From NCBI RefSeq assembly GCF_026930045.1, contig NC_072731.1, positions 137,946,156 through 138,010,155 on the forward strand: a DNA stretch of 64,000 nt, read 5' to 3'. This stretch comes from Uloborus diversus. Taxonomy: Eukaryota. A program made the position numbers and the translations under genes. Numbering within the stretch: the first letter of the stretch is position 1; each line of letters begins with the position of its first letter. The notes under the pieces are model-generated. The model saw only the letters and a program-made list of their open reading frames with translations. It was not told the DNA's origin and did no database searches. This document shows positions 1-64,000 of the stretch, in pieces.

Positions 1-1029
1 CCTCGCCGCGGCAAAACCTTTTGGGGGGAAAAAAAATCGCCGGTCGATGTTTTTTTTACTTTCTTCTACATCTAATATATAGAAGAAAGTATTGGATTCG
101 TGCAAATTTTCGAATTTAGAGTTTTGACGGATTTGAACGTTTTGAGGTGTGCTGAGTCCATTTCGACCCACTTTTGGAAAATGTCTGTCTGTGTGTGTCA
201 CGTATGTGTGTGACCAGGTTTTTGTGGCCGCTCTGCAGCAAAAACTACCGCATGAAATCGAACGAAACTTGGTACACATACGTGAATTTGTGCCATTGAT
301 TTTTCGCGCGAATTCCTCCAAGGGGGGTGGAGCAATGGGACGTTTCTTGAGTTATGCGTACTTGCTATTCCTCAAAAAGTAACTGGCGGAATCAAACAAA
401 ATTTGGTCCATATATTGTCCCTAACAGGTACAGGTGCTGATTCAATTTTGGTGTCAATAGCTCAAACGGAGGTTGAGCTATAGTACTTTTTTTATCGTCA
501 ATTGTGACTGCTGTATCTCAAGAAATAATGGACGGAATCAAACAAAAATTTATCGACAAAGTAGCCCTTAAGGGTATAAGAGCTGAATCTATTTTGGCGA
601 CAACAGCTGAAAAGAGAGTGGCGCAACCGAACGTACTTTTTTTTTTCCATTGTGAGTGCCGTATCTCAAGAAGTAATGCTACATTTTGGAAGAAATTTGG
701 AATAAATGCGAATCCATATGTAAATAGGCGTTGGAAAAAGTTTAATTAGGATGGGCTAGATGGTTTTTGCTACTTCTGGAGGCGGCTCAGTAATGGTCTG
801 ATCAAAGTTTCGCAACGGACGGAAACTATACCAATATTTTTTTGTGCAAGGCAGAATGAATTCTGTGAGTATGTTGATGTATAACGTGTTTAAAACATTT
901 TTTCTGGAAGTTTGTGGCGGAACACCAATCGGTCCACGGACTAGTTTGCGAAGCCCTGCTTTACATAATCACAAAGGCGGATCCTACTTCTGATTTTGGA
1001 GAGGGTAATAAGCGTCAAATTTAAGAGTA

Positions 1030-2470
1030 CAAAACGCAACTTTTAGGCTATCTTTGGTCACGTACAAAAGCAAGGCCTAATCACCGCACAGGCCGGCTGG
1101 GCCTGGGGCCTCATCTTCCTAAGAGTTCCCGAGAGATCGTGTTCTTTTAAGAAAATAATAAAAAGGTATTTTATTGATCGGAAAAAAAACCTATTTTGAA
1201 ACTTATGATTATATTCAATAACCAAATTAAATTCTCAAGAAAATACATTACATTTTTATACTTAACAGTATTTTCCTTATTTAGTTGGTTTTATATGAGA
1301 AGAGAGCTTTATTTTTTGAGAATTTCATGCCAAGTTACGTATAGTCACTCCACCCCTCCCCCTGCCCATAAATAAAAGTATTTGTGAGAGGTGGGGGGGG
1401 GGGGGTCTCCTCTATTTGAGCTATTCAAGTATTAAGTTATAAAAACGGATATAAAAAACAATGGTGATGTTAGGCCGATGCTGCGTCGTATGCGGAGCAG
1501 TGAGATGATGCGGAGGCTAGAAAAAGGCGAAACCCCCAAAGTACACCACACCAACTCGCAGCAGGCGACTAGTGGAGCATTATAATGAACTACTATATAC
1601 TGCCAAAATATAAAAAGCGCATTAACTTTGGTCTCGAGAATTATAAAGATCTCTGAAACTGTTCAACACCAAGAAATTCATCATTTTCAGTGGCGGCTAC
1701 TGGGATTTAAAACTGCAGGGGTACACAATTTTTGGAAACTGAATACTTGATTTTCGGCTATCTTTGGGACTTCGGGTGACTTAGGAGGGGGGGGGGGGGG
1801 CTTCGGAGACTCTCTTCAGGAAATTCTTCGAAGATGTACTCTTAAAAGAAGCTTTTGGGCTGTATTTCGTAAAGTAAAGATTGGGATATGCTCTTCCTGA
1901 AAAAAAAAAGTATCCAAACTGGTATCTTAAAAACGCTAATTCAGGTCATCTTCAGCAAACTTAGAGCAAGGAATTCTGGGATTCTCTTCCGAAAATTTTG
2001 CGAAACCTAAAAACCCAATTTTAGTTTCTTTGGTGATTTCCGAGAAAAATTCAGAGAGTAACCCATTCCCCCCCCCCTGAAATGGAGTCTTTCTTGGAGT
2101 AACTTTAAAATTGGAGAACTTTGTAAATCTTTGCTGGTGAACGGCGAAGGGGATTGATTCACTTCCTAAAAAATATTCTAAAATTGGGGATCTTTATAAA
2201 ACAAATTTAGGTCATCTTTGAGGTTGGGGGAAGGAGAGAGTGTGTTTGGGGGTTCTTCCCGAGATATTTTTTGAAATTGAAGTCTTAAAATTACAATTTT
2301 AAGCTATCTTGGGCGACGTTAGGGTTTTTGTTATCTTCACTAATTGTTTCGAAATTAAAATTTTAAAAGTGATTAGGCGATCTATGATGATGAAAAAAGG
2401 GCGAGTCGGTCCCCCCCCCCCTTCTTCCGAGTCGCCGCGACTGGTCATTAAGGGATTTTCCTATGTATGT
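1030..2470. repeat. degenerate tandem array (units about 150-270 bp)
   Basis: A recurring unit has TTTTAGG(C/T)(C/T)ATCTT(T)GG, then a G-run (GGGGGGGGGGGGGG), then TTCTTCC and GAGA. Copies sit near 1040, 1750, 1940 and 2210. Confidence 0.4.
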
Positions 2471-4789
2471 AACAGAACTAGAGAGGTAGCTAGGAGGGAT
2501 GTGTGTGATATATCCCTTCCCAACACTAATAGTTTTTCCTTTAAAAAAAATAATAAATAAATCTCAAGACTATTTCAAAACGCTTGGTTCGTGCTCAAAA
2601 TAATGAAACAAAATAAGTACATAATTTCTTGATTACAACACTCAAAGATTGCAGTTGATCTTAATGTCTTTATATTAATAATAAAGGAAAGCATTAAATA
2701 AGGGAAAGGCTATGCAGAGTAGTTTCATTAGATCTGTCAGGCTGATAGGCATCTTGAGATAAATAGAGGAATAGTGCTTTCAACACAGTCTTCCTAATTA
2801 GTTAGTTCATTAATTGGTTCTAAAGTAGCCTTTGAGAAGAAAGAAGTGAGACAAATAGGTCTGAAGGATTTGTCCACATATTATCTTTGCCAACTTGTGG
2901 GATGAAGATAACCTTAGTCGGCCTCTAGGTACTCGGAACATTCTCTAAAAAGCCTGCAAAGTATATGGGAGCAAAAACTTTTATTCCCTTCAGATTCCAG
3001 AAGATGGGCAGGAACTTGGATATCCACACCAGGAGTTTTGAATGAGTTGATTGCCCAAATACCCCGCTCACAGGCAACAATTCTTTTAGCAGTCCTACTT
3101 GCTGCTAGCACACCCGCCTGTTAGTATGGTAATCAACAAGAATGGGCCATCAATGACACTAGAATCTGGGAAGTGCACCTTGATCATATTTGCAAAAGTA
3201 TCTGCTAGATTCCGAAAAGCTGCCACTTGAAAGGTTGATGAAATTTAAGCCACTGTTTCTGTCCTTGGAATAAATAAAACATCAAGTTCAAACTTGTGCA
3301 AACTTGGAAACTACAGGACCAATATCTTGGAGATTTTCAGTTTGTCCAGGTTACTGCTGAGAAAGTTTACACACCATTTCAAAAAAAAAAAAAAAATCGA
3401 TGAACAGTTCTTTTTTTTTATTCGAAATTTAAATTTTTTTGACCCAAAAATGCTGAAGTCTCTGCTGGATTCTTAAAAGCTGTTTCTGTCCTTGGTCGTG
3501 AATTTCATGATTCTTGCTGTAGAAGAAATAAATAATTAATCTTACTACAGAACTGCCTCTAGGGGTAATTTTTTTTTCATGTCCCTATCACAGCTGGTGA
3601 GGGCAATTTTGTAAGTTTTTAGAAATGATTAACTTTAACTATAAACAAATTTCCCGTTCCTGGGTTTTCCATGCAGTACCTAAGAATATTAAGATGCTTC
3701 TTTGACACTAAGAATATACGTTTTATATTCTTTATGGCATATTAATATCAATTAATGTACATATAGTTACAAAAATTGATAATCAGATGACACAATGAAA
3801 AAAACATTCCGACTTGTTTCACTTTTTAAATATTCTGGTTCAAAACTAACTTCATGTTGTACAATATTCACATTATGTGGACAACTTCAGCTCCATGTTT
3901 AGTTTACACTGTCATCTTAACTAAAAATTCAAAATATAGATTATGGATTTCTGAAGTATAACTTCTTGCATGTATATGAGTCTTATTTTTTTTATAGGAG
4001 AAAGAAAAAAAAAGATCAATTATTTTTTAGAATTTTGTAAAAATGAAGAAGTTGGTTTTTATGTTCATGCACAATTATTAAATGAATACATGACAATATT
4101 TAATGCAACAATATTTGCTTTATTAATGTGCAAAATAGTAAAAAATGACAAAATTTCTAAATTGCTATAATTTTTAAACAAATAATAATACTATACATAT
4201 TCTAAGCAGAACATCAACAAAAAAGGAAATCACAAACATAATTACTTCAAATATAGATGTAAATATATTTTCTTCTTATATCACTTTCTTGAGACCTAGA
4301 TAGGTCAATGACATTTTGACTCATCTTGGAATCGATCAAATAATTAATGCCCTTTTAATTCAATAAAACTTATGTTAGAATCTTCAAGCACAATTCAACC
4401 TTTCTTTCCAGAACTACTGAATCTTAATACATGATGAAACTTTTTTGCCTAGTATCTGCTTTTAATTCATATAAACACTGTTGATATTTTTTAGTTCAAT
4501 TATCTTTTTATCATAGCTATTCTATGAGTTGAAAGAATCAAAGCTTCCTTTTTTTTTCTTTTTTTTTTTTGCAGTTAGAACTAAGCATAACACAAAGTAG
4601 ACAAAACGAGCTGATATGTGCATCACATGACTTCCTTTTACGCCAATTTAATAATAATAGTACCTTGGAGTAAGCAAAGAAACTTTAAATATTTTTAACT
4701 CAAGTTTGTTGCGAACTGAAGCAAAAAAAAAAAAAGAAAAAACGTTTTATACAGATTAATTTTTCCAATGTTGGTCATTTTAATGTGAT

Positions 4790-5340
4790 TCAATGGTTAA
4801 CTCTCTAATTGTCACCAATAGTGGCCAAAATAAAACCAGATTTAAAAATTAAAAACGCCAAGTGGGCGAAAAAACTTGGTGACCAAAAGTTTGGCGATGT
4901 ATTGCCAAGTGTTTGACAAATTATTACACCACTTGAGTTTGCATTGAAATTAACAATGATTTCCCCCCCCCCCAAAAGTGCAAAAGACCCCCTTAGGAAC
5001 ATCCAAATGCAACCAATAAGGGAGGTGCACAACTAGACTTCACTAGGAGTCTACATACCAAATTTCAACTTTCTAGGACATACCGTTTTTGAGTTATGTG
5101 AGACACACATACACATATGCACATACATACTTATATACATATGGACCTCACGAGAAAACTCATTGTAATTAACTCGGGGATTGTCAAAATGAATATTTCT
5201 GGTGTCTATATGTCTTTAAGCATACATCCACATGTGGTCCGGTTGAAAAAAAAAAAACTCATATTAATTCGGGGGTGAGTGAAATGGAAATAAAGCCCAG
5301 TTTTTGAGTGAAAATTTTTTCCCGAATACAATACTTACTT
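4790..5340. repeat. about 520-bp dispersed/tandem repeat family, solo copy
   Basis: Shares roughly 80% identity over its length with the two tandem units at 34190-35275. Common segments include GTTTGCATTGAAATTAACAATGATTTCCCCCC and AATACAATACTT(A/C)CTTTA...AAAAGGAAGTAA, which ends in a hairpin. Confidence 0.7.
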
Positions 5341-6979
5341 TATTATGTAAAAGGAAGTAATAAAAGCATATTTAATAAAAAAAAATAAAATTGACTTTGT
5401 AAAATAACAGAAACAGTTAAAATGTTTTACATTCATTTTGAAGGAAAAAATAGAAAAAACAAAAAAAACCCCAAGATTTTCAAACACAAGAGAAAGCAAA
5501 CCTAAATATATTGCTCGTGTATGGGTCAATCTCACAGGATGCTACAATTGCAAAATTTGATACCTCAAAAACATATTGGGGAAAGCTCTATTTAAACAGG
5601 GCCATAAGTGAACATGGTATGTTTTACTAAAATAACATAATTAGAAGTTAAAAAATCTTGACAAAGTCTCAAGTGATGATATAGTACCAGTCCCACCTCT
5701 CTTTGTAAAACTTTTAGAGCGATGAATCATTTTGTGCATCTGTGGTCACAGGTTTAGCAGGTGTGGTAATTTTATCACCGACTTCTATAAATGGAAATAG
5801 TTTAAACTAACTAATAAGCTAAACTTAACTGTTGCAAATCATTATACGAACATTCGGATAAGTTGATGACTATATTCAATTCAAATTTCTTAATTTCTGC
5901 AAATTGGTCCAAAGGCAAATTAGTCCTGATGAGGCACTTGGTGAAAACACAGCACCAGGAAATTATTTTATTTACTATTTTATTACTATTTTATTCTTAG
6001 TTACATAACAGCTAAAAATAAATAGAGAAAAATAGTGGACACATATTTTGAAGGACAGTATTTTGTAATATTATCTGAGAATGACTCATATGCATACACA
6101 CACTTCTGTCAAAAAACCAAAGTCAAAAAGCGTTAGAAAAAAATACCAGTTGTTTAGTTAGAGAAAAAAAACCAAACTGATCAGCTGTGCATGCAAGTAA
6201 TTCACATTTAGTTTCAATGACAAATTTTCAACTGTGTACAGAAAACACTAAACTATTAGCAGATATCTTTTTTAAAGGGGACAATTTCATTTTTACTATA
6301 TGAATAATTTTTGAAATGTTTTGCTTATGCAACAGCAGATTACTCACAAAGGCAGCATAAACATCCCTCAAGGTGATGTCTAGGGCCAATGAGAATTCCA
6401 ATTCGTGTCTGGAGATTGAAGTAAATGCAATCAAAATTTGATTTTAATATTAAGTAGATATTCAGCCAAACCTAAAAATGCTTTGATGCCAAATATTTTA
6501 CAAAGTGTGGGAAATATATTCATTTTAATGCAACAATTTAAGATTTTATAGCACACTAAGAGTGGTTCTACCTAGAGATCAACATCACTTTCCCAATGAT
6601 AATAACTGTACGAGCCTCGGGTATTCAAATTGGCTTTCATAACTGTTTGTCTTAACACAGAACTATTTTGATGACTATACCAACATTAATATATAGTTTT
6701 CAGACACACATACACAAGTATAACAATGAAGCATTTCAGTGGACCACTTAATGGAATGCCCCTCGCCCAACTTATGCTATGCTCCATTTGTCATGAATAA
6801 AATATAAAACACTCTCGAATTAAAAACATGTTTTCACTTTCCCTGAGTTGATAGAGATCAGTCATTTTGCTCCACTTTATCAGCCCTAGTAACAGGAATG
6901 TACTAAAAACATACCCTCCACATCGAACACTTAATATTAATTACATATTTTGACTGACACAACATAAACATCATCCACA

Positions 6980-6985
<6 letters not shown>

Positions 6986-7031
<46 letters not shown>
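6986..7031. repeat. poly(A) tract of about 46 nt
   Basis: Seen directly. It may be the tail of a retroposed element upstream. Confidence 0.9.
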
Positions 7032-7036
<5 letters not shown>

Positions 7037-7164
7037 TACAAATACGGATGTCATAAAATTTCAAGTCCTTTTAGTTTTGGTATTTCCTAACTATTTTAAA
7101 TATTTAATATTTTGAATTTGATTAATTTCAATAGCAACCGTAAAAATTCAATAGCAGTTGGAGG

Positions 7165-7443
7165 GTATGGATACAAGAGCGCCCATATAGGGGAGCATGG
7201 GGGGCTCAACCCCCCCCCCCAGAAATAAGAACTTCCTTGCTTTTAGCGCTTTTTTCTTTGTAAAAACGCATAAAAATTTCTTTTCAAGCCATTAATGCAT
7301 AAGTTATTAAAAATGTCACGGTTTAACATCTCTAATCTATACTGAAATCGGTTTCCACAGGGAAAATATTCTGCTAAACCATGGGGAAAATTTTTGAGCC
7401 CCCCTCTTAAAATTTTGTACATGGGCGCCCTTTGTATGGATAC
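7165..7443. mobile_element. MITE family copy A (about 280 bp)
   Basis: Ends GTATGGATACAAGAGCGCCCATATAGGGG...GGGGGGCTCAA and TTGAGCCCCCCTCTTAAAATTTTGTACATGGGCGCCCTTTGTATGGATAC form inverted repeats. A related copy lies at 33222-33472. Confidence 0.45.
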
Positions 7444-8322
7444 AAAAAAAAATCATGCACATCAATTCTTATTTTACAGCACTTTTCATGGGTTGCACAG
7501 AAATAATAGTGTCACAAAGAGCACCTATATGGATGTTGGATTTAAAATTTAAAAAAATGCCAACAACCACTGCACTAAACTTCAAAAATACTTTCTCTCT
7601 TATCACTTAGCAAATCAATAATACTTCTTAGGCACAACTGGCTTTCAATAGGAACTCATTTATTAAACTCAACCAATAACGTTTAGTTTTTCTAGAAAAG
7701 AAGAATATTTTTCAAATTAAAAAATATACCATTTTTTATTGCTTAATAAATTATGTATTTGGAAATCTCATTTAGAAATATTTTTTAAGCATAAACAGTT
7801 CGACATTTTTAAAATTTATATTATCATTTTGGTAATTAACTAAGAGTAATGTTCAGGCTTTTTACAAGCTATAATAATATAAACTGAAGTAAAATTTAAA
7901 ACTGCACACTTATATATAATTCACATATTGATTGCATATTTCGTAAAATTATTCTGAAGCACAAGTTTAAATTTAACTTAATAGACAACATTAAAAATCA
8001 TGAAAAATATTGAGACAGTTTAAACATACATAAAGGCATCTTAACTAAACATTTGATAACATTTGAACAAAACAAAATAATTTCTATTACTATCAGAAAT
8101 ATTAGTAATAATAAAAAAGAGCATTATCTAAGATTCATAAAATCGTTTAATAGAAATTACTTTTTAGCTCTAAGTTCTGTGTTTCATAAATATATTTTTA
8201 AAACCAATATTCTTTAAACTTTTAATAAAAGCATTAATCACATTGAGAAATACATTGTTATTGGTTTGTAAACACACATTCATGCAATTCATTCATTCCT
8301 TTAAAACAAAAACAAAACTACA

Positions 8323-8710
8323 TGAAATACACCGCCAGCTCAGTCATTTCCAGCCGAGGACTGCAGTTTCGTGCTTATTAGCACTCATCAGCCCGGCATA
8401 GGAAAGTGACTGAGCTGGAGATGGAAAACCTCTTAAGGAAGCCAAGAGTGCAAAACAAACTGGTAGCTAATATGGAATTAGCAGACCATATGCCTTGCGT
8501 TCAATCTTCGAGTTGAACCGAACCATTGCTTCGGTCACTCGTCTGGTCTGCTAATTCCATATTAGCTACCAGTTTATTTCGCACTCTTGGCTTCCTTAAG
8601 AGGTTTTCCATCTCCAGCTCAGTCACTTTCCTATGCCGGGCTGATGAGTGCTAATAAGCACGAAACTGCAGTCCTCGGCTGGAAATGACTGAGCTGGCGG
8701 TGTATTTCAC
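8323..8710. repeat. long near-perfect palindrome (arms about 170 bp, loop about 45 bp)
   Basis: Positions 8331-8500 are the reverse complement of 8541-8710. Three 60-nt blocks checked by hand are identical, with a few mismatches only next to the loop. Each arm also holds a smaller hairpin (CCAGCTCAGTCATTTCC and GGAAAGTGACTGAGCTGG). Confidence 0.85.
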
Positions 8711-10592
8711 GTATTTCTGCTTTAGCCCTGGCTAATGGGCGGTAATTTACTGAAAATACAAAACTACTTTCAAAGCAAAAAGTGGCACCCAAGACAAGCA
8801 ACAATATTTAAAACAGCATTGCAAATTTAACAAGTAATAAATTGTATATTTAACAAGCCTACTCTATTTATACCATAAAAGACACTTCTAACCCGATGCA
8901 ACATTTGTAAACATTTATGCTAGAAAAATTATCTACAATAGAAGCAAGTCTTTTTAATGTCTTTCAAAAACATTTAAAATGTCATGATTCAGAAAGAAGT
9001 TTCACCTAAAGCTACATTTGGCATAGCTTATTAAACATACATAGTTTTCAGAGCACACCAAGAAACTTTTTTGTGCTGTTTCATTTTAGCAAAAGTATGA
9101 TGAATGCAAAATGCTGAATTTTATATTTAGCATTGACTCAATTAAAAGTATTAGCTGTACTTGTAAACACAATGCATAAAAAATATCACACATAAAAAAT
9201 AAGTAAATAGTTTTTATTTCTAATAGACATTTGTTCTGGGTATTAGTTCCCCCTAGCACAGGGAATTCCAAAATATATTTTGGGAGAAGGAAGGAGGGGG
9301 ACAGCTTTTTTTTGACTCAACCTTCAAAAGTTTTGGATTCACAAAGTTGAGTCAAATAGATTTCAAGGACTTGATTTAAAAGCACTTTGCAATAAAATTT
9401 TAAAACTAATTCTTTGGCATTGAACACACTTTTTCATATTATACAAGATTTGTTGATAAAATTTCAAGTCATTAGAACACGATGCATAAAGCATTCATAA
9501 AATAAGAGCTGTTTTTCATGAAACTTGCTGCAATACAGCTACTATCTGCTGAAATAAATGCATTTTTGTAATTAGGATTATGACCTTAGTTTCAAATGCA
9601 ATTAAAAAAACTAAAAATTTCCTTTTTCTTCTTAGGTCCCAAATCATTAGTTTGATCCCGTACTAGCATTTACACAATGCACACTTTTGGAATGTAATTA
9701 GTAATGGGTGACATAGAAATGGTTGTCTTTTACTAATGATGGTAGTACATTTAACTGACAAGCTCGAGAATCTAATACTGAGCTTATTGCTATGCAAAAC
9801 AATAAAGCTCTAAAAAAAAAGCACCATAATTTTTTTAGCTGGTTGCAATGCTAGTGATCATGAGTCATACTTTAAAAAAATACAGCATAGTTACAAATAG
9901 AACATTTTCTACTTGCTTGAGATTTGAAGTACTTGGTACACAATCTCAAAAATTAAATTCAAATCCAAGTTCAAATAAATTTTTACCTTACACTGTTTAA
10001 AACAATTAGCAGGCTACATTTATGCTCGAAGTCTCTTTACTATATATTTTAATATATATATATATTGCATAAAATTCTCTTATCAATACTTTTCACAACG
10101 AGAAAAAGATTGATAAGATAAAATTACTAATAAAAGAGCTTTTTATTAATAAACCTTTAACAATTATTTTCCACCACAGAGAAACTTTAAAATTAAATAA
10201 GAATGATCAACTTTCAGTTACAGCAATTTACAGTTGAGTTCTGTAAATTTATAAGCATTTCTAGAAATAAGAACAATTAAAGAAATTCAAATAAAATAAC
10301 CACTTTTCTTAATGAGAGGTTGAAAATCATTTTCCAAAATATCTGTATGTTTATAAAGCTTAAAATTTAACAAAAACGATGAAATTTTTAAATACAAAAA
10401 TACAATACTCTCATATTGTTTGTGCTAAATTTATACTGTAGCGCCATTAGTGTCTTGAAATTTTCATCAAAGCTTCAAAATTACTTTCTAAAAGGAAGAG
10501 CAATGAAAATTATAAGTACAAAAAGCAACCTGCTTAAAACTATATATTTTGCACTTAATGAAAGGTAATTTGAGCAGTACTGAAATCATCTG

Positions 10593-10751
10593 TTACATAT
10601 CAGAAACACTATCAGTACGCTGCTTCTTTGAAAGAGAACCAGACATCATGGCTTGCCCTAAAAATCCTTGTGCAGTGTTGAAAAGATTAATTGGAGTATT
10701 GCCATCAGTAATGAGTGCAGACTGAATACCCAATCCTTGAAGCAATTTTAC
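10593..10751 (-). CDS. MVP: MVP terminal coding exon 14 (includes TAA stop at 10593-10595)
   Basis: Acceptor ttttttag. Reads [52 protein letters not shown] then stop. Human has [32 protein letters not shown]. Confidence 0.9.
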
Positions 10752-11224
10752 CTAAAAAAGAGGTTCCAGTACTTTAGTTTAAAGATAGAATTAGTTTTTA
10801 ATGCAACTTTAATTAACTTGCGCTTGAAACGATTTTTATGAGTTAGTATCAGTTGAACAGTTTGAAAGATTGGCAAATAAGAGCAGAAGGCTTCTCTAAA
10901 ACGCACAAGTAATCAGACATTTTTATGATTTACGAAATTTAAGTAATGATTTCCCATCTCTGGTGGGGAAGTTATAAAATTTTAAACTTTTAATTAAGAA
11001 TTTATCATCTGCTGTTACCACTGGCTGATTATTAAGTGGTTCTTGGCTTGTTTAAATCATTCATATGAGCCATTTGTTTTGAAAGTGGGGCAAGTTCATT
11101 GGAGCAAGATAATGGTAATTATAGATAACACTTAGTATGATCCTTTTATATGCAACAATTTAAAAGCAAATAAATAAATTTTCATCCTAAGTTGAAGCTT
11201 TAGCTCTTCTGTACTAATAATAAA

Positions 11225-11842
11225 GCTGAAAGTCTCTCTGTCTCGATCTCTGTGACGGGCATAGGGCCTAGACCGTTCAGCCGATTTTCATGAAATTGGG
11301 CACAAAGTTAGGTTGCAGTATGGAAGTGTGCACATCGAAGCGATTTTTCAAAAATTCGATTTTGTTCTTTTTCTATTCCAATTTTAAGAACATTTTCCCA
11401 AGCAAAATTATCATAAGATGGACGAGTAAATTGCCACGTTATCATAATGTGGAACCGTAACATGAGCAAGCCATTTGGCAAGAAATTCACCATATCTTAT
11501 TTGTAAATATACAGGCAAACCAAAAGACCTTTTAATTTTCTGCTACGGGCAAAGCCGTGCGGGTACCACTAGTTACTAATAAAATTGATGACTGAAATGT
11601 CTTACTTCTAATATCTCGCAATGACAAAAAATGAATGTCTCACTTTCAAAATTAGGGCTGCCGAGAGCCAAGATAAGTTCCTTGTCAATATGTTTCCCGG
11701 TACCCCCCTCCCCCCATACACCTTTAAAATTTCAGCTGCTCTGATTTTGAGTTGGGCACTCCCAAAGAACGGGTCCCTAGTTTTCGAGGAAGCTGACATG
11801 ACCTCTCATCAGCCCCTGTTCAAAAAAAAAAAAAAAAAAACG
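11225..11842 (+). mobile_element. candidate A-tailed retroposon (SINE-like)
   Basis: A unique about 600-bp segment ends in a pure A20 tract at 11822-11841. A second A-rich tract lies at 11886-11930. There is no coding similarity, so this is weak. Confidence 0.25.
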
Positions 11843-12727
11843 CTCATATATAGTTAAAGGAATTTATACTAGATTACACCATTCAAAAAAAAAAAAAAAA
11901 AAGAAAGAAAGAAAAAAAAATCCACCTCACTATGTGACTGACTGATAGACTCTGAACAACCGAAGCAAAATTGTAGTAAAAAACAATTTATATAAATAGC
12001 ACATTGACAATGTAAATAAAAGTTTAAATCAAATAAATGAGCTTGAATAGTTAAGATCAGTGAAAAAATTATTTCTATATTTCTGACATACTACAAAGTG
12101 AAAAAGCGTGTAAGAAAAATATGGATCAGCACAGAGATATTCAGATTTATAGAGAGTTTTGAATAACTTAATTTATTAGCAAAAAACTAAACAATATATT
12201 ACATATGCTTCAATTGCTAAGACTTGACAGCAACAACTAATCTTTGACTATTCTGAGCCATCCTGTTACCACAGCAGTAGTAGGAAACAATATTTAGTGC
12301 TCATTGAATTTGAAGAAATACTTAAATTCAATCCCAGTCAGATATGTATAGCCATTTTAAATTCTTATCAAAACTTTCTTACTCATACACCACAAGAATA
12401 AAAAAGTCCATGTAGTGAATCTTTTCTAACCATTAATACATTCAATCACTTTAGTATATACCCATGCAAGAAAATTTAAAATGAACTAGACTTAGAGCAA
12501 ACTAGTATTAAAGGAATTGCAGAACATACAATGTCATCCAGGTTATCCAACTTAAAATAAACAAGGAAAAAAAAAAGATTATTCAAATTACACCATGAAA
12601 TAAAGAAAATATCACCAAGCATATATTTAAATAAGAGAAAAACAGCATTAATTGCACTTTAAAGGATCGAGTTATTGTCTATAATGAAATGTATAACATA
12701 ATTTCTTAATAGACAAAAAATGCTTAC

Positions 12728-12916
12728 TTGAAAATCTTGACCAGCTGCAGCTACCGACTTAATAGTATCAGTACCTAAGCTTTGAATCAGACTTGTGCAT
12801 TTCTTAATTTCAATCTCTGCCAGTTGCTGAGACTTTGCAATTTCAAGTTCATTTTTCTTTGAAAGGTAGTCTAACTCTGCAGTACGTGCTTTTTGCAATC
12901 TTTCCAATTCCATTTC
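12728..12916 (-). CDS. MVP: MVP coding exon 13
   Basis: Acceptor cctttcag, donor GTAAGC. Reads EMELERLQKARTAELDYLSKKNELEIAKSQQLAEIEIKKCTSLIQSLGTDTIKSVAAAGQDFQ. Human has [63 protein letters not shown]. Confidence 0.9.
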
Positions 12917-24735: not shown

Positions 24736-26437
24736 ATTATTAAAAGATGATGAAACTAGAATCAATGAACTGACAAAGTAGCCAAATAATAGCCATAGAA
24801 ACCATAATTTGAATTGAACATTAGTTTTTTATCCCAAAAGAGCTTTACTCTAGAAAAATCTGAAGCTATTGCCAAACTTCATTGAATTATTCTATAAAAT
24901 TATTAAAGACATTCAACAAATTCTTTTTCATAAAATAGAATACAGTGCAATTCAAATAAAATCTCATTACAGCAAACAGCAATAGAATGATATCTATTTC
25001 AACAAAATTAATATTGTCCCAAAATAACTGCCAGTAAATTTTCTGAATTCCATTATAATGAAATTTCTAACACAACGATCAAACTTAACAGTCCCTTGAA
25101 GTTTGCTGTAACAGAATTTGACAGCATTTAAGTAAGAAATTTTAACAATTTTTTTTTTCTTTTTACTTCTACCCCAATTCTTTTACGCATTCCTACAAAG
25201 TTCAATGAATAAAAGTATAAAGTGGTTTTGCAAAAAAATAAATGATGCATGCTGTGGTGGAAAGCATACAGAAAAACTAGACTTTAGAGGACTACAAATA
25301 AAGCTATTTTTTAGTGTCATAAAATTTTTAAAAACTGTTTATAAAAATATTGATGCTCAAATGCAGCATCAACAGACTTTTTAGGACATGTTGTTAATGA
25401 TTGATCTTGTTTTTGTTAGAAAATAGATTCTTTTCCGAACATGAAACATGCTATTACACTTTACTGGTTCTTTCTAAGTTTTTGAAATTATTTTTCAGGA
25501 TTCTTTTTACTACATAGAATCAAGATAGCAATAGCAATACAAAACCATAAAATGAAGCACATCTCAAGCTTTCTGTGATAAATATAGGAGCTTTTAGCAA
25601 TGTAGTACAGTCTCCAATAACTAACACCTTAAAGTTTCAGACACCTTGAAGGGAGAGTCACTATTTCTACTCTTAAAACATATGAAAAAGTAACTTACTG
25701 ATATACTTAAACTACATTTGCCTGTATGTGACAGGTGTAAAAGTTACTAGCAAATTTGCACAGGTTCATATGTCTTATAAGGGAAGTCTTGTATTTATAG
25801 CGTTATTCCATGTTTTATGCCTGTTTGAAACTCATTCTAGTACAAATAGGCTTATATAATAGGCTTATATATAAAAATAGGCTTATATTTAAACTTATTC
25901 AACATAGTTGTCACCATTTAGTAGCATTCTTCTTTGGTAAACCAAATGGTGTATTTTGAAGATTAGCTATGCCTTTTGATATTCTTTAAATTATTGTGCA
26001 GTTGTTTGGTGTGGAAATGCAAAACTTTTATCACATTAAATAACATAAAAATGAACTGCCAAATATAAATTAATTGTTACTAAGTGATTTGTAACTTGTT
26101 CAGAAAAAGTTATGTGATAATCAGCAACTCTGATGATTTTGAATATGACAATTTATTTTTGGTCAAACGTTTATGGACTCCCCCCCACACATCTAGTCAC
26201 CCTCCTCCTACTAAAAATTTCAAAGAATAACTTACACTATACCTATATGTTCATTTTCTGCAAAAAAAAAAACTCGATCAGTTTTACCAGTTTCACCGCT
26301 CCCCCCCCCTTTTCCTCTGTATTTCAAGGCATTTAGAGTTAGGGTTTTTTTTCTAAAGTAAAGTTACAAGATTACTTCATCAGAATAAATGACAAAAAAG
26401 TAAAATTGTTTCATATGAGATTTAGTAGCATACCTAC

Positions 26438-26635
26438 CAATTATAGGAGAGTTGCAAAGAAAGTCTTGCATGGTCAGCTGTTTCTACAGTTATAATATCT
26501 GTGCAAAAATCAGGACCCAAGAGTAAGCAAAGTGTACGAATCACATTTGGTCTTTTCGGTTTATCTCCAGATAGACTGAGCTGGGTAAACTGTTCATCAG
26601 GAGCCAGCATAACCAAATCAGGACCAAAAACAACC
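26438..26635 (-). CDS. MVP: MVP coding exon 9
   Basis: Acceptor ccttaag, donor GTAGGT. Reads (R)[65 protein letters not shown](W). Human has [67 protein letters not shown]. Confidence 0.9.
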
Positions 26636-27502
26636 CTTAAAATACAATAATTCTTTAGTAAAATGATTCTTTGGTTTATATATAGAATGTACTTGTAATA
26701 GTAAATTAGAAACAGTTCTTTTCATGTTTTAATTTTCACTGAATTATACACTTTAGTAAAACATGATTGCCTAATTTGAAAGACATAAAATTTCTAAAAT
26801 AAAATGTTTTTTACATCTAATTAATTTTTCTAGGACAAATTTATTTTAATTATTATACAAATAATTATTAATGAGTTTTTTTTGTAATAAAGGTATATTA
26901 AAAATACTAAAAATATTCTGTATATGAAACATATGAATGCTAGCTTATATGGAATAAAAATCAGAATATAAAGTACAAAAAGTAGAATAGAATCATAAGT
27001 GAAATAGAATTGCGTGAGATTCTTTTATTTTCAACATGAAGGCATATGTAAAACACGTTCACTAACTTTAATATTTAATAAGAGAACAAAGATATTTTAC
27101 ACTGAAATGCAGAAAAAATATCTTGGAAGGAAAAAACTGTTAAATATATAGTGCAAAAGCTGGAGCACAAACTCATTTTTAAAACTAAAACTGTGTAATA
27201 AAATACTACCCTATAAACACAATGTTTAAAGGCAAAATAATAATAAGTGCAGCTATTAATTCAATAAATGAAAAAACCAGCACTTAAGTTAGGCAAAAGC
27301 ATTTTTTTTATGCATTCTGCTATAATGTGAAATGTCTGCAGTGTAATTTAAATACTAGATGGCTAGAAAAAAAATTCTTAAAAATTTCCAAGCAAATTCA
27401 AGAACTTTTGAAACAAAAGTATACATTTCACAGAAACTATATAAAGCATTCTTTATAATTTTTCATAGTAAAAAGTTTAGAAAAGATAGTTTTTTAAAAT
27501 AC

Positions 27503-27768
27503 CTTGATTGTTTTTTCTTATAATCATATACTTGAACAGCAGCATTATGCGGCACACGTAAGGTAATAGCTTTGGCCCCATCCTCTTCTGATTTGTGAGT
27601 CTTGGTCTGCACAGCTGGTGCATTTGCTGATCGCATCCTCCATGTACCACGATCACTTAAAGGGTCAGTTCCTTGAGTTAGAAGTTCTTGTACTTGAGCT
27701 GGCAATTCTTTAATCCACAATTCTTCATCTTGAGTCAACATGTATGTTGAGCCAGACACTAGGCGAAC
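27503..27768 (-). CDS. MVP: MVP coding exon 8
   Basis: ORF-track frame reads [41 protein letters not shown]...[21 protein letters not shown](R). Acceptor ttttttag, donor GTATTT, ends in phase 2. Human has [41 protein letters not shown]...[20 protein letters not shown]. Confidence 0.9.
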
Positions 27769-28200
27769 CTAAAAAACACAAAAACATGTTACTGAGAAAG
27801 TTGCCGCCCTTCAGGCAGTGCTGGTGCAGAACTACGTGCCAACCAATATACCAATAGCCTGGTTATGCCATCCAGAGACTACAGTTTCATTCTTGTTATC
27901 GACTCATCAGTCTGGCTTAGCTGTCACAAGATGACATCTGCCTTCAGCTTGGTTATAGTCTATTCCAGACTGACAAGTCCATAACAAATATGAAACTGCA
28001 GTTCTTGGATGGTAAAACCATGTTGTTAAAGCTCAAGATTAGTGCCAACTGGCGACCATTTCATAGAAAACAGGTGCCCAAAAAAAAAAAAAAAATCCCA
28101 CTACTCGTCAAAAGTGGTGAACAAGTCTATGAACACTTTCGTCTTACATACTTATTATCTCAGGAAAAAAAAACATGCATAAAAAAGAGATTATACTTAC

Positions 28201-28350
28201 ATGCCCAGATTTAATATTTCGAACATAAATTCCTTCACTTTCATCTAAAGCTATAGCGTAGCGCTTTGTAACAATTTCTACTTCAACAGGTGGAATATAC
28301 TCCGCTGGACCTTTTATCATCCAACGATCTCCAGGGCTTCGAGCAACTGC
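28201..28350 (-). CDS. MVP: MVP coding exon 7
   Basis: Acceptor ttgaaag, donor GTAAGT. Reads [50 protein letters not shown]. Human has [45 protein letters not shown]. Confidence 0.88.
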
Positions 28351-28911
28351 CTTTCAAAAGAGTGAGAAAAATTAATTAAAGCTTAGTTTTATCAACTAAT
28401 AAAACCACAATTAGCATAAAAACTAACAAATTAAAGGAAAATAAATGTGCTGCACTAATTTTTTTCCCCCAGGACAAATTGGAAATGGAGGAAAAATGGA
28501 ATTTTTACCAATTAAAATGCAATTTAATAATTATATTTTCTTACAAAATTAAAAAAAAATGTTTAGTATTTAAAAATACATGCTATATATTTTCTTCCTT
28601 AGAAATATGCATAACACTTTTACTGTTAAAAAAAGGCTTTCTGTTTTTTTAACCGACTTCAAAAAGGAGGCGGTTATCAGTTCATACCGTATGTATGTTT
28701 TTTTTTTTGTTTGTCCACTCATAGCGTCTCACCTAGTGAACCGATTTTGATGATTCTTTTTTTAATGGATAGAGGATGGCTCAACTTAGGTCCCATTACT
28801 TTCTTTGACCATATTTGTTCTTTAGAAAAAAAGTTATGGGCAAAAAACAGTAAATTTCCCTATTAAATGATTAAAATGATATTGTAGCAAAGTTCGCACT
28901 TCGTCATCCAT

Positions 28912-28984
28912 GGATAACGGTGGCTCAGTGGTAGAATTCTCGTCTCCCACACGAGCAACTTGGGTTCAAATCCCGACTAGGACA
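28912..28984 (+). pseudogene. tRNA-Gly(CCC)-like sequence without an acceptor stem (probable tRNA-derived SINE head)
   Basis: Box A TGGCTCAGTGG at 28921-28931 and the D-arm AGTGGTAGAATTC are present. The anticodon stem-loop CTCGT/CTCCCAC/ACGAG is perfect with anticodon CCC at 28946-28948. The T-arm TTGGG/TTCAAAT/CCCGA contains box B GGTTCAAATCC. The 7 nt upstream (ATAACGG) cannot pair with the 7 nt downstream (CTAGGAC). An A-rich tract ends near 29410. Confidence 0.55.
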
Positions 28985-29401
28985 AAGTGAATTTTACTAA
29001 AATTTCGTTTCTACTGTTTTCCGTATTTTCTCGAATGTTCTATTAATTTCTGTATCTTTTCAAGTCTGGAAAGTTCCAGCACTTTTTCAAGTTGTATATA
29101 AGGAGATGTAACGTTCATTCGTGGCTCTGAATAAAGATCTCGAGTTGAGACTAACGAGTATTCGCTTCATTTGGCTTTCACATTGTCTTCGCTATCTTCA
29201 TCTACGCGACAATATGAAACTCATTGTTATAAAAGTTTGGTGCCATATAACTGTAACATTAATAGTAATTGTAATGATAATTTTGAATAAAGGCTTTTCT
29301 AAAGCAATATAGTGATATAGAGCCGCACTTCTTACTAGGTAACTTCTTACTTTTACTGAAATATCTACATTTACACTAAAAAGAATGAAATAAAAAAAAT
29401 T

Positions 29402-29824
29402 TTGAAAAAAAAATAGAACCGACTTCAAAATTGCTCTAAAAAGTGAAAAATAATTTTATTCTTTAAACATCATCGATAATACTTTTAAACATAATTTTTG
29501 AAGTTGGCGCAAAAACAAAAAGTAAAATCCATTGTAACCATGCTTCGTTCATATTTTTATCAAAAAATCATCCAAACTTAGGAACGAAACATTTATATCG
29601 TTACTCAAATATGCTGTCATCAATGCGTAATGCATGTGGTAGTGAAGAAACTGGACGTGGTTAAATTTATACTTGTAGTTGAGTTATGGCTGTGAATGGT
29701 TTTATCGATCGTTTTTGCGCCAACTTCAAAAATTATGTTTAAAAGTATTATCGATGGTGTTTAAAGAATAAAATTATTTTTCACTTTTTAGAGCAATTTT
29801 GAAGTCGGTTCTATTTTTTTTTCA
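29402..29824. mobile_element. foldback-type MITE (arms about 114 bp, unique core about 195 bp)
   Basis: 29408-29515 is the reverse complement of 29711-29818 with one mismatch seen. The end motif TAGAACCGACTTCAAAA also appears as a fragment at about 28650. The flanks (TTTGAAAAAAAAA and TTTTTTTTTCAAAA) are themselves inverted. Confidence 0.6.
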
Positions 29825-30682
29825 AAATTTTTTTTTTCTAACTTCCTATAACTTCAAAAATGGCTGAAATTGATGTTATTAAGAATTCAGTTTCAGAATC
29901 TTTTCTAGGAAAAGAACCCCTTTACCCTCACATCAGCAAAGATAAAGCATAAAGTTCCATTTTAAAGACTTCAATTAAGAAAAATTCATTTGTAGTCCCT
30001 TGAAACTTCCTCTGAAGTCATTATAGAAAGTCTTAAACTGAGTTTTCAAAACTTCATCAATTTAAAAAAAATTACAACGGACAACCACCAAATCCCTTTT
30101 TCCTCCTGTAGTCACCCAAAGATGCACTGAAATAACGCTTTTAAAGCTTCAAGGTCCAAAAATTTCAGGAGAAAACCCTCAACTCTGTAAAATTGCAAAA
30201 GAGGACCAAAACTTTCTCTTTTAATACAACAGTTGCAGAATATTTTCGGCAAGAGCCCCTTAGCGTCATCAAAGATAACTTCAACTTTTTTTTTCTTTAA
30301 ATTTTTTTAAAAAGATTTCATTTTTGAAGAATTACCAAGGGACAGTCTTGATTCCTCCACACCATTCTCTAAACGTTGACACAACAATTGTTTTAAATTG
30401 CACTTTTAGAACTATCACTTATGGGGATAAGCCTTAGAAGTCTCTCCACCTCGCACAGATGGCCTAAAATAGTCTTCAGCCTCAAAAAAAAAAAAGTGCC
30501 CCTGTACTTATCCCAAAACCAGGGGGATCAACTGTCCCCTTTTGAACCCCATAAATGACAAGCTTTGCACCTACTTATCATGAACTAAACAGAAAATTCA
30601 AAATAAAATATTAATGTAATAAATTAACAGCTGTAGAAGCATTTAGCAAATGAACAACATTAAAATATTAAATAGAAATTAC

Positions 30683-30814
30683 AGGTGTTTCACTGCTATC
30701 TTGAAATGCTTCTCTGGCTCGTAATATAAGGCCTTCATTTTCACCAAGAACATAGACATCTTGAATTCCAGCTTCCAGTCTTTCACCAGGAAGTAAGAAA
30801 AAGGACTTTTCACC
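30683..30814 (-). CDS. MVP: MVP coding exon 6
   Basis: Acceptor tactag, donor GTAATT. Reads [44 protein letters not shown]. Human has [36 protein letters not shown]. Confidence 0.88.
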
Positions 30815-33221
30815 CTAGTAATCAAGAAACTTAATTTTCAGATTTTTTAAAATATAGCAAAGATATTCTAAAAAACAAAGGGAAACATTTTTTTTATGGT
30901 AACCTACACTTTAAGAGAAAGAATGATACATTCTTATGATAGAAAATTATTTGTAATACAGGAATTGTAAACTGAGCTTTAATTTTTCAGCAGTAAGAAA
31001 AGTAAGTTTGTTTGTACAGTGACAATTTTGCAATGAAATATATTGTTGAGTTTCTGTTGTGATAATACTGGAGTTTTGAAACACAGTAAACTCCCTATTA
31101 GCTGCAGATGGCTTATCCAGTGTGGATTATTCGTGGTCTAAAATACTTTATTTTTTTTATTTTTTGTCAATGATTAACTGAATGTAGATAAATGCACCAA
31201 CTTTAACAAGTGCAAAATCTATTTCTATGCATTCTTATTTCTTTCTTTCTCCTCTCTTCCAATGATATCAAACCTTCCAAAGTCACTAAAGTTAGACTAG
31301 TTAAACCTGATTTTGATTAAAAATTCGAAGTATTGCAGCATATTAGGAAATTTTATGTAGAATTCTCAAAATTTAGGCCTCTTGCCAGAGCAGAAAAAAA
31401 TTAACTCAGAGGCTTGAAATTTTATGCAGTAATTTGTGTTAGGAAGTCAAAAAATTACCATACTAAGACTTAAAGTTCAGAGGAATTTAAAATATTTTGT
31501 AAATTTTCTCCTTATTTGATGTTTTTCTAAAAATCTCAAAAATTCAAGTTTTTTGTCAGAGCAGAAACATTAACTCAGAGTCACGAAAATTTTCCCAGTT
31601 GTTAGTGTTGGGGAGTCATAATTTTTTCGCACTAGGGGGTTAAGTGCTCTGCAGAATTTTTATTTTTTCAGCCCACCCTACTGCAAACTTCTCTGAATTG
31701 GAAAGAGTTCCCCTTTTCTTTGCTGTCTTCATGAAATTCTAAAATTTAGAGCAGAGAAATACAGTTCAAAAAGATATAGAAAAAATCTAAAAACAAAAAA
31801 AGGCACCTAAATCTATGTAAGAGTCCTCAGTGGCTAAGAGGTCAAAATCACTTGCTCCCGCAGCTGCTTGTGCCTCAGCTTTCTATTTTATTTTGAAGCT
31901 TTTTTGCAGGGTTGCGGAGTCTGAAGAAAATTGGCCGACTCCGACTCCAGGATTTTGAAACGTCCGACTCCGACCGTGACTTTATCATTATTTTTTTTCA
32001 AATTACGCACCCCTCCCCTCATGGGAAGGGGAAAACCCCTGAAAGAGATTGAAATACAGTGAAGCACTGTTTATATGTTTTTGAAATGACTGTATGAAAA
32101 AAGCGTACAAACGAAAAAACGTATAATAGATATAGGTTGATATGTATTGGACTTTGCAGGGACCAATTTTAAAAATGTATAATTGATAAAAACGTATAAA
32201 AGAGAAACGTATAAACGATGCTTCACTGTATCAATTCTTTTTTATGAAATTTTCGCGCTGTTTTATTCTAAACCTAAAATGCATACAACGTTAGAAATTC
32301 AATTTGAAAATCTAATTATGTAATAGTTGCGATTTCTAAAGTGAGATTACTTAAAAATCCCATTTTTAAAAAAACTGAAAAGGATTAATTTGCATCCCTG
32401 TAATGTTTAACAAATAGGGTAAGTGCTCCAGTAGTCAGCCGGTATCCAGTAATCGACCACAAGGACATAAATCTGCTTATAAATAGAACATGTACAGCTC
32501 AAAATCTGATGTGATGCATTCCCACATTCCTTTAACTATCCCCAATTATCATCCAATAACAGTGAAGCTGTAAGTCCTTTTTATTAAATAGTAATGAGTC
32601 ATTTTATTTTAAATGGTGTACATATCATCCTAGTTTGCGATTCTGCTTATTTTTTTGTTAAGAAGACACATAATCTTTAAACGTTAAGCAACCTTCTTTT
32701 TTTCTTTCTACTGTAAATTTGCTTTTTCTTATGTTTTAATGGGTTGTATAACATAACGTTTCAATTAAAAAATATTTTTCTTAGACTCAATTATTTTTAG
32801 AGGGGTGGCTGACCACTGGGTACTGAATTCTTATATATTTCTAATAGTCGGCCATGGCACATTGACCACTGGTCCTATACTGTTTGGTTGATCTACCCAG
32901 TAGTCGACTGCTTACTTAATATGGATTTTCTAATGTTTATCAAATAGTAACTAAAATAAAGTATTGACACAGCAGCAATTTAGCTGTTTTGAGTAAAAAT
33001 ACCTTTTTTAATGTCATTTCTTCAAGAGAAAATGTTTAAATTTTGTCTTAACTTTTTTTGACAAAAAGTATCGTTTCATCATTTTGCTGTTTCTAATGTT
33101 GATTTCAGTTAAGAATTCTCAAAAACAGGGTTGAAAACAGGCTGTAAATCCAGTCCGTCGTTGCATTTAGAATATAAGTTCTAATACTCAACTTGTCATT
33201 ACCAAATGGTACATGGACGTC

Positions 33222-33472
33222 CATATACAAAATTGCAAGAGGGTTGGGCTCAGGTATTTTGACCATGGTTTAGCAGGATATTTTCCAAAAGGGAGCCGAT
33301 TTCAGGACAGATTAGAGTCATTAAAATTTGACATTCTTAATAACTTATTCATTAATGGCTGGAGAAGAAATGTTTTTACATTTTTGCAAAGAAAAAAGTA
33401 CTAAAAGCAAGGAAGTTCTAGTTTCTATAAGGGGTGCTCAAGCCCCCAATTACCCCCCTATATGGGTGCCCT
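33222..33472. mobile_element. MITE family copy B (same family as 7165-7443)
   Basis: Left end GACGTCCATATACAAAATTGCAAGAGGGTTGGGCTCAGG and right end GCTCAAGCCCCCAATTACCCCCCTATATGGGTGCCC match the ends of copy A. Confidence 0.4.
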
Positions 33473-34189
33473 TCAAATGATAATTTATCGGGGGGGGGGG
33501 GAGATTAATCAAACTATGATGGGTTGATGAAATTGATAAAACAAATGATCCAATTGCAGTTAGTATTCAATCGGCAATAAATAAACATTTCCATTGTAAG
33601 GTTCAAGATGTAATACTTCAATAGTTACGCTAGCTCAAATTATTTCAATGAGCTTTAACCCTGTGAATATTCTTTCTATTGCTCATTTTGCTAAACTATT
33701 TGCTTCACCAAAGGTGCAAGAAATCTGTATTCTATTAAGACTAATTATTCTAAATGTTGGTACTATTTTTTATTACTGCTTATAACTAAATTATGTTTTC
33801 TTCACAAGGAAATCAAAATTCACTTCTTGTTTAAAATTATGCTGAATTTGTTTTAAAATAATATGATTTCAGAGTTGCATTACGCTGCTACCCACTCCAT
33901 TTTAGTTTATTCATTGTATACTAATGTTCTTGTTGTAAGGTGTAATGTTATCTTCGTGACGTCCCCCATTTCTAAATTTCAATTTACCCATATACAGGCT
34001 GTGATTCAGGCAATCGGGACGGGGGGGGGGGGGGGCATTTTTGCTAGTATTTTGATTGTTTCCTTTTAAATGAATTGTATTCATACGCTAAATATTCTTA
34101 CCCCAAGTTTGTTGCGAAACGAAGTAAAAAAAAAATGTTTTATACAGATTATATTTCCTAATATAGGACATTCTAATGTGATTCAATCG

Positions 34190-35275
34190 TAAACTCTCTA
34201 AATATTACCAATAGAGGCCAAAATAAAACCAGATTTTAAAAAAAAACGCCAAATTTGTAACCAAGTTGGCGACATAACTTCGCGACCAAAAGCTCGGCGA
34301 TATATCACCAAGTGCTTGACAAATTATAACACAACTTGAGTTTGCATTGAAATTAACAATGATTTCCCCCCAAAAAGGTGTAAAAAGACCCCCTTTGGAA
34401 CATACAAATGCAACCAAAAGGGGAGGTGCACAACTAGACCCCACTAGGAGTCTACGTACCAAATTTCAACTTTCAAAGACATACCATTTTCGAGTTATGG
34501 GAGATACATATACACATACGTACATACATACCTACATATGGACGTCACGAGAAAACTCGTAATTAACTCGAGCATCCTCAAAATGGATATTTCGGGTTTC
34601 TATACGTTCTTAAGCATGCATGTATCTATGTGTGGTCGGGTTGGAAAAAAACTCAATATTCATTCAGGGGCGAGCAAAATGGAAATTAAGGCTGACTTTT
34701 GGGTGAAATTTTTTTTGCGAATACAATACTTCCTTTACTTTGTAAAAGGAAGTAAAAAAAACACAAAAATTTGTTGCCAAGTTGGCGAAGAAACTTGGCG
34801 GCCAAAAGCTTAGCGATATATCGCCAAGTGTTTGCCAAATTATAACACCACTTGAGTTTGCATTGAAATTAACAATGATTTCCCCCCAAAAAGGTGCAAA
34901 AGACCCCCCTTTGGAACATTTGAATGAAACCAAAACAGGAGGTGCATAACTAGACCGTACTATGAGTCTACGAACTAAATTTCAACTTTCTAAGACATAC
35001 CGTTTTTGAATTATGCGAGATACATACACACATACATACAGACATCATGAGAAAATTCATTGTAATTCATTCAGGGATTGTCAAAATGGATATTTCGGGT
35101 GTCTATACGTTCTTAGGCATATATTCACGTGTGGTCGGGTTGAAAAAAAAAACTCAATATTCATTCGGGGGCTAGCAAAATGGAAATTAAGCCTGATTTT
35201 TTGGTGAAAATTTTTTCGTGAATACAATACTTCCTTTACTTTATAAAAGGAAGTAAAATATATAAACATTTTTTA
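34190..35275. repeat. tandem dimer of the about 520-bp repeat (units about 34190-34760 and 34760-35275)
   Basis: The two units align throughout. Each ends with the hairpin TACTTCCTTTACTTTGTAAAAGGAAGTA. The ORF-track ORFs here are artefacts of the repeat. Confidence 0.75.
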
Positions 35276-35724
35276 CCCCTAAATCAGTTTGACTCCGACT
35301 CCACAGCCCCGCTTTTTAGCCCTTATTTTTCCTGTAACTTTTAAATTTAGCATTTTATTTTCAATCATTTCTTCTTGCTGATCCATAGTAAGTGTTATGA
35401 CTAATCTAATGCTGGGCTATCTTGCAGACTACTTTGGGGTTTTTTAATCTCCAATGCCGAATACTGAAAAATGTTCTGCTACCTTAATAACAGCTTAACA
35501 GCCCAATTGCATAAGTAACTACAGGGATTCTTATCAACATTGATCATAGTTCAACTTATAAGATATGAAATCATTCAATTATTTATTTTTATCTTTCTGG
35601 TGAGCAAAGAATGTAATTCTTCACTGTTAGGTACGAAATGTGTACAGAAAAGAATCCTTTTACATTCAGTTCAGTAAAAAAAATCAGTGTTTAAATACAA
35701 ATAGAAATTTTTTTTTCTTTCTAC

Positions 35725-35961
35725 CTTTATCAGTTTCTTTCGCCCAAACTGTGGTTTCCCATCAGTGCCAATTGGATCAAGAATCACGCAATATTGACGA
35801 TTAGAGAGAGTAGTAATATTGACTAAACCTAACACATTTTCATAGACTCCGGGAATATAGGTTTCAGTATCTTTGATAGTGACTAACCACTCTTCTCCAT
35901 TTTTCCTTGTTTTGCCAAAATCATCAACAAAAGTTTTTTGAGCTTTGACATGAACTGCTTC
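35725..35961 (-). CDS. MVP: MVP coding exon 5
   Basis: Acceptor ttttatag, donor GTAGAA (weak but unique). Reads [79 protein letters not shown], 79 codons. Human has ...[58 protein letters not shown]. Confidence 0.85.
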
Positions 35962-37253
35962 CTATAAAACAGAAAAAAAAATGAGGACAGTAAAAATAAC
36001 TAATGAAACTTAAGATTCTAAAAATGTTTAGTCACCCCCCCCCCTCTTTTTTTTTTTTTTTTTTTGAGTTACTCAATTTAAAAACCAGTGCTTTAATCAA
36101 TGGTTGAATATCCGCAATTTTAGTTTTTGTATTATTCAATTGCAAAATAAAAAAGTGTCCTAAAGTTGTTGCTATTATTTTGTATTGGTGTTTTTCAGTT
36201 ATTTTGATTTAATAATTTTTCATTTTCATTTTTTGATCAACGTACAGTATTAGTATATGTTTTCTCTACTGCAGTTGACTCTCCAGAGTCTTGTAACTCG
36301 AATTTTCCTTCATCTTGAAGATTTAATTCAGTCCCGAAATAATTTAGATTTTTCAATAAAGTTGTCTCTATGTCTGAAATGTACTCATTTTAAGTTGAAG
36401 TTTTTAAAAAAAGTTTTGTTTTTATTTTATGCACAAAAATGCAGCTAAAATGAGAGAAAAAAAAAAACATTTTCCCCTCTTTAACACATTGCTTAGCTTA
36501 TTAGCTTGTATGAGGGTGTGCAGTGTTGCAAGATTGCATGAGAAGTAGCTCCACCTAATCAGAAAGTATCAAATTTTGCAAACATTTTATTGCTGTACCT
36601 GGAAAATTCGAAAAACCTGGATTAGTCAAATTGTGTTTTGCTAACTTAACGGCCTTTTGAGAGGCACTAAAAAAAACATGTAAGCAATCAACAATTTCTT
36701 TTTTTCTTTTTTTTTTTTTTAAGTGATTTAATAAAATTTATTCTTTGTAAAGATATTTTATTTGTAGTACTAACAATCAATTTTATAACAATAAGTATTA
36801 TAGTCTATCTTTTATGCACCATTCTTAAAAAAGAAAATAAAAATTATTCTTTAGAAGGCTGGGAAAGGAATTTCTTATAACCCAAACTACCGATTACTCA
36901 AAGGTTTTAACCAGATCTTTGAGACTTCGAGTTATTGAGAGTTGACTGTATGTATCTTTTAATTATTTATACAAGTTTCATTTTGTACATCTCTCTGGGT
37001 AAGAATTTCAAATAATCTACAAATTGAAAATATGTAAGAATGTCTTCCATTTCAGCTTAAGAAACCGAATGACAGCTAAAAGCAAAATTTAAAAGGATCA
37101 AATTTTAGAAAATCATTTCTAAGCAAACATCATATAACATCTGAACTATACTAAAAATAATCTTGTCTAAAAAGGCAAAAAGATGAGAATGTACGGATCA
37201 ATTTCATATTAGTATAAAAATTAAAACTTACACATAAAATGTTATATACTTAC

Positions 37254-37480
37254 TTTCTCAGTTAATACATATGCATTCACTACATCTATAACTTCTTCAT
37301 AGGCTCCTGGTAAATAGGCTCCACTTTTTTTAACAATCCATTCTTCCCCAGTTACCCTTAGCTTACCATCACGGTCTTTAGTTTCAGCACGAGCACGGAG
37401 TTTTAAAGCTTGGTTTGGATTAATAACCTCTGCTGAAACTGTTTCCACAACTTCAACTTCCTTTCTTGGCACAAAGGTTC
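37254..37480 (-). CDS. MVP: MVP coding exon 4
   Basis: ORF-track frame reads (G)[75 protein letters not shown]. Acceptor aattaaag, donor GTAAGT. Human has [49 protein letters not shown]...VILTEK. Confidence 0.9.
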
Positions 37481-38872
37481 CTTTAATTATAAAGAAATTC
37501 AAGTGGATAAAAATGTCATTTTTACTACTAAATTATTTTAGACGTATTTATACATCTAAAATTGATAACTGAAACATTGTACAAATAGCCTTACAACAAA
37601 CTTCAAGGGAGGAAAGTTTTTTTTTTTTTTTTGTAGTAACGGGAATTTTGTTGCAATGGAATTCAAGCAATAAAACAGCAATAAATTTGGGACTAAAAAT
37701 TCATTTTGACTAAACGGAAATTTTTTGTATTTGTTGTAACGGTATTTCACTGCATTTCCATATAAAAATCATTTGAAAATTCAGTAAAATTTCATACTCT
37801 TGTTTAAAAAACATAGCAATACACTTGGCTTTTGAAAAATAAATGGGAATTATAAAATTCATTAATTAGCTTAAAGTTAACACTAATTTTAAAATTCATA
37901 TTTAAGCTTAAATTTTAAGTTTAACTTTCAAAAGGTTTAAAATGTTTCACTATAACACCCATGAAAAAGAAAAAAAAACAGAGCAAACACTTAGCATAAC
38001 AAACTTAAGTGGTGGAAAGCAACTCCTTGCACATGTCACGACCAGTTTTATAGTTACAAACGTGATCAAAAAATGTAAATTTAAGTATCGCCACAGAATC
38101 TCTCATTTAGGATTTTCAAACCATTATTTAGTAAAAGAATTTTAAATATGGCTAGTAGAATTTTATTTCTTTAAGCATTCTTTTTGTACTTAAAAATAAC
38201 TAAATCTTAATTCCAAACTTTGTTATTGGCAAGGAGAACAAGAAATTTCTTCAGTCGCAAAATCAGTCCAATTCTGACTCCGTGAGCACTGGCAGAGTTA
38301 CAGACAATGAGGGAAAATGACTGACTACGACTTCATCTCTTGAAATTTTAAATCTTTGACTCCTGACTCCGATTTCTTTACCCCATAACCAGTCTGACTT
38401 CAACTCCACAGCTTGGTTTCAACCCATCTTCTGAAGATAAAGAAGTTCAAACACAATTGCTATCCCATCCTTAGCTCAAGAGGTTAAGCTTAGATTAAAA
38501 CAATACTCAGATATTTTAAAAGGATTATGGACAAACAACATAAGCATTTAAAGTAGCCAATTCCTGATAGCTTGAAGCCTTAAAACTCAAATATTCCTGT
38601 GTCTCAAACTTTTTGTTGGGTCCCAAACTCCAGAGCAGGCTGAGGGAACTTTCCTTAACTCAAACTACCAATATTTCGAAAATTTTCAAATGGTCCCTTG
38701 GGACTTCCAAGTTATTGGGAGTTGACTGTATAGTTGATTAACACTTTTTTTCAGTATTTTATATGCCTGAAATACTCAAGGCTTCAAAACCTAAATTAAG
38801 AAAAAGAATTGGTTCCACAAGACCTCACACCACAAATTTAAGAACTGCAAAAAATTTTTTTTCTAAAATTAC

Positions 38873-38993
38873 CAGGGCCTTCAAAAAGCCATTCATCTCC
38901 CGCTACATGTTTTACATCCCCATCTTCAAAATCTCGAACAGCTTTTAGTCTCAGAGCACTGTTTGAAGGAACAACAGTTAAGGGTGTGACATC
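38873..38993 (-). CDS. MVP: MVP coding exon 3
   Basis: Acceptor ttttcag, donor GTAATT. Reads [40 protein letters not shown](G). Human has [42 protein letters not shown]. Confidence 0.88.
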
Positions 38994-41169
38994 CTGAAAA
39001 GAAAAGGTGAACTAGATTTACAAAACTGTTAAAGTTTTAAAAGATTTATTATGGACTAGCAAAAATACCCGGCATTGCCTGGGTCTGTAATGATTATGAG
39101 AAACAACCGCCACTTTTATTCATTTTCTGCTTTAACAGAAATAACTCAAAACACATCGCTTTGACATGATTGAAAATCGAGCTTCCTCCCCACCCATAAA
39201 AGTAAAATGACAATAATATGAAAAACAAAATAGTATCCTTTTATAAACGAAAAAACGACACTTAAGCATCTACAAATTTGAAGAATTTCCAAAGTATGAA
39301 ATTAAACTTCATTTGTTTCAAAAGATTTATCAGTTTTTTTTTAACATAGTCTAAAACCTTCTCTATATTGCCATTGAAGTACAAACAGTTTTTCAAAAAT
39401 GTAGCCGCTCGTAATCTCTAACTGTGATTAAAAATGTTACCAAATTTGCGGTAATCATTTCGGGATACCTTGGATAAGACTCTCCCTCCCTACTTTGTAA
39501 AACTGTGTGTTACTAATTTGCATCGAAGAGATATTGTCGCTAAATACTGAGATACTTCTGATGACTATTAACTGATGCTACCAGAAATTTTTCCAAAATA
39601 ATTAGTAAAATTTGGCAATTGTTTGAAATTGTGTGCAAAGACAAATTAATGGACATTTTTGTGCTGTTTATGGATTTGATTAATTTAATTGGCGGATTAC
39701 ATTTTAACAAAAGTTTTAAAGATTCTTTTAAAGGCCACATTTTGGTTTACGTGGTGAAAACTAAGAAACAGTATTGTGTAGTCTTTAGCTTCAAAAACAG
39801 CGACAGTTGAAAAAATTGCCAAATGCCTTAACTATTGAAATCTTTCCGCAAAAAAAGTTTGGCGAAATTCCTGCTGGTCTTGAACAATTAGATGAAGAGC
39901 AAAAATATTCAACCATTATCAACAGAGCTGAGATGATACACTAAATACTAAATTGGGTAGGTGAAAGCCTTTATTTTACTTAGAAATTTCGAACAGGTGC
40001 CATCTTCAGCAGAAAAATCAGAGCTTTCAATGGACATATAATGTTCATGCGCTAGTATTTCTCCCCCTCTCAAATTAGGGAATTTATACGAAAATTGCCC
40101 CCTATGGGGGGTTTTGCCCCCCATTACGGGAAAAAAGTACCCTATGTGTTATTCTGATGCAATTGAGGTACCAGTAATGGTCTAAATCAGCGTTTGGAAA
40201 CTAGAAGAAAGGGGTCCAGATCCGGATTGCAGATTGTCAAAAACTAGACTGTCAAAAATGTTTTTAAAGCAACTGTATAAGAAAAATTTGTGTGTATGCA
40301 ACAATACCTTTATGCCTCACTTTTGTCACTTCTTCTAGTGTTTGAGGCAATTGCATGACTTTTTAAAGTTTTTAATGGTTAGCATAGAATATGATGGTTT
40401 TTCCTGGACCAGGATAAAAATTTTCAAAAGTATTCAGAAACCCAACTAAAATTACTTGCAGATCCCTGGTCTAAATATACCAGTAATGGGCTATTTAATG
40501 ATAATCAGTCAATTGGAAAAATAAATTTTAAAGAATTTTATCATGACATTATTCATTAACAAAAACCTCATAAGTATACCTTAATTTAAAGTAAAAACCT
40601 ACAAGTCTTAACTTCCACTAGGCTCCAGTAATGAGTATACTAAATTTCAGATGAACCAAATGGCCTACCTAATTGTGCAACTTAATATATATGGTTTATC
40701 ACAAAAAAAGCTAATTTTTCAAAGTATATTTTTTAAAAAACCATCAAAATCGTTATAAAGCAGTTCTTAAGGTTAACCACTTAGTTTCATTAGTAATAAG
40801 CCAAAAATCTGTCTAATGGGCTAAAAGGGTATTAATAATGGATCTGATGGTTGATTACTGCTTCTGATTATCAAATAAATTAAACCAAAAGCATGCAAAA
40901 AGTCACATCTAAGTACAAACTAAAGAGCAAACCAGCAAACTCAAAACAAGCTTGCATTCTAAAAAGAGGTCAACATTCTTAATAATGGAAAAATTGAGTA
41001 ACATAGGACATCAAGTCAGGAATTCAACTCTAAGGATTTTGAAGAAAATACTTCTTTTTCAAGAAGTACAATTTAAAAGAAAATGTATCTGTTCCATAAA
41101 AACAAATATTTAAAGCATTATAGCCATACTTCTGATCAATATTGGAGAAAAATCAATATCTTTACTTAA

Positions 41170-44100
41170 GGGGACCGTGGACCTTCCAAATAGCTCAAAT
41201 CGGTCAAAAATATGATTTTTTTATTCCGTGGAAGTAACAATATATGAAGTGTGCTGAATCGTATGAAAAAACCTCTTGTTGATCTGACGTTTTATCGCGA
41301 AGTTATATGCGTTTAAAAAAAAGTAAACAAAGCGTATTTTCCATTAAAATGACTGTAAAACATGTAAACAAAGTCGAAAAACTAAGTAAAACTAAGTGTC
41401 AAAAATGTAAACTTAGTTTTAATAAATTCTATCATTGGTATTAATGTCAAATATTTAGTCATCGTGAAAATATCTTTCGGGAGGTATTAAAATACGAAGA
41501 ACATGAAATGTAGTTGAAATTAGACTTTAACGTCATTTATCTCGGACTGGAAAATTCGATGCGACACAGATTGGAAAAAGCTCCATGCGACTTAATATTT
41601 GTTCGATATGCTTCAAATTTCAGAATATGATACTTTGGTAGTAGTTTGATAAAACTGGGTATGCATTAAGGTTTAAGAGAATTTTATGTTGCTTAAAAAT
41701 ATTAAAGTTTTGATTTTTATGTAATATTCGCAACAAAAACTATTGCTTTACGCGAAAAAAAATACTGTGCAGTTAATAATGGACCAATCCTTAACTGTTT
41801 AACCGCCGAACTACTGTTGGAAGATCAAATTTGAGTAATTTTTTGAAATTATGTCTATTTATGTCTAGTAAATACAGAAATAAAATAAAACTTCCAGAAA
41901 ATTTTTTTTTACTATGTTTTTCAGTGTGTTCCATTTTTGAAACATTGGCGCTTTGCATGAAGTTTTTTTTTTTCAGAGAATTTTTTTAAACTAAGAGGTT
42001 TTGAATGCAGTTTTTATCTTAGCATACTTTATTACGGAAAAAATAATATTTTATATTGCATTTATGTACATACCAGAATTCAGAAAATCCAATACAGAAA
42101 TATCTAATGCCCATGATATGAAAAGAAGCATTGCTGGTGAAGTCATTTGTCGCAATGGAAACATTTCTTAGTCGTATTTTTTTTGCACACCGCACAACGT
42201 CCCTGGGATGCAGATACAATGAAATGTCCGTCAGACATTCTTGATTTTTTATGTAAATGACAACGAGGCCCTGGATGACTTTCCACTCGTACTTTTCTTC
42301 TTAGAAGGTGAGTTGTTATTTCTCTTCGGAACTCTAAATGCTTCATCTTGACTTCGTGTAACTCACAATGAAGTAACCAACTAGCTACAACTGAAATATT
42401 CAGAGCATTACTAAAAAGATTCCACTACCATTTTTTACTCCTCAAATGAGGTCTGTAGCTCCCTAAAAGTTTATCCAAGACGTCCACGCCCCCCATTCCT
42501 TCATTGTATCTCTTGATAAGATGAGGTTGTGGCACATCTATCTTGCATTTCTGCGCATATGAGTAACATTTTACAGATGCAAGTGGCTCATGTGTATAAC
42601 AATTAGATGCTACTGTAACCACTGCATTATCATTCCAGCCGCACATGTACATTGATCCATCAGATCGATAGTCAAAATTTCCTCGATCTTCTTTAGAAAG
42701 GGCTTTTTTGGATTTCAGTGGACAATGAGCAGTTCGGTTTTCACGAATTGTTCCTGTTGCTCATACACCTTTTTTTGATAGCTGAGAAATTAAGTCATAT
42801 GATGTAAAAAAAGTTATCAAAGTATACTTCATGCTTAGACGTGTCAGTCAAAACTGATAATAGATCATTTACAAATCTGGATCCTAACTGCACACCAGGG
42901 GATCCTTCTTTTTTGCTTGAATAAATCTCCATGGAATATGGGTATCCACTTGAAGGGCACAGCATCCAAATTTTGAAACCGAATCTTATTGGTTTTCCTC
43001 TAATAAACATTTTACATGAATGCTGACCGTAGTAGGGATCCCTAGATTCTATGCTCAATTTTTCATGAAATACACCAAATTGTTGAAGGTTTTTACACAA
43101 TTCTTCGTAAATAGGGTATACTTTTCCAAGTTTGTCATTTTGTTTTAATTCATGATTGTCCATCAAATGAAAGTTGTTTTTTATTTTTCAAAAAAGATTT
43201 CGAGGTATAACTGTTGGTACAATTGGCACAGATGTATCTTCTGCATTGCTCCAATACATATCTTCAGAAGGAACAGAATGGTATCCACTCAATAGCAGCA
43301 AACCAAAAAATTGTAGGATTTCATTTCTGTCAACATCTATTGATTCTCCTTTTTGCAATGCATACAAGTTTGTCACATTTGCTAAGTGTTCAACATACTG
43401 CAAAGGTAAAATTTTAAAAAATAAATCAATTGGAGATAAATCCACTATATTCGGAAATGCGTGTTTAAGCGATTCAATACTTTTTGACGAAATCAGTTTC
43501 TGAAAGTTAGCTTTCTTCTCCCAAGTTAAATCCATTTTCATTCTTTTTCTACTTTTATTTCCTGATAATTCCAACTTTTTCTTTTTTTCCGTTTTCATTC
43601 GCTTTTTTACTTTTATTATCTAATGATTTCAGACTTTGTTCTTCCTCCGATTTTTTTGTTAATTTTCACGAGAGTTGGCGGAAAAAATGTCCACCTGTCC
43701 ACATACATCAATTGGTGTAATATGTTGTAACTCGTCTTCTAGAATGTCTTCTTCCTCAGTGATATTGCCTGGTTCATCACGGGGTAATTGGCATATATCT
43801 ACATCTGACAAATTCGAATCTGACAATGTCTCTAAATAAGCCACAGCTTGTTCTACAGTAAGAAATCTTGTAGACATTTTTTAACATTTATGAACAGTTG
43901 GTATACGTCAAACAGAATTTCGTTTCACTCGAAAACAAAGCTAGCGAAATATTGAACTGCATTTAAAATATGAAGAATAAAACGCTCACTAATATTGTTT
44001 TTTATTATCATGTGACAATGCAGCTGTCTGAGCAGGTGTGGATTAGGAGCCATATAGTTCGTTAAACAGTAGACTATTATTTTCTTTGCTAACGAAACAT

Positions 44101-44897
44101 CATATCCTTTCAAAATATAAACTTACTTAGTTTTGCCAACATCTACATCAGAGTACATTCAAAATGAGAAGAAAAAAGAAACATATATTACGAAAAATGA
44201 AATTTCCCCTTTAAAGTCGAATAATTTACTTCTTGGAAATTTGACTCCCTAAAAGCGCCAATGTTCCAAAATTGGAACATGTTATTTTGAAGGGGTACAC
44301 CTTTTGGAAATATCATTGTACATTTCTACAAGCCTTTTAAAATCATACGTTGAAGTATTTTTCACAACTATAATAAATATCATCACATTTTCTGAAAAAG
44401 CCAATTTTTGGTAAGTTTTATAAGAAAAAGTTGGAAAAAGCTAAAAAAACACTCATCTTTGAAAAATCGCAATAAATAATTAAAAATATATAAACAATCA
44501 AGTAGGAAATCAAAAAATACTTTGAAATAAGACTAAACTGTGTTAAAAAAAAACTTGTTTATTTTAACGTTATTTCTTGGGAAAATTTTCAGTTAAATAT
44601 GATGTTCCATTTTTGGAACATTGGCGGGTAAACGGTGGATACCCAAAGCTCTTGGCAATGTTCTGTTCTTTTATAAAATGCAAATTTTTTGAGAAAACAG
44701 CAAAAATTGAGTCGCATGGAGCATTTTAAAATTTTTATTTTAAATTTCAAAATTTTTGATTTTAATTAAATTTTTATATTGTTGCATTTTTTTTTGCTTG
44801 ATATTTTGCATGCTAATAAACTCACTAACTTTTATGCCCAGTTTCATATTTCAAAATTAATAAACAAAAGAAAAAGCTTTCAAGGTCCACGATCCCC
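41170..44897 (-). mobile_element. piggyBac-like DNA transposon, complete ends, decayed transposase
   Basis: Left end reads TTAA|GGGGACCGTGGACCTT (TTAA at 41166-41169). Right end reads AAGGTCCACGATCCCC|TTAA (TTAA at 44898-44901). The inverted repeats match at about 15 of 16 positions. Subterminal repeats GTTCCATTTTTGGAACATTGGCG occur at about 41925, 44255 (inverted) and 44605. Confidence 0.7.
42143..43877 (-). pseudogene. piggyBac-type transposase broken into at least 5 frame segments
   Basis: ORF fragments carry piggyBac hallmarks: ...ILQFFGLLLLSGY..., ...YYGQHSCKMFIRGKPIRFGFKIWMLC..., ...YNEGMGGVDVLDKL... and a C-terminal Cys-rich tail RCAVCKKNTTKKCFHCDK. Adjacent fragments are in different frames. 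Confidence 0.75.
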
Positions 44898-45387
44898 TTA
44901 AAAAAAAAAATAATAATTGAAAAATTATTGCTGTTTCAACTTCCTCAGAACTCAATAGTGTGTACTCGTTGTGCACAAATTAGCAAAAAAAAAAAAGCAT
45001 AGTTCAAAAAAACTATGGGATTATAAGAAACCCCTTTTTAGTGCAAACAGATATGAGCTTATGATAATAAGTATGTATAGCGGTTCATTTATTAGGAGAA
45101 ATTCATTAGAAGTTTCAGGTTTTACTTTCTCAATGGATACATTGAATGGATCGAATATGAACATAACAGAACATGAACATAGGGAGTGATCCTCAATTCG
45201 TATATGATTTTAAAAAATAAAGAGCTTAATATAACAATGTTCAAAAAAATTTGTAAAAAAAAAATTCATTAAAATAAAGCATATCAATTTCGAAAATTAA
45301 AAACAGCAATATCTAATTGTTAGAAAAAATGGACGAACATCCAAAACAATAATGAAATTACTTTTTTTAAGCAAACTACATACTTAC

Positions 45388-45583
45388 AGAGTGTATAATT
45401 TCACCAGGATACAATGGAAATGGATCTTGCTCTAACCTTACTTCAAAATCAGCATGCTTTAGTTTAATCTGACCTGTTTTATCAATTATCAAAGCATTTT
45501 CTTCACTTCGCATAACAGGATTGCGTATTACACAAAAGTGGCATGGTGGAATTATGATCATTTTTTGAGGTCCAAGGATTACA
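45388..45583 (-). CDS. MVP: MVP coding exon 2
   Basis: Acceptor cctttag, donor GTAAGT. Reads (H)[65 protein letters not shown]. Human has [24 protein letters not shown]...[25 protein letters not shown]. The phase joins the CA carried from exon 1. Confidence 0.88.
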
Positions 45584-46154
45584 CTAAAGGAGATGAAAGA
45601 TTTTGATGAATGTTTAAAGTGATAAAAAATGAGTTACGTAATTGCTGAAAAATTAATAGTTTCTATAGGAACAAATAAAAATAAATTAATAATTAATAAA
45701 AAAGGAAAGATGTCAAGATTTTGCTACACAACATTGCAGCCAGGTATGCTCCGGTAGGAAGTATCTGTGACCTCTCCATGTTTGGCAACTTTGGAGACAG
45801 TACTGCAATAGTACCTTTTTTTTTTCTTTCAAACTATGCCTAATATCTCATTAGATGTAGGAGGTATGTGCATTCTCAGTGGTTGAAAGTATCAAAGTAG
45901 CATGCTACAAGCAGAAAAACTATGGTAGTTCAGAAACTGAAACTTTCATTATGATGATGTCCAAAATCTGTTACCTACAGACCAATCATTAAATTTGCTA
46001 TTTATTAATTTTTATAAATACCTGCTGTCTTTTTATGTTTGTGCATGATGTTCTAGGTGTACATACAATGCAATAAAAGCAAAATTGATGTCAAATATCA
46101 AAATTTTAAAAATGTCTCAGAGTTAACTTTTTTGTTCCCACCTTTTGAGAACTA

Positions 46155-46902
46155 CCCAGTGATCTCTTGCTTATACGCGATCTCTGTTATACGCTTTTTT
46201 CACGTATGCGCGTTTTCCTCAGGGGTCCGGCCTGCGATATAGGAAAACAATGTTAACTCCTGTTCATTTATATGCAAAACCTAAAATGCACCTTTCACTT
46301 ATGCATAATCAATTTTTTCAAGTTTTATTGAAATCGTGTATTTACGCTTTGCTTATAGGAAGATTCGTACCTTTCTTGCTCTGTCTCTTGGAATGCATTC
46401 ACACGCCTGTATTCCATTGTTCGAATTCTTCCAAGAACGCGTTCTTATTTGCACAAGTGGGCAATTGGGGGTGTAATTAGTCATGTGATTGAAATCGAGA
46501 GGGGAGAACAGGTTACATACAAAAAGGTTGACGTCACTGAAAGTTGTGGTCAAGCGGCAAGGATTGAGGGTGCCTATCCAGGATCTTTTGCAGCCTTGTA
46601 GACTATAGCTTCGGTCACGTGACATTTTTTAACTTTTGGGGCGCTTACGTACTGTACAGTGCATAAAAATGACAAAACCTACAGCTTCAAATTTTACATT
46701 TTTATTAAAATACAATGCATAAACGGAAATTATGTGCATATTTATTCATTAGTATTAGTAGGGTATTATTAGTATTACTATAACTGGTGTTTACTTATTG
46801 CATTTAAGCTTATTTTTGGGTTTTTCACTTATGCGCGAATCTCACTTGTGAGCGAAAATTTCGTTGTCCTCTTTGGTTGCGTATAAGTAAGAGATCACTG
46901 CA
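46155..46902. mobile_element. Tc1/mariner-like MITE (748 bp)
   Basis: Inverted repeats CCCAGTGATCTCTTGCTTATACGCGATC at 46155 and GTTGCGTATAAGTAAGAGATCACTGCA at 46876-46902. TA dinucleotides flank both ends at 46153-46154 and 46903-46904. Confidence 0.5.
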
Positions 46903-48711
46903 TACAAAAAATACATGTATTTTAAAAAATAATTAAAAGAAATTAATGACCTGTTAATAGGAAAAAAACCTTCCTTAAAAGAGAACTTTTATTCATTCTG
47001 TCAGAAGTGAATTTACCATGTAAAAATTATGAGGGACACTGAAGGGGATTCATAAATGCACATGATAAATGATTTACATAGTTCTGTGATCGGCAAAGAG
47101 GCCCCCAAAAATGCATTCCTACGAGACTCAAACTTGTAAATCAGCTACTGTATTCCGCTATCGAATCTTCAGAAGACCTCCAAATTATTTTGGGCCTAGG
47201 GCCTCAATTTTAGTTAGTCGAACTCTGCTTTTCTGGGGCTATTTGATTATGCAATCTCGGAGTGACACAAAATGGTCTTTAAGAGTTAAAATCATAAATA
47301 ACCTTCTTTAAATTTTAGAGTAGTGATTTGACGCCTGGAAGAATTATGGGGAAATGACTCTTTCAATGGTGAAAAGACTGATGCCCTTTAACATGCAGGG
47401 TAGGATATCAATCCATATGATGATGTCAAGTCATAACATTGAATTAATATTTTATATAAAATAAGATTCAGTTTTGAATGAAATTAACACACGATTTGAT
47501 AATAAAAAATTTTGCTTGGGAGATTTTGAAGAGTGGAACGTGATAGGTTTTCTTACGTAAATTAATTACTTCAATTATTTTTTAACTAAATTCCAAACAG
47601 ATTGGCTAGTAGAGAAAGATCATTATCGTATCTTAGGAGATTAGAGAATTATTTTTGAAGCACAATGGGCCAAAAAAAAAAAAAAAAAACGCTTTCACCT
47701 TTAGCTGTACTAGCAAAAAAGCATGACACTGAGCATTGATGGATTAGTGATGAGCTTTTGTGTTCTTCCAAATTCCAAAAATCATACATTAATAAATACC
47801 AAAAGGTAAAATCTGTAGTATCAAGATATTTTAGAATGTGATAACTTATATTGAAATAAAAAAAAAAACTTTAATCACAAAAGTAAAAATTGTTCTTAAA
47901 CCCTAATTTTCATTAATATTAAGCTACTTTTATGATCCCTTCCCACTAGCCAATATGTGTTTTGCTCCACACTGAGGTAACTCATTTTTAAGAAACTCGA
48001 CCCAAAATGAAATGTTAAAATGCCGCCTCTGGATACTGATGAAAATAATTTTACCCCCCCCCCCCCCCCCCAGCTGCTGAAGATAGCAGTCTTGGCATGA
48101 ACAGGTGAATAATATAAAACGCAAATTGAGCAAAACAAATTGCACAACCATCTAGACATCAAAGGCGGCTAGTAGCTGTGTTTATGTGTAGCCCGCTTCC
48201 GGGGAAAACAATAAGGCCTAGATTTTCACTCTTATAAAGATAGATAGGTAAATATAGATAGATAGAAAAATGTAGGCTTATAGAAGCAGAAAATATGGTC
48301 TTGAAATTAATAGAAGATTTAGATTTAAAAAAACTGTAGAAGGATAAATATAGACGTATATGGATATGTTGCGAGGTCGATTGGCCGCGAACATAAGAAC
48401 ATATAAGGAATACTTGGATATAAAATAAAAATCTTTTATTTACAATTTAAAAACATAGATGTCCTACATCCTGCAACCAGCAGGCATGCAAGTAGGAGAC
48501 AGAATCTAGCAAATAAGCGACTCGCTTATAAATAAATGTTTTTGCTGTTACCACTCACTCGGTGGCTAAACTTTTCAGGATAAAGTAAAATTACATGCAA
48601 ATTCGACTGAATATGCAAAAATAATAAGTCCTCCACAGATACAAATACAAAAGTGACGACCAGCAACAGGCTCTGTGCCCAGCTAGGCTGGTCCTAGTCA
48701 ATTTACAATCC

Positions 48712-49111
48712 TCAGTGAAGATCAATGGCCCTCTTAAAACTATCTACTCCCTTACTCATTACCACCTCTTCCGGTAAGCTGTTCCAAGGTTCCGCTACCC
48801 TGCTAAAATAATCATTTTTCCTAATATCCATGTTAGCCTGAGATTTAAATAGCTTAAAACAATGATCCCTTGTCCTGTTTTCAGTGCTAAACTTCAGCCC
48901 CGTAACATCTTTCATTTTAATAAATTTAAACAACTGAATCATGTCCCCTCGGTCTCTTCTTTACTCAAGACTATACATTTTTAGCCTTCTAAGCCTGGAA
49001 TTATAGTCTAAATGAGAAAGTCCATTTATTAGCCTTGTAGCCTGCCTTTGAACCTTTTCCAATACACTAATATCTTTCTTAAGATAAAGAGACCAAAACT
49101 GAACAGCATAC
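48712..49111 (-). pseudogene. CR1/L2-like LINE reverse transcriptase C-terminal part and 3' region (same element, interrupted by a nested insertion)
   Basis: Reads VQFWSPYLKKDISVLEKVQRQATRLINGLSHLDYNSRLRRLKMYSLE*RRDRGDMIQLFKFIKMKDVTGL...FFSRVAEPWNSLPEEVVMSKGVDSFKRAIDLH, the conserved CR1-type C-terminal tail. The 3' UTR extends further down to roughly 48230. Confidence 0.8.
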
Positions 49112-49157
49112 CAGGGGCGTAGCTAGACCCGACTTTCGGGGGGGGGGGTTCTTCTTT

Positions 49158-49220
<63 letters not shown>

Positions 49221-51642
49221 ATATATATACATTTTTTTAGTATTAAAGAAATGAGAGGGAGGTGTATCTTACATACTTTGGAAAGGGGTGACCCTATTCC
49301 GATACTTGTGTCAAACAAAACAAAAGCAAGGAATTTTTTATTTTTTTTAATGTTGTGGAAAATTCAACTTTTTTTCCTTTTTCCTTTAATTTAAAGTGAA
49401 ATTTTCTAGCATTCTCTTGTCAAAACCAGTCTTTCCAAATCAAGGGGAAGTCAAATATCTGATGAGCGTGTTCCGTTCACTTCAGTGTGACTGCTTAATT
49501 TAGAGGCTAACACACATCTACAAAAGCTGGCATCCCTGAAAGCTAATAGATACTTCCATTTCTGCCTGTAAATTGGATGTTTGACTTTCAATCTCATCGG
49601 TGGTCAGACTATAAAGACTATTTTTACTAACTTGGTTTGCACTAAAAGTATGAAATAAAATAAAAAAAGACTTCTTGAATTATAACCCACAAAAAATAAA
49701 ATTGCTTTTCATATCGTTATATTTATATGTTGCTTTTTATGTATTTACATTTATGCTAAATCTAAAGCAGTTAATAAAATTTGAGTAAAAAAAGTTAGGG
49801 AAGAAATATAGGCGGTAGAAAGTTATTCGCTCAAATGCATACCATCTGTTCTCCTCTCAAGTCTTTATTTTTAATTTTATTAGCCGCTTTAGAATTTACA
49901 TAAATATCTATTTGAGAGTGCAACAGCAATTTTCGGGTATTATAAACAGAAGTCTTTTTTTTTTTCTACTTTTTAATCCGAACCAAGCTAATAGAAATAA
50001 TCTAGATTCATCTCGTTTTTAAACATTTTATTCATGTAATGCTATGCAGTTTTTCATTGAATTAAAATAAAATTACCTTCAGAAGGGTTCGATGGGACTG
50101 ATGTTGCTTTGCAGACTGTACTTCGTTTTCTTCAGACGACGTTAACTTTCTCTTTATAGAGCAATCCTTTTCGTCATTTTAATTTTTTTTTTTTTTTTTT
50201 TGGTTGAAAAAAGCTTGTTATCGGTCTTGCTCGCTTCATTATGCAACAACTTTCACTTAGAATGTACTATTTTAAACAGACTGTACGTTTCCAAAAGAAT
50301 ATGCAGTAAATACTGGATGAAAAATCAATGTGATTGCAAAGGATACTCTGGTTAGCAAAGGTCGTTTTGACTATGACCTATGACACACACGAAATCAGAC
50401 CAACAAAAACCTCTATCGTCTCGAATTCCGGTTAAGCTATCATTTTCGGATTCAAAGCAAAATGATCTTTAAAGCAGCAAACAAAAACATTTTCTTCAAC
50501 TCAGAAACAGAGGAAATGTCTTCAAGAGCTGAGGAGGCAGTGGAAAAAAGGGAGAAATGCGTTCCACGAATAGGCTTTCCAGGAAGATTAACCAAAGGAC
50601 AGTCGTTTCGCGCACTTTCTTGGAAGAAAAGTAAAGGGGTGAAATTCACAGGTTTGAAATGTTAAGATGAACATTTCAATTTCATGTTTAAAGATCATTC
50701 AAGTTAAAAACCATTTCGCTCTGTTATCCGGATTAGTACTGTTCTTTGGTAGCTCTCTTTCTTAAAATTGAGATTCCTTAGAAAACCGAAATGATAGGAG
50801 TGAAAAGAAAGTATAAGTTTTTTTCAAGTGATGAAAAAAGGAAAATTGTAGAATACTGACCAAGTTAGATTTGCTGCAATTGCTAACCTCAAGAGCATAA
50901 ATAATGAATCCAAAAAAAAAAAAAAAAAAAAAAAATCAGGGACCAAAAAGCAATAAAAGACTTCTTCTTGAAAAAGATATGCTTAAAGTTTCTTTTACTG
51001 TCAAAATGATTCCTTAAACTCTCAATAAAGCACTAAATAATGTAATAATAGAATAAATACCTAACAAAACTAATAAAGAGGAATTTTAATCAAGAGCCCA
51101 CGTTGTCTTTAGTATCGATTTCAAATTTTCACCATCATATTTCAAATTTCTATAAAAAGTCTCTTAAAGCCCCCGTATTTCAAAACGTCTTTATCTCGAT
51201 TTTTTTCTTTAATGTGAAATTCGAAATATACAGATACGACTGTATGCAATATTCCCACTGTGCGGCTCATAAAATTAAACATATTTAACAATTTGCAGAA
51301 TCAATGACAAACAAAGGCTGCATATACGTGGATTTAACAAATCAATCTCATTTCTAAAGCGAAGTGTCAACTTTCACTCAATTATCAAAAAATTGTCGCA
51401 GCAGAGGAAGGCGTCTTTATGCTTGAGGGTCACACATGGAGCAGATTTTCAATGGCATTGGGGGGGGGGGGGAGCGAAATGAATTTTTGACCTTTGTTAC
51501 TCAGTAAAAAGTCGTTTTGAATTTTTTTCTTTTTCTTCTTTTTTTTCTTTCTCTTCCCTCTTTTTCTCTTTTTTTTTTTTTTTTGACTAACGTTTCGGGG
51601 GGGGGGGTTGTCCCCAAAACCCCCCCCTTAGCTACGCCCCTG
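49112..51642. mobile_element. hAT-like non-autonomous element (2531 bp) nested in the LINE
   Basis: Inverted repeats CAGGGGCGTAGCTAG at 49112 and CTTAGCTACGCCCCTG at 51627-51642. A perfect 8-bp target-site duplication CAGCATAC flanks it at 49104-49111 and 51643-51650. Removing the element rejoins the reverse transcriptase frame as HLEYA|VQFWSPY. Inside are a (TA)n tract, G-runs and no transposase. Confidence 0.75.
49161..49230. repeat. (TA)n microsatellite (inside the nested hAT-like element)
   Basis: About 35 TA units, seen directly. Confidence 0.95.
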
Positions 51643-51650
51643 CAGCATAC

Positions 51651-52320
51651 TCCAAATGAGGTCTTACCAAACTTCTATATAAAGGCAGAAGAACTTCTTC
51701 AGATTTGTTTGAAATAGATCTATTGATAAACACAAGCATCTTATTGACTTTGTTACTAGCTATGCTGCACTGTAGGCTAAACTTTAAATCCTGACTTATT
51801 AAGATGATTAAGACCCAGATCAGTAACTTTTTCTGCCTGACTAATGACTGAACCTTGCAAATAATAACTTGTACACTTATTTCCATGCCCTAAATGTAGC
51901 ACTTGACATTTCCTAACATTAACAGCCCACTCCCTAATACGATCTAGATCCTCTTGCAGCTGATTTGCTCGTTCTTCATTTTCTACACTCCCCATAACTT
52001 TGACATCATCAGCAAAACAAGTCATGTTTCCAGGAATATTTTTATGAATATCGTTCATAAAAACAATTAACAAAACAGGCTCTACCACTGATCCTTAAGG
52101 AACCCCGATTAAAATCTCACTCCAATTAGAATAATTTTTCCTTACAACTACCTTCTGTTTCCCTCTGGTCAGCCAGTTTTTTACTCAAATGAAAGATTTC
52201 CCTCCTATTCCTATATCAGCAAATTTGCTAAGTAGAGCAACATACAGTACCTTATCGAAAGCTTTTTGAAAATCAATGTAAACAACATCTACAGGCTTCT
52301 TATTGTACAGATAGACGTAG
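51651..52320 (-). pseudogene. CR1/L2-like LINE reverse transcriptase fragment (5'-truncated element, upstream part)
   Basis: Minus strand reads YNKKPVDVVYIDFQKAFDKV...GSVVEPVLLIVFMNDIHKNIPGNMTCFADDVKV...LYRSLVRPHLEYA. These are the FxDFxKAFD and F/YADD reverse transcriptase motifs. There is one internal stop and one frameshift. Confidence 0.8.
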
Positions 52321-52863
52321 ATACAAAGAGAGATATAGCAGATAGATAAATAGAAGTAGATGTTGAGTTAAATAGTTTTATGCTGCTGCCAAATTTAACT
52401 AAGCAGCAGTCCGAGGCAATCTTGGCATTCAATAGTTAATGGCACAAGAAAGTGAACCATCTAGCCACAGAAGGGAACTAGTTAAAAGATTTAAAAATAA
52501 AAAAAGCATTAATAACGCAAAAAAAAAAAAAAAATGATGAATCACTGCAATGAATTTGAGTTATTTCCTGATCTAAACCAATTATTTAATTCAAAAGTTA
52601 TATGAATAAATCCACCGTAAGTGTTAGATGTCTTTAAAAGGCTTTTTGCTATTTTTTAGAGTGATTTGAAAGTTTAAATCAATAGTGTCTTAAAACTGGT
52701 GTCTTGAACTTAGTGACTTTTTACATTGTCTGAATACTACAGTAGGATACAAGTTGTCAAATACCCAACAAAACAACAAGGTTAAGCAATAATCTATAGA
52801 CAAACAATGGATGAAAATTTAACAAAATGCTTCAAGAATGGTAAATACTGGAAATATACATAC

Positions 52864-53024
52864 TGTTCATTTTCCTGTCGAATATAAGTTTTTGGACCAG
52901 TTTCTACACGAGTTACATTAGTAGTTTGATCAAGAACATGCAAGTAGTAATATGGCGGTATACGATAAATACTTTGCTTCTCAATATTTGTTGAAGCTTC
53001 ACCAGAACCTTTGCCTTGAGCCAT
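52864..53024 (-). CDS. MVP: MVP coding exon 1 (ATG at 53024; donor GTATGT)
   Basis: ORF-track frame reads [53 protein letters not shown] plus two bases (CA). Compare the human N-terminus [41 protein letters not shown]. An acceptor-like ttgtttag sits 2 nt before the ATG. Confidence 0.85.
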
Positions 53025-53205
53025 ATCTAAACAAAATACAGATAATTTTATAGTGAAAGCAAAATTGACATTTTTAAGAACTTCCAACTTTTTTTGAAGA
53101 TTTGAATTCAACTGTACAAAAGTCTTACAAATAATAAATCTATTTGAGACATAAAAATATTGTAGTGGCTACGAATATATTGAAACATTACCAGCTTACT
53201 CAAAT

Positions 53206-53208
<3 letters not shown>

Positions 53209-53277
<69 letters not shown>

Positions 53278-53306
53278 AGGCCAATATATATATATATATA
53301 TATAAT
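53209..53306. repeat. (TA)n microsatellite, interrupted (in the MVP 5' intron)
   Basis: (TA) of about 32 units, then TTGTTAGGCCAA, then (TA)10, then ATGTTAGGCC. The TGTTAGGCC spacer is itself duplicated. Confidence 0.95.
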
Positions 53307-54365
53307 GTTAGGCCATAAATTAGTAAGATGTTCATGTTTATTTACACAGACGTGTGTTTATTATATATAAGCCCTTGAAAGCAAAGATAATGTGAATCAA
53401 TATCAAAAATGCTATTCTTCAATTTTTCAAGGAATGATGCATGGTGAAGCAGAAATGCCATAAAATGATATCTTACAATTTACATTTACTTTTAAAATAC
53501 TGAACCACTGAACATAAGCCGGTTCACTCATGGGCTCTACAGTACTTTTTAACAATGTCCTGATATTGTGATAGCAAAACACAAATTCCTAAATGTTCAA
53601 AAGACAGTGGTGTTTGGAGTCACAAAAACAATGAAATGGATGTATAAGTTGTAAAAGGGCATGAAAACTCCCATTCTACTTTCTCTGACAGAATTAATAA
53701 ATATCAGTTATACATTTTATGTTACAAATAACTAAATATTTTTTTCCAATACACAAGAAGCAATATTTATCAAGGATTAGAATCATTTAAAAGAATTAAG
53801 TGGGCAAATTTTAAACGCTAAATAACATTGTAACATCACAAAATAAAATAAATAAAAACAGATATTTATATATAAAAACCTATTAAATCATAAAATAAAG
53901 TAACAATATCACAATAGCAGCTCTTCTTACGGTATTTTAGTGATTTTTTCAAAATGCAAACATACTTTGAGCACAAAGCACTTAAATTTTGAATTTATGA
54001 TTGCAATATGCCAAAGCAAATTTGTTTTAAACAGAAATTTAAAACTTCCAATATAATTTGCATGGAAAACAATAGCATGGATATGTAAAATAAAAACGTT
54101 ATCAATTTTCTTTTCAAAGAATATTATTATTTTTTAAATCAATTGTCTGAATAACCATTTAAGCATTTGTAATGGAAAAAAACCCTTCAATGACCAAAAT
54201 ATAAAAAAATACCCTTCTCAATCATACTTCTATTTTTCCAAGCAGACATGCACGAAGAGAAAGATACAATCAGCAGCCGCAATATATATGAATCTTGTGC
54301 AACCGCCTACTAATAACTTTATCTTTTTTTTATTTTTGATAGCAGACAGGATTTTGGTAACTTAC

Positions 54366-54420
54366 CGGTTGTTTCGTTTGTTTGCGTTGATTGCCTCGAA
54401 ATGACGCAATCGAATTATTA
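54366..54420 (-). other. MVP: putative MVP non-coding 5' exon (donor GTAAGT at 54364-54365)
   Basis: The minus strand shows a strong donor caaccg|GTAAGTTACC. It would pair with the acceptor ttgtttag that lies 2 nt before the MVP ATG. A minus-strand TATAAAT lies about 30 bp upstream at 54446-54452. This is inferred only. Confidence 0.3.
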
Positions 54421-54445
54421 ATGCCACCGTCAACCTAACAATAAA

Positions 54446-54452
54446 ATTTATA
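54446..54452 (-). promoter_or_regulatory. TATA-like box (TATAAAT) upstream of the putative MVP 5' exon
   Basis: Seen in the sequence. Its position fits a transcription start near 54420. Confidence 0.25.
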
Positions 54453-54660
54453 AGTAGTTTAAAATTCAAAACTCTTATTAATCACCTTTGAAACTAGATT
54501 CAAAACAGCTGAAAACTTTCGGAAAACTAATTTCTTTAGTGCCTTAAGTTCAAAATTGCAAGTTTTTTGAGGTTTAATAAAATGAAGGAAACCATGGAGG
54601 AAGAAGTTGTGCCTCTAGTCTACCCCGCCTCTTACTCCCCTCACCCTACCAATGACATGT

Positions 54661-54680
54661 AAATAAATAGATTTAAAAGG
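54661..54680 (+). promoter_or_regulatory. TATA-like motifs (AAATAAATA and TTTAAAAGG) 55-75 bp upstream of the ROGDI-like ATG
   Basis: Seen in the sequence. They lie in the ~300-bp interval between the two divergently oriented genes. Confidence 0.25.
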
Positions 54681-54733
54681 AGCGCGATTTCTTGTTTATG
54701 AAACTAATGTTTTATTAAAAAAACATTTTCCGA

Positions 54734-54766
54734 TATGTCTGAAATCGATGATGAAGTTCTTTCGTT
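54734..54766 (+). CDS. ROGDI: ROGDI-like gene, coding exon 1 (ATG; donor GTAAGT)
   Basis: Reads MSEIDDEVLSL followed by GTAAGT. An in-frame stop lies 6 codons upstream. Joined to exon 2 it gives MSEIDDEVLSLHQEFDWLLQEEVTVILEELQGIIV. Compare the human ROGDI N-terminus ...[30 protein letters not shown]. Confidence 0.6.
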
Positions 54767-57129
54767 AGTAAGTCTTTTCAGTTTCATTTTTACAATAAAA
54801 TATTCAGAATTCTACTCTTTGAAATGGGAGAGTGTTATGCTTTATATACCCCCTGAAGTATACAAATTTTAAATAATGCCTTTCATAAGTTGCATTAAAA
54901 CTAACGGGGATTATTCGATAAAGGTGCTTTTCCAAATGTCGCCAAATTTTGGCGATAAATTGGGACGCCTTTTAAATAAATCGGTTACTAATTTGTGCAG
55001 TGTTAGAAATTAATGATCTTTTGATCGAATGATGGCTTTTTAATGTTTAATATTGCCCTTTTTAATGAGCTCAAATACTCAGAGGCGCTCTGGGTGCTGC
55101 TGAGTTAGTTTTAGTAAATGTATTGTATCGATTCACAATGCATAGCCTTCACGTTTTTTGTAACGCCAATTCATACCACGGTCTGCCTTCGACCCTTTTT
55201 CAAACTTTAAAATATAGAGGAAGATAGTGTACCTTTCAATCAATTTTGAAAGCACTAAAGTTCATTTTATGAAACTATGTTTTGTGACCCCAGGTGCTCC
55301 AAAGTATTGTACCTAAGCCACAGGCCATGTTGGAATAAAGTAACAGTTTGAATAAAATGAGAGAAAGGGGGTTCAACCGAAGCAAGCACTGCGACCAGAA
55401 GTCTATTGTACTAGTCCCCAAACAGAAGTCTTAAAACAGACCAATAGCTGAAGCAAAATTTAACGAACACCTAATAGGAATGTTATGAATCACCTATGAT
55501 TCAAGCAAATGAGGACCAAGGCATTCGAACCTATAGGCCAGTGGTTCCCAACCAGCGAGAAGTTTTCAAGGGGTTCGCAAAAAAAAAAAAATATTGTAAT
55601 GGCAGATTTATCATGCCTGTTTCTGATAAAGTTTCATGTTCAAGCAGTTTTAAGCAAATTTTGCTCTTTTTTATTCATTTGGCTCTCACACATTCAATAC
55701 TCTTAGCATGAAAATATTTCATACTTCCTGACATATTTTACATTTAAATAATTTAGTTTGTTGTTGCAAACTGCCAGTTTTAGCGCTTCCATTGAGAATG
55801 ATAGCCCTGAAGCCATGCTAAAAAAGCTCTACTTATGAATACAATGCCTGCAGATGAAAGAATTTGAAAGCGTTCGTTTCTTCAGAAGCGTTTTATCGGA
55901 AAGATTGATTAAAGTTGATGAAAACATCACATGGAGCATATGCGAGCATCTAAAATTATTTTGTTTTTTAGTTTCTTTACCATTTGAGTCTGGTGAAGAG
56001 CTATCCCTTTTCTCTTGTGTTGAGTCAATGCATATAAGTGAGATTTCGCTGTTATTAGTTGCTATAATTTTCTACATAGACTACAATTTACTTCGAGCTG
56101 TATTGTTGAAAAAGGAAAAGTTTGGCTAGCAACTAAAAAACACCACAGGAAGTGTGAAAAATTAATTGAGCGCTATAGAAAATTTTGTGGTTGAAAGTTT
56201 GGCATTATGAGGTTTACTCAGTAAAAAAAATATAATTAACCATGCAACATAATTTCTGCTTATATGTAAATAAAGAATTAATGAAATTTGTATAGAAAAT
56301 TACTCTTGTAGTAAGTGAGCTTAAAAATATTTATTTTGATAAAAATTACCTTTTGTGTAAAAATTAGAGTAAATGTGTATATTGAAAATAGACTCTTCTA
56401 TTATTTTCAATGTACGCATTCTTCACAATTACAAGAAAATTCTCCAACAATCAGACGATTAATGTGCAGGGTATATTTTTATCAAACAGCTAGGCACATA
56501 GTTCTTTTCAGGAAGACTTAAACATAAAGATATTTCTCATTTTACTGTAAGAAAAAAGTTCATTTAGTTAATCTGAGACAGTTCCCTGAAAGGTATTTTG
56601 AAGGTCATTCTTTAATTGACTTCTTATTTAGTTAAAATATTTATGAATGTACCCTTGTGTCAGGAAAATTTCAGATAATCTTTGAATCTCTTTGTTCCAC
56701 AAATATCACATTTTAAAAATTTTTTCAAAGTTGATTGAAGCTCAACATGGAATAATCAATGCGTTTATTTTTTGGTGAATTTATTTTGCATTTTATTTTT
56801 TAGCAATCATTTTAAGTTTGTAGCAATATTTGTAATTCTATATTTTGCAATTATGTTTTCGTTCTACTTATAAATTATGTAACAACATCAAACTAAAAAA
56901 GATCTCCCAAATTTTACTGTCTGTGTGTGTGTGCGCACATTTTTTCTTTTTACTTGTTACTAAATACCTAGTCCCCAAGGGGTTTGCTGACGTCTTTCAG
57001 AGTTTGGAAGGGGTTTGCATTTTGCAGGAAAGAAAAGGTTGGGAACCTCTGTTAGGCAAAAAACACTTCAGAATCACACATGATGTGAGTAACAGTTTCC
57101 TCAAAAAAGAGGCAACCCCAGAAAGTTGG

Positions 57130-58190
57130 ATCCTTATTGACACCCATTAAAGCAAGGTGCAATGACAAATAAGAAGACTAAAAGTCTTCCTAATACTATT
57201 TTTACTAAGCAGCCTTTTGCATTTTCGGCATGTGATCCCCGGAAAGAATCAGGACTGTCCTTCTTAGGATGACCAGCTGAATATGTTCAATGTCATTGTG
57301 AGATAACTTCTCCGAGGGTTGGTTTCTCTCACAACATCCATCATAAGCATATTCCATACTTGAGCATAGGACTGTGGTTGATCTGTTCTTACTCTTAAAG
57401 ATGCAGCGGTTTGTGCAGGCGAAGGAGTTGAAACCTCCAACCAAAAATTTTTGGTTTCTCTTACCTTCTCATGAAAGACCGGCTCAGTGATTTTCACCTC
57501 CTCTGAAATCCACTCCCTCTCCCGCCTGCACTTGTTACATTTTTGTGCAAAATTGAGTACTCCCTGTCCCCTTACTCTCTGCTTCGGTGGATTGCAAACT
57601 TGCACCCTCACCTCCTCAAGCAGCAAGGTTGCTGGTTTTCTCCTTCAAGCCAGCTTCCAACTCCATGAGAGCTGGGAACTGTGAGGTGGTAAACGGTCAA
57701 CACCCGCTCAACCACCCTGTACGAGTTTAAGGCAAAGTGCAACAAGGTTTCGCCCGGTTCCTCTATGGGACCATTTAAGACATCATACAACCCAGATACC
57801 ATCCATCCATTAGCCTCACACCTTAGATTAGGTGTCTATTTTAGTCGCCTCTTACGACACGCATGGACTACGTTGGGACTATTCTGCTCCCGGTCACCAC
57901 ACGGAGAAGCAACAGGTTAACCTAGTCTCACTACCAGTCACTAGCCAAAAGCCTCCTAAATAGAGTCTCCGGTTAGCTGTTCTTATATTAAAACATTTTA
58001 GGAATACCAACCACTGATGTCATCAACCAGCGTGAGATCAACTTCTGTTTTTACCTGACAACTGTGAAGTGAACCTTGAGATCCAAGCCAGTTTGTATGT
58101 GGAGAAGGGGGGGGGGATGGGCTACTATCACTCACTTCCAAAAATAAAGGGACCTTGTCTCCCCCCCCCCCTTCCATAGTAATTGTTCAA
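57130..58190. other. compositionally distinct GC-rich island (about 48% GC versus about 30% background)
   Basis: About 1 kb bounded by G/C homopolymers near 58110-58160. The ORFs inside show no recognisable domains. Possibly a transposon or LTR fragment, or organelle-derived DNA. Confidence 0.3.
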
Positions 58191-59180
58191 CATATTTTAC
58201 ATTAAAAACATTAGATGATAATGGAAACCTTTCAACCAAAGCAAAAATAAAATCTTATATTTTCTAAACACTACAGCATATTTATAAATCTAAAAATGTA
58301 TTGAATGTTTAGGGGAACTTATCCTAATTTTAAGAGCAAGCTGAATGGGTTCATTAGTTCAGATTGCATTGTTATCTAGGGTTTTTGCCTTCTTTTTTCC
58401 AATCAAATAATTGAATATATTTCAGAACTTTTGTTGACTCTTAGCTGATAAACATAGAAAACTGCCAATGATAATTCTAGGAAATAGGGGTATACCACTG
58501 TTTTCTAGAATTATATGGTTGAAGGATTGGTTATTGTAGATTTGAAAAAAAAAAAAAATCTGCTTTAAACCAAAGAAAGCTAATTTAAATTTTAAAAATC
58601 TGGCTTTTTTATTTATTAATCTTTTTAAATAAAAAAAATCACAAAACCTGGATTTGAGGTAATTTTTATGTTTAGAGTTAGAATAAAAGCAGTATATGTC
58701 TAAGAGGTACACAGTACTGTTAAAATAAATTCTTGTTACATGTGACTTTGTATGCTTTTATTGGAAATTTTTATTACAATGGAGCACAGGTTAAACTTAT
58801 TTTTATGGACTGTTTTTTAAACAGGTATAATATTTAAGCCTTAAGTATAATATTTAAGTCATAAAATAAGTAAAAATCAAATGCAACAAAAACCGACTTA
58901 AACCGTCGCTTGTATCTCTCAGATATAAACAGCAGCTGTGCAAAATGCTATTGATACTAGAAAATTTCCAATGATGACTAAAAGTAGGTCTAAGGGAGGT
59001 TAAAGAATTATAAAACCAAATGTTAATAGAATTATATGACCTTAAGATAGAAAATAAAACTACTTCTTAGTGTATTTCTCAATTACTCACATCTGCTGCA
59101 AGATTAAAAGACTGAAATTTTGAAATTATGTATTGCATTTTGTAAAGAAATTTTATCACATTTGTTTTATATTCATACAG

Positions 59181-59252
59181 CATCAAGAATTTGATTGGCT
59201 TCTTCAGGAAGAAGTTACTGTAATTTTGGAGGAATTACAAGGCATTATAGTT
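59181..59252 (+). CDS. ROGDI: ROGDI-like coding exon 2
   Basis: Acceptor catacag, donor GTAAGT. Reads HQEFDWLLQEEVTVILEELQGIIV. Confidence 0.65.
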
Positions 59253-59268
59253 GTAAGTTCATCATACA

Positions 59269-59483
59269 TATGAGGCCCCTAGTTTCAAAACCAGATACTT
59301 GCAAAAAATTCGATTTTCTTTTTTTTTTTTTGTTAATCTTGAAGAGAATCATAAGGCCTATTTGCCTGCTCAATATTAGGTTCAAAAACTGCTTCTTTCC
59401 CCCTTGAAATGGGGCGGACTTTTACGTCTCCTGTAAAATTTGGTTTTCTACAAGTATCCGGTTTTGAAACTAGGGGCCTCATA
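59269..59483. mobile_element. Stowaway-like MITE (about 215 bp)
   Basis: A 33-bp inverted repeat TATGAGGCCCCTAGTTTCAAAACC(A/G)GATACTTG sits at 59269-59301 and 59451-59483. Flanks are TA-rich. It begins 15 bp after the ROGDI-like exon 2 donor. Confidence 0.6.
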
Positions 59484-59702
59484 TAGAAAATTAAAAATGT
59501 GAGTTAGCTTATGTGTTCTTGTATGTATCAAATAGTGTTTCCCCCTGACCAAAAAAGGGGCTGGGTGCTTGCATCAGATAAAAGGTCACTTTAATAAATT
59601 TAAAAGGGCAGTTTTTGATTGATGTTTTATAGTAGAAAAGTTTTTTTATTTTATTTTTTTTTTCAATTTTGGTGTACTATATGCACATAAAATGCATGTA
59701 TT

Positions 59703-59705
<3 letters not shown>

Positions 59706-59788
<83 letters not shown>
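59706..59788. repeat. (TA)n microsatellite
   Basis: About 40 TA units, seen directly. It lies about 60 bp from the left end of the second mariner. Confidence 0.95.
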
Positions 59789-59791
<3 letters not shown>

Positions 59792-59846
59792 ATGAAAAGA
59801 TTTTCAATGCTTGGTTTAAAAATTATGCCAAAAACATTCAGATTTG

Positions 59847-61175
59847 TATACGAGGTGTGGCTAGAAAAAAACCGAACTGATGCTATAAAAAAAATTTATT
59901 TTCCATTATTTACAATTTGATGTTATCTCCTTCAATGTACTCTCCTCCTCGGTCTATACACCGCTCCATACGAATTTTCCACTGTTCATAGCAATGCTGC
60001 AGATCATTTTCGGTAAGTCCATACATTACTTCCGTCGCTTTTTCTTTTACTGCTTCAACACTCTCAAATCTAGTTCCTTTCAAAGCTGATTTGACTTTAG
60101 GGAAAAGAAAATAATCACAGGGGCCAAATCAGGTGAGTAGGGTGGATAGTCTAAGATGGGAATGTTGTGATTGGCTAAAAACGTCTTCACTGACAACGCA
60201 TTGTGAGCTGGGGCATTGTCTTGGTGCAGGATCCATGTCTTTTTTTTTCCACAAATCATTCCGTTTTCTCCGTACTCGCTCACGTAGGGTAGTCAGGACG
60301 CTAATGTAGTAATGCTGATTCACTGTTTGTCCCTCTGGTACCCAATCAATGTGTACAATCCCTTTGACATCAAAAAAAACAATCATCATTGCCTTGAATT
60401 TAGATTTTGACATTCGTGCTTTTTTTTGTCGTGGAGAATCAGGAGATTTCCAATGCATCGACTGGCGTTTGGTTTCAGGATCGTAGGTAAAAAACCACGA
60501 TTCATCACAAGTAATAACATTTTGTAAAAAGGTGGGATTTCTTTCAATGTTTTCTAGGATGTCAGAACAAATCATTCTTCGGCGTTCCTTCTGTTCAATT
60601 GTGAGACACTTTGGAACCATTTTTGCACACACTTTGTTCATGTCGAAACTTTCATGAAGATTCTGCCTAACTCTTTCCTTGTCAATTCCTGTCAACTCAG
60701 ACATTGCTCTGATTGTTAAACGGCGATCTTCTCGAACAAGTTTACCGATTTTTTCAATGTTTGCATCAGTTTTTGCTGACAATGGTCTGCCAGTGCGAGC
60801 GTCATCACTTGTGTCTTCGCGGCCATCTTTAAATCGTTTAAACCACTCAAACACTTGTGTTCGCGATAAACAATCATTGCCATAAACTTGTTGCAACATT
60901 ACAAACGTTTCACTTGCTGATTTTCCAAGTTTGAAAAGAAATTTGATGTTAACACGCTGTTCTTTCTGTACACTCAACATTTTTCCGACACACAGACAAA
61001 ACGTCAACTACTTAGAACAGACGCCACAGGCAGACTGAGTGCAGGAGGCAGATGAAACTCGAGCAGTAGGTGGAGCAAGAGTCACGTCACAGGCCAGGCG
61101 ACTTTCAGCCTTATTGCATTCGTTTTATTGTTTCACCTGTGCTAGTTCGGTTTTTTTCTAGCCGCACCTTGTATT
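59847..61175 (-). mobile_element. second mariner-family element, near full length
   Basis: Inverted repeats TACGAGGTGTGGCTAGAAAAAAACCGAACT at 59849-59878 and GCTAGTTCGGTTTTTTTCTAGCCGCACCTTGTA at 61141-61173 match at 28 of 30 positions. They share the TACGAGG start with the other mariner. Confidence 0.8.
59910..60980 (-). pseudogene. mariner transposase with two frameshifts in homopolymer runs
   Basis: The ORF runs MLSVQKEQRVNIKF...ITCDESWFF...WKKK and then shifts at a T9 run near 60241-60250. The next frame gives TWILHQDNAPAH...YSPDLAP. It shifts again at a C-run near 60120 and then reads FFPKVKSALKGTRFESVEAVKEKATEVMYGLTENDLQHCYEQWKIRMERCIDRGGEYIEGDNIKL to the stop. Confidence 0.8.
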
Positions 61176-63039
61176 CTAACCAGATTCTACTGGATTATTG
61201 AAATGAGGGAGTTATGTTTCAACACCAGACTTGTGTGAATATTTAGCTTTTGAAAAAATAATTGCTCTTGTGATTAAGATTTATCATAATTTCTAAGGAG
61301 CAAGGAGGGCACATCAAACGTTAATTTAAAAGGGGCAGGGCGCAGTGCCCTCCTAAAAAGGTCTGGGGGAAACTAATCAAAGGAAGAGAAATAAGTAAAT
61401 TCTTGTATTTTATTTAATTCTGAAAAGAATAGTTTTAAAATTTAAACTGTATACATACTCGCTAAAAAAGAAGTTATGTTGCTCACTATAGACCTGAAAA
61501 TATCCACTATCCACTTGCTATGATTGAAAAAAAACGGCAACTTTTTTTCCTGCATTTTTTCTCTTTTATTACTTTCTTTTCACAATATGAGTTTTTTTTT
61601 TCACTCACATTTTTCAGTTTATGAAATGTATCAGAATTATTGCTAAGCAGAGCTTTTCAACCCATAATTCACTAGTAGTACATTTTGTCTTAATATGACA
61701 CATCATACAACATGCTGCTATTGCAATTAAATAAGCACATAATGTACCAGACAGCCTGGTTATCACATCCATAGACTGCCATTTCATTCTTACCAGAACT
61801 CATCAGTCTGGAATGGTGAATAACCAAGCTGGAGGCAGATGTCATCTCATTCAAGCTGAGAGTTCCAACAATAGCTCATTATAAGAAGTATCCTTAACCA
61901 AAAAATTGCTGAAAAATTATGGAAAACTAATTTATATTGTTATCCATAATGGTTCTTTACATTGAAATATATCACAACTAAATTCCAAAGTTTAAAATTA
62001 TGAAAATAAAGTGCAAATACAGGCATAAGAATTTCTAATTTGTACAAATGGATTGAGCAAAGTATGAAAGATAATTGAAGTAAGGTTTTCATACTGACTC
62101 AAAAATTTTCAAGTGTTATACCGTATTACCCTGCATTATCCGGCATGCCGCAAAATTCGGAGGTCACCAGATTTTCAATAACACTCTTCTGGTCCTTTCC
62201 GGCATGCAAGAAAAATCGAGGTGAGAGAAAAAAAAATAATATTATAAAAAAAAATATGTTCAGCTTAAAAATGAATGTAAGGTCTGTACATATAAGTATT
62301 AACAGTTTAATTTTGTAAAAATATTAACAAACATTTTCATTTGTTATTTTAACAAGAAAAATATTGTTTAATAACAAATAATTTATAAAAATTAAATAAA
62401 CATATACCATGTCTATTCAATAAATAAAAATTAAACTTGCTCTCTAAAAAAAAAACCTAAAATAATTTATTTAAAAAAATCATGAACAAATTGCTGTATC
62501 GATGATTGCTTCTTGATTGATTACTTTATTGGCATAAATAACAAGCAGATATTATATGCAACACATATTTTTTTTTTGAAAGAAGGTTACTTTTGAAATC
62601 TAATTTTTTTTCTTACAGTAGTTTGCTTTCTGATTTACTTTTGTTTTGTTGCAAAATAAACCTTGAATTATCCAGCATGCTGCAAAATTCAAATTTTCCG
62701 GCATGCTGGTCAACCTCGCTTTTTTCTGGCATGCCCGATAATACGGGGTAATACAACATTCAGTTTACTCACTGTTGTGATTTTACAAATATTTAATCAG
62801 TGCTGTGCTGCTTTTATGTTCTATGTTATGGACTCTCATTGTAAAATATGCTTCAAATGACCTCACCCTCTTCTCTCTTTTTTTTTTCTTTGATGATTCT
62901 ATTTTTAAAATTTGATTTATAGCTTCATAGACTCCTCTCAAAATTCTGATTGATTTAATTTAAAGTCCATTATAATTCATGGTTTTCTCATTCATGTATA
63001 AAAAGATGTATAAATATCTCATAAATTGATACTTTTCTA

Positions 63040-63126
63040 GGAATGTGCAAGGAGATTTTCCACTCCAGTTTCACATGATCCTGAATCTCTTGTCAAAAAT
63101 GAAAAATTTCTCCTTACTAATACAAG
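63040..63126 (+). CDS. ROGDI: ROGDI-like candidate coding exon (phase does not join exon 2 directly)
   Basis: Acceptor ttttctag. The frame from 63041 reads NVQGDFPTPVSHDPESLVKNEKFLLTNT(R). Human ROGDI has [25 protein letters not shown]. The donor GTTAGC is weak. The incoming phase needs 2 bases that exon 2, which ends in phase 0, does not supply. Confidence 0.4.
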
Positions 63127-64000
63127 GTTAGCAGTTATATTATGTATGTTCGCAATAGTTTTACATTTAATATGTGAGAGTAAAATATTATACTTTTACT
63201 CAAAGAAACATAAGTGACTTTTTCGTATCTATCCAGGAAGTCCTTATTTTTTAGTTGAGAGATCCTAGATTTTCTAGTCAATCCAATTGGTGTGTCCCAA
63301 ATTTTCAGTTATAAAACGAATTTTTATAATTTGTTACAACTTGTTCACAGACATCCAAAGCGGCCAGTTTGAAAATTCTTTCAAAACCTACTGTAAAAGG
63401 TCAGACAAGGAATTGGAAGAAAAAAAGAAGCAAATTAAAGATAAGAAGCTTTCTCTTAACATCTCAGTTTCACCTTGAGTAATTATTTCATTATTCATCA
63501 CCAATTTTAGGAAGTTTCAAATTTTCAGTTTTTTAAAAACTTTTAAGTATTGGTGACTTTAATACTCCAAGACTCCAACTTAAAAAAAGAGTTTATAAAA
63601 ATTTACTTATGTTTTTGAAAAGTATGTCATTGATCTTGGTCAAGTAGTATTTTCCTTCAAATACCAGTCAATTCATTTTGGGAAAAAAAGGTACTTCTGT
63701 TTATTTATTTATTTTTTAGTTTACAAGTGATTGGATAAAATTGTTTTATTATATACAGTTTAATTCAAATTAAAATTAGACATTTATATGTTCAATAATA
63801 TTGATGTTCAATAGTACCAACTTATGAATTTTTCAAGAAATAGGGGGGAGGGTGATACGTGGCAGTTAACCTCGAGAGGTGGTCGACAAACCCATAAAGA
63901 TTGGGAATCATTATTCTGTATCAAATTAAATGCAGTGGCTCTTCGTCAGGTAGCAAAGATTAGGGATGGGTTAAGGGGAACTAGGATAAATAAAGAATTT

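Follow-up and report, generated by a model that had tools for sequence, protein, structure and literature searches.

Insertions of Penelope-like elements (PLEs) are heavily 5'-truncated and are often adjoined by an inverted 5'-truncated copy; they often carry a tail of 30-40 bp at one end only, and have hammerhead ribozymes (HHRs) in the pLTR (pseudo-LTR). How their tandem and inverted structures come about is still regarded as undefined (PMC8557442, Craig et al. 2021). The purified PLE protein of Anolis differs from R2 and L1 in that it cuts both target strands and extends both. It prefers AT-rich DNA, and its reverse transcription begins at two neighbouring internal positions, ∼85-92 nt downstream of the HHR cut, whose spacing corresponds to the tail (PMC11167929, Frangieh et al. 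2024). Animal retrozymes have been proposed, on phylogenetic grounds, to be non-autonomous PLE derivatives (Li et al. 2026, bioRxiv 10.64898/2026.07.22.740005), and the consulted portions of the retrozyme literature (PMC7229834) describe only monomers, tandem dimers, and multimers. According to the consulted text of PMC4209133, Schistosoma mansoni has HHRs in pairs, one on each strand with 100-700 bp between them, and these were read as remnants of truncated PLEs. We analyzed a stretch of 64,000 nucleotides from Uloborus diversus (hereafter, the window) that contains a near-perfect palindrome, and we consider it likely that this palindrome is the core of a 432-bp insertion of two 5'-truncated copies of a non-coding HHR retroelement, placed head to head in one event by PLE machinery.

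An independent repeat search recovered the inverted repeat as arms 8309-8488 and 8544-8723 (97% complementary, with 55 nt between them), and base-by-base comparison of the clean core (8323-8488 and 8544-8709) gave 164 complementary positions out of 166, which bears out the near-perfect palindrome of a preliminary description made from the letters alone. Its statement that the arms differ only beside the loop holds roughly, the two core mismatches (8452/8580 and 8456/8576) being 33-37 nt from the inner ends, but the loop measures 55 nt and not 45. Outside the clean core, the arms run into a noisier outer stretch of 14 nt. The arms are 98.8% identical (divergence 1.2%). Of the six differences between them overall, at least two represent CpG-to-TpG decay; the CpG observed/expected ratio of the genome is 0.58. 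The genome as a whole is low in GC (32%) and CpG-depleted. The GC content of the palindrome element is 46%, and that of its non-palindromic centre (8489-8543) is 0.49, compared with 0.22-0.28 in the flanks. Since the centre is element-like in GC (49%), one of the copies probably extends 55 nt further 5', and the centre would belong to the longer of the two arm copies; alignment to a related solo copy (B3, see below) did not favour either arm. Folding of the RNA, which the preliminary description had proposed, gave −345.1 kcal/mol for 8300-8730, far below the −111.7 ± 5.5 of dinucleotide shuffles (z = −42). The nested hairpin that had been noticed in each arm was likewise recovered, its 20-nt arms being 85% complementary and separated by 54 nt, and corresponds to the extended helix I of a hammerhead.

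The palindrome lies, as had been stated, about 1.9 kb downstream of the stop codon of the MVP gene, which runs on the minus strand from ∼53.1 kb to the TAA at 10593-10595, 1870-1883 nt away. The MVP exon at 27463-27759 matched Pfam Vault_4 and Vault_3 as well as solved major vault protein chains (E ∼4e-18), and the plus-strand frames of 1-7000 gave no MVP match in Pfam, which the minus-strand location of the gene explains. The closest relatives of this exon were 60-69% identical (Logan runs SRR30809926 and SRR33912015), and the match in GCA_977066305.1 was 54% identical. No Pfam domain was found in the 4.4 kb around the palindrome (stop-free segments of 6600-11000, both strands). In the 64-kb window, there was no PLE reverse transcriptase or GIY-YIG gene, the sole RT fragment (51777-52088) being a weak match to RVT_1, and no ORF of at least 150 aa besides two mariner transposases; a search with the intact mariner ORF found no record.

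Each palindrome arm holds a complete canonical type I HHR, the two lying on opposite strands and pointing outward. The right-arm core (8635-8679, plus strand) reads GCCGGG-CUGAUGA-GUGC-UAAUAA-GCAC-GAA-AC-UGCA-GU-C-CUCGGC, and the left-arm core (8353-8397, minus strand) is identical. Helix I has 6 bp (GCCGGG/CUCGGC) plus an extension of ∼17 bp (8614-8631 with 8681-8697 in the right arm), helix II has 4 bp (GUGC-UAAUAA-GCAC), and helix III has 2 bp with a palindromic UGCA tetraloop (AC-UGCA-GU), followed by C17. In these helix sizes, the ribozyme agrees with the canonical metazoan type I HHRs described in the consulted parts of PMC4209133 and PMC7229834. Examination of positions C3-U4-G5-A6-N7-G8-A9, G12-A13-A14, and A15.1-U16.1, with cleavage after N-U-H, found the catalytic core complete in both arms (CUGAUGA ... 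GAA-A ... U-C, and an N-U-H site). Cleavage is predicted after C8673 in the right arm and 3' of the C complementary to 8359 in the left arm. The helix III segment ACUGCAGU is self-complementary, which the literature gives as the hallmark of ribozymes active as dimers, and the active form is probably a dimer joined through this segment.

Hammerhead_HH9 of Rfam scored 29.9 bits on both arms (8338-8408 in the left arm), with an E-value of 1.5e-5 locally and 0.0019 window-wide. The score is below the gathering threshold of 52 bits, as is expected of a variant with a minimal helix III, and a gathering-mode Rfam scan of the whole 64-kb window returned no ribozyme, the hammerhead emerging at E-value thresholds only. 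A strict descriptor that we wrote ourselves (core, helices I-III, and NUH cleavage site) retrieved both arms and, with them, a total of three sites from the window, where 0.005 would be expected in each dinucleotide-preserving shuffle. The RNAalifold fold of four copies was partly non-hammerhead, and the explicit HHR structure was therefore scored instead: 90.1% of the sequence-by-pair cells were paired, compared with 25-40% when the partners were slid. Across the two subfamilies described below (A and B), 10 of the 29 HHR pairs had changed on both sides, including pairs of the extended helix I, in a set of ∼4 independent sequences with the structure taken from one of them. Such compensatory changes, which keep the fold, appear to indicate an RNA selected in active master copies, of which they are expected.

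Window-wide, BLAST and a covariance model (R1, filters off) detected five copies of the repeat at three loci, two of which are head-to-head pairs with differing truncation points. Subfamily A consists of the two palindrome arms (R1 128 bits at 8320-8434, minus strand, and 127 bits at 8598-8712, plus strand), with no further A copy in the 64-kb window, and subfamily B of a pair at ∼27.8-28.1 kb and a solo copy at 61.7-61.9 kb. The subfamilies are homologous over ∼130 nt, well past the catalytic core. The older B pair (∼27790-28066, inside an MVP intron) comprises copy B1 on the minus strand (arm 27860-27934, with a tail to ∼27790) and copy B2 on the plus strand (27944-28020, with a degraded tail). 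Its arms of ∼75 nt are ∼80% alike and are separated by a 9-nt spacer, with the centre on the self-complementary AGATGACATCT. The B1 hammerhead scored 21.5 bits on Hammerhead_1, whose gathering threshold is 34. With the 3' end redefined, the flanks of the B pair showed a possible 9-bp target-site duplication (TSD; AAAACATGT/AAAACAGGT, 8/9, P 0.016) in an A-rich, (AAAAC)n-like target. Judged by these features, the B pair is of the same architecture as the palindrome, but older and with a different inner breakpoint. The solo copy B3 (61735-61870, minus strand; R1 109.6 bits) has GAAAU in place of GAAAC and was still retrieved by the descriptor. The long inverted repeat at 29.4-29.8 kb is unrelated to the palindrome and carries no ribozyme. 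Beyond the window, metagenome contigs contained neither the exact 33-mer sought nor a degenerate pattern of the core, viral contigs likewise lacked the degenerate pattern, and an arm-translated peptide had no match in an index of 5.8 billion proteins; literal sequence strings were absent from the literature text and the one paper supplement searched.

The two outer ends of the palindrome are not equivalent. To the right of the right arm, 44 nt (8710-8753, plus strand) align without gaps and at the same offset to the sequence downstream of the B1 ribozyme at 33 of 44 positions, where 5000 null trials gave a maximum of 27. Because of this homology and because its GC is 45% amid surroundings of 22-28%, we take 8710-8753 to be element sequence and not target DNA, that is, a one-sided 3' tail of the right copy; the left copy has no such tail. 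The HHR lies 36 nt from the arm end, and the cut is ∼36 nt from the proximal 3' end and 80 nt from the distal one. A first TSD test, which looked 25 nt outward only, gave nothing above chance, and a wider search then gave a 14-bp candidate, the putative TSD copies being AAAAACAAAACTAC on the left (8308-8321) and AAATACAAAACTAC on the right (8754-8767), alike at 13 of 14 positions (empirical P 0.003-0.0045). The statistic compares 20 nt left of the boundary with 120 nt right of it, an equal match occurring at 0.3-0.45% of random places in the window. With these boundaries, the insertion would span 8322-8753 (432 bp), made up of the left copy (8322-8488, minus strand, 3' end at the outer, left edge), the centre, the right copy (8544-8709, plus strand), and the tail. 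The 14-mer is low-complexity and A-rich and also resembles the tail in reverse complement, and part of it could be element and not target. The outer 14 nt past the clean arms are symmetrical at 10 of 14 positions (empirical P 0.0025), with mismatches denser (3/13) than in the arms (3/167; Fisher P 0.005). The target 3' end (8308-8321) is complementary to the start of the tail (8711-8723) at 10 of 13 positions, the three terminal pairs being perfect, which suggests priming by microhomology. Our reading is that the outer symmetry may be nothing other than this complementarity of the target 3' end with the tail start, in which case the A at 8322 would be the decayed G of an ancestral CpG.

From these observations, the following course of integration can be proposed, its enzymology being borrowed from the element of another species. 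A staggered break would have been made in an A-rich, (AAAAC)n-like target, the pre-insertion site being reconstructed as ...TTTAAAACAAAAACAAAACTAC|TTTCAAAGCAAAAAGTGG... with a single copy of the 14-mer and the target motif in the model being AAAACAAAACTAC. Both exposed target 3' ends would then have primed reverse transcription of the element RNA, so that both strands were extended, the left one from an internal site with the aid of microhomology to the tail, and the right one from a site ∼44 nt further downstream. The microhomology step is our own suggestion and is not part of the published model. The two cDNAs would have grown toward each other, stopped at unequal points, and joined, leaving the asymmetric 55-nt centre. 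Priming on two strands would give the arrangement in which the left copy is sense on the minus strand and the right copy on the plus strand, with the 3' ends outward and the variable inner ends at the centre. The observed signature is of the PLE type: inverted 5'-truncated copies with variable truncation (arms of 166 nt in A and ∼75 nt in B) and a one-sided, element-derived tail, which at 44 nt is slightly above the published 30-40 bp. A single event is well supported for the palindrome pair since the only two A copies in 64 kb adjoin, are 98.8% identical, and lie within one direct repeat. The mobile unit would thus be a young, non-autonomous, retrozyme-type RNA moved by PLE machinery, by analogy with described elements, and the HHR would serve the life cycle of the element through self-cleavage of multimeric transcripts and would not be a function of this locus.

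The same features can be set against other origins of the palindrome. A solo copy may have been inverted and duplicated at the DNA level after insertion, by replication template switching or fold-back repair; the asymmetric centre resembles fold-back repair products, and the weak symmetry 13-14 nt past the arms looks as if flank had been copied along. We regard this as unlikely because the different mismatch densities of outer stretch and arms imply different ages, the direct repeat encloses the whole unit, the tail is one-sided element sequence, and the independent B locus has the same head-to-head layout with another truncation point. This recurrence speaks for a mechanism belonging to the element itself, as in PLEs. 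The preliminary description had offered a very recent foldback insertion, and held that many dispersed copies, together with a lack of small RNAs mapping here, would speak for an ordinary foldback transposon. The insertion is indeed young, as its 1.2% arm divergence indicates, with an apparent TSD, and related copies do occur at 27.9 kb and 61.8 kb of the same window, so that the expectation of dispersed copies was borne out in part; it is, however, not a DNA transposon of the Foldback or MITE type. That a non-autonomous DNA transposon, perhaps mariner-moved, has long TIRs that happen to hold a hammerhead is very improbable, in spite of the TA at 8319-8320 and 8712-8713 just outside the CATG.../...CACG terminus, the two mariner transposase genes in the window (one apparently intact), and the presence of an unrelated long-TIR element at 29392-29835. 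Both mariners have TIRs (TACGAGG...) that bear no relation to the ends of the palindrome. The TA pair reads as a palindrome by itself, and agreement over 2 bp carries no statistical weight. A homologous extension of 44 nt on the right only is forbidden by TIR symmetry, the relatives are solo (B3) or have arms of 75 nt instead of 166 nt, and the compensatory changes in the RNA fold point to selection at the RNA level. Two independent neighbouring insertions in opposite orientation are conceivable as nested insertions, since PLE endonucleases can target their own sequences (PMC11167929), and chimeric long reads can yield palindromes in an assembly; both are hardly credible here. Independent insertions are at odds with the adjacency, near-identity, and common direct repeat of the only A copies, and an artefact should be perfectly symmetrical, which is contradicted by the CpG-site differences between the arms, the asymmetric centre, and the presence of a tail on one side only.

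The preliminary description had also raised a hairpin-RNA locus (endo-siRNA or miRNA-like) under selection, with arms kept identical because the duplex is functional. The 166-bp duplex is extremely stable, read-through can be imagined from MVP, 1.9 kb away, where the minus strand has its first poly(A) hexamers at 10147 and 10053, and transposon copies in inverted orientation are known to give rise to endogenous siRNAs. Nevertheless, we judge this reading quite improbable. Selection is not required, as 1.2% divergence with CpG decay suits a young neutral insertion, and the low divergence of the arms follows from the youth of the insertion; the older B pair has decayed to ∼80% arm identity, which indicates that such pairs are not maintained; and the Rfam miRNA matches (mir-3136, MIR821, and others), at 15-30 bits against cut-offs of 80-117, were rejected as generic long-hairpin matches. 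The claim of selection thus finds no support, the near-identity of the arms being accounted for by youth and the CpG decay being neutral-like. If a transcript of the palindrome is made, it would be a Dicer substrate, with nothing to suggest selection for it; siRNAs may arise as a by-product, and at most the locus would supply double-stranded RNA incidentally. A single arm in its native ribozyme fold reaches only about −43 kcal/mol, and since a transcript would contain one sense and one antisense ribozyme with the 166-bp duplex dominant, the locus appears to be a dead-end copy. Judged by its layout, it cannot give rise to a ribozyme-bounded circular RNA, as there is one sense ribozyme per strand.

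In essence, we see in this locus a transposon remnant of an ordinary kind, without evident function for the host, which most likely represents an unnamed subfamily of the known HHR retroelement/PLE-insertion type, and not a new kind of hairpin-RNA gene. There is an outside chance, which we would not put high, that the head-to-head dimer is more than junk, being either a retrozyme-type HHR element with all the hallmarks of PLE integration or a self-made siRNA repressor. Under the former, it would be the first clearly resolved canonical type I repeat with an inverted truncated copy, a one-sided tail, and a TSD; its anatomy would be direct evidence that animal retrozymes move by means of PLE enzymes that prime on both strands, with target/tail microhomology guiding one of the two start sites. 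Under the latter, young inverted pairs would be transcribed (here possibly by MVP read-through), diced, and would silence their own family, so that every dual-strand integration makes its own repressor. Dual-strand cleavage and extension have so far been seen in vitro only, with one lizard element (PMC11167929), and a young insertion is a natural record in which both junctions, the tail, the inner join, and the target duplication are still legible. This record can test the two-start-site, two-strand model and would tie retrozyme-type hammerheads to PLE-style integration by anatomy, beyond phylogeny alone. Annotators of animal genomes with PLEs would do well to look for hammerheads in any long, clean palindrome before labelling it a hairpin-RNA gene.

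Compared with known systems, the palindrome shares with hairpin-RNA/endo-siRNA loci a long near-perfect inverted repeat that would be double-stranded if transcribed, but here this is a potential taken from the fold only, and the older sister pair has decayed. In the L1 twin priming that Ostertag and Kazazian are said to have described in 2001, both strands of the break reportedly prime reverse transcription and produce an insertion with an inverted segment. Twin priming of L1 inverts a different, more 5' part of the RNA and gives no palindrome, whereas here both arms are the same 3' segment. The dual HHRs of Schistosoma (Cervera and de la Pena 2014) have the opposite-strand layout of the palindrome, whose cores are ∼240 nt apart, in so far as the consulted text describes them; they are minimal while those of the palindrome are canonical, and the portions of PMC4209133 consulted give no description of junction, tail, or TSD anatomy. 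With metazoan non-LTR retrozymes (PMC7229834, Cervera and de la Pena 2020), the palindrome has in common the small non-coding unit, GC below 50%, the canonical type I HHR, the long self-paired extension of helix I, and species-specific subfamilies. Retrozymes are, however, defined by head-to-tail tandem repeats that give circular RNAs, whereas the copies of the palindrome are inverted; the tandem arrangement (at least two units of ∼150-450 bp) was absent from the window, as was any direct repeat of the unit. The palindrome differs from PLEs in that no RT/GIY-YIG gene is attached to it or present in the window, which would make it a non-autonomous or extremely truncated copy, and in that its HHR is a canonical type I with helix III, in contrast to the 'min-HHR' which the consulted parts of PMC4209133 give as typical of metazoan PLE pLTRs. 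Otherwise, it resembles PLE insertions (Evgen'ev and Arkhipova; PMC8557442) in the HHR near the 3' end, the inverted 5'-truncated copies, the extension at one end only (∼44 nt here), and the AT-rich, microsatellite-like target, and its distal 3' end lies 80 nt from the cut, close to the 85-92 nt of the Anolis PLE. [quoted passage not shown]

Both hammerhead ribozyme pairs, namely the palindrome and the older head-to-head pair of subfamily B copies in an intron of the major vault protein (MVP) gene, share an A-rich, (AAAAC)n-like target, found at 8308-8321 and at 27763-27789 (TTTAAAACAAAAACAAAACTAC and CTAAAAAACACAAAAACATGT). The likeness of the two sites may reflect either a preferred target or microhomology between the site and the T-rich tail of the element. 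The older pair is followed by an A16 tract (28080-28095) and is only ~30-90 nt from an MVP exon (27463-27759, Vault_4/Vault_3). A tRNA-like sequence on the plus strand (28920-28977), ~850 bp from this pair, scored above the Rfam tRNA gathering score (32.4 bits vs 29) and received no call from ARAGORN; this sequence could represent either a pseudogene or the head of a SINE of tRNA origin.

The MVP gene, on the minus strand, extends over at least 42 kb (10593-53111), and its introns are crowded with transposons. Besides the exon at 27.7 kb, minus-strand exons were recognisable at ~52.8-53.1 kb (N-terminal) and at 12659-12958, and the C-terminal exon (10593-10745) ends in a TAA stop.

Long clean inverted repeats in this genome are not confined to the hammerhead palindrome, as is evident from a young, very AT-rich inverted repeat unrelated to it at 29392-29835, the 136-nt arms of which are 96% complementary and flank a 172-nt spacer. 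Neither a hammerhead nor an Rfam match was found in this repeat, which is probably a long-TIR MITE or a Foldback-like element. A short inverted repeat at 59268-59484 (ATATGAGGCCCCTAGTTTCAAAACC...), with 50-nt arms that are 86% alike and a spacer of 117 nt, looks like a MITE. We also noticed a GC-rich (50%) hairpin at 58096-58181, to which miRNA models matched on both strands, with weak and sub-threshold scores (mir-328, 27 bits; mir-1249, 24 bits).

The window carries two mariner copies of different age. The copy at 19156-20493 is Mos1-like and apparently intact, with perfect terminal inverted repeats (TIRs) of 33 nt (TACGAGGGCTATCC...) and an uninterrupted transposase ORF of 357 aa (19319-20392) comprising the HTH_48 and Transposase_1 domains; this mariner may be active. 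Its exact transposase protein was not found in the public gene index. The second copy (59838-61184) is older, with 41-nt TIRs that are 85% alike and a minus-strand ORF of 292 aa (60129-61007); it adjoins a long (TA)n tract (59700-59790) and is ~550 bp from B3, the solo subfamily B hammerhead copy.

Two neighbouring minus-strand ORF fragments at 42795-43598 matched DDE_Tnp_1_7, a transposase domain of the piggyBac type, with E-values of 1e-15 to 1e-16, and this stretch is a decayed piggyBac or PGBD-like remnant within an MVP intron. Another minus-strand fragment (51777-52088) is of a reverse transcriptase, with a weak match to RVT_1 (E 2e-4) and a CFADD motif, and lies downstream of the first coding exon identified for MVP, at a distance of ~700 bp; this FADD-type motif we take to be LINE-like in appearance and not Penelope-like.

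What the first reader, a model, noticed from the sequence alone, without database searches (positions are those of the whole stretch)
10593..53024. Complete 14-exon major vault protein gene with 42 kb of transposon-laden introns
All 14 coding exons were found. Each has canonical AG/GT splice sites and a phase that matches its neighbours. The spliced product of about 877 aa is collinear with vertebrate MVP. Introns reach 7 kb and contain at least nine different transposable elements. MVP is missing from the best-known insect and nematode models, so its presence narrows where this AT-rich genome sits.
Basis: partly seen in the sequence, partly recalled or inferred. Interest (0 to 1): 0.5.

Follow-up and report, generated by a model that had tools for sequence, protein, structure and literature searches.

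The report
Spider major vault protein gene
This is an intact, ordinary major vault protein gene of the spider Uloborus diversus, lying on the minus strand; it is already annotated in RefSeq, and its unusual length comes from long introns that hold several transposon remnants.

Summary
On the minus strand, 14 coding exons (53024 down to 10593) join through 13 GT..AG introns with matching phases. They give a 2,634-nt ORF of 877 aa.

- **Identity.** The product is 100% identical over its full length to RefSeq XP_054711972.1, "major vault protein-like isoform X2 [Uloborus diversus]". It carries every Pfam vault domain. It aligns end to end with solved MVP structures (about 1150 bits).
- **Gene structure.** All 13 intron positions and phases are the same in two other spiders and in Limulus. 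Nine are exact in Nematostella.
- **Selection.** dN/dS against Caerostris is about 0.07, so the gene is under purifying selection.

- Introns total 39.8 kb, not 42 kb. The longest is 7,280 bp.
- The gene is not complete at the 5' end. RefSeq isoform X1 adds an upstream exon (ATG at 54249) across a 5' intron that is conserved in spiders.
- Only three transposon types are supported by protein homology: an intact mariner in intron 10, a frameshifted piggyBac in intron 2, and non-LTR reverse-transcriptase fragments in intron 1. Four or five further repeat or foldback families are seen by structure only, so "at least nine" cannot be checked here.

MVP in chelicerates is already published. Verdict: correct, ordinary and already known.

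The parts
54228..54249 (-). Coding part of an upstream 5' exon used by RefSeq isoform X1. It reads ATG TCT GCT TGG AAA AAT AGA A|GT, which encodes MSAWKNR plus the first base of an Asn codon.
   Evidence: P0121 (XP_054711966.1, 885 aa) equals the 877-aa model plus an N-terminal MSAWKNRN. The peptide is found at this place, followed by a GT donor. Where this exon starts at its 5' end is unknown.
52864..53026 (-). Coding exon 1. The acceptor AG is at 53028-53027 and the exon starts at 53026. The ATG of isoform X2 is at 53024-53022. Phase-2 donor.
45388..45583 (-). Coding exon 2 (196 nt)
38873..38993 (-). Coding exon 3 (121 nt)
37254..37480 (-). Coding exon 4 (227 nt)
35725..35961 (-). Coding exon 5 (237 nt)
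30683..30814 (-). Coding exon 6 (132 nt)
28201..28350 (-). Coding exon 7 (150 nt)
27503..27768 (-). Coding exon 8 (266 nt)
26438..26635 (-). Coding exon 9 (198 nt)
21802..21943 (-). Coding exon 10 (142 nt)
16513..16724 (-). Coding exon 11 (212 nt)
14958..15201 (-). Coding exon 12 (244 nt)
12728..12916 (-). Coding exon 13 (189 nt)
10593..10751 (-). Coding exon 14, ending in the TAA stop at 10595-10593. The 3' UTR continues to lower coordinates. The first AATAAA is at 10147, 445 nt past the stop; the poly(A) site itself is inferred.
19156..20493 (+). Intact mariner element in intron 10, antisense to MVP. It has 33-nt inverted ends that are 100% complementary and include the TA target dinucleotide. 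Its uninterrupted ORF (19319-20392, 357 aa) carries the D,D34D spacing.
   Evidence: Pfam: Transposase_1 2.4e-22, HTH_48 1.9e-8, DDE_3. Inverted ends. Flanks. ORF. The D,D34D spacing was counted by hand on the translation.
41170..44897 (-). piggyBac-type element in intron 2. The transposase is broken by frameshifts and lies at about 42022-43880. Candidate ends are GGGGACCGTGGACC...GGTCCACGATCCCC, each flanked by TTAA. These boundaries are tentative.
   Evidence: Pfam DDE_Tnp_1_7, 5.7e-55, profile positions 1-334 of 349. Inverted repeat I4. End sequences.
51635..52200 (-). Fragment of a non-LTR retrotransposon reverse transcriptase in intron 1, with frameshifts.
   Evidence: Pfam RVT_1: E 5e-5 at 23.6 bits and E 2.7e-5 at 24.4 bits over profile positions 70-202. 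Both scores are below the 29.6-bit gathering cut-off.
48715..49125 (-). C-terminal tail-like fragment of a non-LTR retrotransposon in intron 1 (…VQRQATRLINGL…RRDRGDMIQLFK…WNSLPEEVV…). It is either a second fragment or a displaced part of the element at 51.6-52.2 kb.
   Evidence: Recognised by eye from the ORF translations. No Pfam model matches this tail. This is inference.
34089..35258 (.). Two tandem copies of a repeat of about 515 bp in intron 5. A third copy lies outside the gene at 4686-5368. Copies are 80-83% identical.
33215..33473 (.). 259-bp repeat in intron 5, with an inverted copy at 7175-7430 (79% identical).
29392..29835 (.). 444-bp foldback or MITE-like element in intron 6, with 136-nt arms that are 96% complementary.
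27845..28027 (.). Palindromic element of about 183 bp in intron 7. It is related at 65-79% to the 8309-8723 palindrome and to 61737-61868.

Best explanation
The region is the single-copy, functional major vault protein (MVP) gene of the orb-weaving spider Uloborus diversus, transcribed from the minus strand.

Fourteen coding exons are spliced through 13 canonical introns into an 877-aa protein. A 5' exon lies upstream, and it either stays untranslated or adds 8 residues in isoform X1. By homology to the solved rat and human vaults, the protein has the N-terminal stack of vault repeat domains, the shoulder domain, the cap-helix coiled coil and the cap-ring. It therefore most likely assembles into the barrel-shaped 78-mer vault shell. 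The assembly step is inferred, not shown.

The exon-intron plan is ancestral. The gene is long (about 42 kb from ATG to stop, compared with 16-19 kb in two other spiders) because its introns have grown, in part through DNA-transposon and retrotransposon insertions.
For: - **Gene model.** The ORF is intact and all 13 introns are GT..AG with consistent phases. The model was reproduced by exact mapping of the RefSeq protein.
- **Identity.** The product is 100% identical over 100% of its length to XP_054711972.1 of U. diversus, on a 272-Mb contig.
- **Domains.** Pfam: Vault 1.5e-69, MVP_shoulder 4.3e-52, Vault_2 1.3e-34, Vault_3 5.7e-34, Vault_4 2.8e-21.
- **Structures.** Collinear alignment to solved MVP chains, query 16-859 against chain 4-852, about 1150 bits.
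- **Gene structure.** All 13 intron positions and phases are shared with Caerostris, Oedothorax and Limulus; 9 are exact in Nematostella.
- **Selection.** dN 0.135 and dS about 1.8 against Caerostris give dN/dS of about 0.07.
- **Composition.** CDS GC is 39% and intron GC is 32%.
- **Copy number in the window.** No duplicate exons occur elsewhere in the window.
- **Intron content.** Transposon proteins and repeats lie within the introns.
Against: No transcript data were available. The junctions, the 5' exon usage and the 3' end therefore rest on homology and on the RefSeq (Gnomon) prediction. Formation of vault particles in spiders was not tested here. dS is saturated, so the dN/dS value is approximate. 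Most intron sequence (about 80%) could not be assigned to any element, so the share of intron growth that is due to transposons is unknown.
Confidence: 0.97

Rival explanations
1. It is a decaying pseudogene or a non-functional copy of MVP sitting in repeat-rich DNA.
For: The introns are long and hold transposons. No expression data were available.
Against: The 877-codon ORF has no stop or frameshift, and all 26 splice-site dinucleotides are canonical. dN/dS is about 0.07. The protein is 81-82% identical to other spider MVPs over its full length.
Confidence: 0.01
2. The MVP signal comes from a contaminant or symbiont, or from horizontal transfer, as has been reported for MVP hits in winged-insect assemblies.
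For: PMC11219742 rejected MVP hits in pterygote assemblies as trypanosomatid-like or rotifer-like contamination.
Against: The nearest relatives are spiders (75-82%), followed by Limulus, a scorpion and myriapods, which is the order expected for vertical descent. All 13 intron positions are shared with chelicerates. The gene lies in AT-rich DNA with arthropod-type mariner and piggyBac insertions on a 272-Mb chromosome-scale contig.
Confidence: 0.005
3. The true product is the 885-aa isoform X1, made from 15 coding exons and starting at the ATG at 54249. On this reading the reader's 14-exon model lacks the first coding exon.
For: RefSeq lists X1 with an N-terminal MSAWKNRN encoded at 54249-54228. 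Annotated proteins of Caerostris and Oedothorax also begin in an upstream exon, with an intron at the same place 2 nt before the conserved Met.
Against: The N-terminal extensions have no sequence similarity between spiders (MSAWKNRN, MTDCHFHKILDLYNVDWPPLASSSEN, MGYGFRQNIYKLESSTDWPPLPSLQA). The MA(P/Q).K.. start is conserved, and Limulus, scorpion and cnidarian proteins start near it. The extensions therefore look like ORF extension into a 5' UTR by the annotation pipelines. A strong donor (AACCG|GTAAGT, exon end 54362) upstream of the extra ATG could give a transcript without that ATG (inference).
Confidence: 0.2

Closest known systems
RefSeq XP_054711972.1 / XP_054711966.1, major vault protein-like isoforms X2 / X1 [Uloborus diversus]
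   Same: X2 is identical to the spliced model at every one of its 877 residues. X1 differs only by 8 extra N-terminal residues encoded at 54249-54228.
   Different: Nothing differs; this is the same gene. The annotation is a computational (Gnomon-type) prediction, and the present work reaches the same model independently.
MVP of other chelicerates: Argiope bruennichi, Caerostris darwini, Oedothorax gibbosus, Parasteatoda tepidariorum, Limulus polyphemus, Centruroides sculpturatus
   Same: These proteins are 69-82% identical over 96-100% of the query and have the same Pfam architecture. All 13 coding introns sit at the same positions and phases in Caerostris, Oedothorax and Limulus. The 5' intron just before the start codon is shared by the three spiders.
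   Different: Introns total 39.8 kb in Uloborus, 13.4 kb in Caerostris, 12.8 kb in Oedothorax and 31.9 kb in Limulus. The flanking DNA shares no detectable coding sequence with the Oedothorax neighbours (NAC, EMC1, RPL23A) within this window.
Vertebrate MVP (rat and human vault shell; PDB entries 4V60/4HL8, 7PKZ, 9Z4W, 11DR and others)
   Same: The alignment is collinear from residue 16 to 859 at about 1130-1150 bits. The human gene has 15 exons (PMC7916137), which fits the 14 coding exons plus one 5' exon seen here.
   Different: The spider protein has a 12-residue longer N-terminus. It has a loop about 7 residues longer near position 450-475, a loop about 10 residues shorter in the shoulder near 625-630, and a different, shorter C-terminal tail (alignment). 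Human intron positions could not be checked with these tools.
Salmon louse MVP paralogues LsMvp1-3 (PMC11219742)
   Same: They are arthropod MVP orthologues. That paper documents MVP across Chelicerata apart from Acari.
   Different: The louse has three paralogues with three exons each. The spider locus keeps the ancestral plan of 13 coding introns.

Membership tests
Major vault protein (MVP) | N-terminal array of vault repeat domains (Pfam Vault, Vault_2, Vault_3, Vault_4) | tested here: met
   Vault 230 bits (4 stretches), Vault_2 119 bits (2 stretches), Vault_3 116.5 bits and Vault_4 75.9 bits. All are well above their curated cut-offs.
Major vault protein (MVP) | Shoulder domain after the repeats | tested here: met
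   MVP_shoulder, E 4.3e-52, residues 537-654 covering profile positions 1-118 of 118.
Major vault protein (MVP) | C-terminal cap-helix (long coiled coil) and cap-ring segments, collinear with solved vault structures | tested here: met
   phmmer aligns query 16-859 with chain residues 4-852 of 9z4w_A without rearrangement. Query 758-859 also matches the isolated C-terminal chain 9z5n_B, E 6e-29. The domain names come from the published rat vault structure, recalled from memory.
Major vault protein (MVP) | Orthology shown by gene structure (shared intron positions and phases) | tested here: met
   13 of 13 introns are shared with Caerostris, Oedothorax and Limulus; 9 of 13 are exact in Nematostella.
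Major vault protein (MVP) | Self-assembly into the 78-subunit vault particle, associated with TEP1, PARP4 and vault RNA | not testable with these tools
   No experiment was possible. No vault RNA was found in the window at Rfam gathering thresholds. The partner genes were not sought outside the window.
Mariner (Tc1/mariner superfamily) - element at 19156-20493 | Mos1-type transposase with an HTH domain and a D,D34D catalytic domain | tested here: met
   Transposase_1 2.4e-22, HTH_48 1.9e-8, DDE_3 2.3e-7. There are 34 residues between the D of HDNARPH and the D of APSD, counted by hand on the translation.
Mariner (Tc1/mariner superfamily) - element at 19156-20493 | Short terminal inverted repeats flanked by a TA target duplication; size about 1.3 kb | tested here: met
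   The inverted ends are 33 nt, 100% complementary and begin and end with TA. The element is 1,338 bp.
piggyBac superfamily - element in intron 2 | DDE_Tnp_1_7 transposase | tested here: met
   E 5.7e-55 over profile positions 1-334 of 349, spread across several frames, so the gene is frameshifted and inactive.
piggyBac superfamily - element in intron 2 | TTAA target duplication flanking terminal inverted repeats that typically begin CCC and end GGG | tested here: inconclusive
   A TTAA-flanked inverted repeat exists at 41170 and 44897, but it reads GGGG...CCCC rather than CCC...GGG. Other nested inverted repeats are present as well. The boundaries are therefore tentative.
Non-LTR retrotransposon - fragments in intron 1 | Reverse-transcriptase domain (RVT_1) above the curated threshold | tested here: inconclusive
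   The scores are 23.6 and 24.4 bits (E 5e-5 and 2.7e-5) against a 29.6-bit cut-off. The fragment is partial. The clade was not determined.

The most novel reading that the evidence does not exclude
The most novel reading left open concerns the 1,338-bp mariner in intron 10. It has perfect 33-nt inverted ends, a TA duplication and an uninterrupted 357-aa D,D34D transposase. It could be a currently active autonomous mariner in Uloborus diversus that inserted very recently into the MVP gene. Separately, the conserved intron just before the start codon could allow regulated production of an N-terminally extended MVP (isoform X1) whose extra residues would lie at the vault waist.
Probability: 0.15. 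Interest if true: 0.3.

Novelty: already known. Interest (0 to 1): 0.1.

Why it matters
It matters little beyond quality control. The result shows that the first-stage reader can rebuild a 14-exon gene correctly from raw sequence. It identifies the window as Uloborus diversus (Araneae). It also gives a clean example of an ancient, conserved intron plan whose introns have grown threefold relative to other spiders. MVP in chelicerates and this gene model itself are already public, so no open question is advanced.

Tried and rejected
- **Genomic look-up.** Look-ups of the two RefSeq isoforms in the contig index found nothing on record. The RefSeq exon table could therefore not be compared directly. 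Exact mapping of the protein onto the window was used instead.
- **Other coding sequence.** Pfam scans covered ORFs of at least 70 aa across the window outside 10-19 kb, all filtered open frames of at least 40 aa on both strands inside the gene, and those of at least 46 aa in the flanks. They found no further host gene and no further transposon protein.
- **Neighbours.** tblastx of the 10-kb flanks of the Oedothorax and Caerostris MVP loci against the window gave no hit. No syntenic neighbour lies within this window.
- **RNA genes.** Rfam at gathering thresholds gave only a weak tRNA-like hit at 28920-28977. ARAGORN found no tRNA. No vault RNA was found.
- **Mariner copy number.** The exact mariner transposase sequence is not in the protein collection, so copy number could not be estimated.
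- **Extra MVP exons.** Duplicated or alternative MVP exons were sought in the introns and rejected. Weak secondary hits are cross-matches between the internal vault repeats.
- **Transposon census.** A full count ('at least nine') could not be made, because no eukaryotic repeat library and no other part of this genome is available to the tools.
Full report
**What is in the sequence.** The window is AT-rich (32.4% GC). As a lead only, I searched it by tblastn with an MVP sequence recalled from memory. That gave 14 collinear hits, all on the minus strand, running from about 52970 down to about 10656. For each of the 13 junctions I listed every GT/GC donor and AG acceptor that kept the frame and scored the joined peptide. 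In every case one GT..AG pair was clearly best, and the acceptors are preceded by pyrimidine-rich tracts.

Joining the exons gives a 2,634-nt ORF: 877 codons, then TAA, with no internal stop. The exon ends are 53024-52864, 45583-45388, 38993-38873, 37480-37254, 35961-35725, 30814-30683, 28350-28201, 27768-27503, 26635-26438, 21943-21802, 16724-16513, 15201-14958, 12916-12728 and 10751-10593. Introns measure 7280, 6394, 1392, 1292, 4910, 2332, 432, 867, 4494, 5077, 1311, 2041 and 1976 bp.

**What it is.** Pfam finds Vault (four stretches), Vault_2 (two stretches), Vault_3, Vault_4 and the full MVP_shoulder domain, with E-values from 1e-69 to 1e-21. Against the PDB, residues 16-859 align without rearrangement to residues 4-852 of solved major vault protein chains, at about 1130-1150 bits.

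In the large protein collection the best hit is 100% identical over 100% of the length: "major vault protein-like isoform X2 [Uloborus diversus]", XP_054711972.1, on a 272-Mb contig. The next hits are other spiders (Argiope 82%, Caerostris 81%, Oedothorax 82%, Trichonephila 80%, Parasteatoda 78%). After them come Limulus (72%), a scorpion (69%), myriapods, and then cnidarians, molluscs and echinoderms at 65-68%. The window is therefore a piece of a U. diversus chromosome, and the gene is already annotated. An exact-match mapper, run with the RefSeq protein against the window, returned the same 14 exons and junctions. No additional exon-like copies lie in the introns or flanks.

**Is it functional?** The ORF is intact and all splice dinucleotides are canonical. 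Against the Caerostris coding sequence, dN is 0.135 and dS about 1.8, which is near saturation. That gives dN/dS of about 0.07, meaning strong purifying selection. Exons have 35-44% GC and introns 32%.

By homology with the solved vault shell, the protein most likely assembles into vault particles. That step is inferred; nothing here tests it.

**Gene structure in context.** I fetched the MVP loci of Oedothorax gibbosus, Caerostris darwini, Limulus polyphemus and Nematostella vectensis. I mapped each protein exactly onto its own DNA.

- All 13 Uloborus introns fall at the same alignment column and in the same phase in both spiders and in Limulus.
- Nine are exact in Nematostella, and two more lie within one residue.
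- The exon plan is therefore ancient, and only intron length has changed: 39.8 kb in Uloborus, 13.4 kb in Caerostris, 12.8 kb in Oedothorax, 31.9 kb in Limulus and 7.6 kb in Nematostella.

The human gene is reported to have 15 exons (PMC7916137). That fits 14 coding exons plus a 5' exon.

**The 5' end: the gene is not quite 'complete'.** RefSeq also lists isoform X1 (XP_054711966.1, 885 aa). It equals X2 plus MSAWKNRN at the N-terminus. These residues are encoded at 54249-54228 on the minus strand, followed by a GT donor. They join an AG acceptor at 53028-53027, two bases before the X2 start codon.

Caerostris and Oedothorax have an intron at exactly this place, a split codon immediately before the conserved Met. 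Their N-terminal extensions share no similarity with each other or with Uloborus, whereas the MA(P/Q)-start is conserved. I put the alternative at about 0.2.

A strong donor (AACCG|GTAAGT, exon end 54362) lies upstream of the extra ATG and would give a transcript without it. That is inference. The 3' UTR runs below 10593, and the first AATAAA is 445 nt past the stop.

**Transposons in the introns.** Three kinds are supported by protein homology.

1. *Intron 10, mariner.* This 1,338-bp element (19156-20493) is antisense to MVP. Its 33-nt inverted ends are 100% complementary and include the TA dinucleotide. It has an uninterrupted 357-aa ORF matching Transposase_1, HTH_48 and DDE_3, with D,D34D spacing.
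2. *Intron 2, piggyBac type.* The transposase (DDE_Tnp_1_7, 5.7e-55) is split by frameshifts across 42022-43880. It lies inside a TTAA-flanked inverted repeat at 41170/44897, whose sequence is not the usual CCC...GGG. The boundaries are therefore tentative.
3. *Intron 1, non-LTR retrotransposon.* A reverse-transcriptase fragment lies at about 52200-51635; RVT_1 gives E about 3e-5, below the gathering score. A tail-like fragment lies at 49125-48715 and was recognised by eye only.

Repeat structure adds further candidates:

- two tandem copies of a repeat of about 515 bp at 34089-35258, with a third copy at 4686-5368;
- a 259-bp repeat at 33215-33473, with an inverted copy at 7175-7430;
- a 444-bp foldback at 29392-29835;
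- a palindromic element of about 183 bp at 27845-28027, related to 8309-8723 and 61737-61868;
- nested inverted repeats around the piggyBac.

Pfam scans of the filtered open frames of at least 40 aa on both strands of the gene found nothing else. Roughly 8 kb, or about 20% of the intron sequence, can be assigned to these elements. The rest cannot be judged without a repeat library for this genome. 'At least nine different elements' is therefore plausible but not verified. 'Transposon-laden' is fair.

**Surroundings.** Outside the gene, the only recognisable coding sequence is a second, frameshifted mariner at about 59848-61171 on the minus strand. It is 29-32% identical in protein to the first, so it belongs to a different subfamily. 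No Pfam domain was found in the rest of the flanks. There is no shared coding sequence with the neighbours of the Oedothorax or Caerostris MVP loci. Rfam reports only a weak tRNA-like match in intron 6, which ARAGORN does not confirm.

**Comparison with what is known, and novelty.** MVP was long described as missing from insects, nematodes and fungi, and an earlier survey proposed loss in arthropods (PMC7916137). A 2024 study found orthologues in 41 ecdysozoan taxa, including Chelicerata apart from Acari, and placed the insect loss within Pterygota (PMC11219742). A spider MVP is therefore expected, and this particular gene is already in RefSeq.

The contamination explanation raised for MVP hits in insect assemblies does not apply here. 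The nearest relatives are spiders, and the intron plan is the chelicerate one.

**Verdict.** The finding is ordinary and already known. Interest is 0.1.

Noticed in passing
window 19156-20493 (+), intron 10: This mariner looks intact: its 33-nt inverted ends are 100% complementary, it is flanked by TA, and its 357-aa transposase ORF is uninterrupted with D,D34D spacing. It may still be active or may have inserted very recently. The exact protein is not in the public protein collection.
   Followed up: partly
window about 59848-61171 (-), upstream of the gene: A second mariner-type element with 41-nt inverted repeats (85% complementary) and a frameshifted transposase. It is only 29-32% identical in protein to the intron-10 element, so it belongs to a different subfamily.
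   Followed up: partly
window 54228-54249 and 54362 (-): The upstream 5' exon gives RefSeq isoform X1 its extra MSAWKNRN. A second strong donor (AACCG|GTAAGT) lies 113 nt upstream of that ATG. Together they suggest alternative 5' splice sites that either include or skip the extra start codon. The intron 2 nt before the main ATG is conserved in three spiders.
   Followed up: partly
window 8309-8723; 27845-28027; 61737-61868: These form a family of palindromic (hairpin) repeats. The 415-bp copy at 8309-8723 has 180-nt arms that are 97% complementary. Diverged relatives lie in intron 7 and in the upstream flank. They are probably MITE-like elements.
   Followed up: partly
window 28920-28977 (+), intron 6: A weak tRNA-like match in Rfam (32.4 bits against a 29-bit threshold, model positions 7-64) that ARAGORN does not call. 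It could be a degenerate tRNA pseudogene or the head of a tRNA-derived SINE.
   Followed up: partly
window 49161-49229, 53209-53304, 59706-59788: Three long (TA)n microsatellites of 35-48 repeat units. One lies about 185 bp upstream of the MVP start codon, inside the 5' intron.
   Followed up: no
L004 (Oedothorax gibbosus locus) compared with the window flanks: In Oedothorax, MVP is flanked within 10 kb by a NAC/UBA gene, EMC1 and RPL23A. None of these is detectable in the 10.5 kb downstream or the 9.6 kb upstream of MVP in this window. Either the intergenic DNA is also expanded in Uloborus or synteny is broken.
   Followed up: partly
window 41927-41954, 44252-44287, 44595-44626: The palindrome-containing motif ATGTTCCA(N4-5)TGGAACATTGGCG occurs three times. 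Two copies bracket the piggyBac transposase remnant and the third lies just beyond it. They may be subterminal transposase-binding repeats or a nested MITE.
   Followed up: no

Follow-up and report, generated by a model that had tools for sequence, protein, structure and literature searches.

The features considered here lie in a 64-kb window (the whole stretch of DNA that was analysed), and their coordinates are collected in Table 1. The outermost feature is a 3.7-kb unit bounded by 16-nt inverted repeats (consensus GGGGAYCGTGGACCTT, with 5'-GG...CC-3' tips and the tip sequence GGGGAYCGTGGACC), each abutting a TTAA, so that TTAA and repeat together span 41166-41185 on one side and 44882-44901 on the other. 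The TTAA-flanked GGGG repeats that the first-pass annotation had described are real. The outer repeat has only these two matches in the 64-kb window when up to 3 mismatches are allowed, and at least two matches were obtained in none of 100 shuffles. Enclosed by them is a piggyBac-like element, its two ends set inward of the GGGG repeats by 625 and 262 bp, and both elements sit in an intron of a spider major-vault-protein gene. Elsewhere the window holds two mariners, and an intact mariner ORF is present.

Table 1. Coordinates of the outer and inner features in the 64-kb window.
Feature	Position	Strand	Evidence
TTAA, left target-site duplication of outer element	41166..41169		read directly
TTAA, right target-site duplication of outer element	44898..44901		read directly
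Outer left terminal inverted repeat (TIR), GGGGACCGTGGACCTT	41170..41185	+	15/16 vs right copy
Outer right TIR, GGGGATCGTGGACCTT read inward	44882..44897	-	15/16 vs left copy
Outer left arm, 621 bp, non-coding	41170..41790		without homology to flanks of related piggyBac elements
Outer right arm, 258 bp, holding internal inverted repeat copy 44701-44727	44640..44897		arm comparison
Internal inverted repeat, left copy, core GCTCCATGCGACT, pairing with 44701-44727	41575..41601		24/27 matches, 13 exact
Inner piggyBac-like element, 2,841 bp, structurally complete, dead	41795..44635	-	ends homologous to L002, L003, L004, L142, L143; palindromes in family register
TTAA beside inner 3' end, target site within outer element	41791..41794		aligns with TTAA after ...TAAAAGG in L002, L004, L142
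Inner 3' TIR, CTGTTTAACCGCC read inward	41795..41807	+	11/13 vs 5' TIR; relatives CCTTTTAAACGCC, CCTTTTAAAGTCC, CCTTTTACACGCC
Inner 5' TIR, CCGTTTACCCGCC read inward	44623..44635	-	L143 CCGTTTAACCGCC; other relatives CCTTTTAC(A)CG(C/G)C or CCTTTTAAAGTCC
TGGA in place of expected second TTAA (degenerate or altered)	44636..44639		TTAA here in all five relatives
Palindrome 1, CGCCA-ATGTTCCAAAAATGGAACAT, abutting TIR, start at bp 15 from 5' end	44602..44626	-	bp 15 in 5/5 relatives with a 5' end
Palindrome 2, ATGTTCCAATTTTGGAACAT-TGGCG, with inverted flank, start at bp 356 from 5' end	44256..44280	-	relatives 354-356 (4/4)
Palindrome 3, CGCCA-ATGTTTCAAAAATGGAACAC, ending 131 bp from 3' end	41926..41950	-	relatives 130-132 bp (4/4)
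piggyBac transposase pseudogene, DDE_Tnp_1_7 core and C-terminal Cys-rich domain	42104..43877	-	conceptual translation
58-bp tandem duplication, 71% identity, N-terminal coding region	43545..43653	-	inside insertion relative to P0001 carrying three stops

The conceptual translation of the transposase (43877 to 42104) was compared with the Pfam profile DDE_Tnp_1_7 (PF13843), as the first-pass annotation had proposed, and matches it over its full length (1-349 of 349, E=3e-74, 250.9 bits against a score cut-off of 22.4 bits). The Cys-rich tail (RCAVCKKNTTKKCFHCDK-stop-LHQQCFFSYH) is collinear with both the intact relative P0001, to which the conceptual protein is 66% identical, and the piggyBat C-terminus, which bears out the earlier description of a piggyBac core with a C-terminal Cys-rich finger. 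The nearest solved structures are those of piggyBat (9c0f, E=4e-25) and then Trichoplusia ni piggyBac (6x67, E=5e-16). The coding region, previously read as split over at least five frames, uses two, with one frameshift near 42807-42811 and seven in-frame stops (TAA 43661, TGA 43631, TAG 43622, TGA 43190, TGA 42763, TAG 42427 and TGA 42145). An alternative genetic code as an explanation of these stops was rejected, since TAA (one), TAG (two) and TGA (four) are all among them. The second (VYFDNFF) and third (GGVDVLD) catalytic Asp motifs are kept, and the first catalytic Asp is deleted near 43050, where SIDES has become SI-ES. With the frameshift, the seven stops and this deletion the transposase is dead, lacking the intact DDD triad and open reading frame of an autonomous, active copy; it is a dead member of its family and not a non-member.

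Five relatives that carry ends, one in the genome of Stegodyphus mimosarum (L142, scaffold KK119963.1, product annotated as 'PiggyBac transposable element-derived protein 3, partial') and four on metagenome contigs (L002, L003, L004 and L143), are 51-59% identical in protein sequence to the copy in the window. They are 2.4-3.2 kb in size and all end TTAA-CC(T/G)TTTA...TAAAAGG-TTAA, with the complete Stegodyphus element, at 3803-6838, reading TTAA-CCTTTTACACGGC...GGCGTGTAAAAGG-TTAA. Homologous ends are observed in the window, where the inner element has 13-bp TIRs (CYGTTTAMCCGCC) and the end sequence CCGTTTAMCCGCCAATGTTCC...; one relative, L143, has the end TTAA-CCGTTTAACCGCC, a single base off each window TIR. 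When the 5' end is aligned with those of L002, L003 and L004, conservation starts exactly at TTAA-CC and runs for 35 nt, with unrelated flanks, and the 3' end shows the same pattern, being conserved up to the end with unrelated flanks beyond it. Immediately beyond the 5' end the window and L143 both have the heptamer TATCCAC, which was considered as extended homology and rejected as chance, the alignment score being below the shuffle mean. The length of the inner element (2,841 bp) may be compared with a mean of 2,813 bp for piggyBac-like elements (PMC5381638). Its 13-bp TIRs fall within the 12-19 bp expected of piggyBac and begin with the C that is highly conserved among 157 such elements (PMC5381638); piggyBac-like TIRs have also been described as starting CCYT (PMC5601938). 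Like L143, the window TIRs have G as their third base, which lies outside the published motif, C[CAT][CAT]. Where a target-site duplication of the inner element is expected, TTAA is seen at 41791-41794 and TGGA at 44636-44639; the relatives have TTAA at every captured end. The TGGA flank requires two substitutions or a small rearrangement and counts against the nested reading. The closest relative (L001, 66%), on a contig too short to hold more, shows palindrome 2 only and no ends, and in the Trichinella relative (L005) recognisable family ends or palindromes were not found.

The inner ends also set the register of a repeated motif. Three copies of a 23-nt motif, GTTCCATTTTTGGAACATTGGCG (41928+, 44256- and 44604+), occur with 0-1 mismatches where the chance expectation is none, and correspond to a conserved palindrome, ATGTTCC-N6-GGAACAT. 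These are the three subterminal repeats of the first-pass annotation: the copies exist, but at ~270-760 bp from the GGGG ends they are not subterminal to those, and they fall in exact family register only when counted from the inner ends. The TIR and the three palindromes are held at fixed distances across elements with just ~50-60% protein identity. In piggyBat and piggyBac, dimers of the C-terminal Cys-rich domain (CRD) bind palindromes beside the tip (PMC11707139), and by analogy the palindrome is most likely a putative binding site for CRD dimers of this transposase. The five relatives resemble the window copy in transposase family, in 13-bp CC(T/G)TTTA... TIRs and in palindromes at the same positions; their transposase frames were called open and TTAA is present at every captured end, whereas the copy in the window is a dead one, flanked on one side by TGGA and sitting inside another element.

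Outside the inner ends, the two arms are non-coding, make up ~880 bp without the piggyBac-like element, and read ...CCAATCC-TTAA-TACCCAAAG... when rejoined across the piggyBac site. They showed no match to the flanks of the piggyBac relatives and are unrelated to that family, and the GGGG repeat is absent from all five relatives. The arms share a second, internal inverted repeat of modest significance, its 13 exact matches being reached in 9 of 500 shuffles. From the ends of the relatives, the homologous ends in the window, the palindrome register and the arms without counterpart in the relatives, we conclude that the GGGG repeats are very probably the ends of a second, older element that piggyBac interrupted and not piggyBac termini. 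The earlier view of a complete element with a decayed transposase holds for a structurally complete, dead piggyBac-like copy to which the repeated motif belongs, with bounds at 41795-44635 and not at the GGGG ends. In all likelihood two ordinary DNA transposons are nested here, a dead canonical piggyBac-like copy within an older, unrelated short element, by an ordinary insertion of one into the other. As to the order of events, we infer that an ~880-bp non-autonomous element with 16-bp GGGGAYCGTGGACCTT TIRs would have inserted first, with TTAA duplication, and that a canonical piggyBac-like element of the PGBD3/piggyBat-like lineage would then have integrated into the TTAA at 41791-41794 inside it. 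When active, the family of the inner element would have moved by standard piggyBac cut-and-paste.

The outer element is predicted to be best classed as Kolobok-type (T2-MITE-like), from two short features only, its TTAA duplication, for which a TA parse is also possible, and its 5'-GG...CC-3' tips; Kolobok elements are described as having TTAA duplications and 5'-RR...YY-3' tips (PMC9587614). The non-autonomous Kolobok elements of Xenopus (T2-MITE/XKol), which have both features in common with the outer element, have TIRs that include TTAA-AGGGGAACTATCATGA (PMC6004289). The likeness of this XKol TIR to the outer GGGGACCGTGGACCTT is confined to the GGGGA tip, and the outer element, known from one copy without a transposase, is at ~880 bp longer than typical MITEs.

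It is rather unlikely, though worth weighing, that the nesting is right and the outer element is not Kolobok-type but a Tc1/mariner-type MITE, a member of another superfamily with 4-bp duplications, such as Sola, or of an unclassified family. The junctions ...ACT-TA-AGGGG and CCCCT-TA-AAA fit a TA duplication with AGGGG...CCCCT tips equally well, mariner elements occur in the same window, and the Kolobok class is backed by just the two short features. Against this, a mariner-derived MITE was rejected as the outer element, both window mariners having TIRs (TACGAGGGCTATCC... and TATACGAGGTGTGGC...) unrelated to the outer TIR; Kolobok elements are diagnosed in the literature by TTAA together with purine-purine tips (PMC9587614), and in a Xenopus Kolobok TIR the TTAA is followed by AGGGGAAC (PMC6004289).

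We consider it improbable that the outer GGGGAYCGTGGACCTT element represents an undescribed TTAA-targeting family (moved by a piggyBac-type transposase despite its G-first tips, or a piggyBac-carrying composite) or, separately, that the triple palindrome, strictly conserved in position, defines an end architecture new for the PGBD3/piggyBat-like lineage. It is very unlikely that the outer ends and the enclosed piggyBac form one mobile unit, moved by a GGGG-recognising transposase with piggyBac as cargo: the outer junction, with a single mismatch across 16 bp and TTAA intact on both sides, is better kept than the inner one with its TGGA, but the structure is accounted for by simple insertion into an element already resident and does not call for a composite, which is represented by one copy in the window and none recovered in metagenome or viral scans. 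No further copy of either element was found within the 64-kb window, and the metagenome and viral collections yielded none of the outer element; the 136 matches to GGGGAYCGTGGACCTT in those scans were rejected as chance, being single, unpaired, mostly on GC-rich contigs and without extended similarity to the arms.

The proposal of the first-pass annotation, that the GGGG termini define a piggyBac-like family, implies a single 3.7-kb element with atypical ends, and this we judge highly improbable. A significant 15/16 inverted repeat with TTAA on both sides does enclose a piggyBac transposase, but the five relatives have different ends, the very finding that the annotation had named as telling against it, and none of them has the GGGG repeat. 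The palindromes keep register with the homologous inner ends, the relatives have no sequence that matches the outer arms, and the first base of the outer TIR is G where piggyBac-like TIRs have a conserved C (PMC5381638). That the outer repeat is a chance match or the product of a local rearrangement is scarcely credible, for although the available sequence contains just the one pair, two matches at 3 mismatches arose in 0 of 100 shuffles, each copy lies directly beside a TTAA, and the internal repeat is common to both arms.

The main value of the nested reading is one of correction, since taking the outermost TTAA-flanked repeat as the boundary would have put a false "piggyBac family with GGGG termini" on record; annotation as two elements matters for a spider-genome repeat library. 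The fixed spacing of TIR and palindromes also leads to a prediction of where the Cys-rich domain would bind in piggyBat/PGBD3-like transposases.

Among known systems, the piggyBat (Myotis lucifugus)/PGBD3/PGBD4 type has ends comparable to those of the inner element, with a tip, a short G/C motif and an A/T-centred palindrome to which a CRD dimer binds, arranged asymmetrically between left and right (PMC11707139). piggyBat is only distantly similar in sequence to the window element, and its palindrome and tip sequences differ; its right end is without a palindrome, whereas the family of the inner element has one ~131 bp from the 3' end. Trichoplusia ni piggyBac is more distant than piggyBat, and its TIR and repeat sequences also differ from those of the inner element, but it shares the TTAA target, 13-bp TIRs starting CC, the DDE_Tnp_1_7 core, a C-terminal Cys-rich domain and asymmetric palindromic subterminal repeats (PMC5381638, PMC11707139).

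The transposase remnant lies on the minus strand, and its conceptual translation (43877 to 42104) covers the Pfam profile DDE_Tnp_1_7 from end to end (E=3e-74) and terminates in a Cys-rich tail, confirming the piggyBac core and C-terminal finger noted in the first-pass annotation. A protein search recovered 392 relatives, the closest at 66% (P0001, an intact protein) and 57% (P0002) identity; those that are named are 'PGBD3-like' proteins from spider, tick, Trichinella and lobster. The relatives' encoding contigs were retrieved and their ends compared in transposase orientation. One common type of 5' end was found in five of them, reading TTAA-CCTTTTACACGCCAATGTTCC... in L002 and L003, TTAA-CCTTTTAAAGTCC... 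in L004 and TTAA-CCGTTTAACCGCC... in L143 (all metagenome contigs), and TTAA-CCTTTTACACGGC... in L142, from Stegodyphus mimosarum; three of the five also have the 3' end, as ...GGCGTTTAAAAGG-TTAA or in closely similar form. In a multiple alignment, similarity begins exactly at these ends, and the flanks outside are unrelated. The homologous ends in the window lie far interior to the GGGG-tipped repeats and delimit an inner element of 2,841 bp, compared with 2,355–3,165 bp in the relatives and a published mean of 2,813 bp for piggyBac-like elements (PMC5381638). No GGGG repeat occurs in any relative. The proposal that these repeats are piggyBac termini is thus refuted, since the relatives' ends differ and have their homologs at 41795 and 44635; there is no GGGG-terminus piggyBac family in the window.

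Three copies of the motif GTTCCATTTTTGGAACATTGGCG lie at 41928 (+), 44256 (-) and 44604 (+), each carrying no more than one mismatch, where chance predicts none; the motif is palindromic (7+6+7, ATGTTCC-N6-GGAACAT) and is flanked by CGCCA. Counted from the 5' end, the first palindrome begins at bp 15 in five of five relatives, and likewise at 15 from the inner end in the window; the second, with its flank inverted, starts at bp 354–356 in four of four relatives and at 356 in the window; the third ends 130–132 bp from the 3' end in three of three relatives and 131 from the inner end in the window. Taken from the GGGG ends, the distances are about 270–760 bp and have no counterpart. The threefold motif therefore stands, but it is in register with the inner ends, not subterminal to the GGGG ends. 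Because the palindromes match the relatives' positions only from the inner ends, their spacing is independent positional evidence for placing the true piggyBac termini at 41795 and 44635.

Mapped by tblastn with P0001 as query, the transposase falls into two segments and uses two reading frames, not the five or more first proposed, so that it contains one frameshift. All three stop codons are represented among seven in-frame stops, and reassignment of the genetic code is thereby ruled out. A 58-bp tandem duplication lies within a 24-residue insertion, and a 3-bp deletion takes out the first catalytic Asp (SIDES to SI-ES). With this Asp lost, and given the stops and the frameshift, the copy cannot act on its own. 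This dead copy belongs to a canonical piggyBac family of the PGBD3/piggyBat-like type, with further members in Stegodyphus and in metagenomes from marine and other sources. The called transposase frames are open in L142 and in the four metagenome contigs, which come from soil/other and Tara marine samples and have very different GC content; the terminal inverted repeat (TIR) and palindromes lie at identical distances across all five. The presence of the family in a spider and in metagenomes of such different composition suggests either a broad range of hosts or horizontal transfer.

The TTAA-flanked inverted repeats with GGGG tips are present as first described. By direct reading, the outer 16-mers are mutually inverted with one mismatch and have no further match in the 64-kb window, even allowing three mismatches; two or more matches were reached in 0 of 100 dinucleotide shuffles. 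No further copies of the outer element were found within the window, and a scan of its TIR through metagenome and viral collections gave chance matches only. Local alignment of the arms (~880 bp in total) with the relatives' flanks revealed no similarity, every score staying within the shuffle range. A second inverted repeat common to both arms (24/27, 13 exact; reached in 9 of 500 shuffles) suggests that they are halves of one element. In the simplest reading, a short TIR element would have been resident first and the piggyBac would then have inserted at an internal TTAA, and we have high confidence in the nesting of the piggyBac within an older TTAA-flanked, purine-tipped element. The inner 5' flank (44636–44639) is TGGA where TTAA is expected, and the older outer element retains both TTAA copies; two substitutions or a small rearrangement could have produced TGGA.

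In piggyBac-like TIRs the first base C is highly conserved (PMC5381638) and the repeats start CCYT (PMC5601938); the outer tips have neither feature. Kolobok elements also duplicate TTAA, yet have 5'-RR...YY-3' tips (PMC9587614), and TTAA-AGGGGAACTATCATGA is found among Xenopus Kolobok/T2-MITE TIRs (PMC6004289). The outer element, TTAA-GGGGACC...GGATCCCC-TTAA, shares with Kolobok the TTAA duplication and the tip type, both weak criteria, and on these features membership of that class is roughly a toss-up. An equally valid parse gives the outer element a TA duplication and AGGGG...CCCCT tips. Neither of the two mariners in the window has TIRs related to that of the outer element. For the nested pair as a whole, the raw observations of the first-pass annotation hold and their interpretation is only partly right, the reading as a GGGG-terminus piggyBac family being the part that fails. 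Both elements fit known kinds, and the remaining newness lies in the outer element and in the sharply conserved palindrome layout of the inner family.

Most of the window is occupied by the major vault protein (MVP) gene, which has long introns and spans 12662–53168 on the minus strand; its joined exons find their best match in the major vault protein of Uloborus diversus (85% identity; second-best match, 61%), which was read as indicating a spider host of a different species. The intron that holds the nested pair runs between 45379 and 37532, and the transposase has the orientation of the gene. Another MVP intron contains reverse-transcriptase-like ORF fragments, which match RVT_1 at E=5e-5, short of the Pfam cut-off, and are probably from a decayed non-LTR retrotransposon. 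One mariner, with perfect TIRs and an uninterrupted transposase ORF, looks young and possibly active; the second is older, has lost the transposase frame near the C-terminus and adjoins a long (TA)n tract. The minus-strand translations of a three-copy interspersed repeat have in common ...GGEIIVNFNANSSGVIICQTLG(D/N)(T/I)SP(N/S)FW....

Positions of the nested elements, host exons and other repeats in the window
Feature	Position	Strand or frame	Detail
Left outer junction	41166-41185		...CTTTAC-TTAA-GGGGACCGTGGACCTT...
Right outer junction	44882-44901		...AAGGTCCACGATCCCC-TTAA-AAAA...
Left outer arm	41170-41790
Right outer arm	44640-44897
Inner 5' end	44635 (first base)	-	CCGTTTACCCGCC
Inner 3' end	41795 (last base)	-	...TTCGGCGGTTAAACAG, then TTAA 41791-41794
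Transposase segment 1	43877-42807	frame -3	tblastn with P0001
Transposase segment 2	42811-42113	frame -1	tblastn with P0001
Vault-repeat exon	about 52.9 kb	-
Vault-repeat exon	45379-45633	-
Vault-repeat exon	37245-37532	-
Vault-repeat exon	35674-35961	-
Vault-repeat exon	27466-27768	-
Vault-repeat exon	14838-15215	-
Vault-repeat exon	12662-12976	-
Reverse-transcriptase-like fragment	51635-52094	-
Reverse-transcriptase-like fragment	48715-48960	-
Younger-looking mariner	19156-20493		33-bp TIRs (TACGAGGGCTATCCAGAAAGTAGATTACGTTTT)
Its transposase ORF	19319-20392		357 aa; Pfam HTH_48 + Transposase_1
Older mariner	59838-61184		41-nt TIRs, 85% complementary
Its ORF	60129-61007	-	292 aa
(TA)n tract	about 59706-59791
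Interspersed repeat, copy 1	4808-5032
Interspersed repeat, copy 2	34208-34465
Interspersed repeat, copy 3	34667-34981

An intact member of the inner family would be expected to transpose into TTAA sites by the cut-and-paste route that is standard for piggyBac. The closest solved structures are those of piggyBat (9c0f, E=4e-25) and T. ni piggyBac (6x67), in both of which the C-terminal Cys-rich domains bind as a dimer to a palindrome lying a few bp inside the tip, and the ends are asymmetric (PMC11707139). By analogy, we infer that the palindromes of the inner family are putative binding sites of its Cys-rich domain. The inner family resembles piggyBat and T. ni piggyBac in that its tip, CC(T/G)TTTA, is followed by a short G/C block (CACGCC/CCGCC) and then by an A/T-centred palindrome at bp 15–34, and it has further palindromes at fixed distances beyond this one.

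What the first reader, a model, noticed from the sequence alone, without database searches (positions are those of the whole stretch)
54366..54766. Head-to-head MVP and ROGDI-like genes with a shared bidirectional promoter of about 300 bp
A plus-strand exon MSEIDDEVLSL with donor GTAAGT starts at 54734. A putative MVP 5' exon donor lies at 54366 on the minus strand. TATA-like motifs face outward on both strands and a short GC-richer patch (CCCCGCCTCTTACTCCCCTCACCCTACCAATGAC) sits between them. Joined to the exon at 59181-59252 the plus-strand gene aligns to the ROGDI N-terminus (EFxWLL, EEVxxxLxxLQ).
Basis: inference. Interest (0 to 1): 0.5.

Follow-up and report, generated by a model that had tools for sequence, protein, structure and literature searches.

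The report
Divergent MVP–ROGDI gene pair, spider
In this piece of the spider Uloborus diversus genome, the major vault protein gene and a ROGDI gene point away from each other with start codons 485 bp apart, so they very probably share a compact two-way promoter; this is real and correctly spotted, but it is an ordinary kind of gene arrangement.

Summary

**MVP, minus strand.** There are 14 coding exons (53026 down to 10593). The 877-aa product is 100% identical to RefSeq "major vault protein-like isoform X2 [Uloborus diversus]".

**ROGDI, plus strand.** The spliced peptide matches human ROGDI (E=4e-6). It has the same start and exon junctions as spider rogdi models.

**New detail.** It is plausibly the alternative 5' splice site used by X2, but this is unproven.

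**Spacing.** The two start codons diverge 485 bp apart. The minus strand has no ATG for 343 nt upstream of 54249, the longest such gap in the window. A C-rich patch (GC-box, CACCC, CCAAT; 54623-54656) sits between the inferred leaders.

**Weak or negative points.**
- TATA motifs occur at chance level.
- There is no CpG island.
- The adjacency is absent in Nephila, Trichonephila, Caerostris and Oedothorax.
- No transcription start was measured.

The parts
10593..53026 (-). MVP coding region. The 14 coding exons are 53026-52864, 45583-45388, 38993-38873, 37480-37254, 35961-35725, 30814-30683, 28350-28201, 27768-27503, 26635-26438, 21943-21802, 16724-16513, 15201-14958, 12916-12728 and 10751-10593 (including the stop codon).
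   Evidence: The spliced model gives 877 aa. It is 100% identical over 877/877 residues to XP_054711972.1, MVP-like isoform X2 of Uloborus diversus. Pfam Vault, Vault_2/3/4 and MVP_shoulder all score above their cut-offs. It aligns end to end with PDB MVP chains at 1150 bits.
52864..53026 (-). MVP exon carrying the main start codon (ATG 53024-53022). The acceptor AG lies at 53028-53027, 2 nt before the ATG, so at least one 5' exon lies upstream.
   Evidence: Sequence ttttgtttag|ATATGG. The same layout, AG then 2 nt then ATG, occurs in Nephila pilipes (tctattag|GTATG).
54228..54249 (-). Coding end of the MVP first exon used by RefSeq isoform X1. ATG 54249-54247 encodes MSAWKNR plus one base. 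The donor is GAA|GTATGA, and it is spliced to 53026 (intron 1,201 nt).
   Evidence: P0230 (XP_054711966.1, 885 aa) equals MSAWKNRN plus isoform X2. The peptide has a unique match in the window, and the join is in frame. The donor is weak: PWM score 3.9, rank 26 of 159.
54360..54366 (-). It is a candidate alternative 5' splice site. Using it would skip ATG 54249 and give isoform X2 (intron 1,339 nt).
   Evidence: It is the only GTRAGT on this strand in 53030-57000. It has the top PWM score (11.9) of 159 GT sites. The joined leader has no ATG before 53024. Its use is inferred, not observed.
54250..54592 (-). ATG-free stretch of the minus strand upstream of the X1 start codon. This is the probable MVP 5' leader and contains the MVP transcription start(s). 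Initiator-like TCATTT motifs have their A at 54583 and 54402. A TATAAA has its 5' base at 54452.
   Evidence: The 343 nt without ATG is the longest of 1,158 inter-ATG gaps on that strand in the 64-kb window. CpG density is 7 per 100 bp at 54360-54459, in the top 1.6% of windows. The transcription start itself is inferred.
54623..54656 (.). C-rich patch between the two inferred leaders. It holds a GC-box heptamer (GGCGGGG on the minus strand, 54629-54623), CACCC (54642-54646) and CCAAT (54649-54653). It is the candidate shared core of the divergent promoter.
   Evidence: 19 C in 34 nt, top 0.2% of windows. GGCGGGG occurs only 4 times in the window, with 0.03 expected in this interval. The function is inferred from motif resemblance only.
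54698..54718 (+). Upstream ATGs at 54698 and 54707 form a mini-uORF (ATG TTT TAT TAA from 54707) just before the ROGDI start codon. Further plus-strand ATGs lie at 54652 and 54657. Together these argue that the ROGDI leader is short, with a start after about 54657.
   Evidence: Comparable mini-uORFs lie 22 nt upstream of the rogdi ATG in Trichonephila inaurata and Caerostris extrusa. Inference.
54735..54767 (+). ROGDI exon 1 coding part, MSEIDDEVLSL, with donor GTAAGT at 54768.
   Evidence: The peptide is 10/11 identical to the first 11 residues of Trichonephila rogdi models and 8/11 to Caerostris extrusa 'protein rogdi'. It is the only non-repeat DNA match between 53000-55200 and the Trichonephila locus.
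59181..59252 (+). ROGDI exon 2, HQEFDWLLQEEVTVILEELQGIIV (phase 0 at both ends). Intron 1 is 4,413 nt.
   Evidence: The same 72-nt exon occurs in T. inaurata and C. extrusa.
63041..63126 (+). ROGDI exon 3, ECARRFSTPVSHDPESLVKNEKFLLTNT plus 2 nt, with donor GTTAGC. The remaining exons lie beyond the window end.
   Evidence: The 63-aa spliced peptide matches human ROGDI (5XQH/5XQI) at E=4e-6 over residues 10-60. Its only Pfam hit is Rogdi_lz, starting at profile position 1.

Best explanation
The window is from Uloborus diversus.

**Layout.** The major vault protein gene (minus strand) and the ROGDI orthologue (plus strand) are arranged head to head. Their start codons are 485 bp apart, and nothing else lies between them.

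**MVP transcripts.** MVP transcription most likely starts somewhere in 54250-54592. Its first exon then uses one of two 5' splice sites.
- The strong site after 54366 skips ATG 54249. Translation begins at 53024 and gives isoform X2 (877 aa).
- The weak site after 54228 keeps ATG 54249 and adds MSAWKNRN, giving isoform X1 (885 aa).
- Both sites join the acceptor at 53026.

**ROGDI transcript.** ROGDI transcription most likely starts within about 75 nt of its ATG at 54735. Exon 1 splices 54767 to 59181.

**Promoter model.** The stretch between the two leaders is about 65-300 bp. It is centred on a C-rich GC-box/CACCC/CCAAT patch (54623-54656). It would act as one nucleosome-free divergent promoter serving both genes, as in other bidirectional pairs.

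**Status of each step.**
- Shown: gene identities, exon structures, orientation, spacing of the start codons, and the existence of the two annotated MVP N-termini.
- Inferred: transcription start positions, use of the 54366 donor, and sharing of the elements.
For: - **MVP identity.** The MVP model is 100% identical to RefSeq isoform X2. Isoform X1 equals X2 plus 8 residues. Those residues map uniquely to 54249-54228 with a GT donor and an in-frame join.
- **5' intron.** An acceptor lies 2 nt before the main ATG, and this is conserved in Nephila pilipes.
- **54366 donor.** It is the top-ranked donor of 159 sites.
- **Leader.** The longest ATG-free gap of the minus strand (343 nt; 1 of 1,158 gaps) lies exactly upstream of the X1 ATG.
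- **ROGDI identity.** PDB human ROGDI matches at E=4e-6. A profile of the N-terminus retrieves proteins that all pass the Pfam Rogdi_lz threshold, with the domain starting at residue 14-17 as it does here. In T. inaurata the same N-terminal exons are followed by a Rogdi_lz-bearing gene piece.
- **Interval.** It is single-copy and has no Rfam hit.
- **Motifs.** The rare GC-box heptamer plus CACCC and CCAAT are clustered between the leaders.
- **Human parallel.** The human MVP promoter is described as TATA-less with an inverted CCAAT box and a GC box (PMC3216873).
Against: - No transcript data were available. RefSeq XP_ models are computational, and I could not see their supporting evidence.
- The 54366 donor could be a chance GTAAGT; about 2 GTRAGT sites are expected per 4 kb.
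- TATA, initiator and CCAAT motifs individually occur at about chance frequency in this AT-rich DNA.
- There is no CpG island. The local CpG density is only in the top 1.6% of windows.
- The intergenic DNA shows no conservation with nephiline spiders.
- The adjacency itself is absent in four other spiders, so there is no evolutionary evidence that the pairing is functionally constrained.
Confidence: 0.74

Rival explanations
1. The two genes are adjacent and divergent but have separate promoters. Isoform X2 of MVP would start from a first exon inside 53027-54227, or from an unspliced extension of the ATG exon. The main MVP start would then be 0.8-1.7 kb from ROGDI and would not share elements with it. 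Only the minor X1 transcript would start near ROGDI.
For: Other usable donors exist on the minus strand at 53966 (PWM 7.6) and at 53484/53490 (7.1 and 6.8). These scores fall within the range of real donors of this gene, 4.1-10.3. Nothing observed proves that 54366 is used.
Against: The conserved acceptor 2 nt before the ATG argues against an unspliced leader. The minus strand between 54227 and 53027 is full of ATGs; more than 20 are listed. In contrast, 54250-54592 is the longest ATG-free stretch in the window. The 54366 donor outscores every alternative.
Confidence: 0.17
2. The genes overlap head to head. The MVP first exon would lie to the right of ROGDI exon 1, for example with the donor at 56350, or the ROGDI start would lie left of the MVP start. 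The 5' ends would then cross rather than flank a shared non-transcribed core.
For: A good minus-strand donor exists at 56350 (AAG|GTAATT, PWM 9.3) and another at 56433 (7.2), both inside ROGDI intron 1.
Against: The RefSeq X1 start codon at 54249 needs an exon in 54228-54249. The plus strand carries ATGs at 54582, 54594, 54652 and 54657, which would burden a long ROGDI leader. No support for extra exons was found.
Confidence: 0.06
3. The plus-strand 'exon 1' is not the real ROGDI start, so the apparent pairing is an annotation artefact.
For: Exon 1 is only 33 nt. The window holds only 63 codons of ROGDI. Pfam scores this fragment below its cut-off (15 bits against 29.4).
Against: The same 11-residue start (MSEIEDEVLSL or MSDIEDEVQSL), joined to HQEFDWLL, begins independent rogdi models in T. 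inaurata (two loci), T. clavipes and C. extrusa. The exon is conserved at DNA level while its flanks are not. Full-length ROGDI proteins from other animals also have 13-16 residues before the Rogdi_lz profile begins.
Confidence: 0.03

Closest known systems
Bidirectional (divergent) promoters of head-to-head protein-coding gene pairs, as defined in mammals by transcription starts less than 1 kb apart (Trinklein et al. 2004; cited from my own knowledge)
   Same: The orientation is divergent. The start codons are 485 bp apart, with no other gene or repeat between them. A GC-box/CCAAT cluster lies centrally, and no convincing TATA box is present.
   Different: The DNA is AT-rich (about 33% GC) and has no CpG island. 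Transcription starts and co-expression were not measured. The pairing is not conserved in the other spiders examined.
Human MVP/LRP promoter and 5' leader
   Same: The human promoter is described as TATA-less with an inverted CCAAT box and a GC box (PMC3216873). Here, a CCAAT that is inverted relative to MVP and a GC-box lie upstream of the inferred MVP leader. Alternative splicing of the human MVP 5' leader has also been reported (Holzmann et al. 2001; from memory, not checked here).
   Different: Human MVP is at 16p11.2 and is not paired with ROGDI (16p13.3, from my own knowledge). In the spider, the variant changes the protein N-terminus by 8 residues rather than adding a uORF. No sequence similarity between the promoters was tested or is expected.
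ROGDI / Rogdi_lz family (PF10259; human ROGDI structures 5XQH and 5XQI)
   Same: The N-terminal helix motif EFxWLLxEEV and the following segment align with the human protein. The exon structure is shared with spider rogdi models.
   Different: Only the first 63 codons are in the window. The rest of the gene could not be examined.

Membership tests
Major vault protein (MVP) | Vault repeat domains (PF01505, PF17794, PF17795, PF17796) and the shoulder domain (PF11978) | tested here: met
   All five families score above their curated cut-offs: 230, 119, 117, 76 and 176 bits.
Major vault protein (MVP) | Full-length colinearity with solved MVP chains, including the C-terminal cap-helix region | tested here: met
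   Residues 16-859 align to residues 4-852 of PDB MVP chains at 1150 bits. The sequence is 100% identical to XP_054711972.1.
ROGDI (Pfam Rogdi_lz, PF10259) | Pfam profile match above the gathering threshold | tested here: inconclusive
   The 63-aa fragment in the window scores 15 bits against a cut-off of 29.4, but Rogdi_lz is its only hit and the match starts at profile position 1. The orthologous C. extrusa fragment, 116 aa with the same exons, scores 37.6 bits and passes.
ROGDI (Pfam Rogdi_lz, PF10259) | Significant similarity to an experimentally characterised ROGDI | tested here: met
   Human ROGDI (5XQH/5XQI) matches at E=4e-6 over query residues 10-60. The Trichonephila orthologue matches at E=7e-7.
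ROGDI (Pfam Rogdi_lz, PF10259) | The remaining roughly 200 residues of the domain (beta-sheet domain, C-terminal helix) | not testable with these tools
   These exons lie beyond position 64000. In T. inaurata, the same N-terminal exons are followed by a gene piece carrying Rogdi_lz.
Bidirectional promoter pair | Two genes on opposite strands, transcribed away from each other | tested here: met
   MVP exons are on the minus strand to the left, and ROGDI exons are on the plus strand to the right.
Bidirectional promoter pair | Transcription start sites less than 1 kb apart | tested here: inconclusive
   The start codons are 485 bp apart, which bounds the distance if the transcripts do not cross. 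Actual starts were not measured. ATG-depletion places the MVP start at or below 54592 and the ROGDI start at or above about 54658.
Bidirectional promoter pair | No intervening gene or transposon in the shared interval | tested here: met
   The interval is single-copy within the window and has no Rfam family match. The only ORF of 40 or more codons lying wholly within the interval has no coding evidence.
Bidirectional promoter pair | Co-expression or shared regulatory elements shown functionally | not testable with these tools
   No expression data are available here.
Bidirectional promoter pair | Conservation of the pairing in related species (typical of constrained pairs, not strictly defining) | tested here: not met
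   No ROGDI lies within 13.3 kb upstream of MVP in N. pilipes or within 11.6 kb in O. gibbosus, where the neighbours are a NAC/HYPK-domain gene and EMC1. No MVP lies within 10 kb upstream of rogdi in T. inaurata, though 3 kb of that is N. None lies within 10 kb in C. extrusa, where the neighbour is ATR. There is also none near MVP in four unidentified eukaryote contigs.

The most novel reading that the evidence does not exclude
The MVP-ROGDI juxtaposition arose in the uloborid lineage. It would place a vault-particle gene and a gene for a V-ATPase-assembly-related factor under one compact GC-box/CCAAT divergent promoter. This would couple their expression. An alternative 5' splice site in the shared-promoter exon would switch MVP between two N-termini that project into the vault interior.
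Probability: 0.1. Interest if true: 0.3.

Novelty: new member of a known kind. Interest (0 to 1): 0.1.

Why it matters
The main value is for annotation.
- It pins the window to Uloborus diversus.
- It fixes exact exon coordinates for the 5' ends of MVP and ROGDI.
- It shows that the MVP first exon probably has two alternative donors, which would explain the two RefSeq isoforms.

Divergent gene pairs with a shared promoter are common in animal genomes. This pair is not conserved in other spiders, so it does not point to a new mechanism or to a functional MVP-ROGDI link. It could serve as a compact native two-way promoter for spider transgenesis if that were ever wanted.

Tried and rejected
1. 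**DNA conservation of the intergenic region with nephiline loci.** Only ROGDI exon 1 aligns. Everything else is microsatellite noise.
2. **CpG-island test.** CpG observed/expected for the whole window is 0.58. The interval is only mildly enriched and is not among the top peaks, which are transposons.
3. **TATA boxes.** They occur at chance frequency, and there is no strict TATAWAWR match facing either gene.
4. **A non-coding RNA in the interval, such as a vault RNA.** There was no Rfam match at gathering threshold. In E-value mode only far-sub-threshold noise appeared. No tRNA was found.
5. **Fetching the RefSeq gene range of U. diversus MVP.** Neither isoform is on record in the contig index, so annotated UTRs could not be read.
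6. **Literature.** No paper links ROGDI with a bidirectional promoter. The one paper that mentions both MVP and ROGDI has neither in its title or abstract (a mouse thalamic-circuit study) and was not opened.
7. **The short ORF MKETMEEEVVPLVYPASYSPHPTNDM (54582-54662).** I considered it as a coding exon or uORF and dropped it, because no evidence supports it.
8. **Initiator, DPE and MTE matching around 54402 and 54583.** The matches are only partial and rest on Drosophila consensus sequences recalled from memory. I did not use them as evidence.

Full report
**Source and context**

The window is AT-rich (about 32% GC) and CpG-depleted (observed/expected 0.58). It is full of transposon remains. 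Six-frame reading and tblastn with remembered human sequences showed MVP-like exons along the minus strand from about 53000 down to 10600. They also showed one ROGDI-like exon on the plus strand at 59184-59261.

I assembled 14 MVP coding exons using splice-site and reading-frame consistency. The 877-aa product is 100% identical over its whole length to XP_054711972.1, "major vault protein-like isoform X2 [Uloborus diversus]". The window is therefore from the cribellate orb-weaver U. diversus. Its published genome has 33.8% GC and 66.6% repeats (PMC9912274).

All Pfam vault domains and the shoulder domain pass their cut-offs. The protein aligns end to end with solved MVP chains.

**The plus-strand gene**

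- The ATG is at 54735. The exon encodes MSEIDDEVLSL and ends at 54767, followed by GTAAGT.
- Exon 2 is exactly 59181-59252, phase 0 at both ends.
- I found a third exon at 63041-63126. The rest of the gene lies beyond the window.

Evidence that this gene is ROGDI:

- The 63-aa spliced peptide has one close relative in the large protein database, a Trichonephila inaurata protein. It begins MSEIEDEVLSL|HQEFDWLL, the same junction.
- Cluster mates include "rogdi [Trichonephila clavipes]".
- A profile search found "protein rogdi, partial [Caerostris extrusa]", which begins MSDIEDEVQSL|HQEFDWLL.
- The window peptide itself matches human ROGDI structures at E=4e-6.
- Pfam Rogdi_lz is its only family hit, although below the cut-off because the fragment is short.
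- Full-length hits of the profile all pass Rogdi_lz, with the domain starting at residue 14-17 as it does here.
- In T. inaurata, the same N-terminal exons are followed by a gene piece carrying Rogdi_lz.
- Exon 1 is the only non-repeat DNA match between 53000-55200 and the Trichonephila locus.

The ROGDI identity and the 54767-to-59181 splice are therefore well supported by comparative evidence. They are not supported by transcripts of this species.

**The MVP 5' end**

The exon holding the main ATG (53024) starts at 53026, right after a good acceptor (ttttgtttag|AT). Nephila pilipes has the same layout. An upstream 5' exon is therefore expected.

It is the only GTRAGT on that strand in 53030-57000. 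It is also the best of 159 GT sites under a PWM built from this locus's own 16 donors. Chance alone would give about two GTRAGT sites in 4 kb.

The decisive extra information is RefSeq isoform X1 (XP_054711966.1, 885 aa). It is X2 with MSAWKNRN added at the N-terminus. That peptide maps uniquely to the minus strand at 54249-54228, followed by GTATGA. It joins 53026 in frame.

This donor is weak (PWM 3.9, rank 26 of 159). I take that as a hint that transcript evidence underlies the model, but I could not check this.

X2 needs a transcript that lacks ATG 54249. The simplest way is to use the strong 54366 donor of the same exon. The resulting leader has no ATG before 53024.

**Where transcription probably starts**

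- On the minus strand there is no ATG from 54595 down to 54249. This 343-nt gap is the longest of 1,158 inter-ATG gaps on that strand in the whole window.
- That fits a 5' leader under selection against upstream AUGs. It bounds the MVP start to about 54250-54592.
- On the plus strand, ATGs lie at 54582, 54594, 54652, 54657, 54698 and 54707 before the ROGDI ATG. The ROGDI leader is therefore probably short, starting after about 54657.
- A mini-uORF beginning ATGTT lies 22-28 nt upstream of the rogdi ATG in Uloborus, Trichonephila and Caerostris.
It contains a GC-box heptamer that occurs only four times in the window, plus CACCC and CCAAT.
- The human MVP promoter is described as TATA-less with an inverted CCAAT box and a GC box (PMC3216873). 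This is a resemblance, not a test.

Weak or negative points:

- TATA-like motifs are at chance level.
- CpG density is only mildly raised.
- The interval is single-copy and holds no recognisable RNA gene.

**Conservation of the pairing**

I looked on both sides in other genomes.

- From the MVP side, there is no rogdi exon within 13.3 kb in N. pilipes.
- There is also none within 11.6 kb in Oedothorax gibbosus, where the neighbours are a NAC/HYPK-domain gene and EMC1.
- From the rogdi side, there is no MVP within 10 kb in T. inaurata, where 3 kb of the sequence is unresolved.
- There is none within 10 kb in Caerostris extrusa, where ATR is the divergent neighbour 8.3 kb away.
- Four unidentified eukaryotic contigs with MVP also lack ROGDI nearby.
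- The T. clavipes contig was uninformative.

Among the spiders tested, the juxtaposition was seen only in Uloborus. The pairing is therefore either derived in that lineage or lost in araneoids. No paper mentions it.

**Verdict**

The sequence features are real, with coordinates slightly off. The gene identities are right, and the two genes are truly head to head with start codons 485 bp apart. A shared compact divergent promoter is the most likely reading (about 0.74).

Transcription starts, sharing of elements and use of the 54366 donor remain inferred.

This is an ordinary instance of a well-known arrangement in an already annotated genome, and the pairing is not conserved. Interest is low.

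Noticed in passing
window 54228-54366 (minus strand): The two RefSeq MVP isoforms differ only by an 8-residue N-terminal extension (MSAWKNRN). It is encoded between the strong donor after 54366 and the weak donor after 54228. This looks like alternative 5' splice-site choice within the first exon that also switches the start codon.
   Followed up: partly
window 54698-54718; L002 about 3120-3144; L012 about 9975-10000: A 3-7 codon mini-uORF beginning ATGTT(T/G) lies 22-28 nt upstream of the rogdi start codon in Uloborus (MFY*), Trichonephila inaurata (MFEKR*) and Caerostris extrusa (MLVKRR*). It may be a conserved translational control element or a chance similarity.
   Followed up: no
window 19310-20389 (+), inside the MVP intron between 21802 and 16724: An uninterrupted 360-aa mariner/Mos1-type transposase ORF (Pfam Transposase_1, HTH_48, DDE_3) lies in the most GC- and CpG-rich part of the window (19150-20500). 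It may be a recently active element.
   Followed up: partly
window 60083-61007 (-), inside ROGDI intron 2: A second mariner-type transposase copy. It has a 292-aa ORF with HTH_48 and Transposase_1, then a frameshift.
   Followed up: partly
window 42428-43880 (-), MVP intron between 45388 and 38993: A piggyBac-type transposase (Pfam DDE_Tnp_1_7) is split over three frames, so it is a decayed copy.
   Followed up: partly
window 51635-52094 and 48715-49122 (-), MVP intron between 52864 and 45583: Putative retroelement fragments. The 51780-52094 piece has a weak RVT_1 match (23.6 bits, below the cut-off). The tested part of the 48715-49122 piece had no Pfam match.
   Followed up: partly
window 53205-53310, 49160-49230, 59700-59790: Long (TA)n microsatellites. 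The first lies in the MVP 5' intron. They produce spurious miRNA-like Rfam hits and spurious TATA matches.
   Followed up: yes
window 28920-28977 (+): A tRNA-like Rfam match just above threshold (32.4 bits against 29) that ARAGORN does not call. It is probably a tRNA-derived repeat in an MVP intron.
   Followed up: no
L001 13250-13290 and 13340-13380 (Nephila pilipes): The acceptor and start-codon segment of the MVP ATG exon is locally duplicated about 90 bp upstream (tgtaccattct.tattagg.atgacaccacctaagg).
   Followed up: no
L012 1-1727 (Caerostris extrusa); L010 3835-8375 (Oedothorax gibbosus): In other spiders the divergent upstream neighbour of rogdi is ATR (8.3 kb away). The upstream neighbours of MVP are a NAC/HYPK-domain gene and EMC1. 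The Uloborus pairing therefore reflects a rearrangement.
   Followed up: partly
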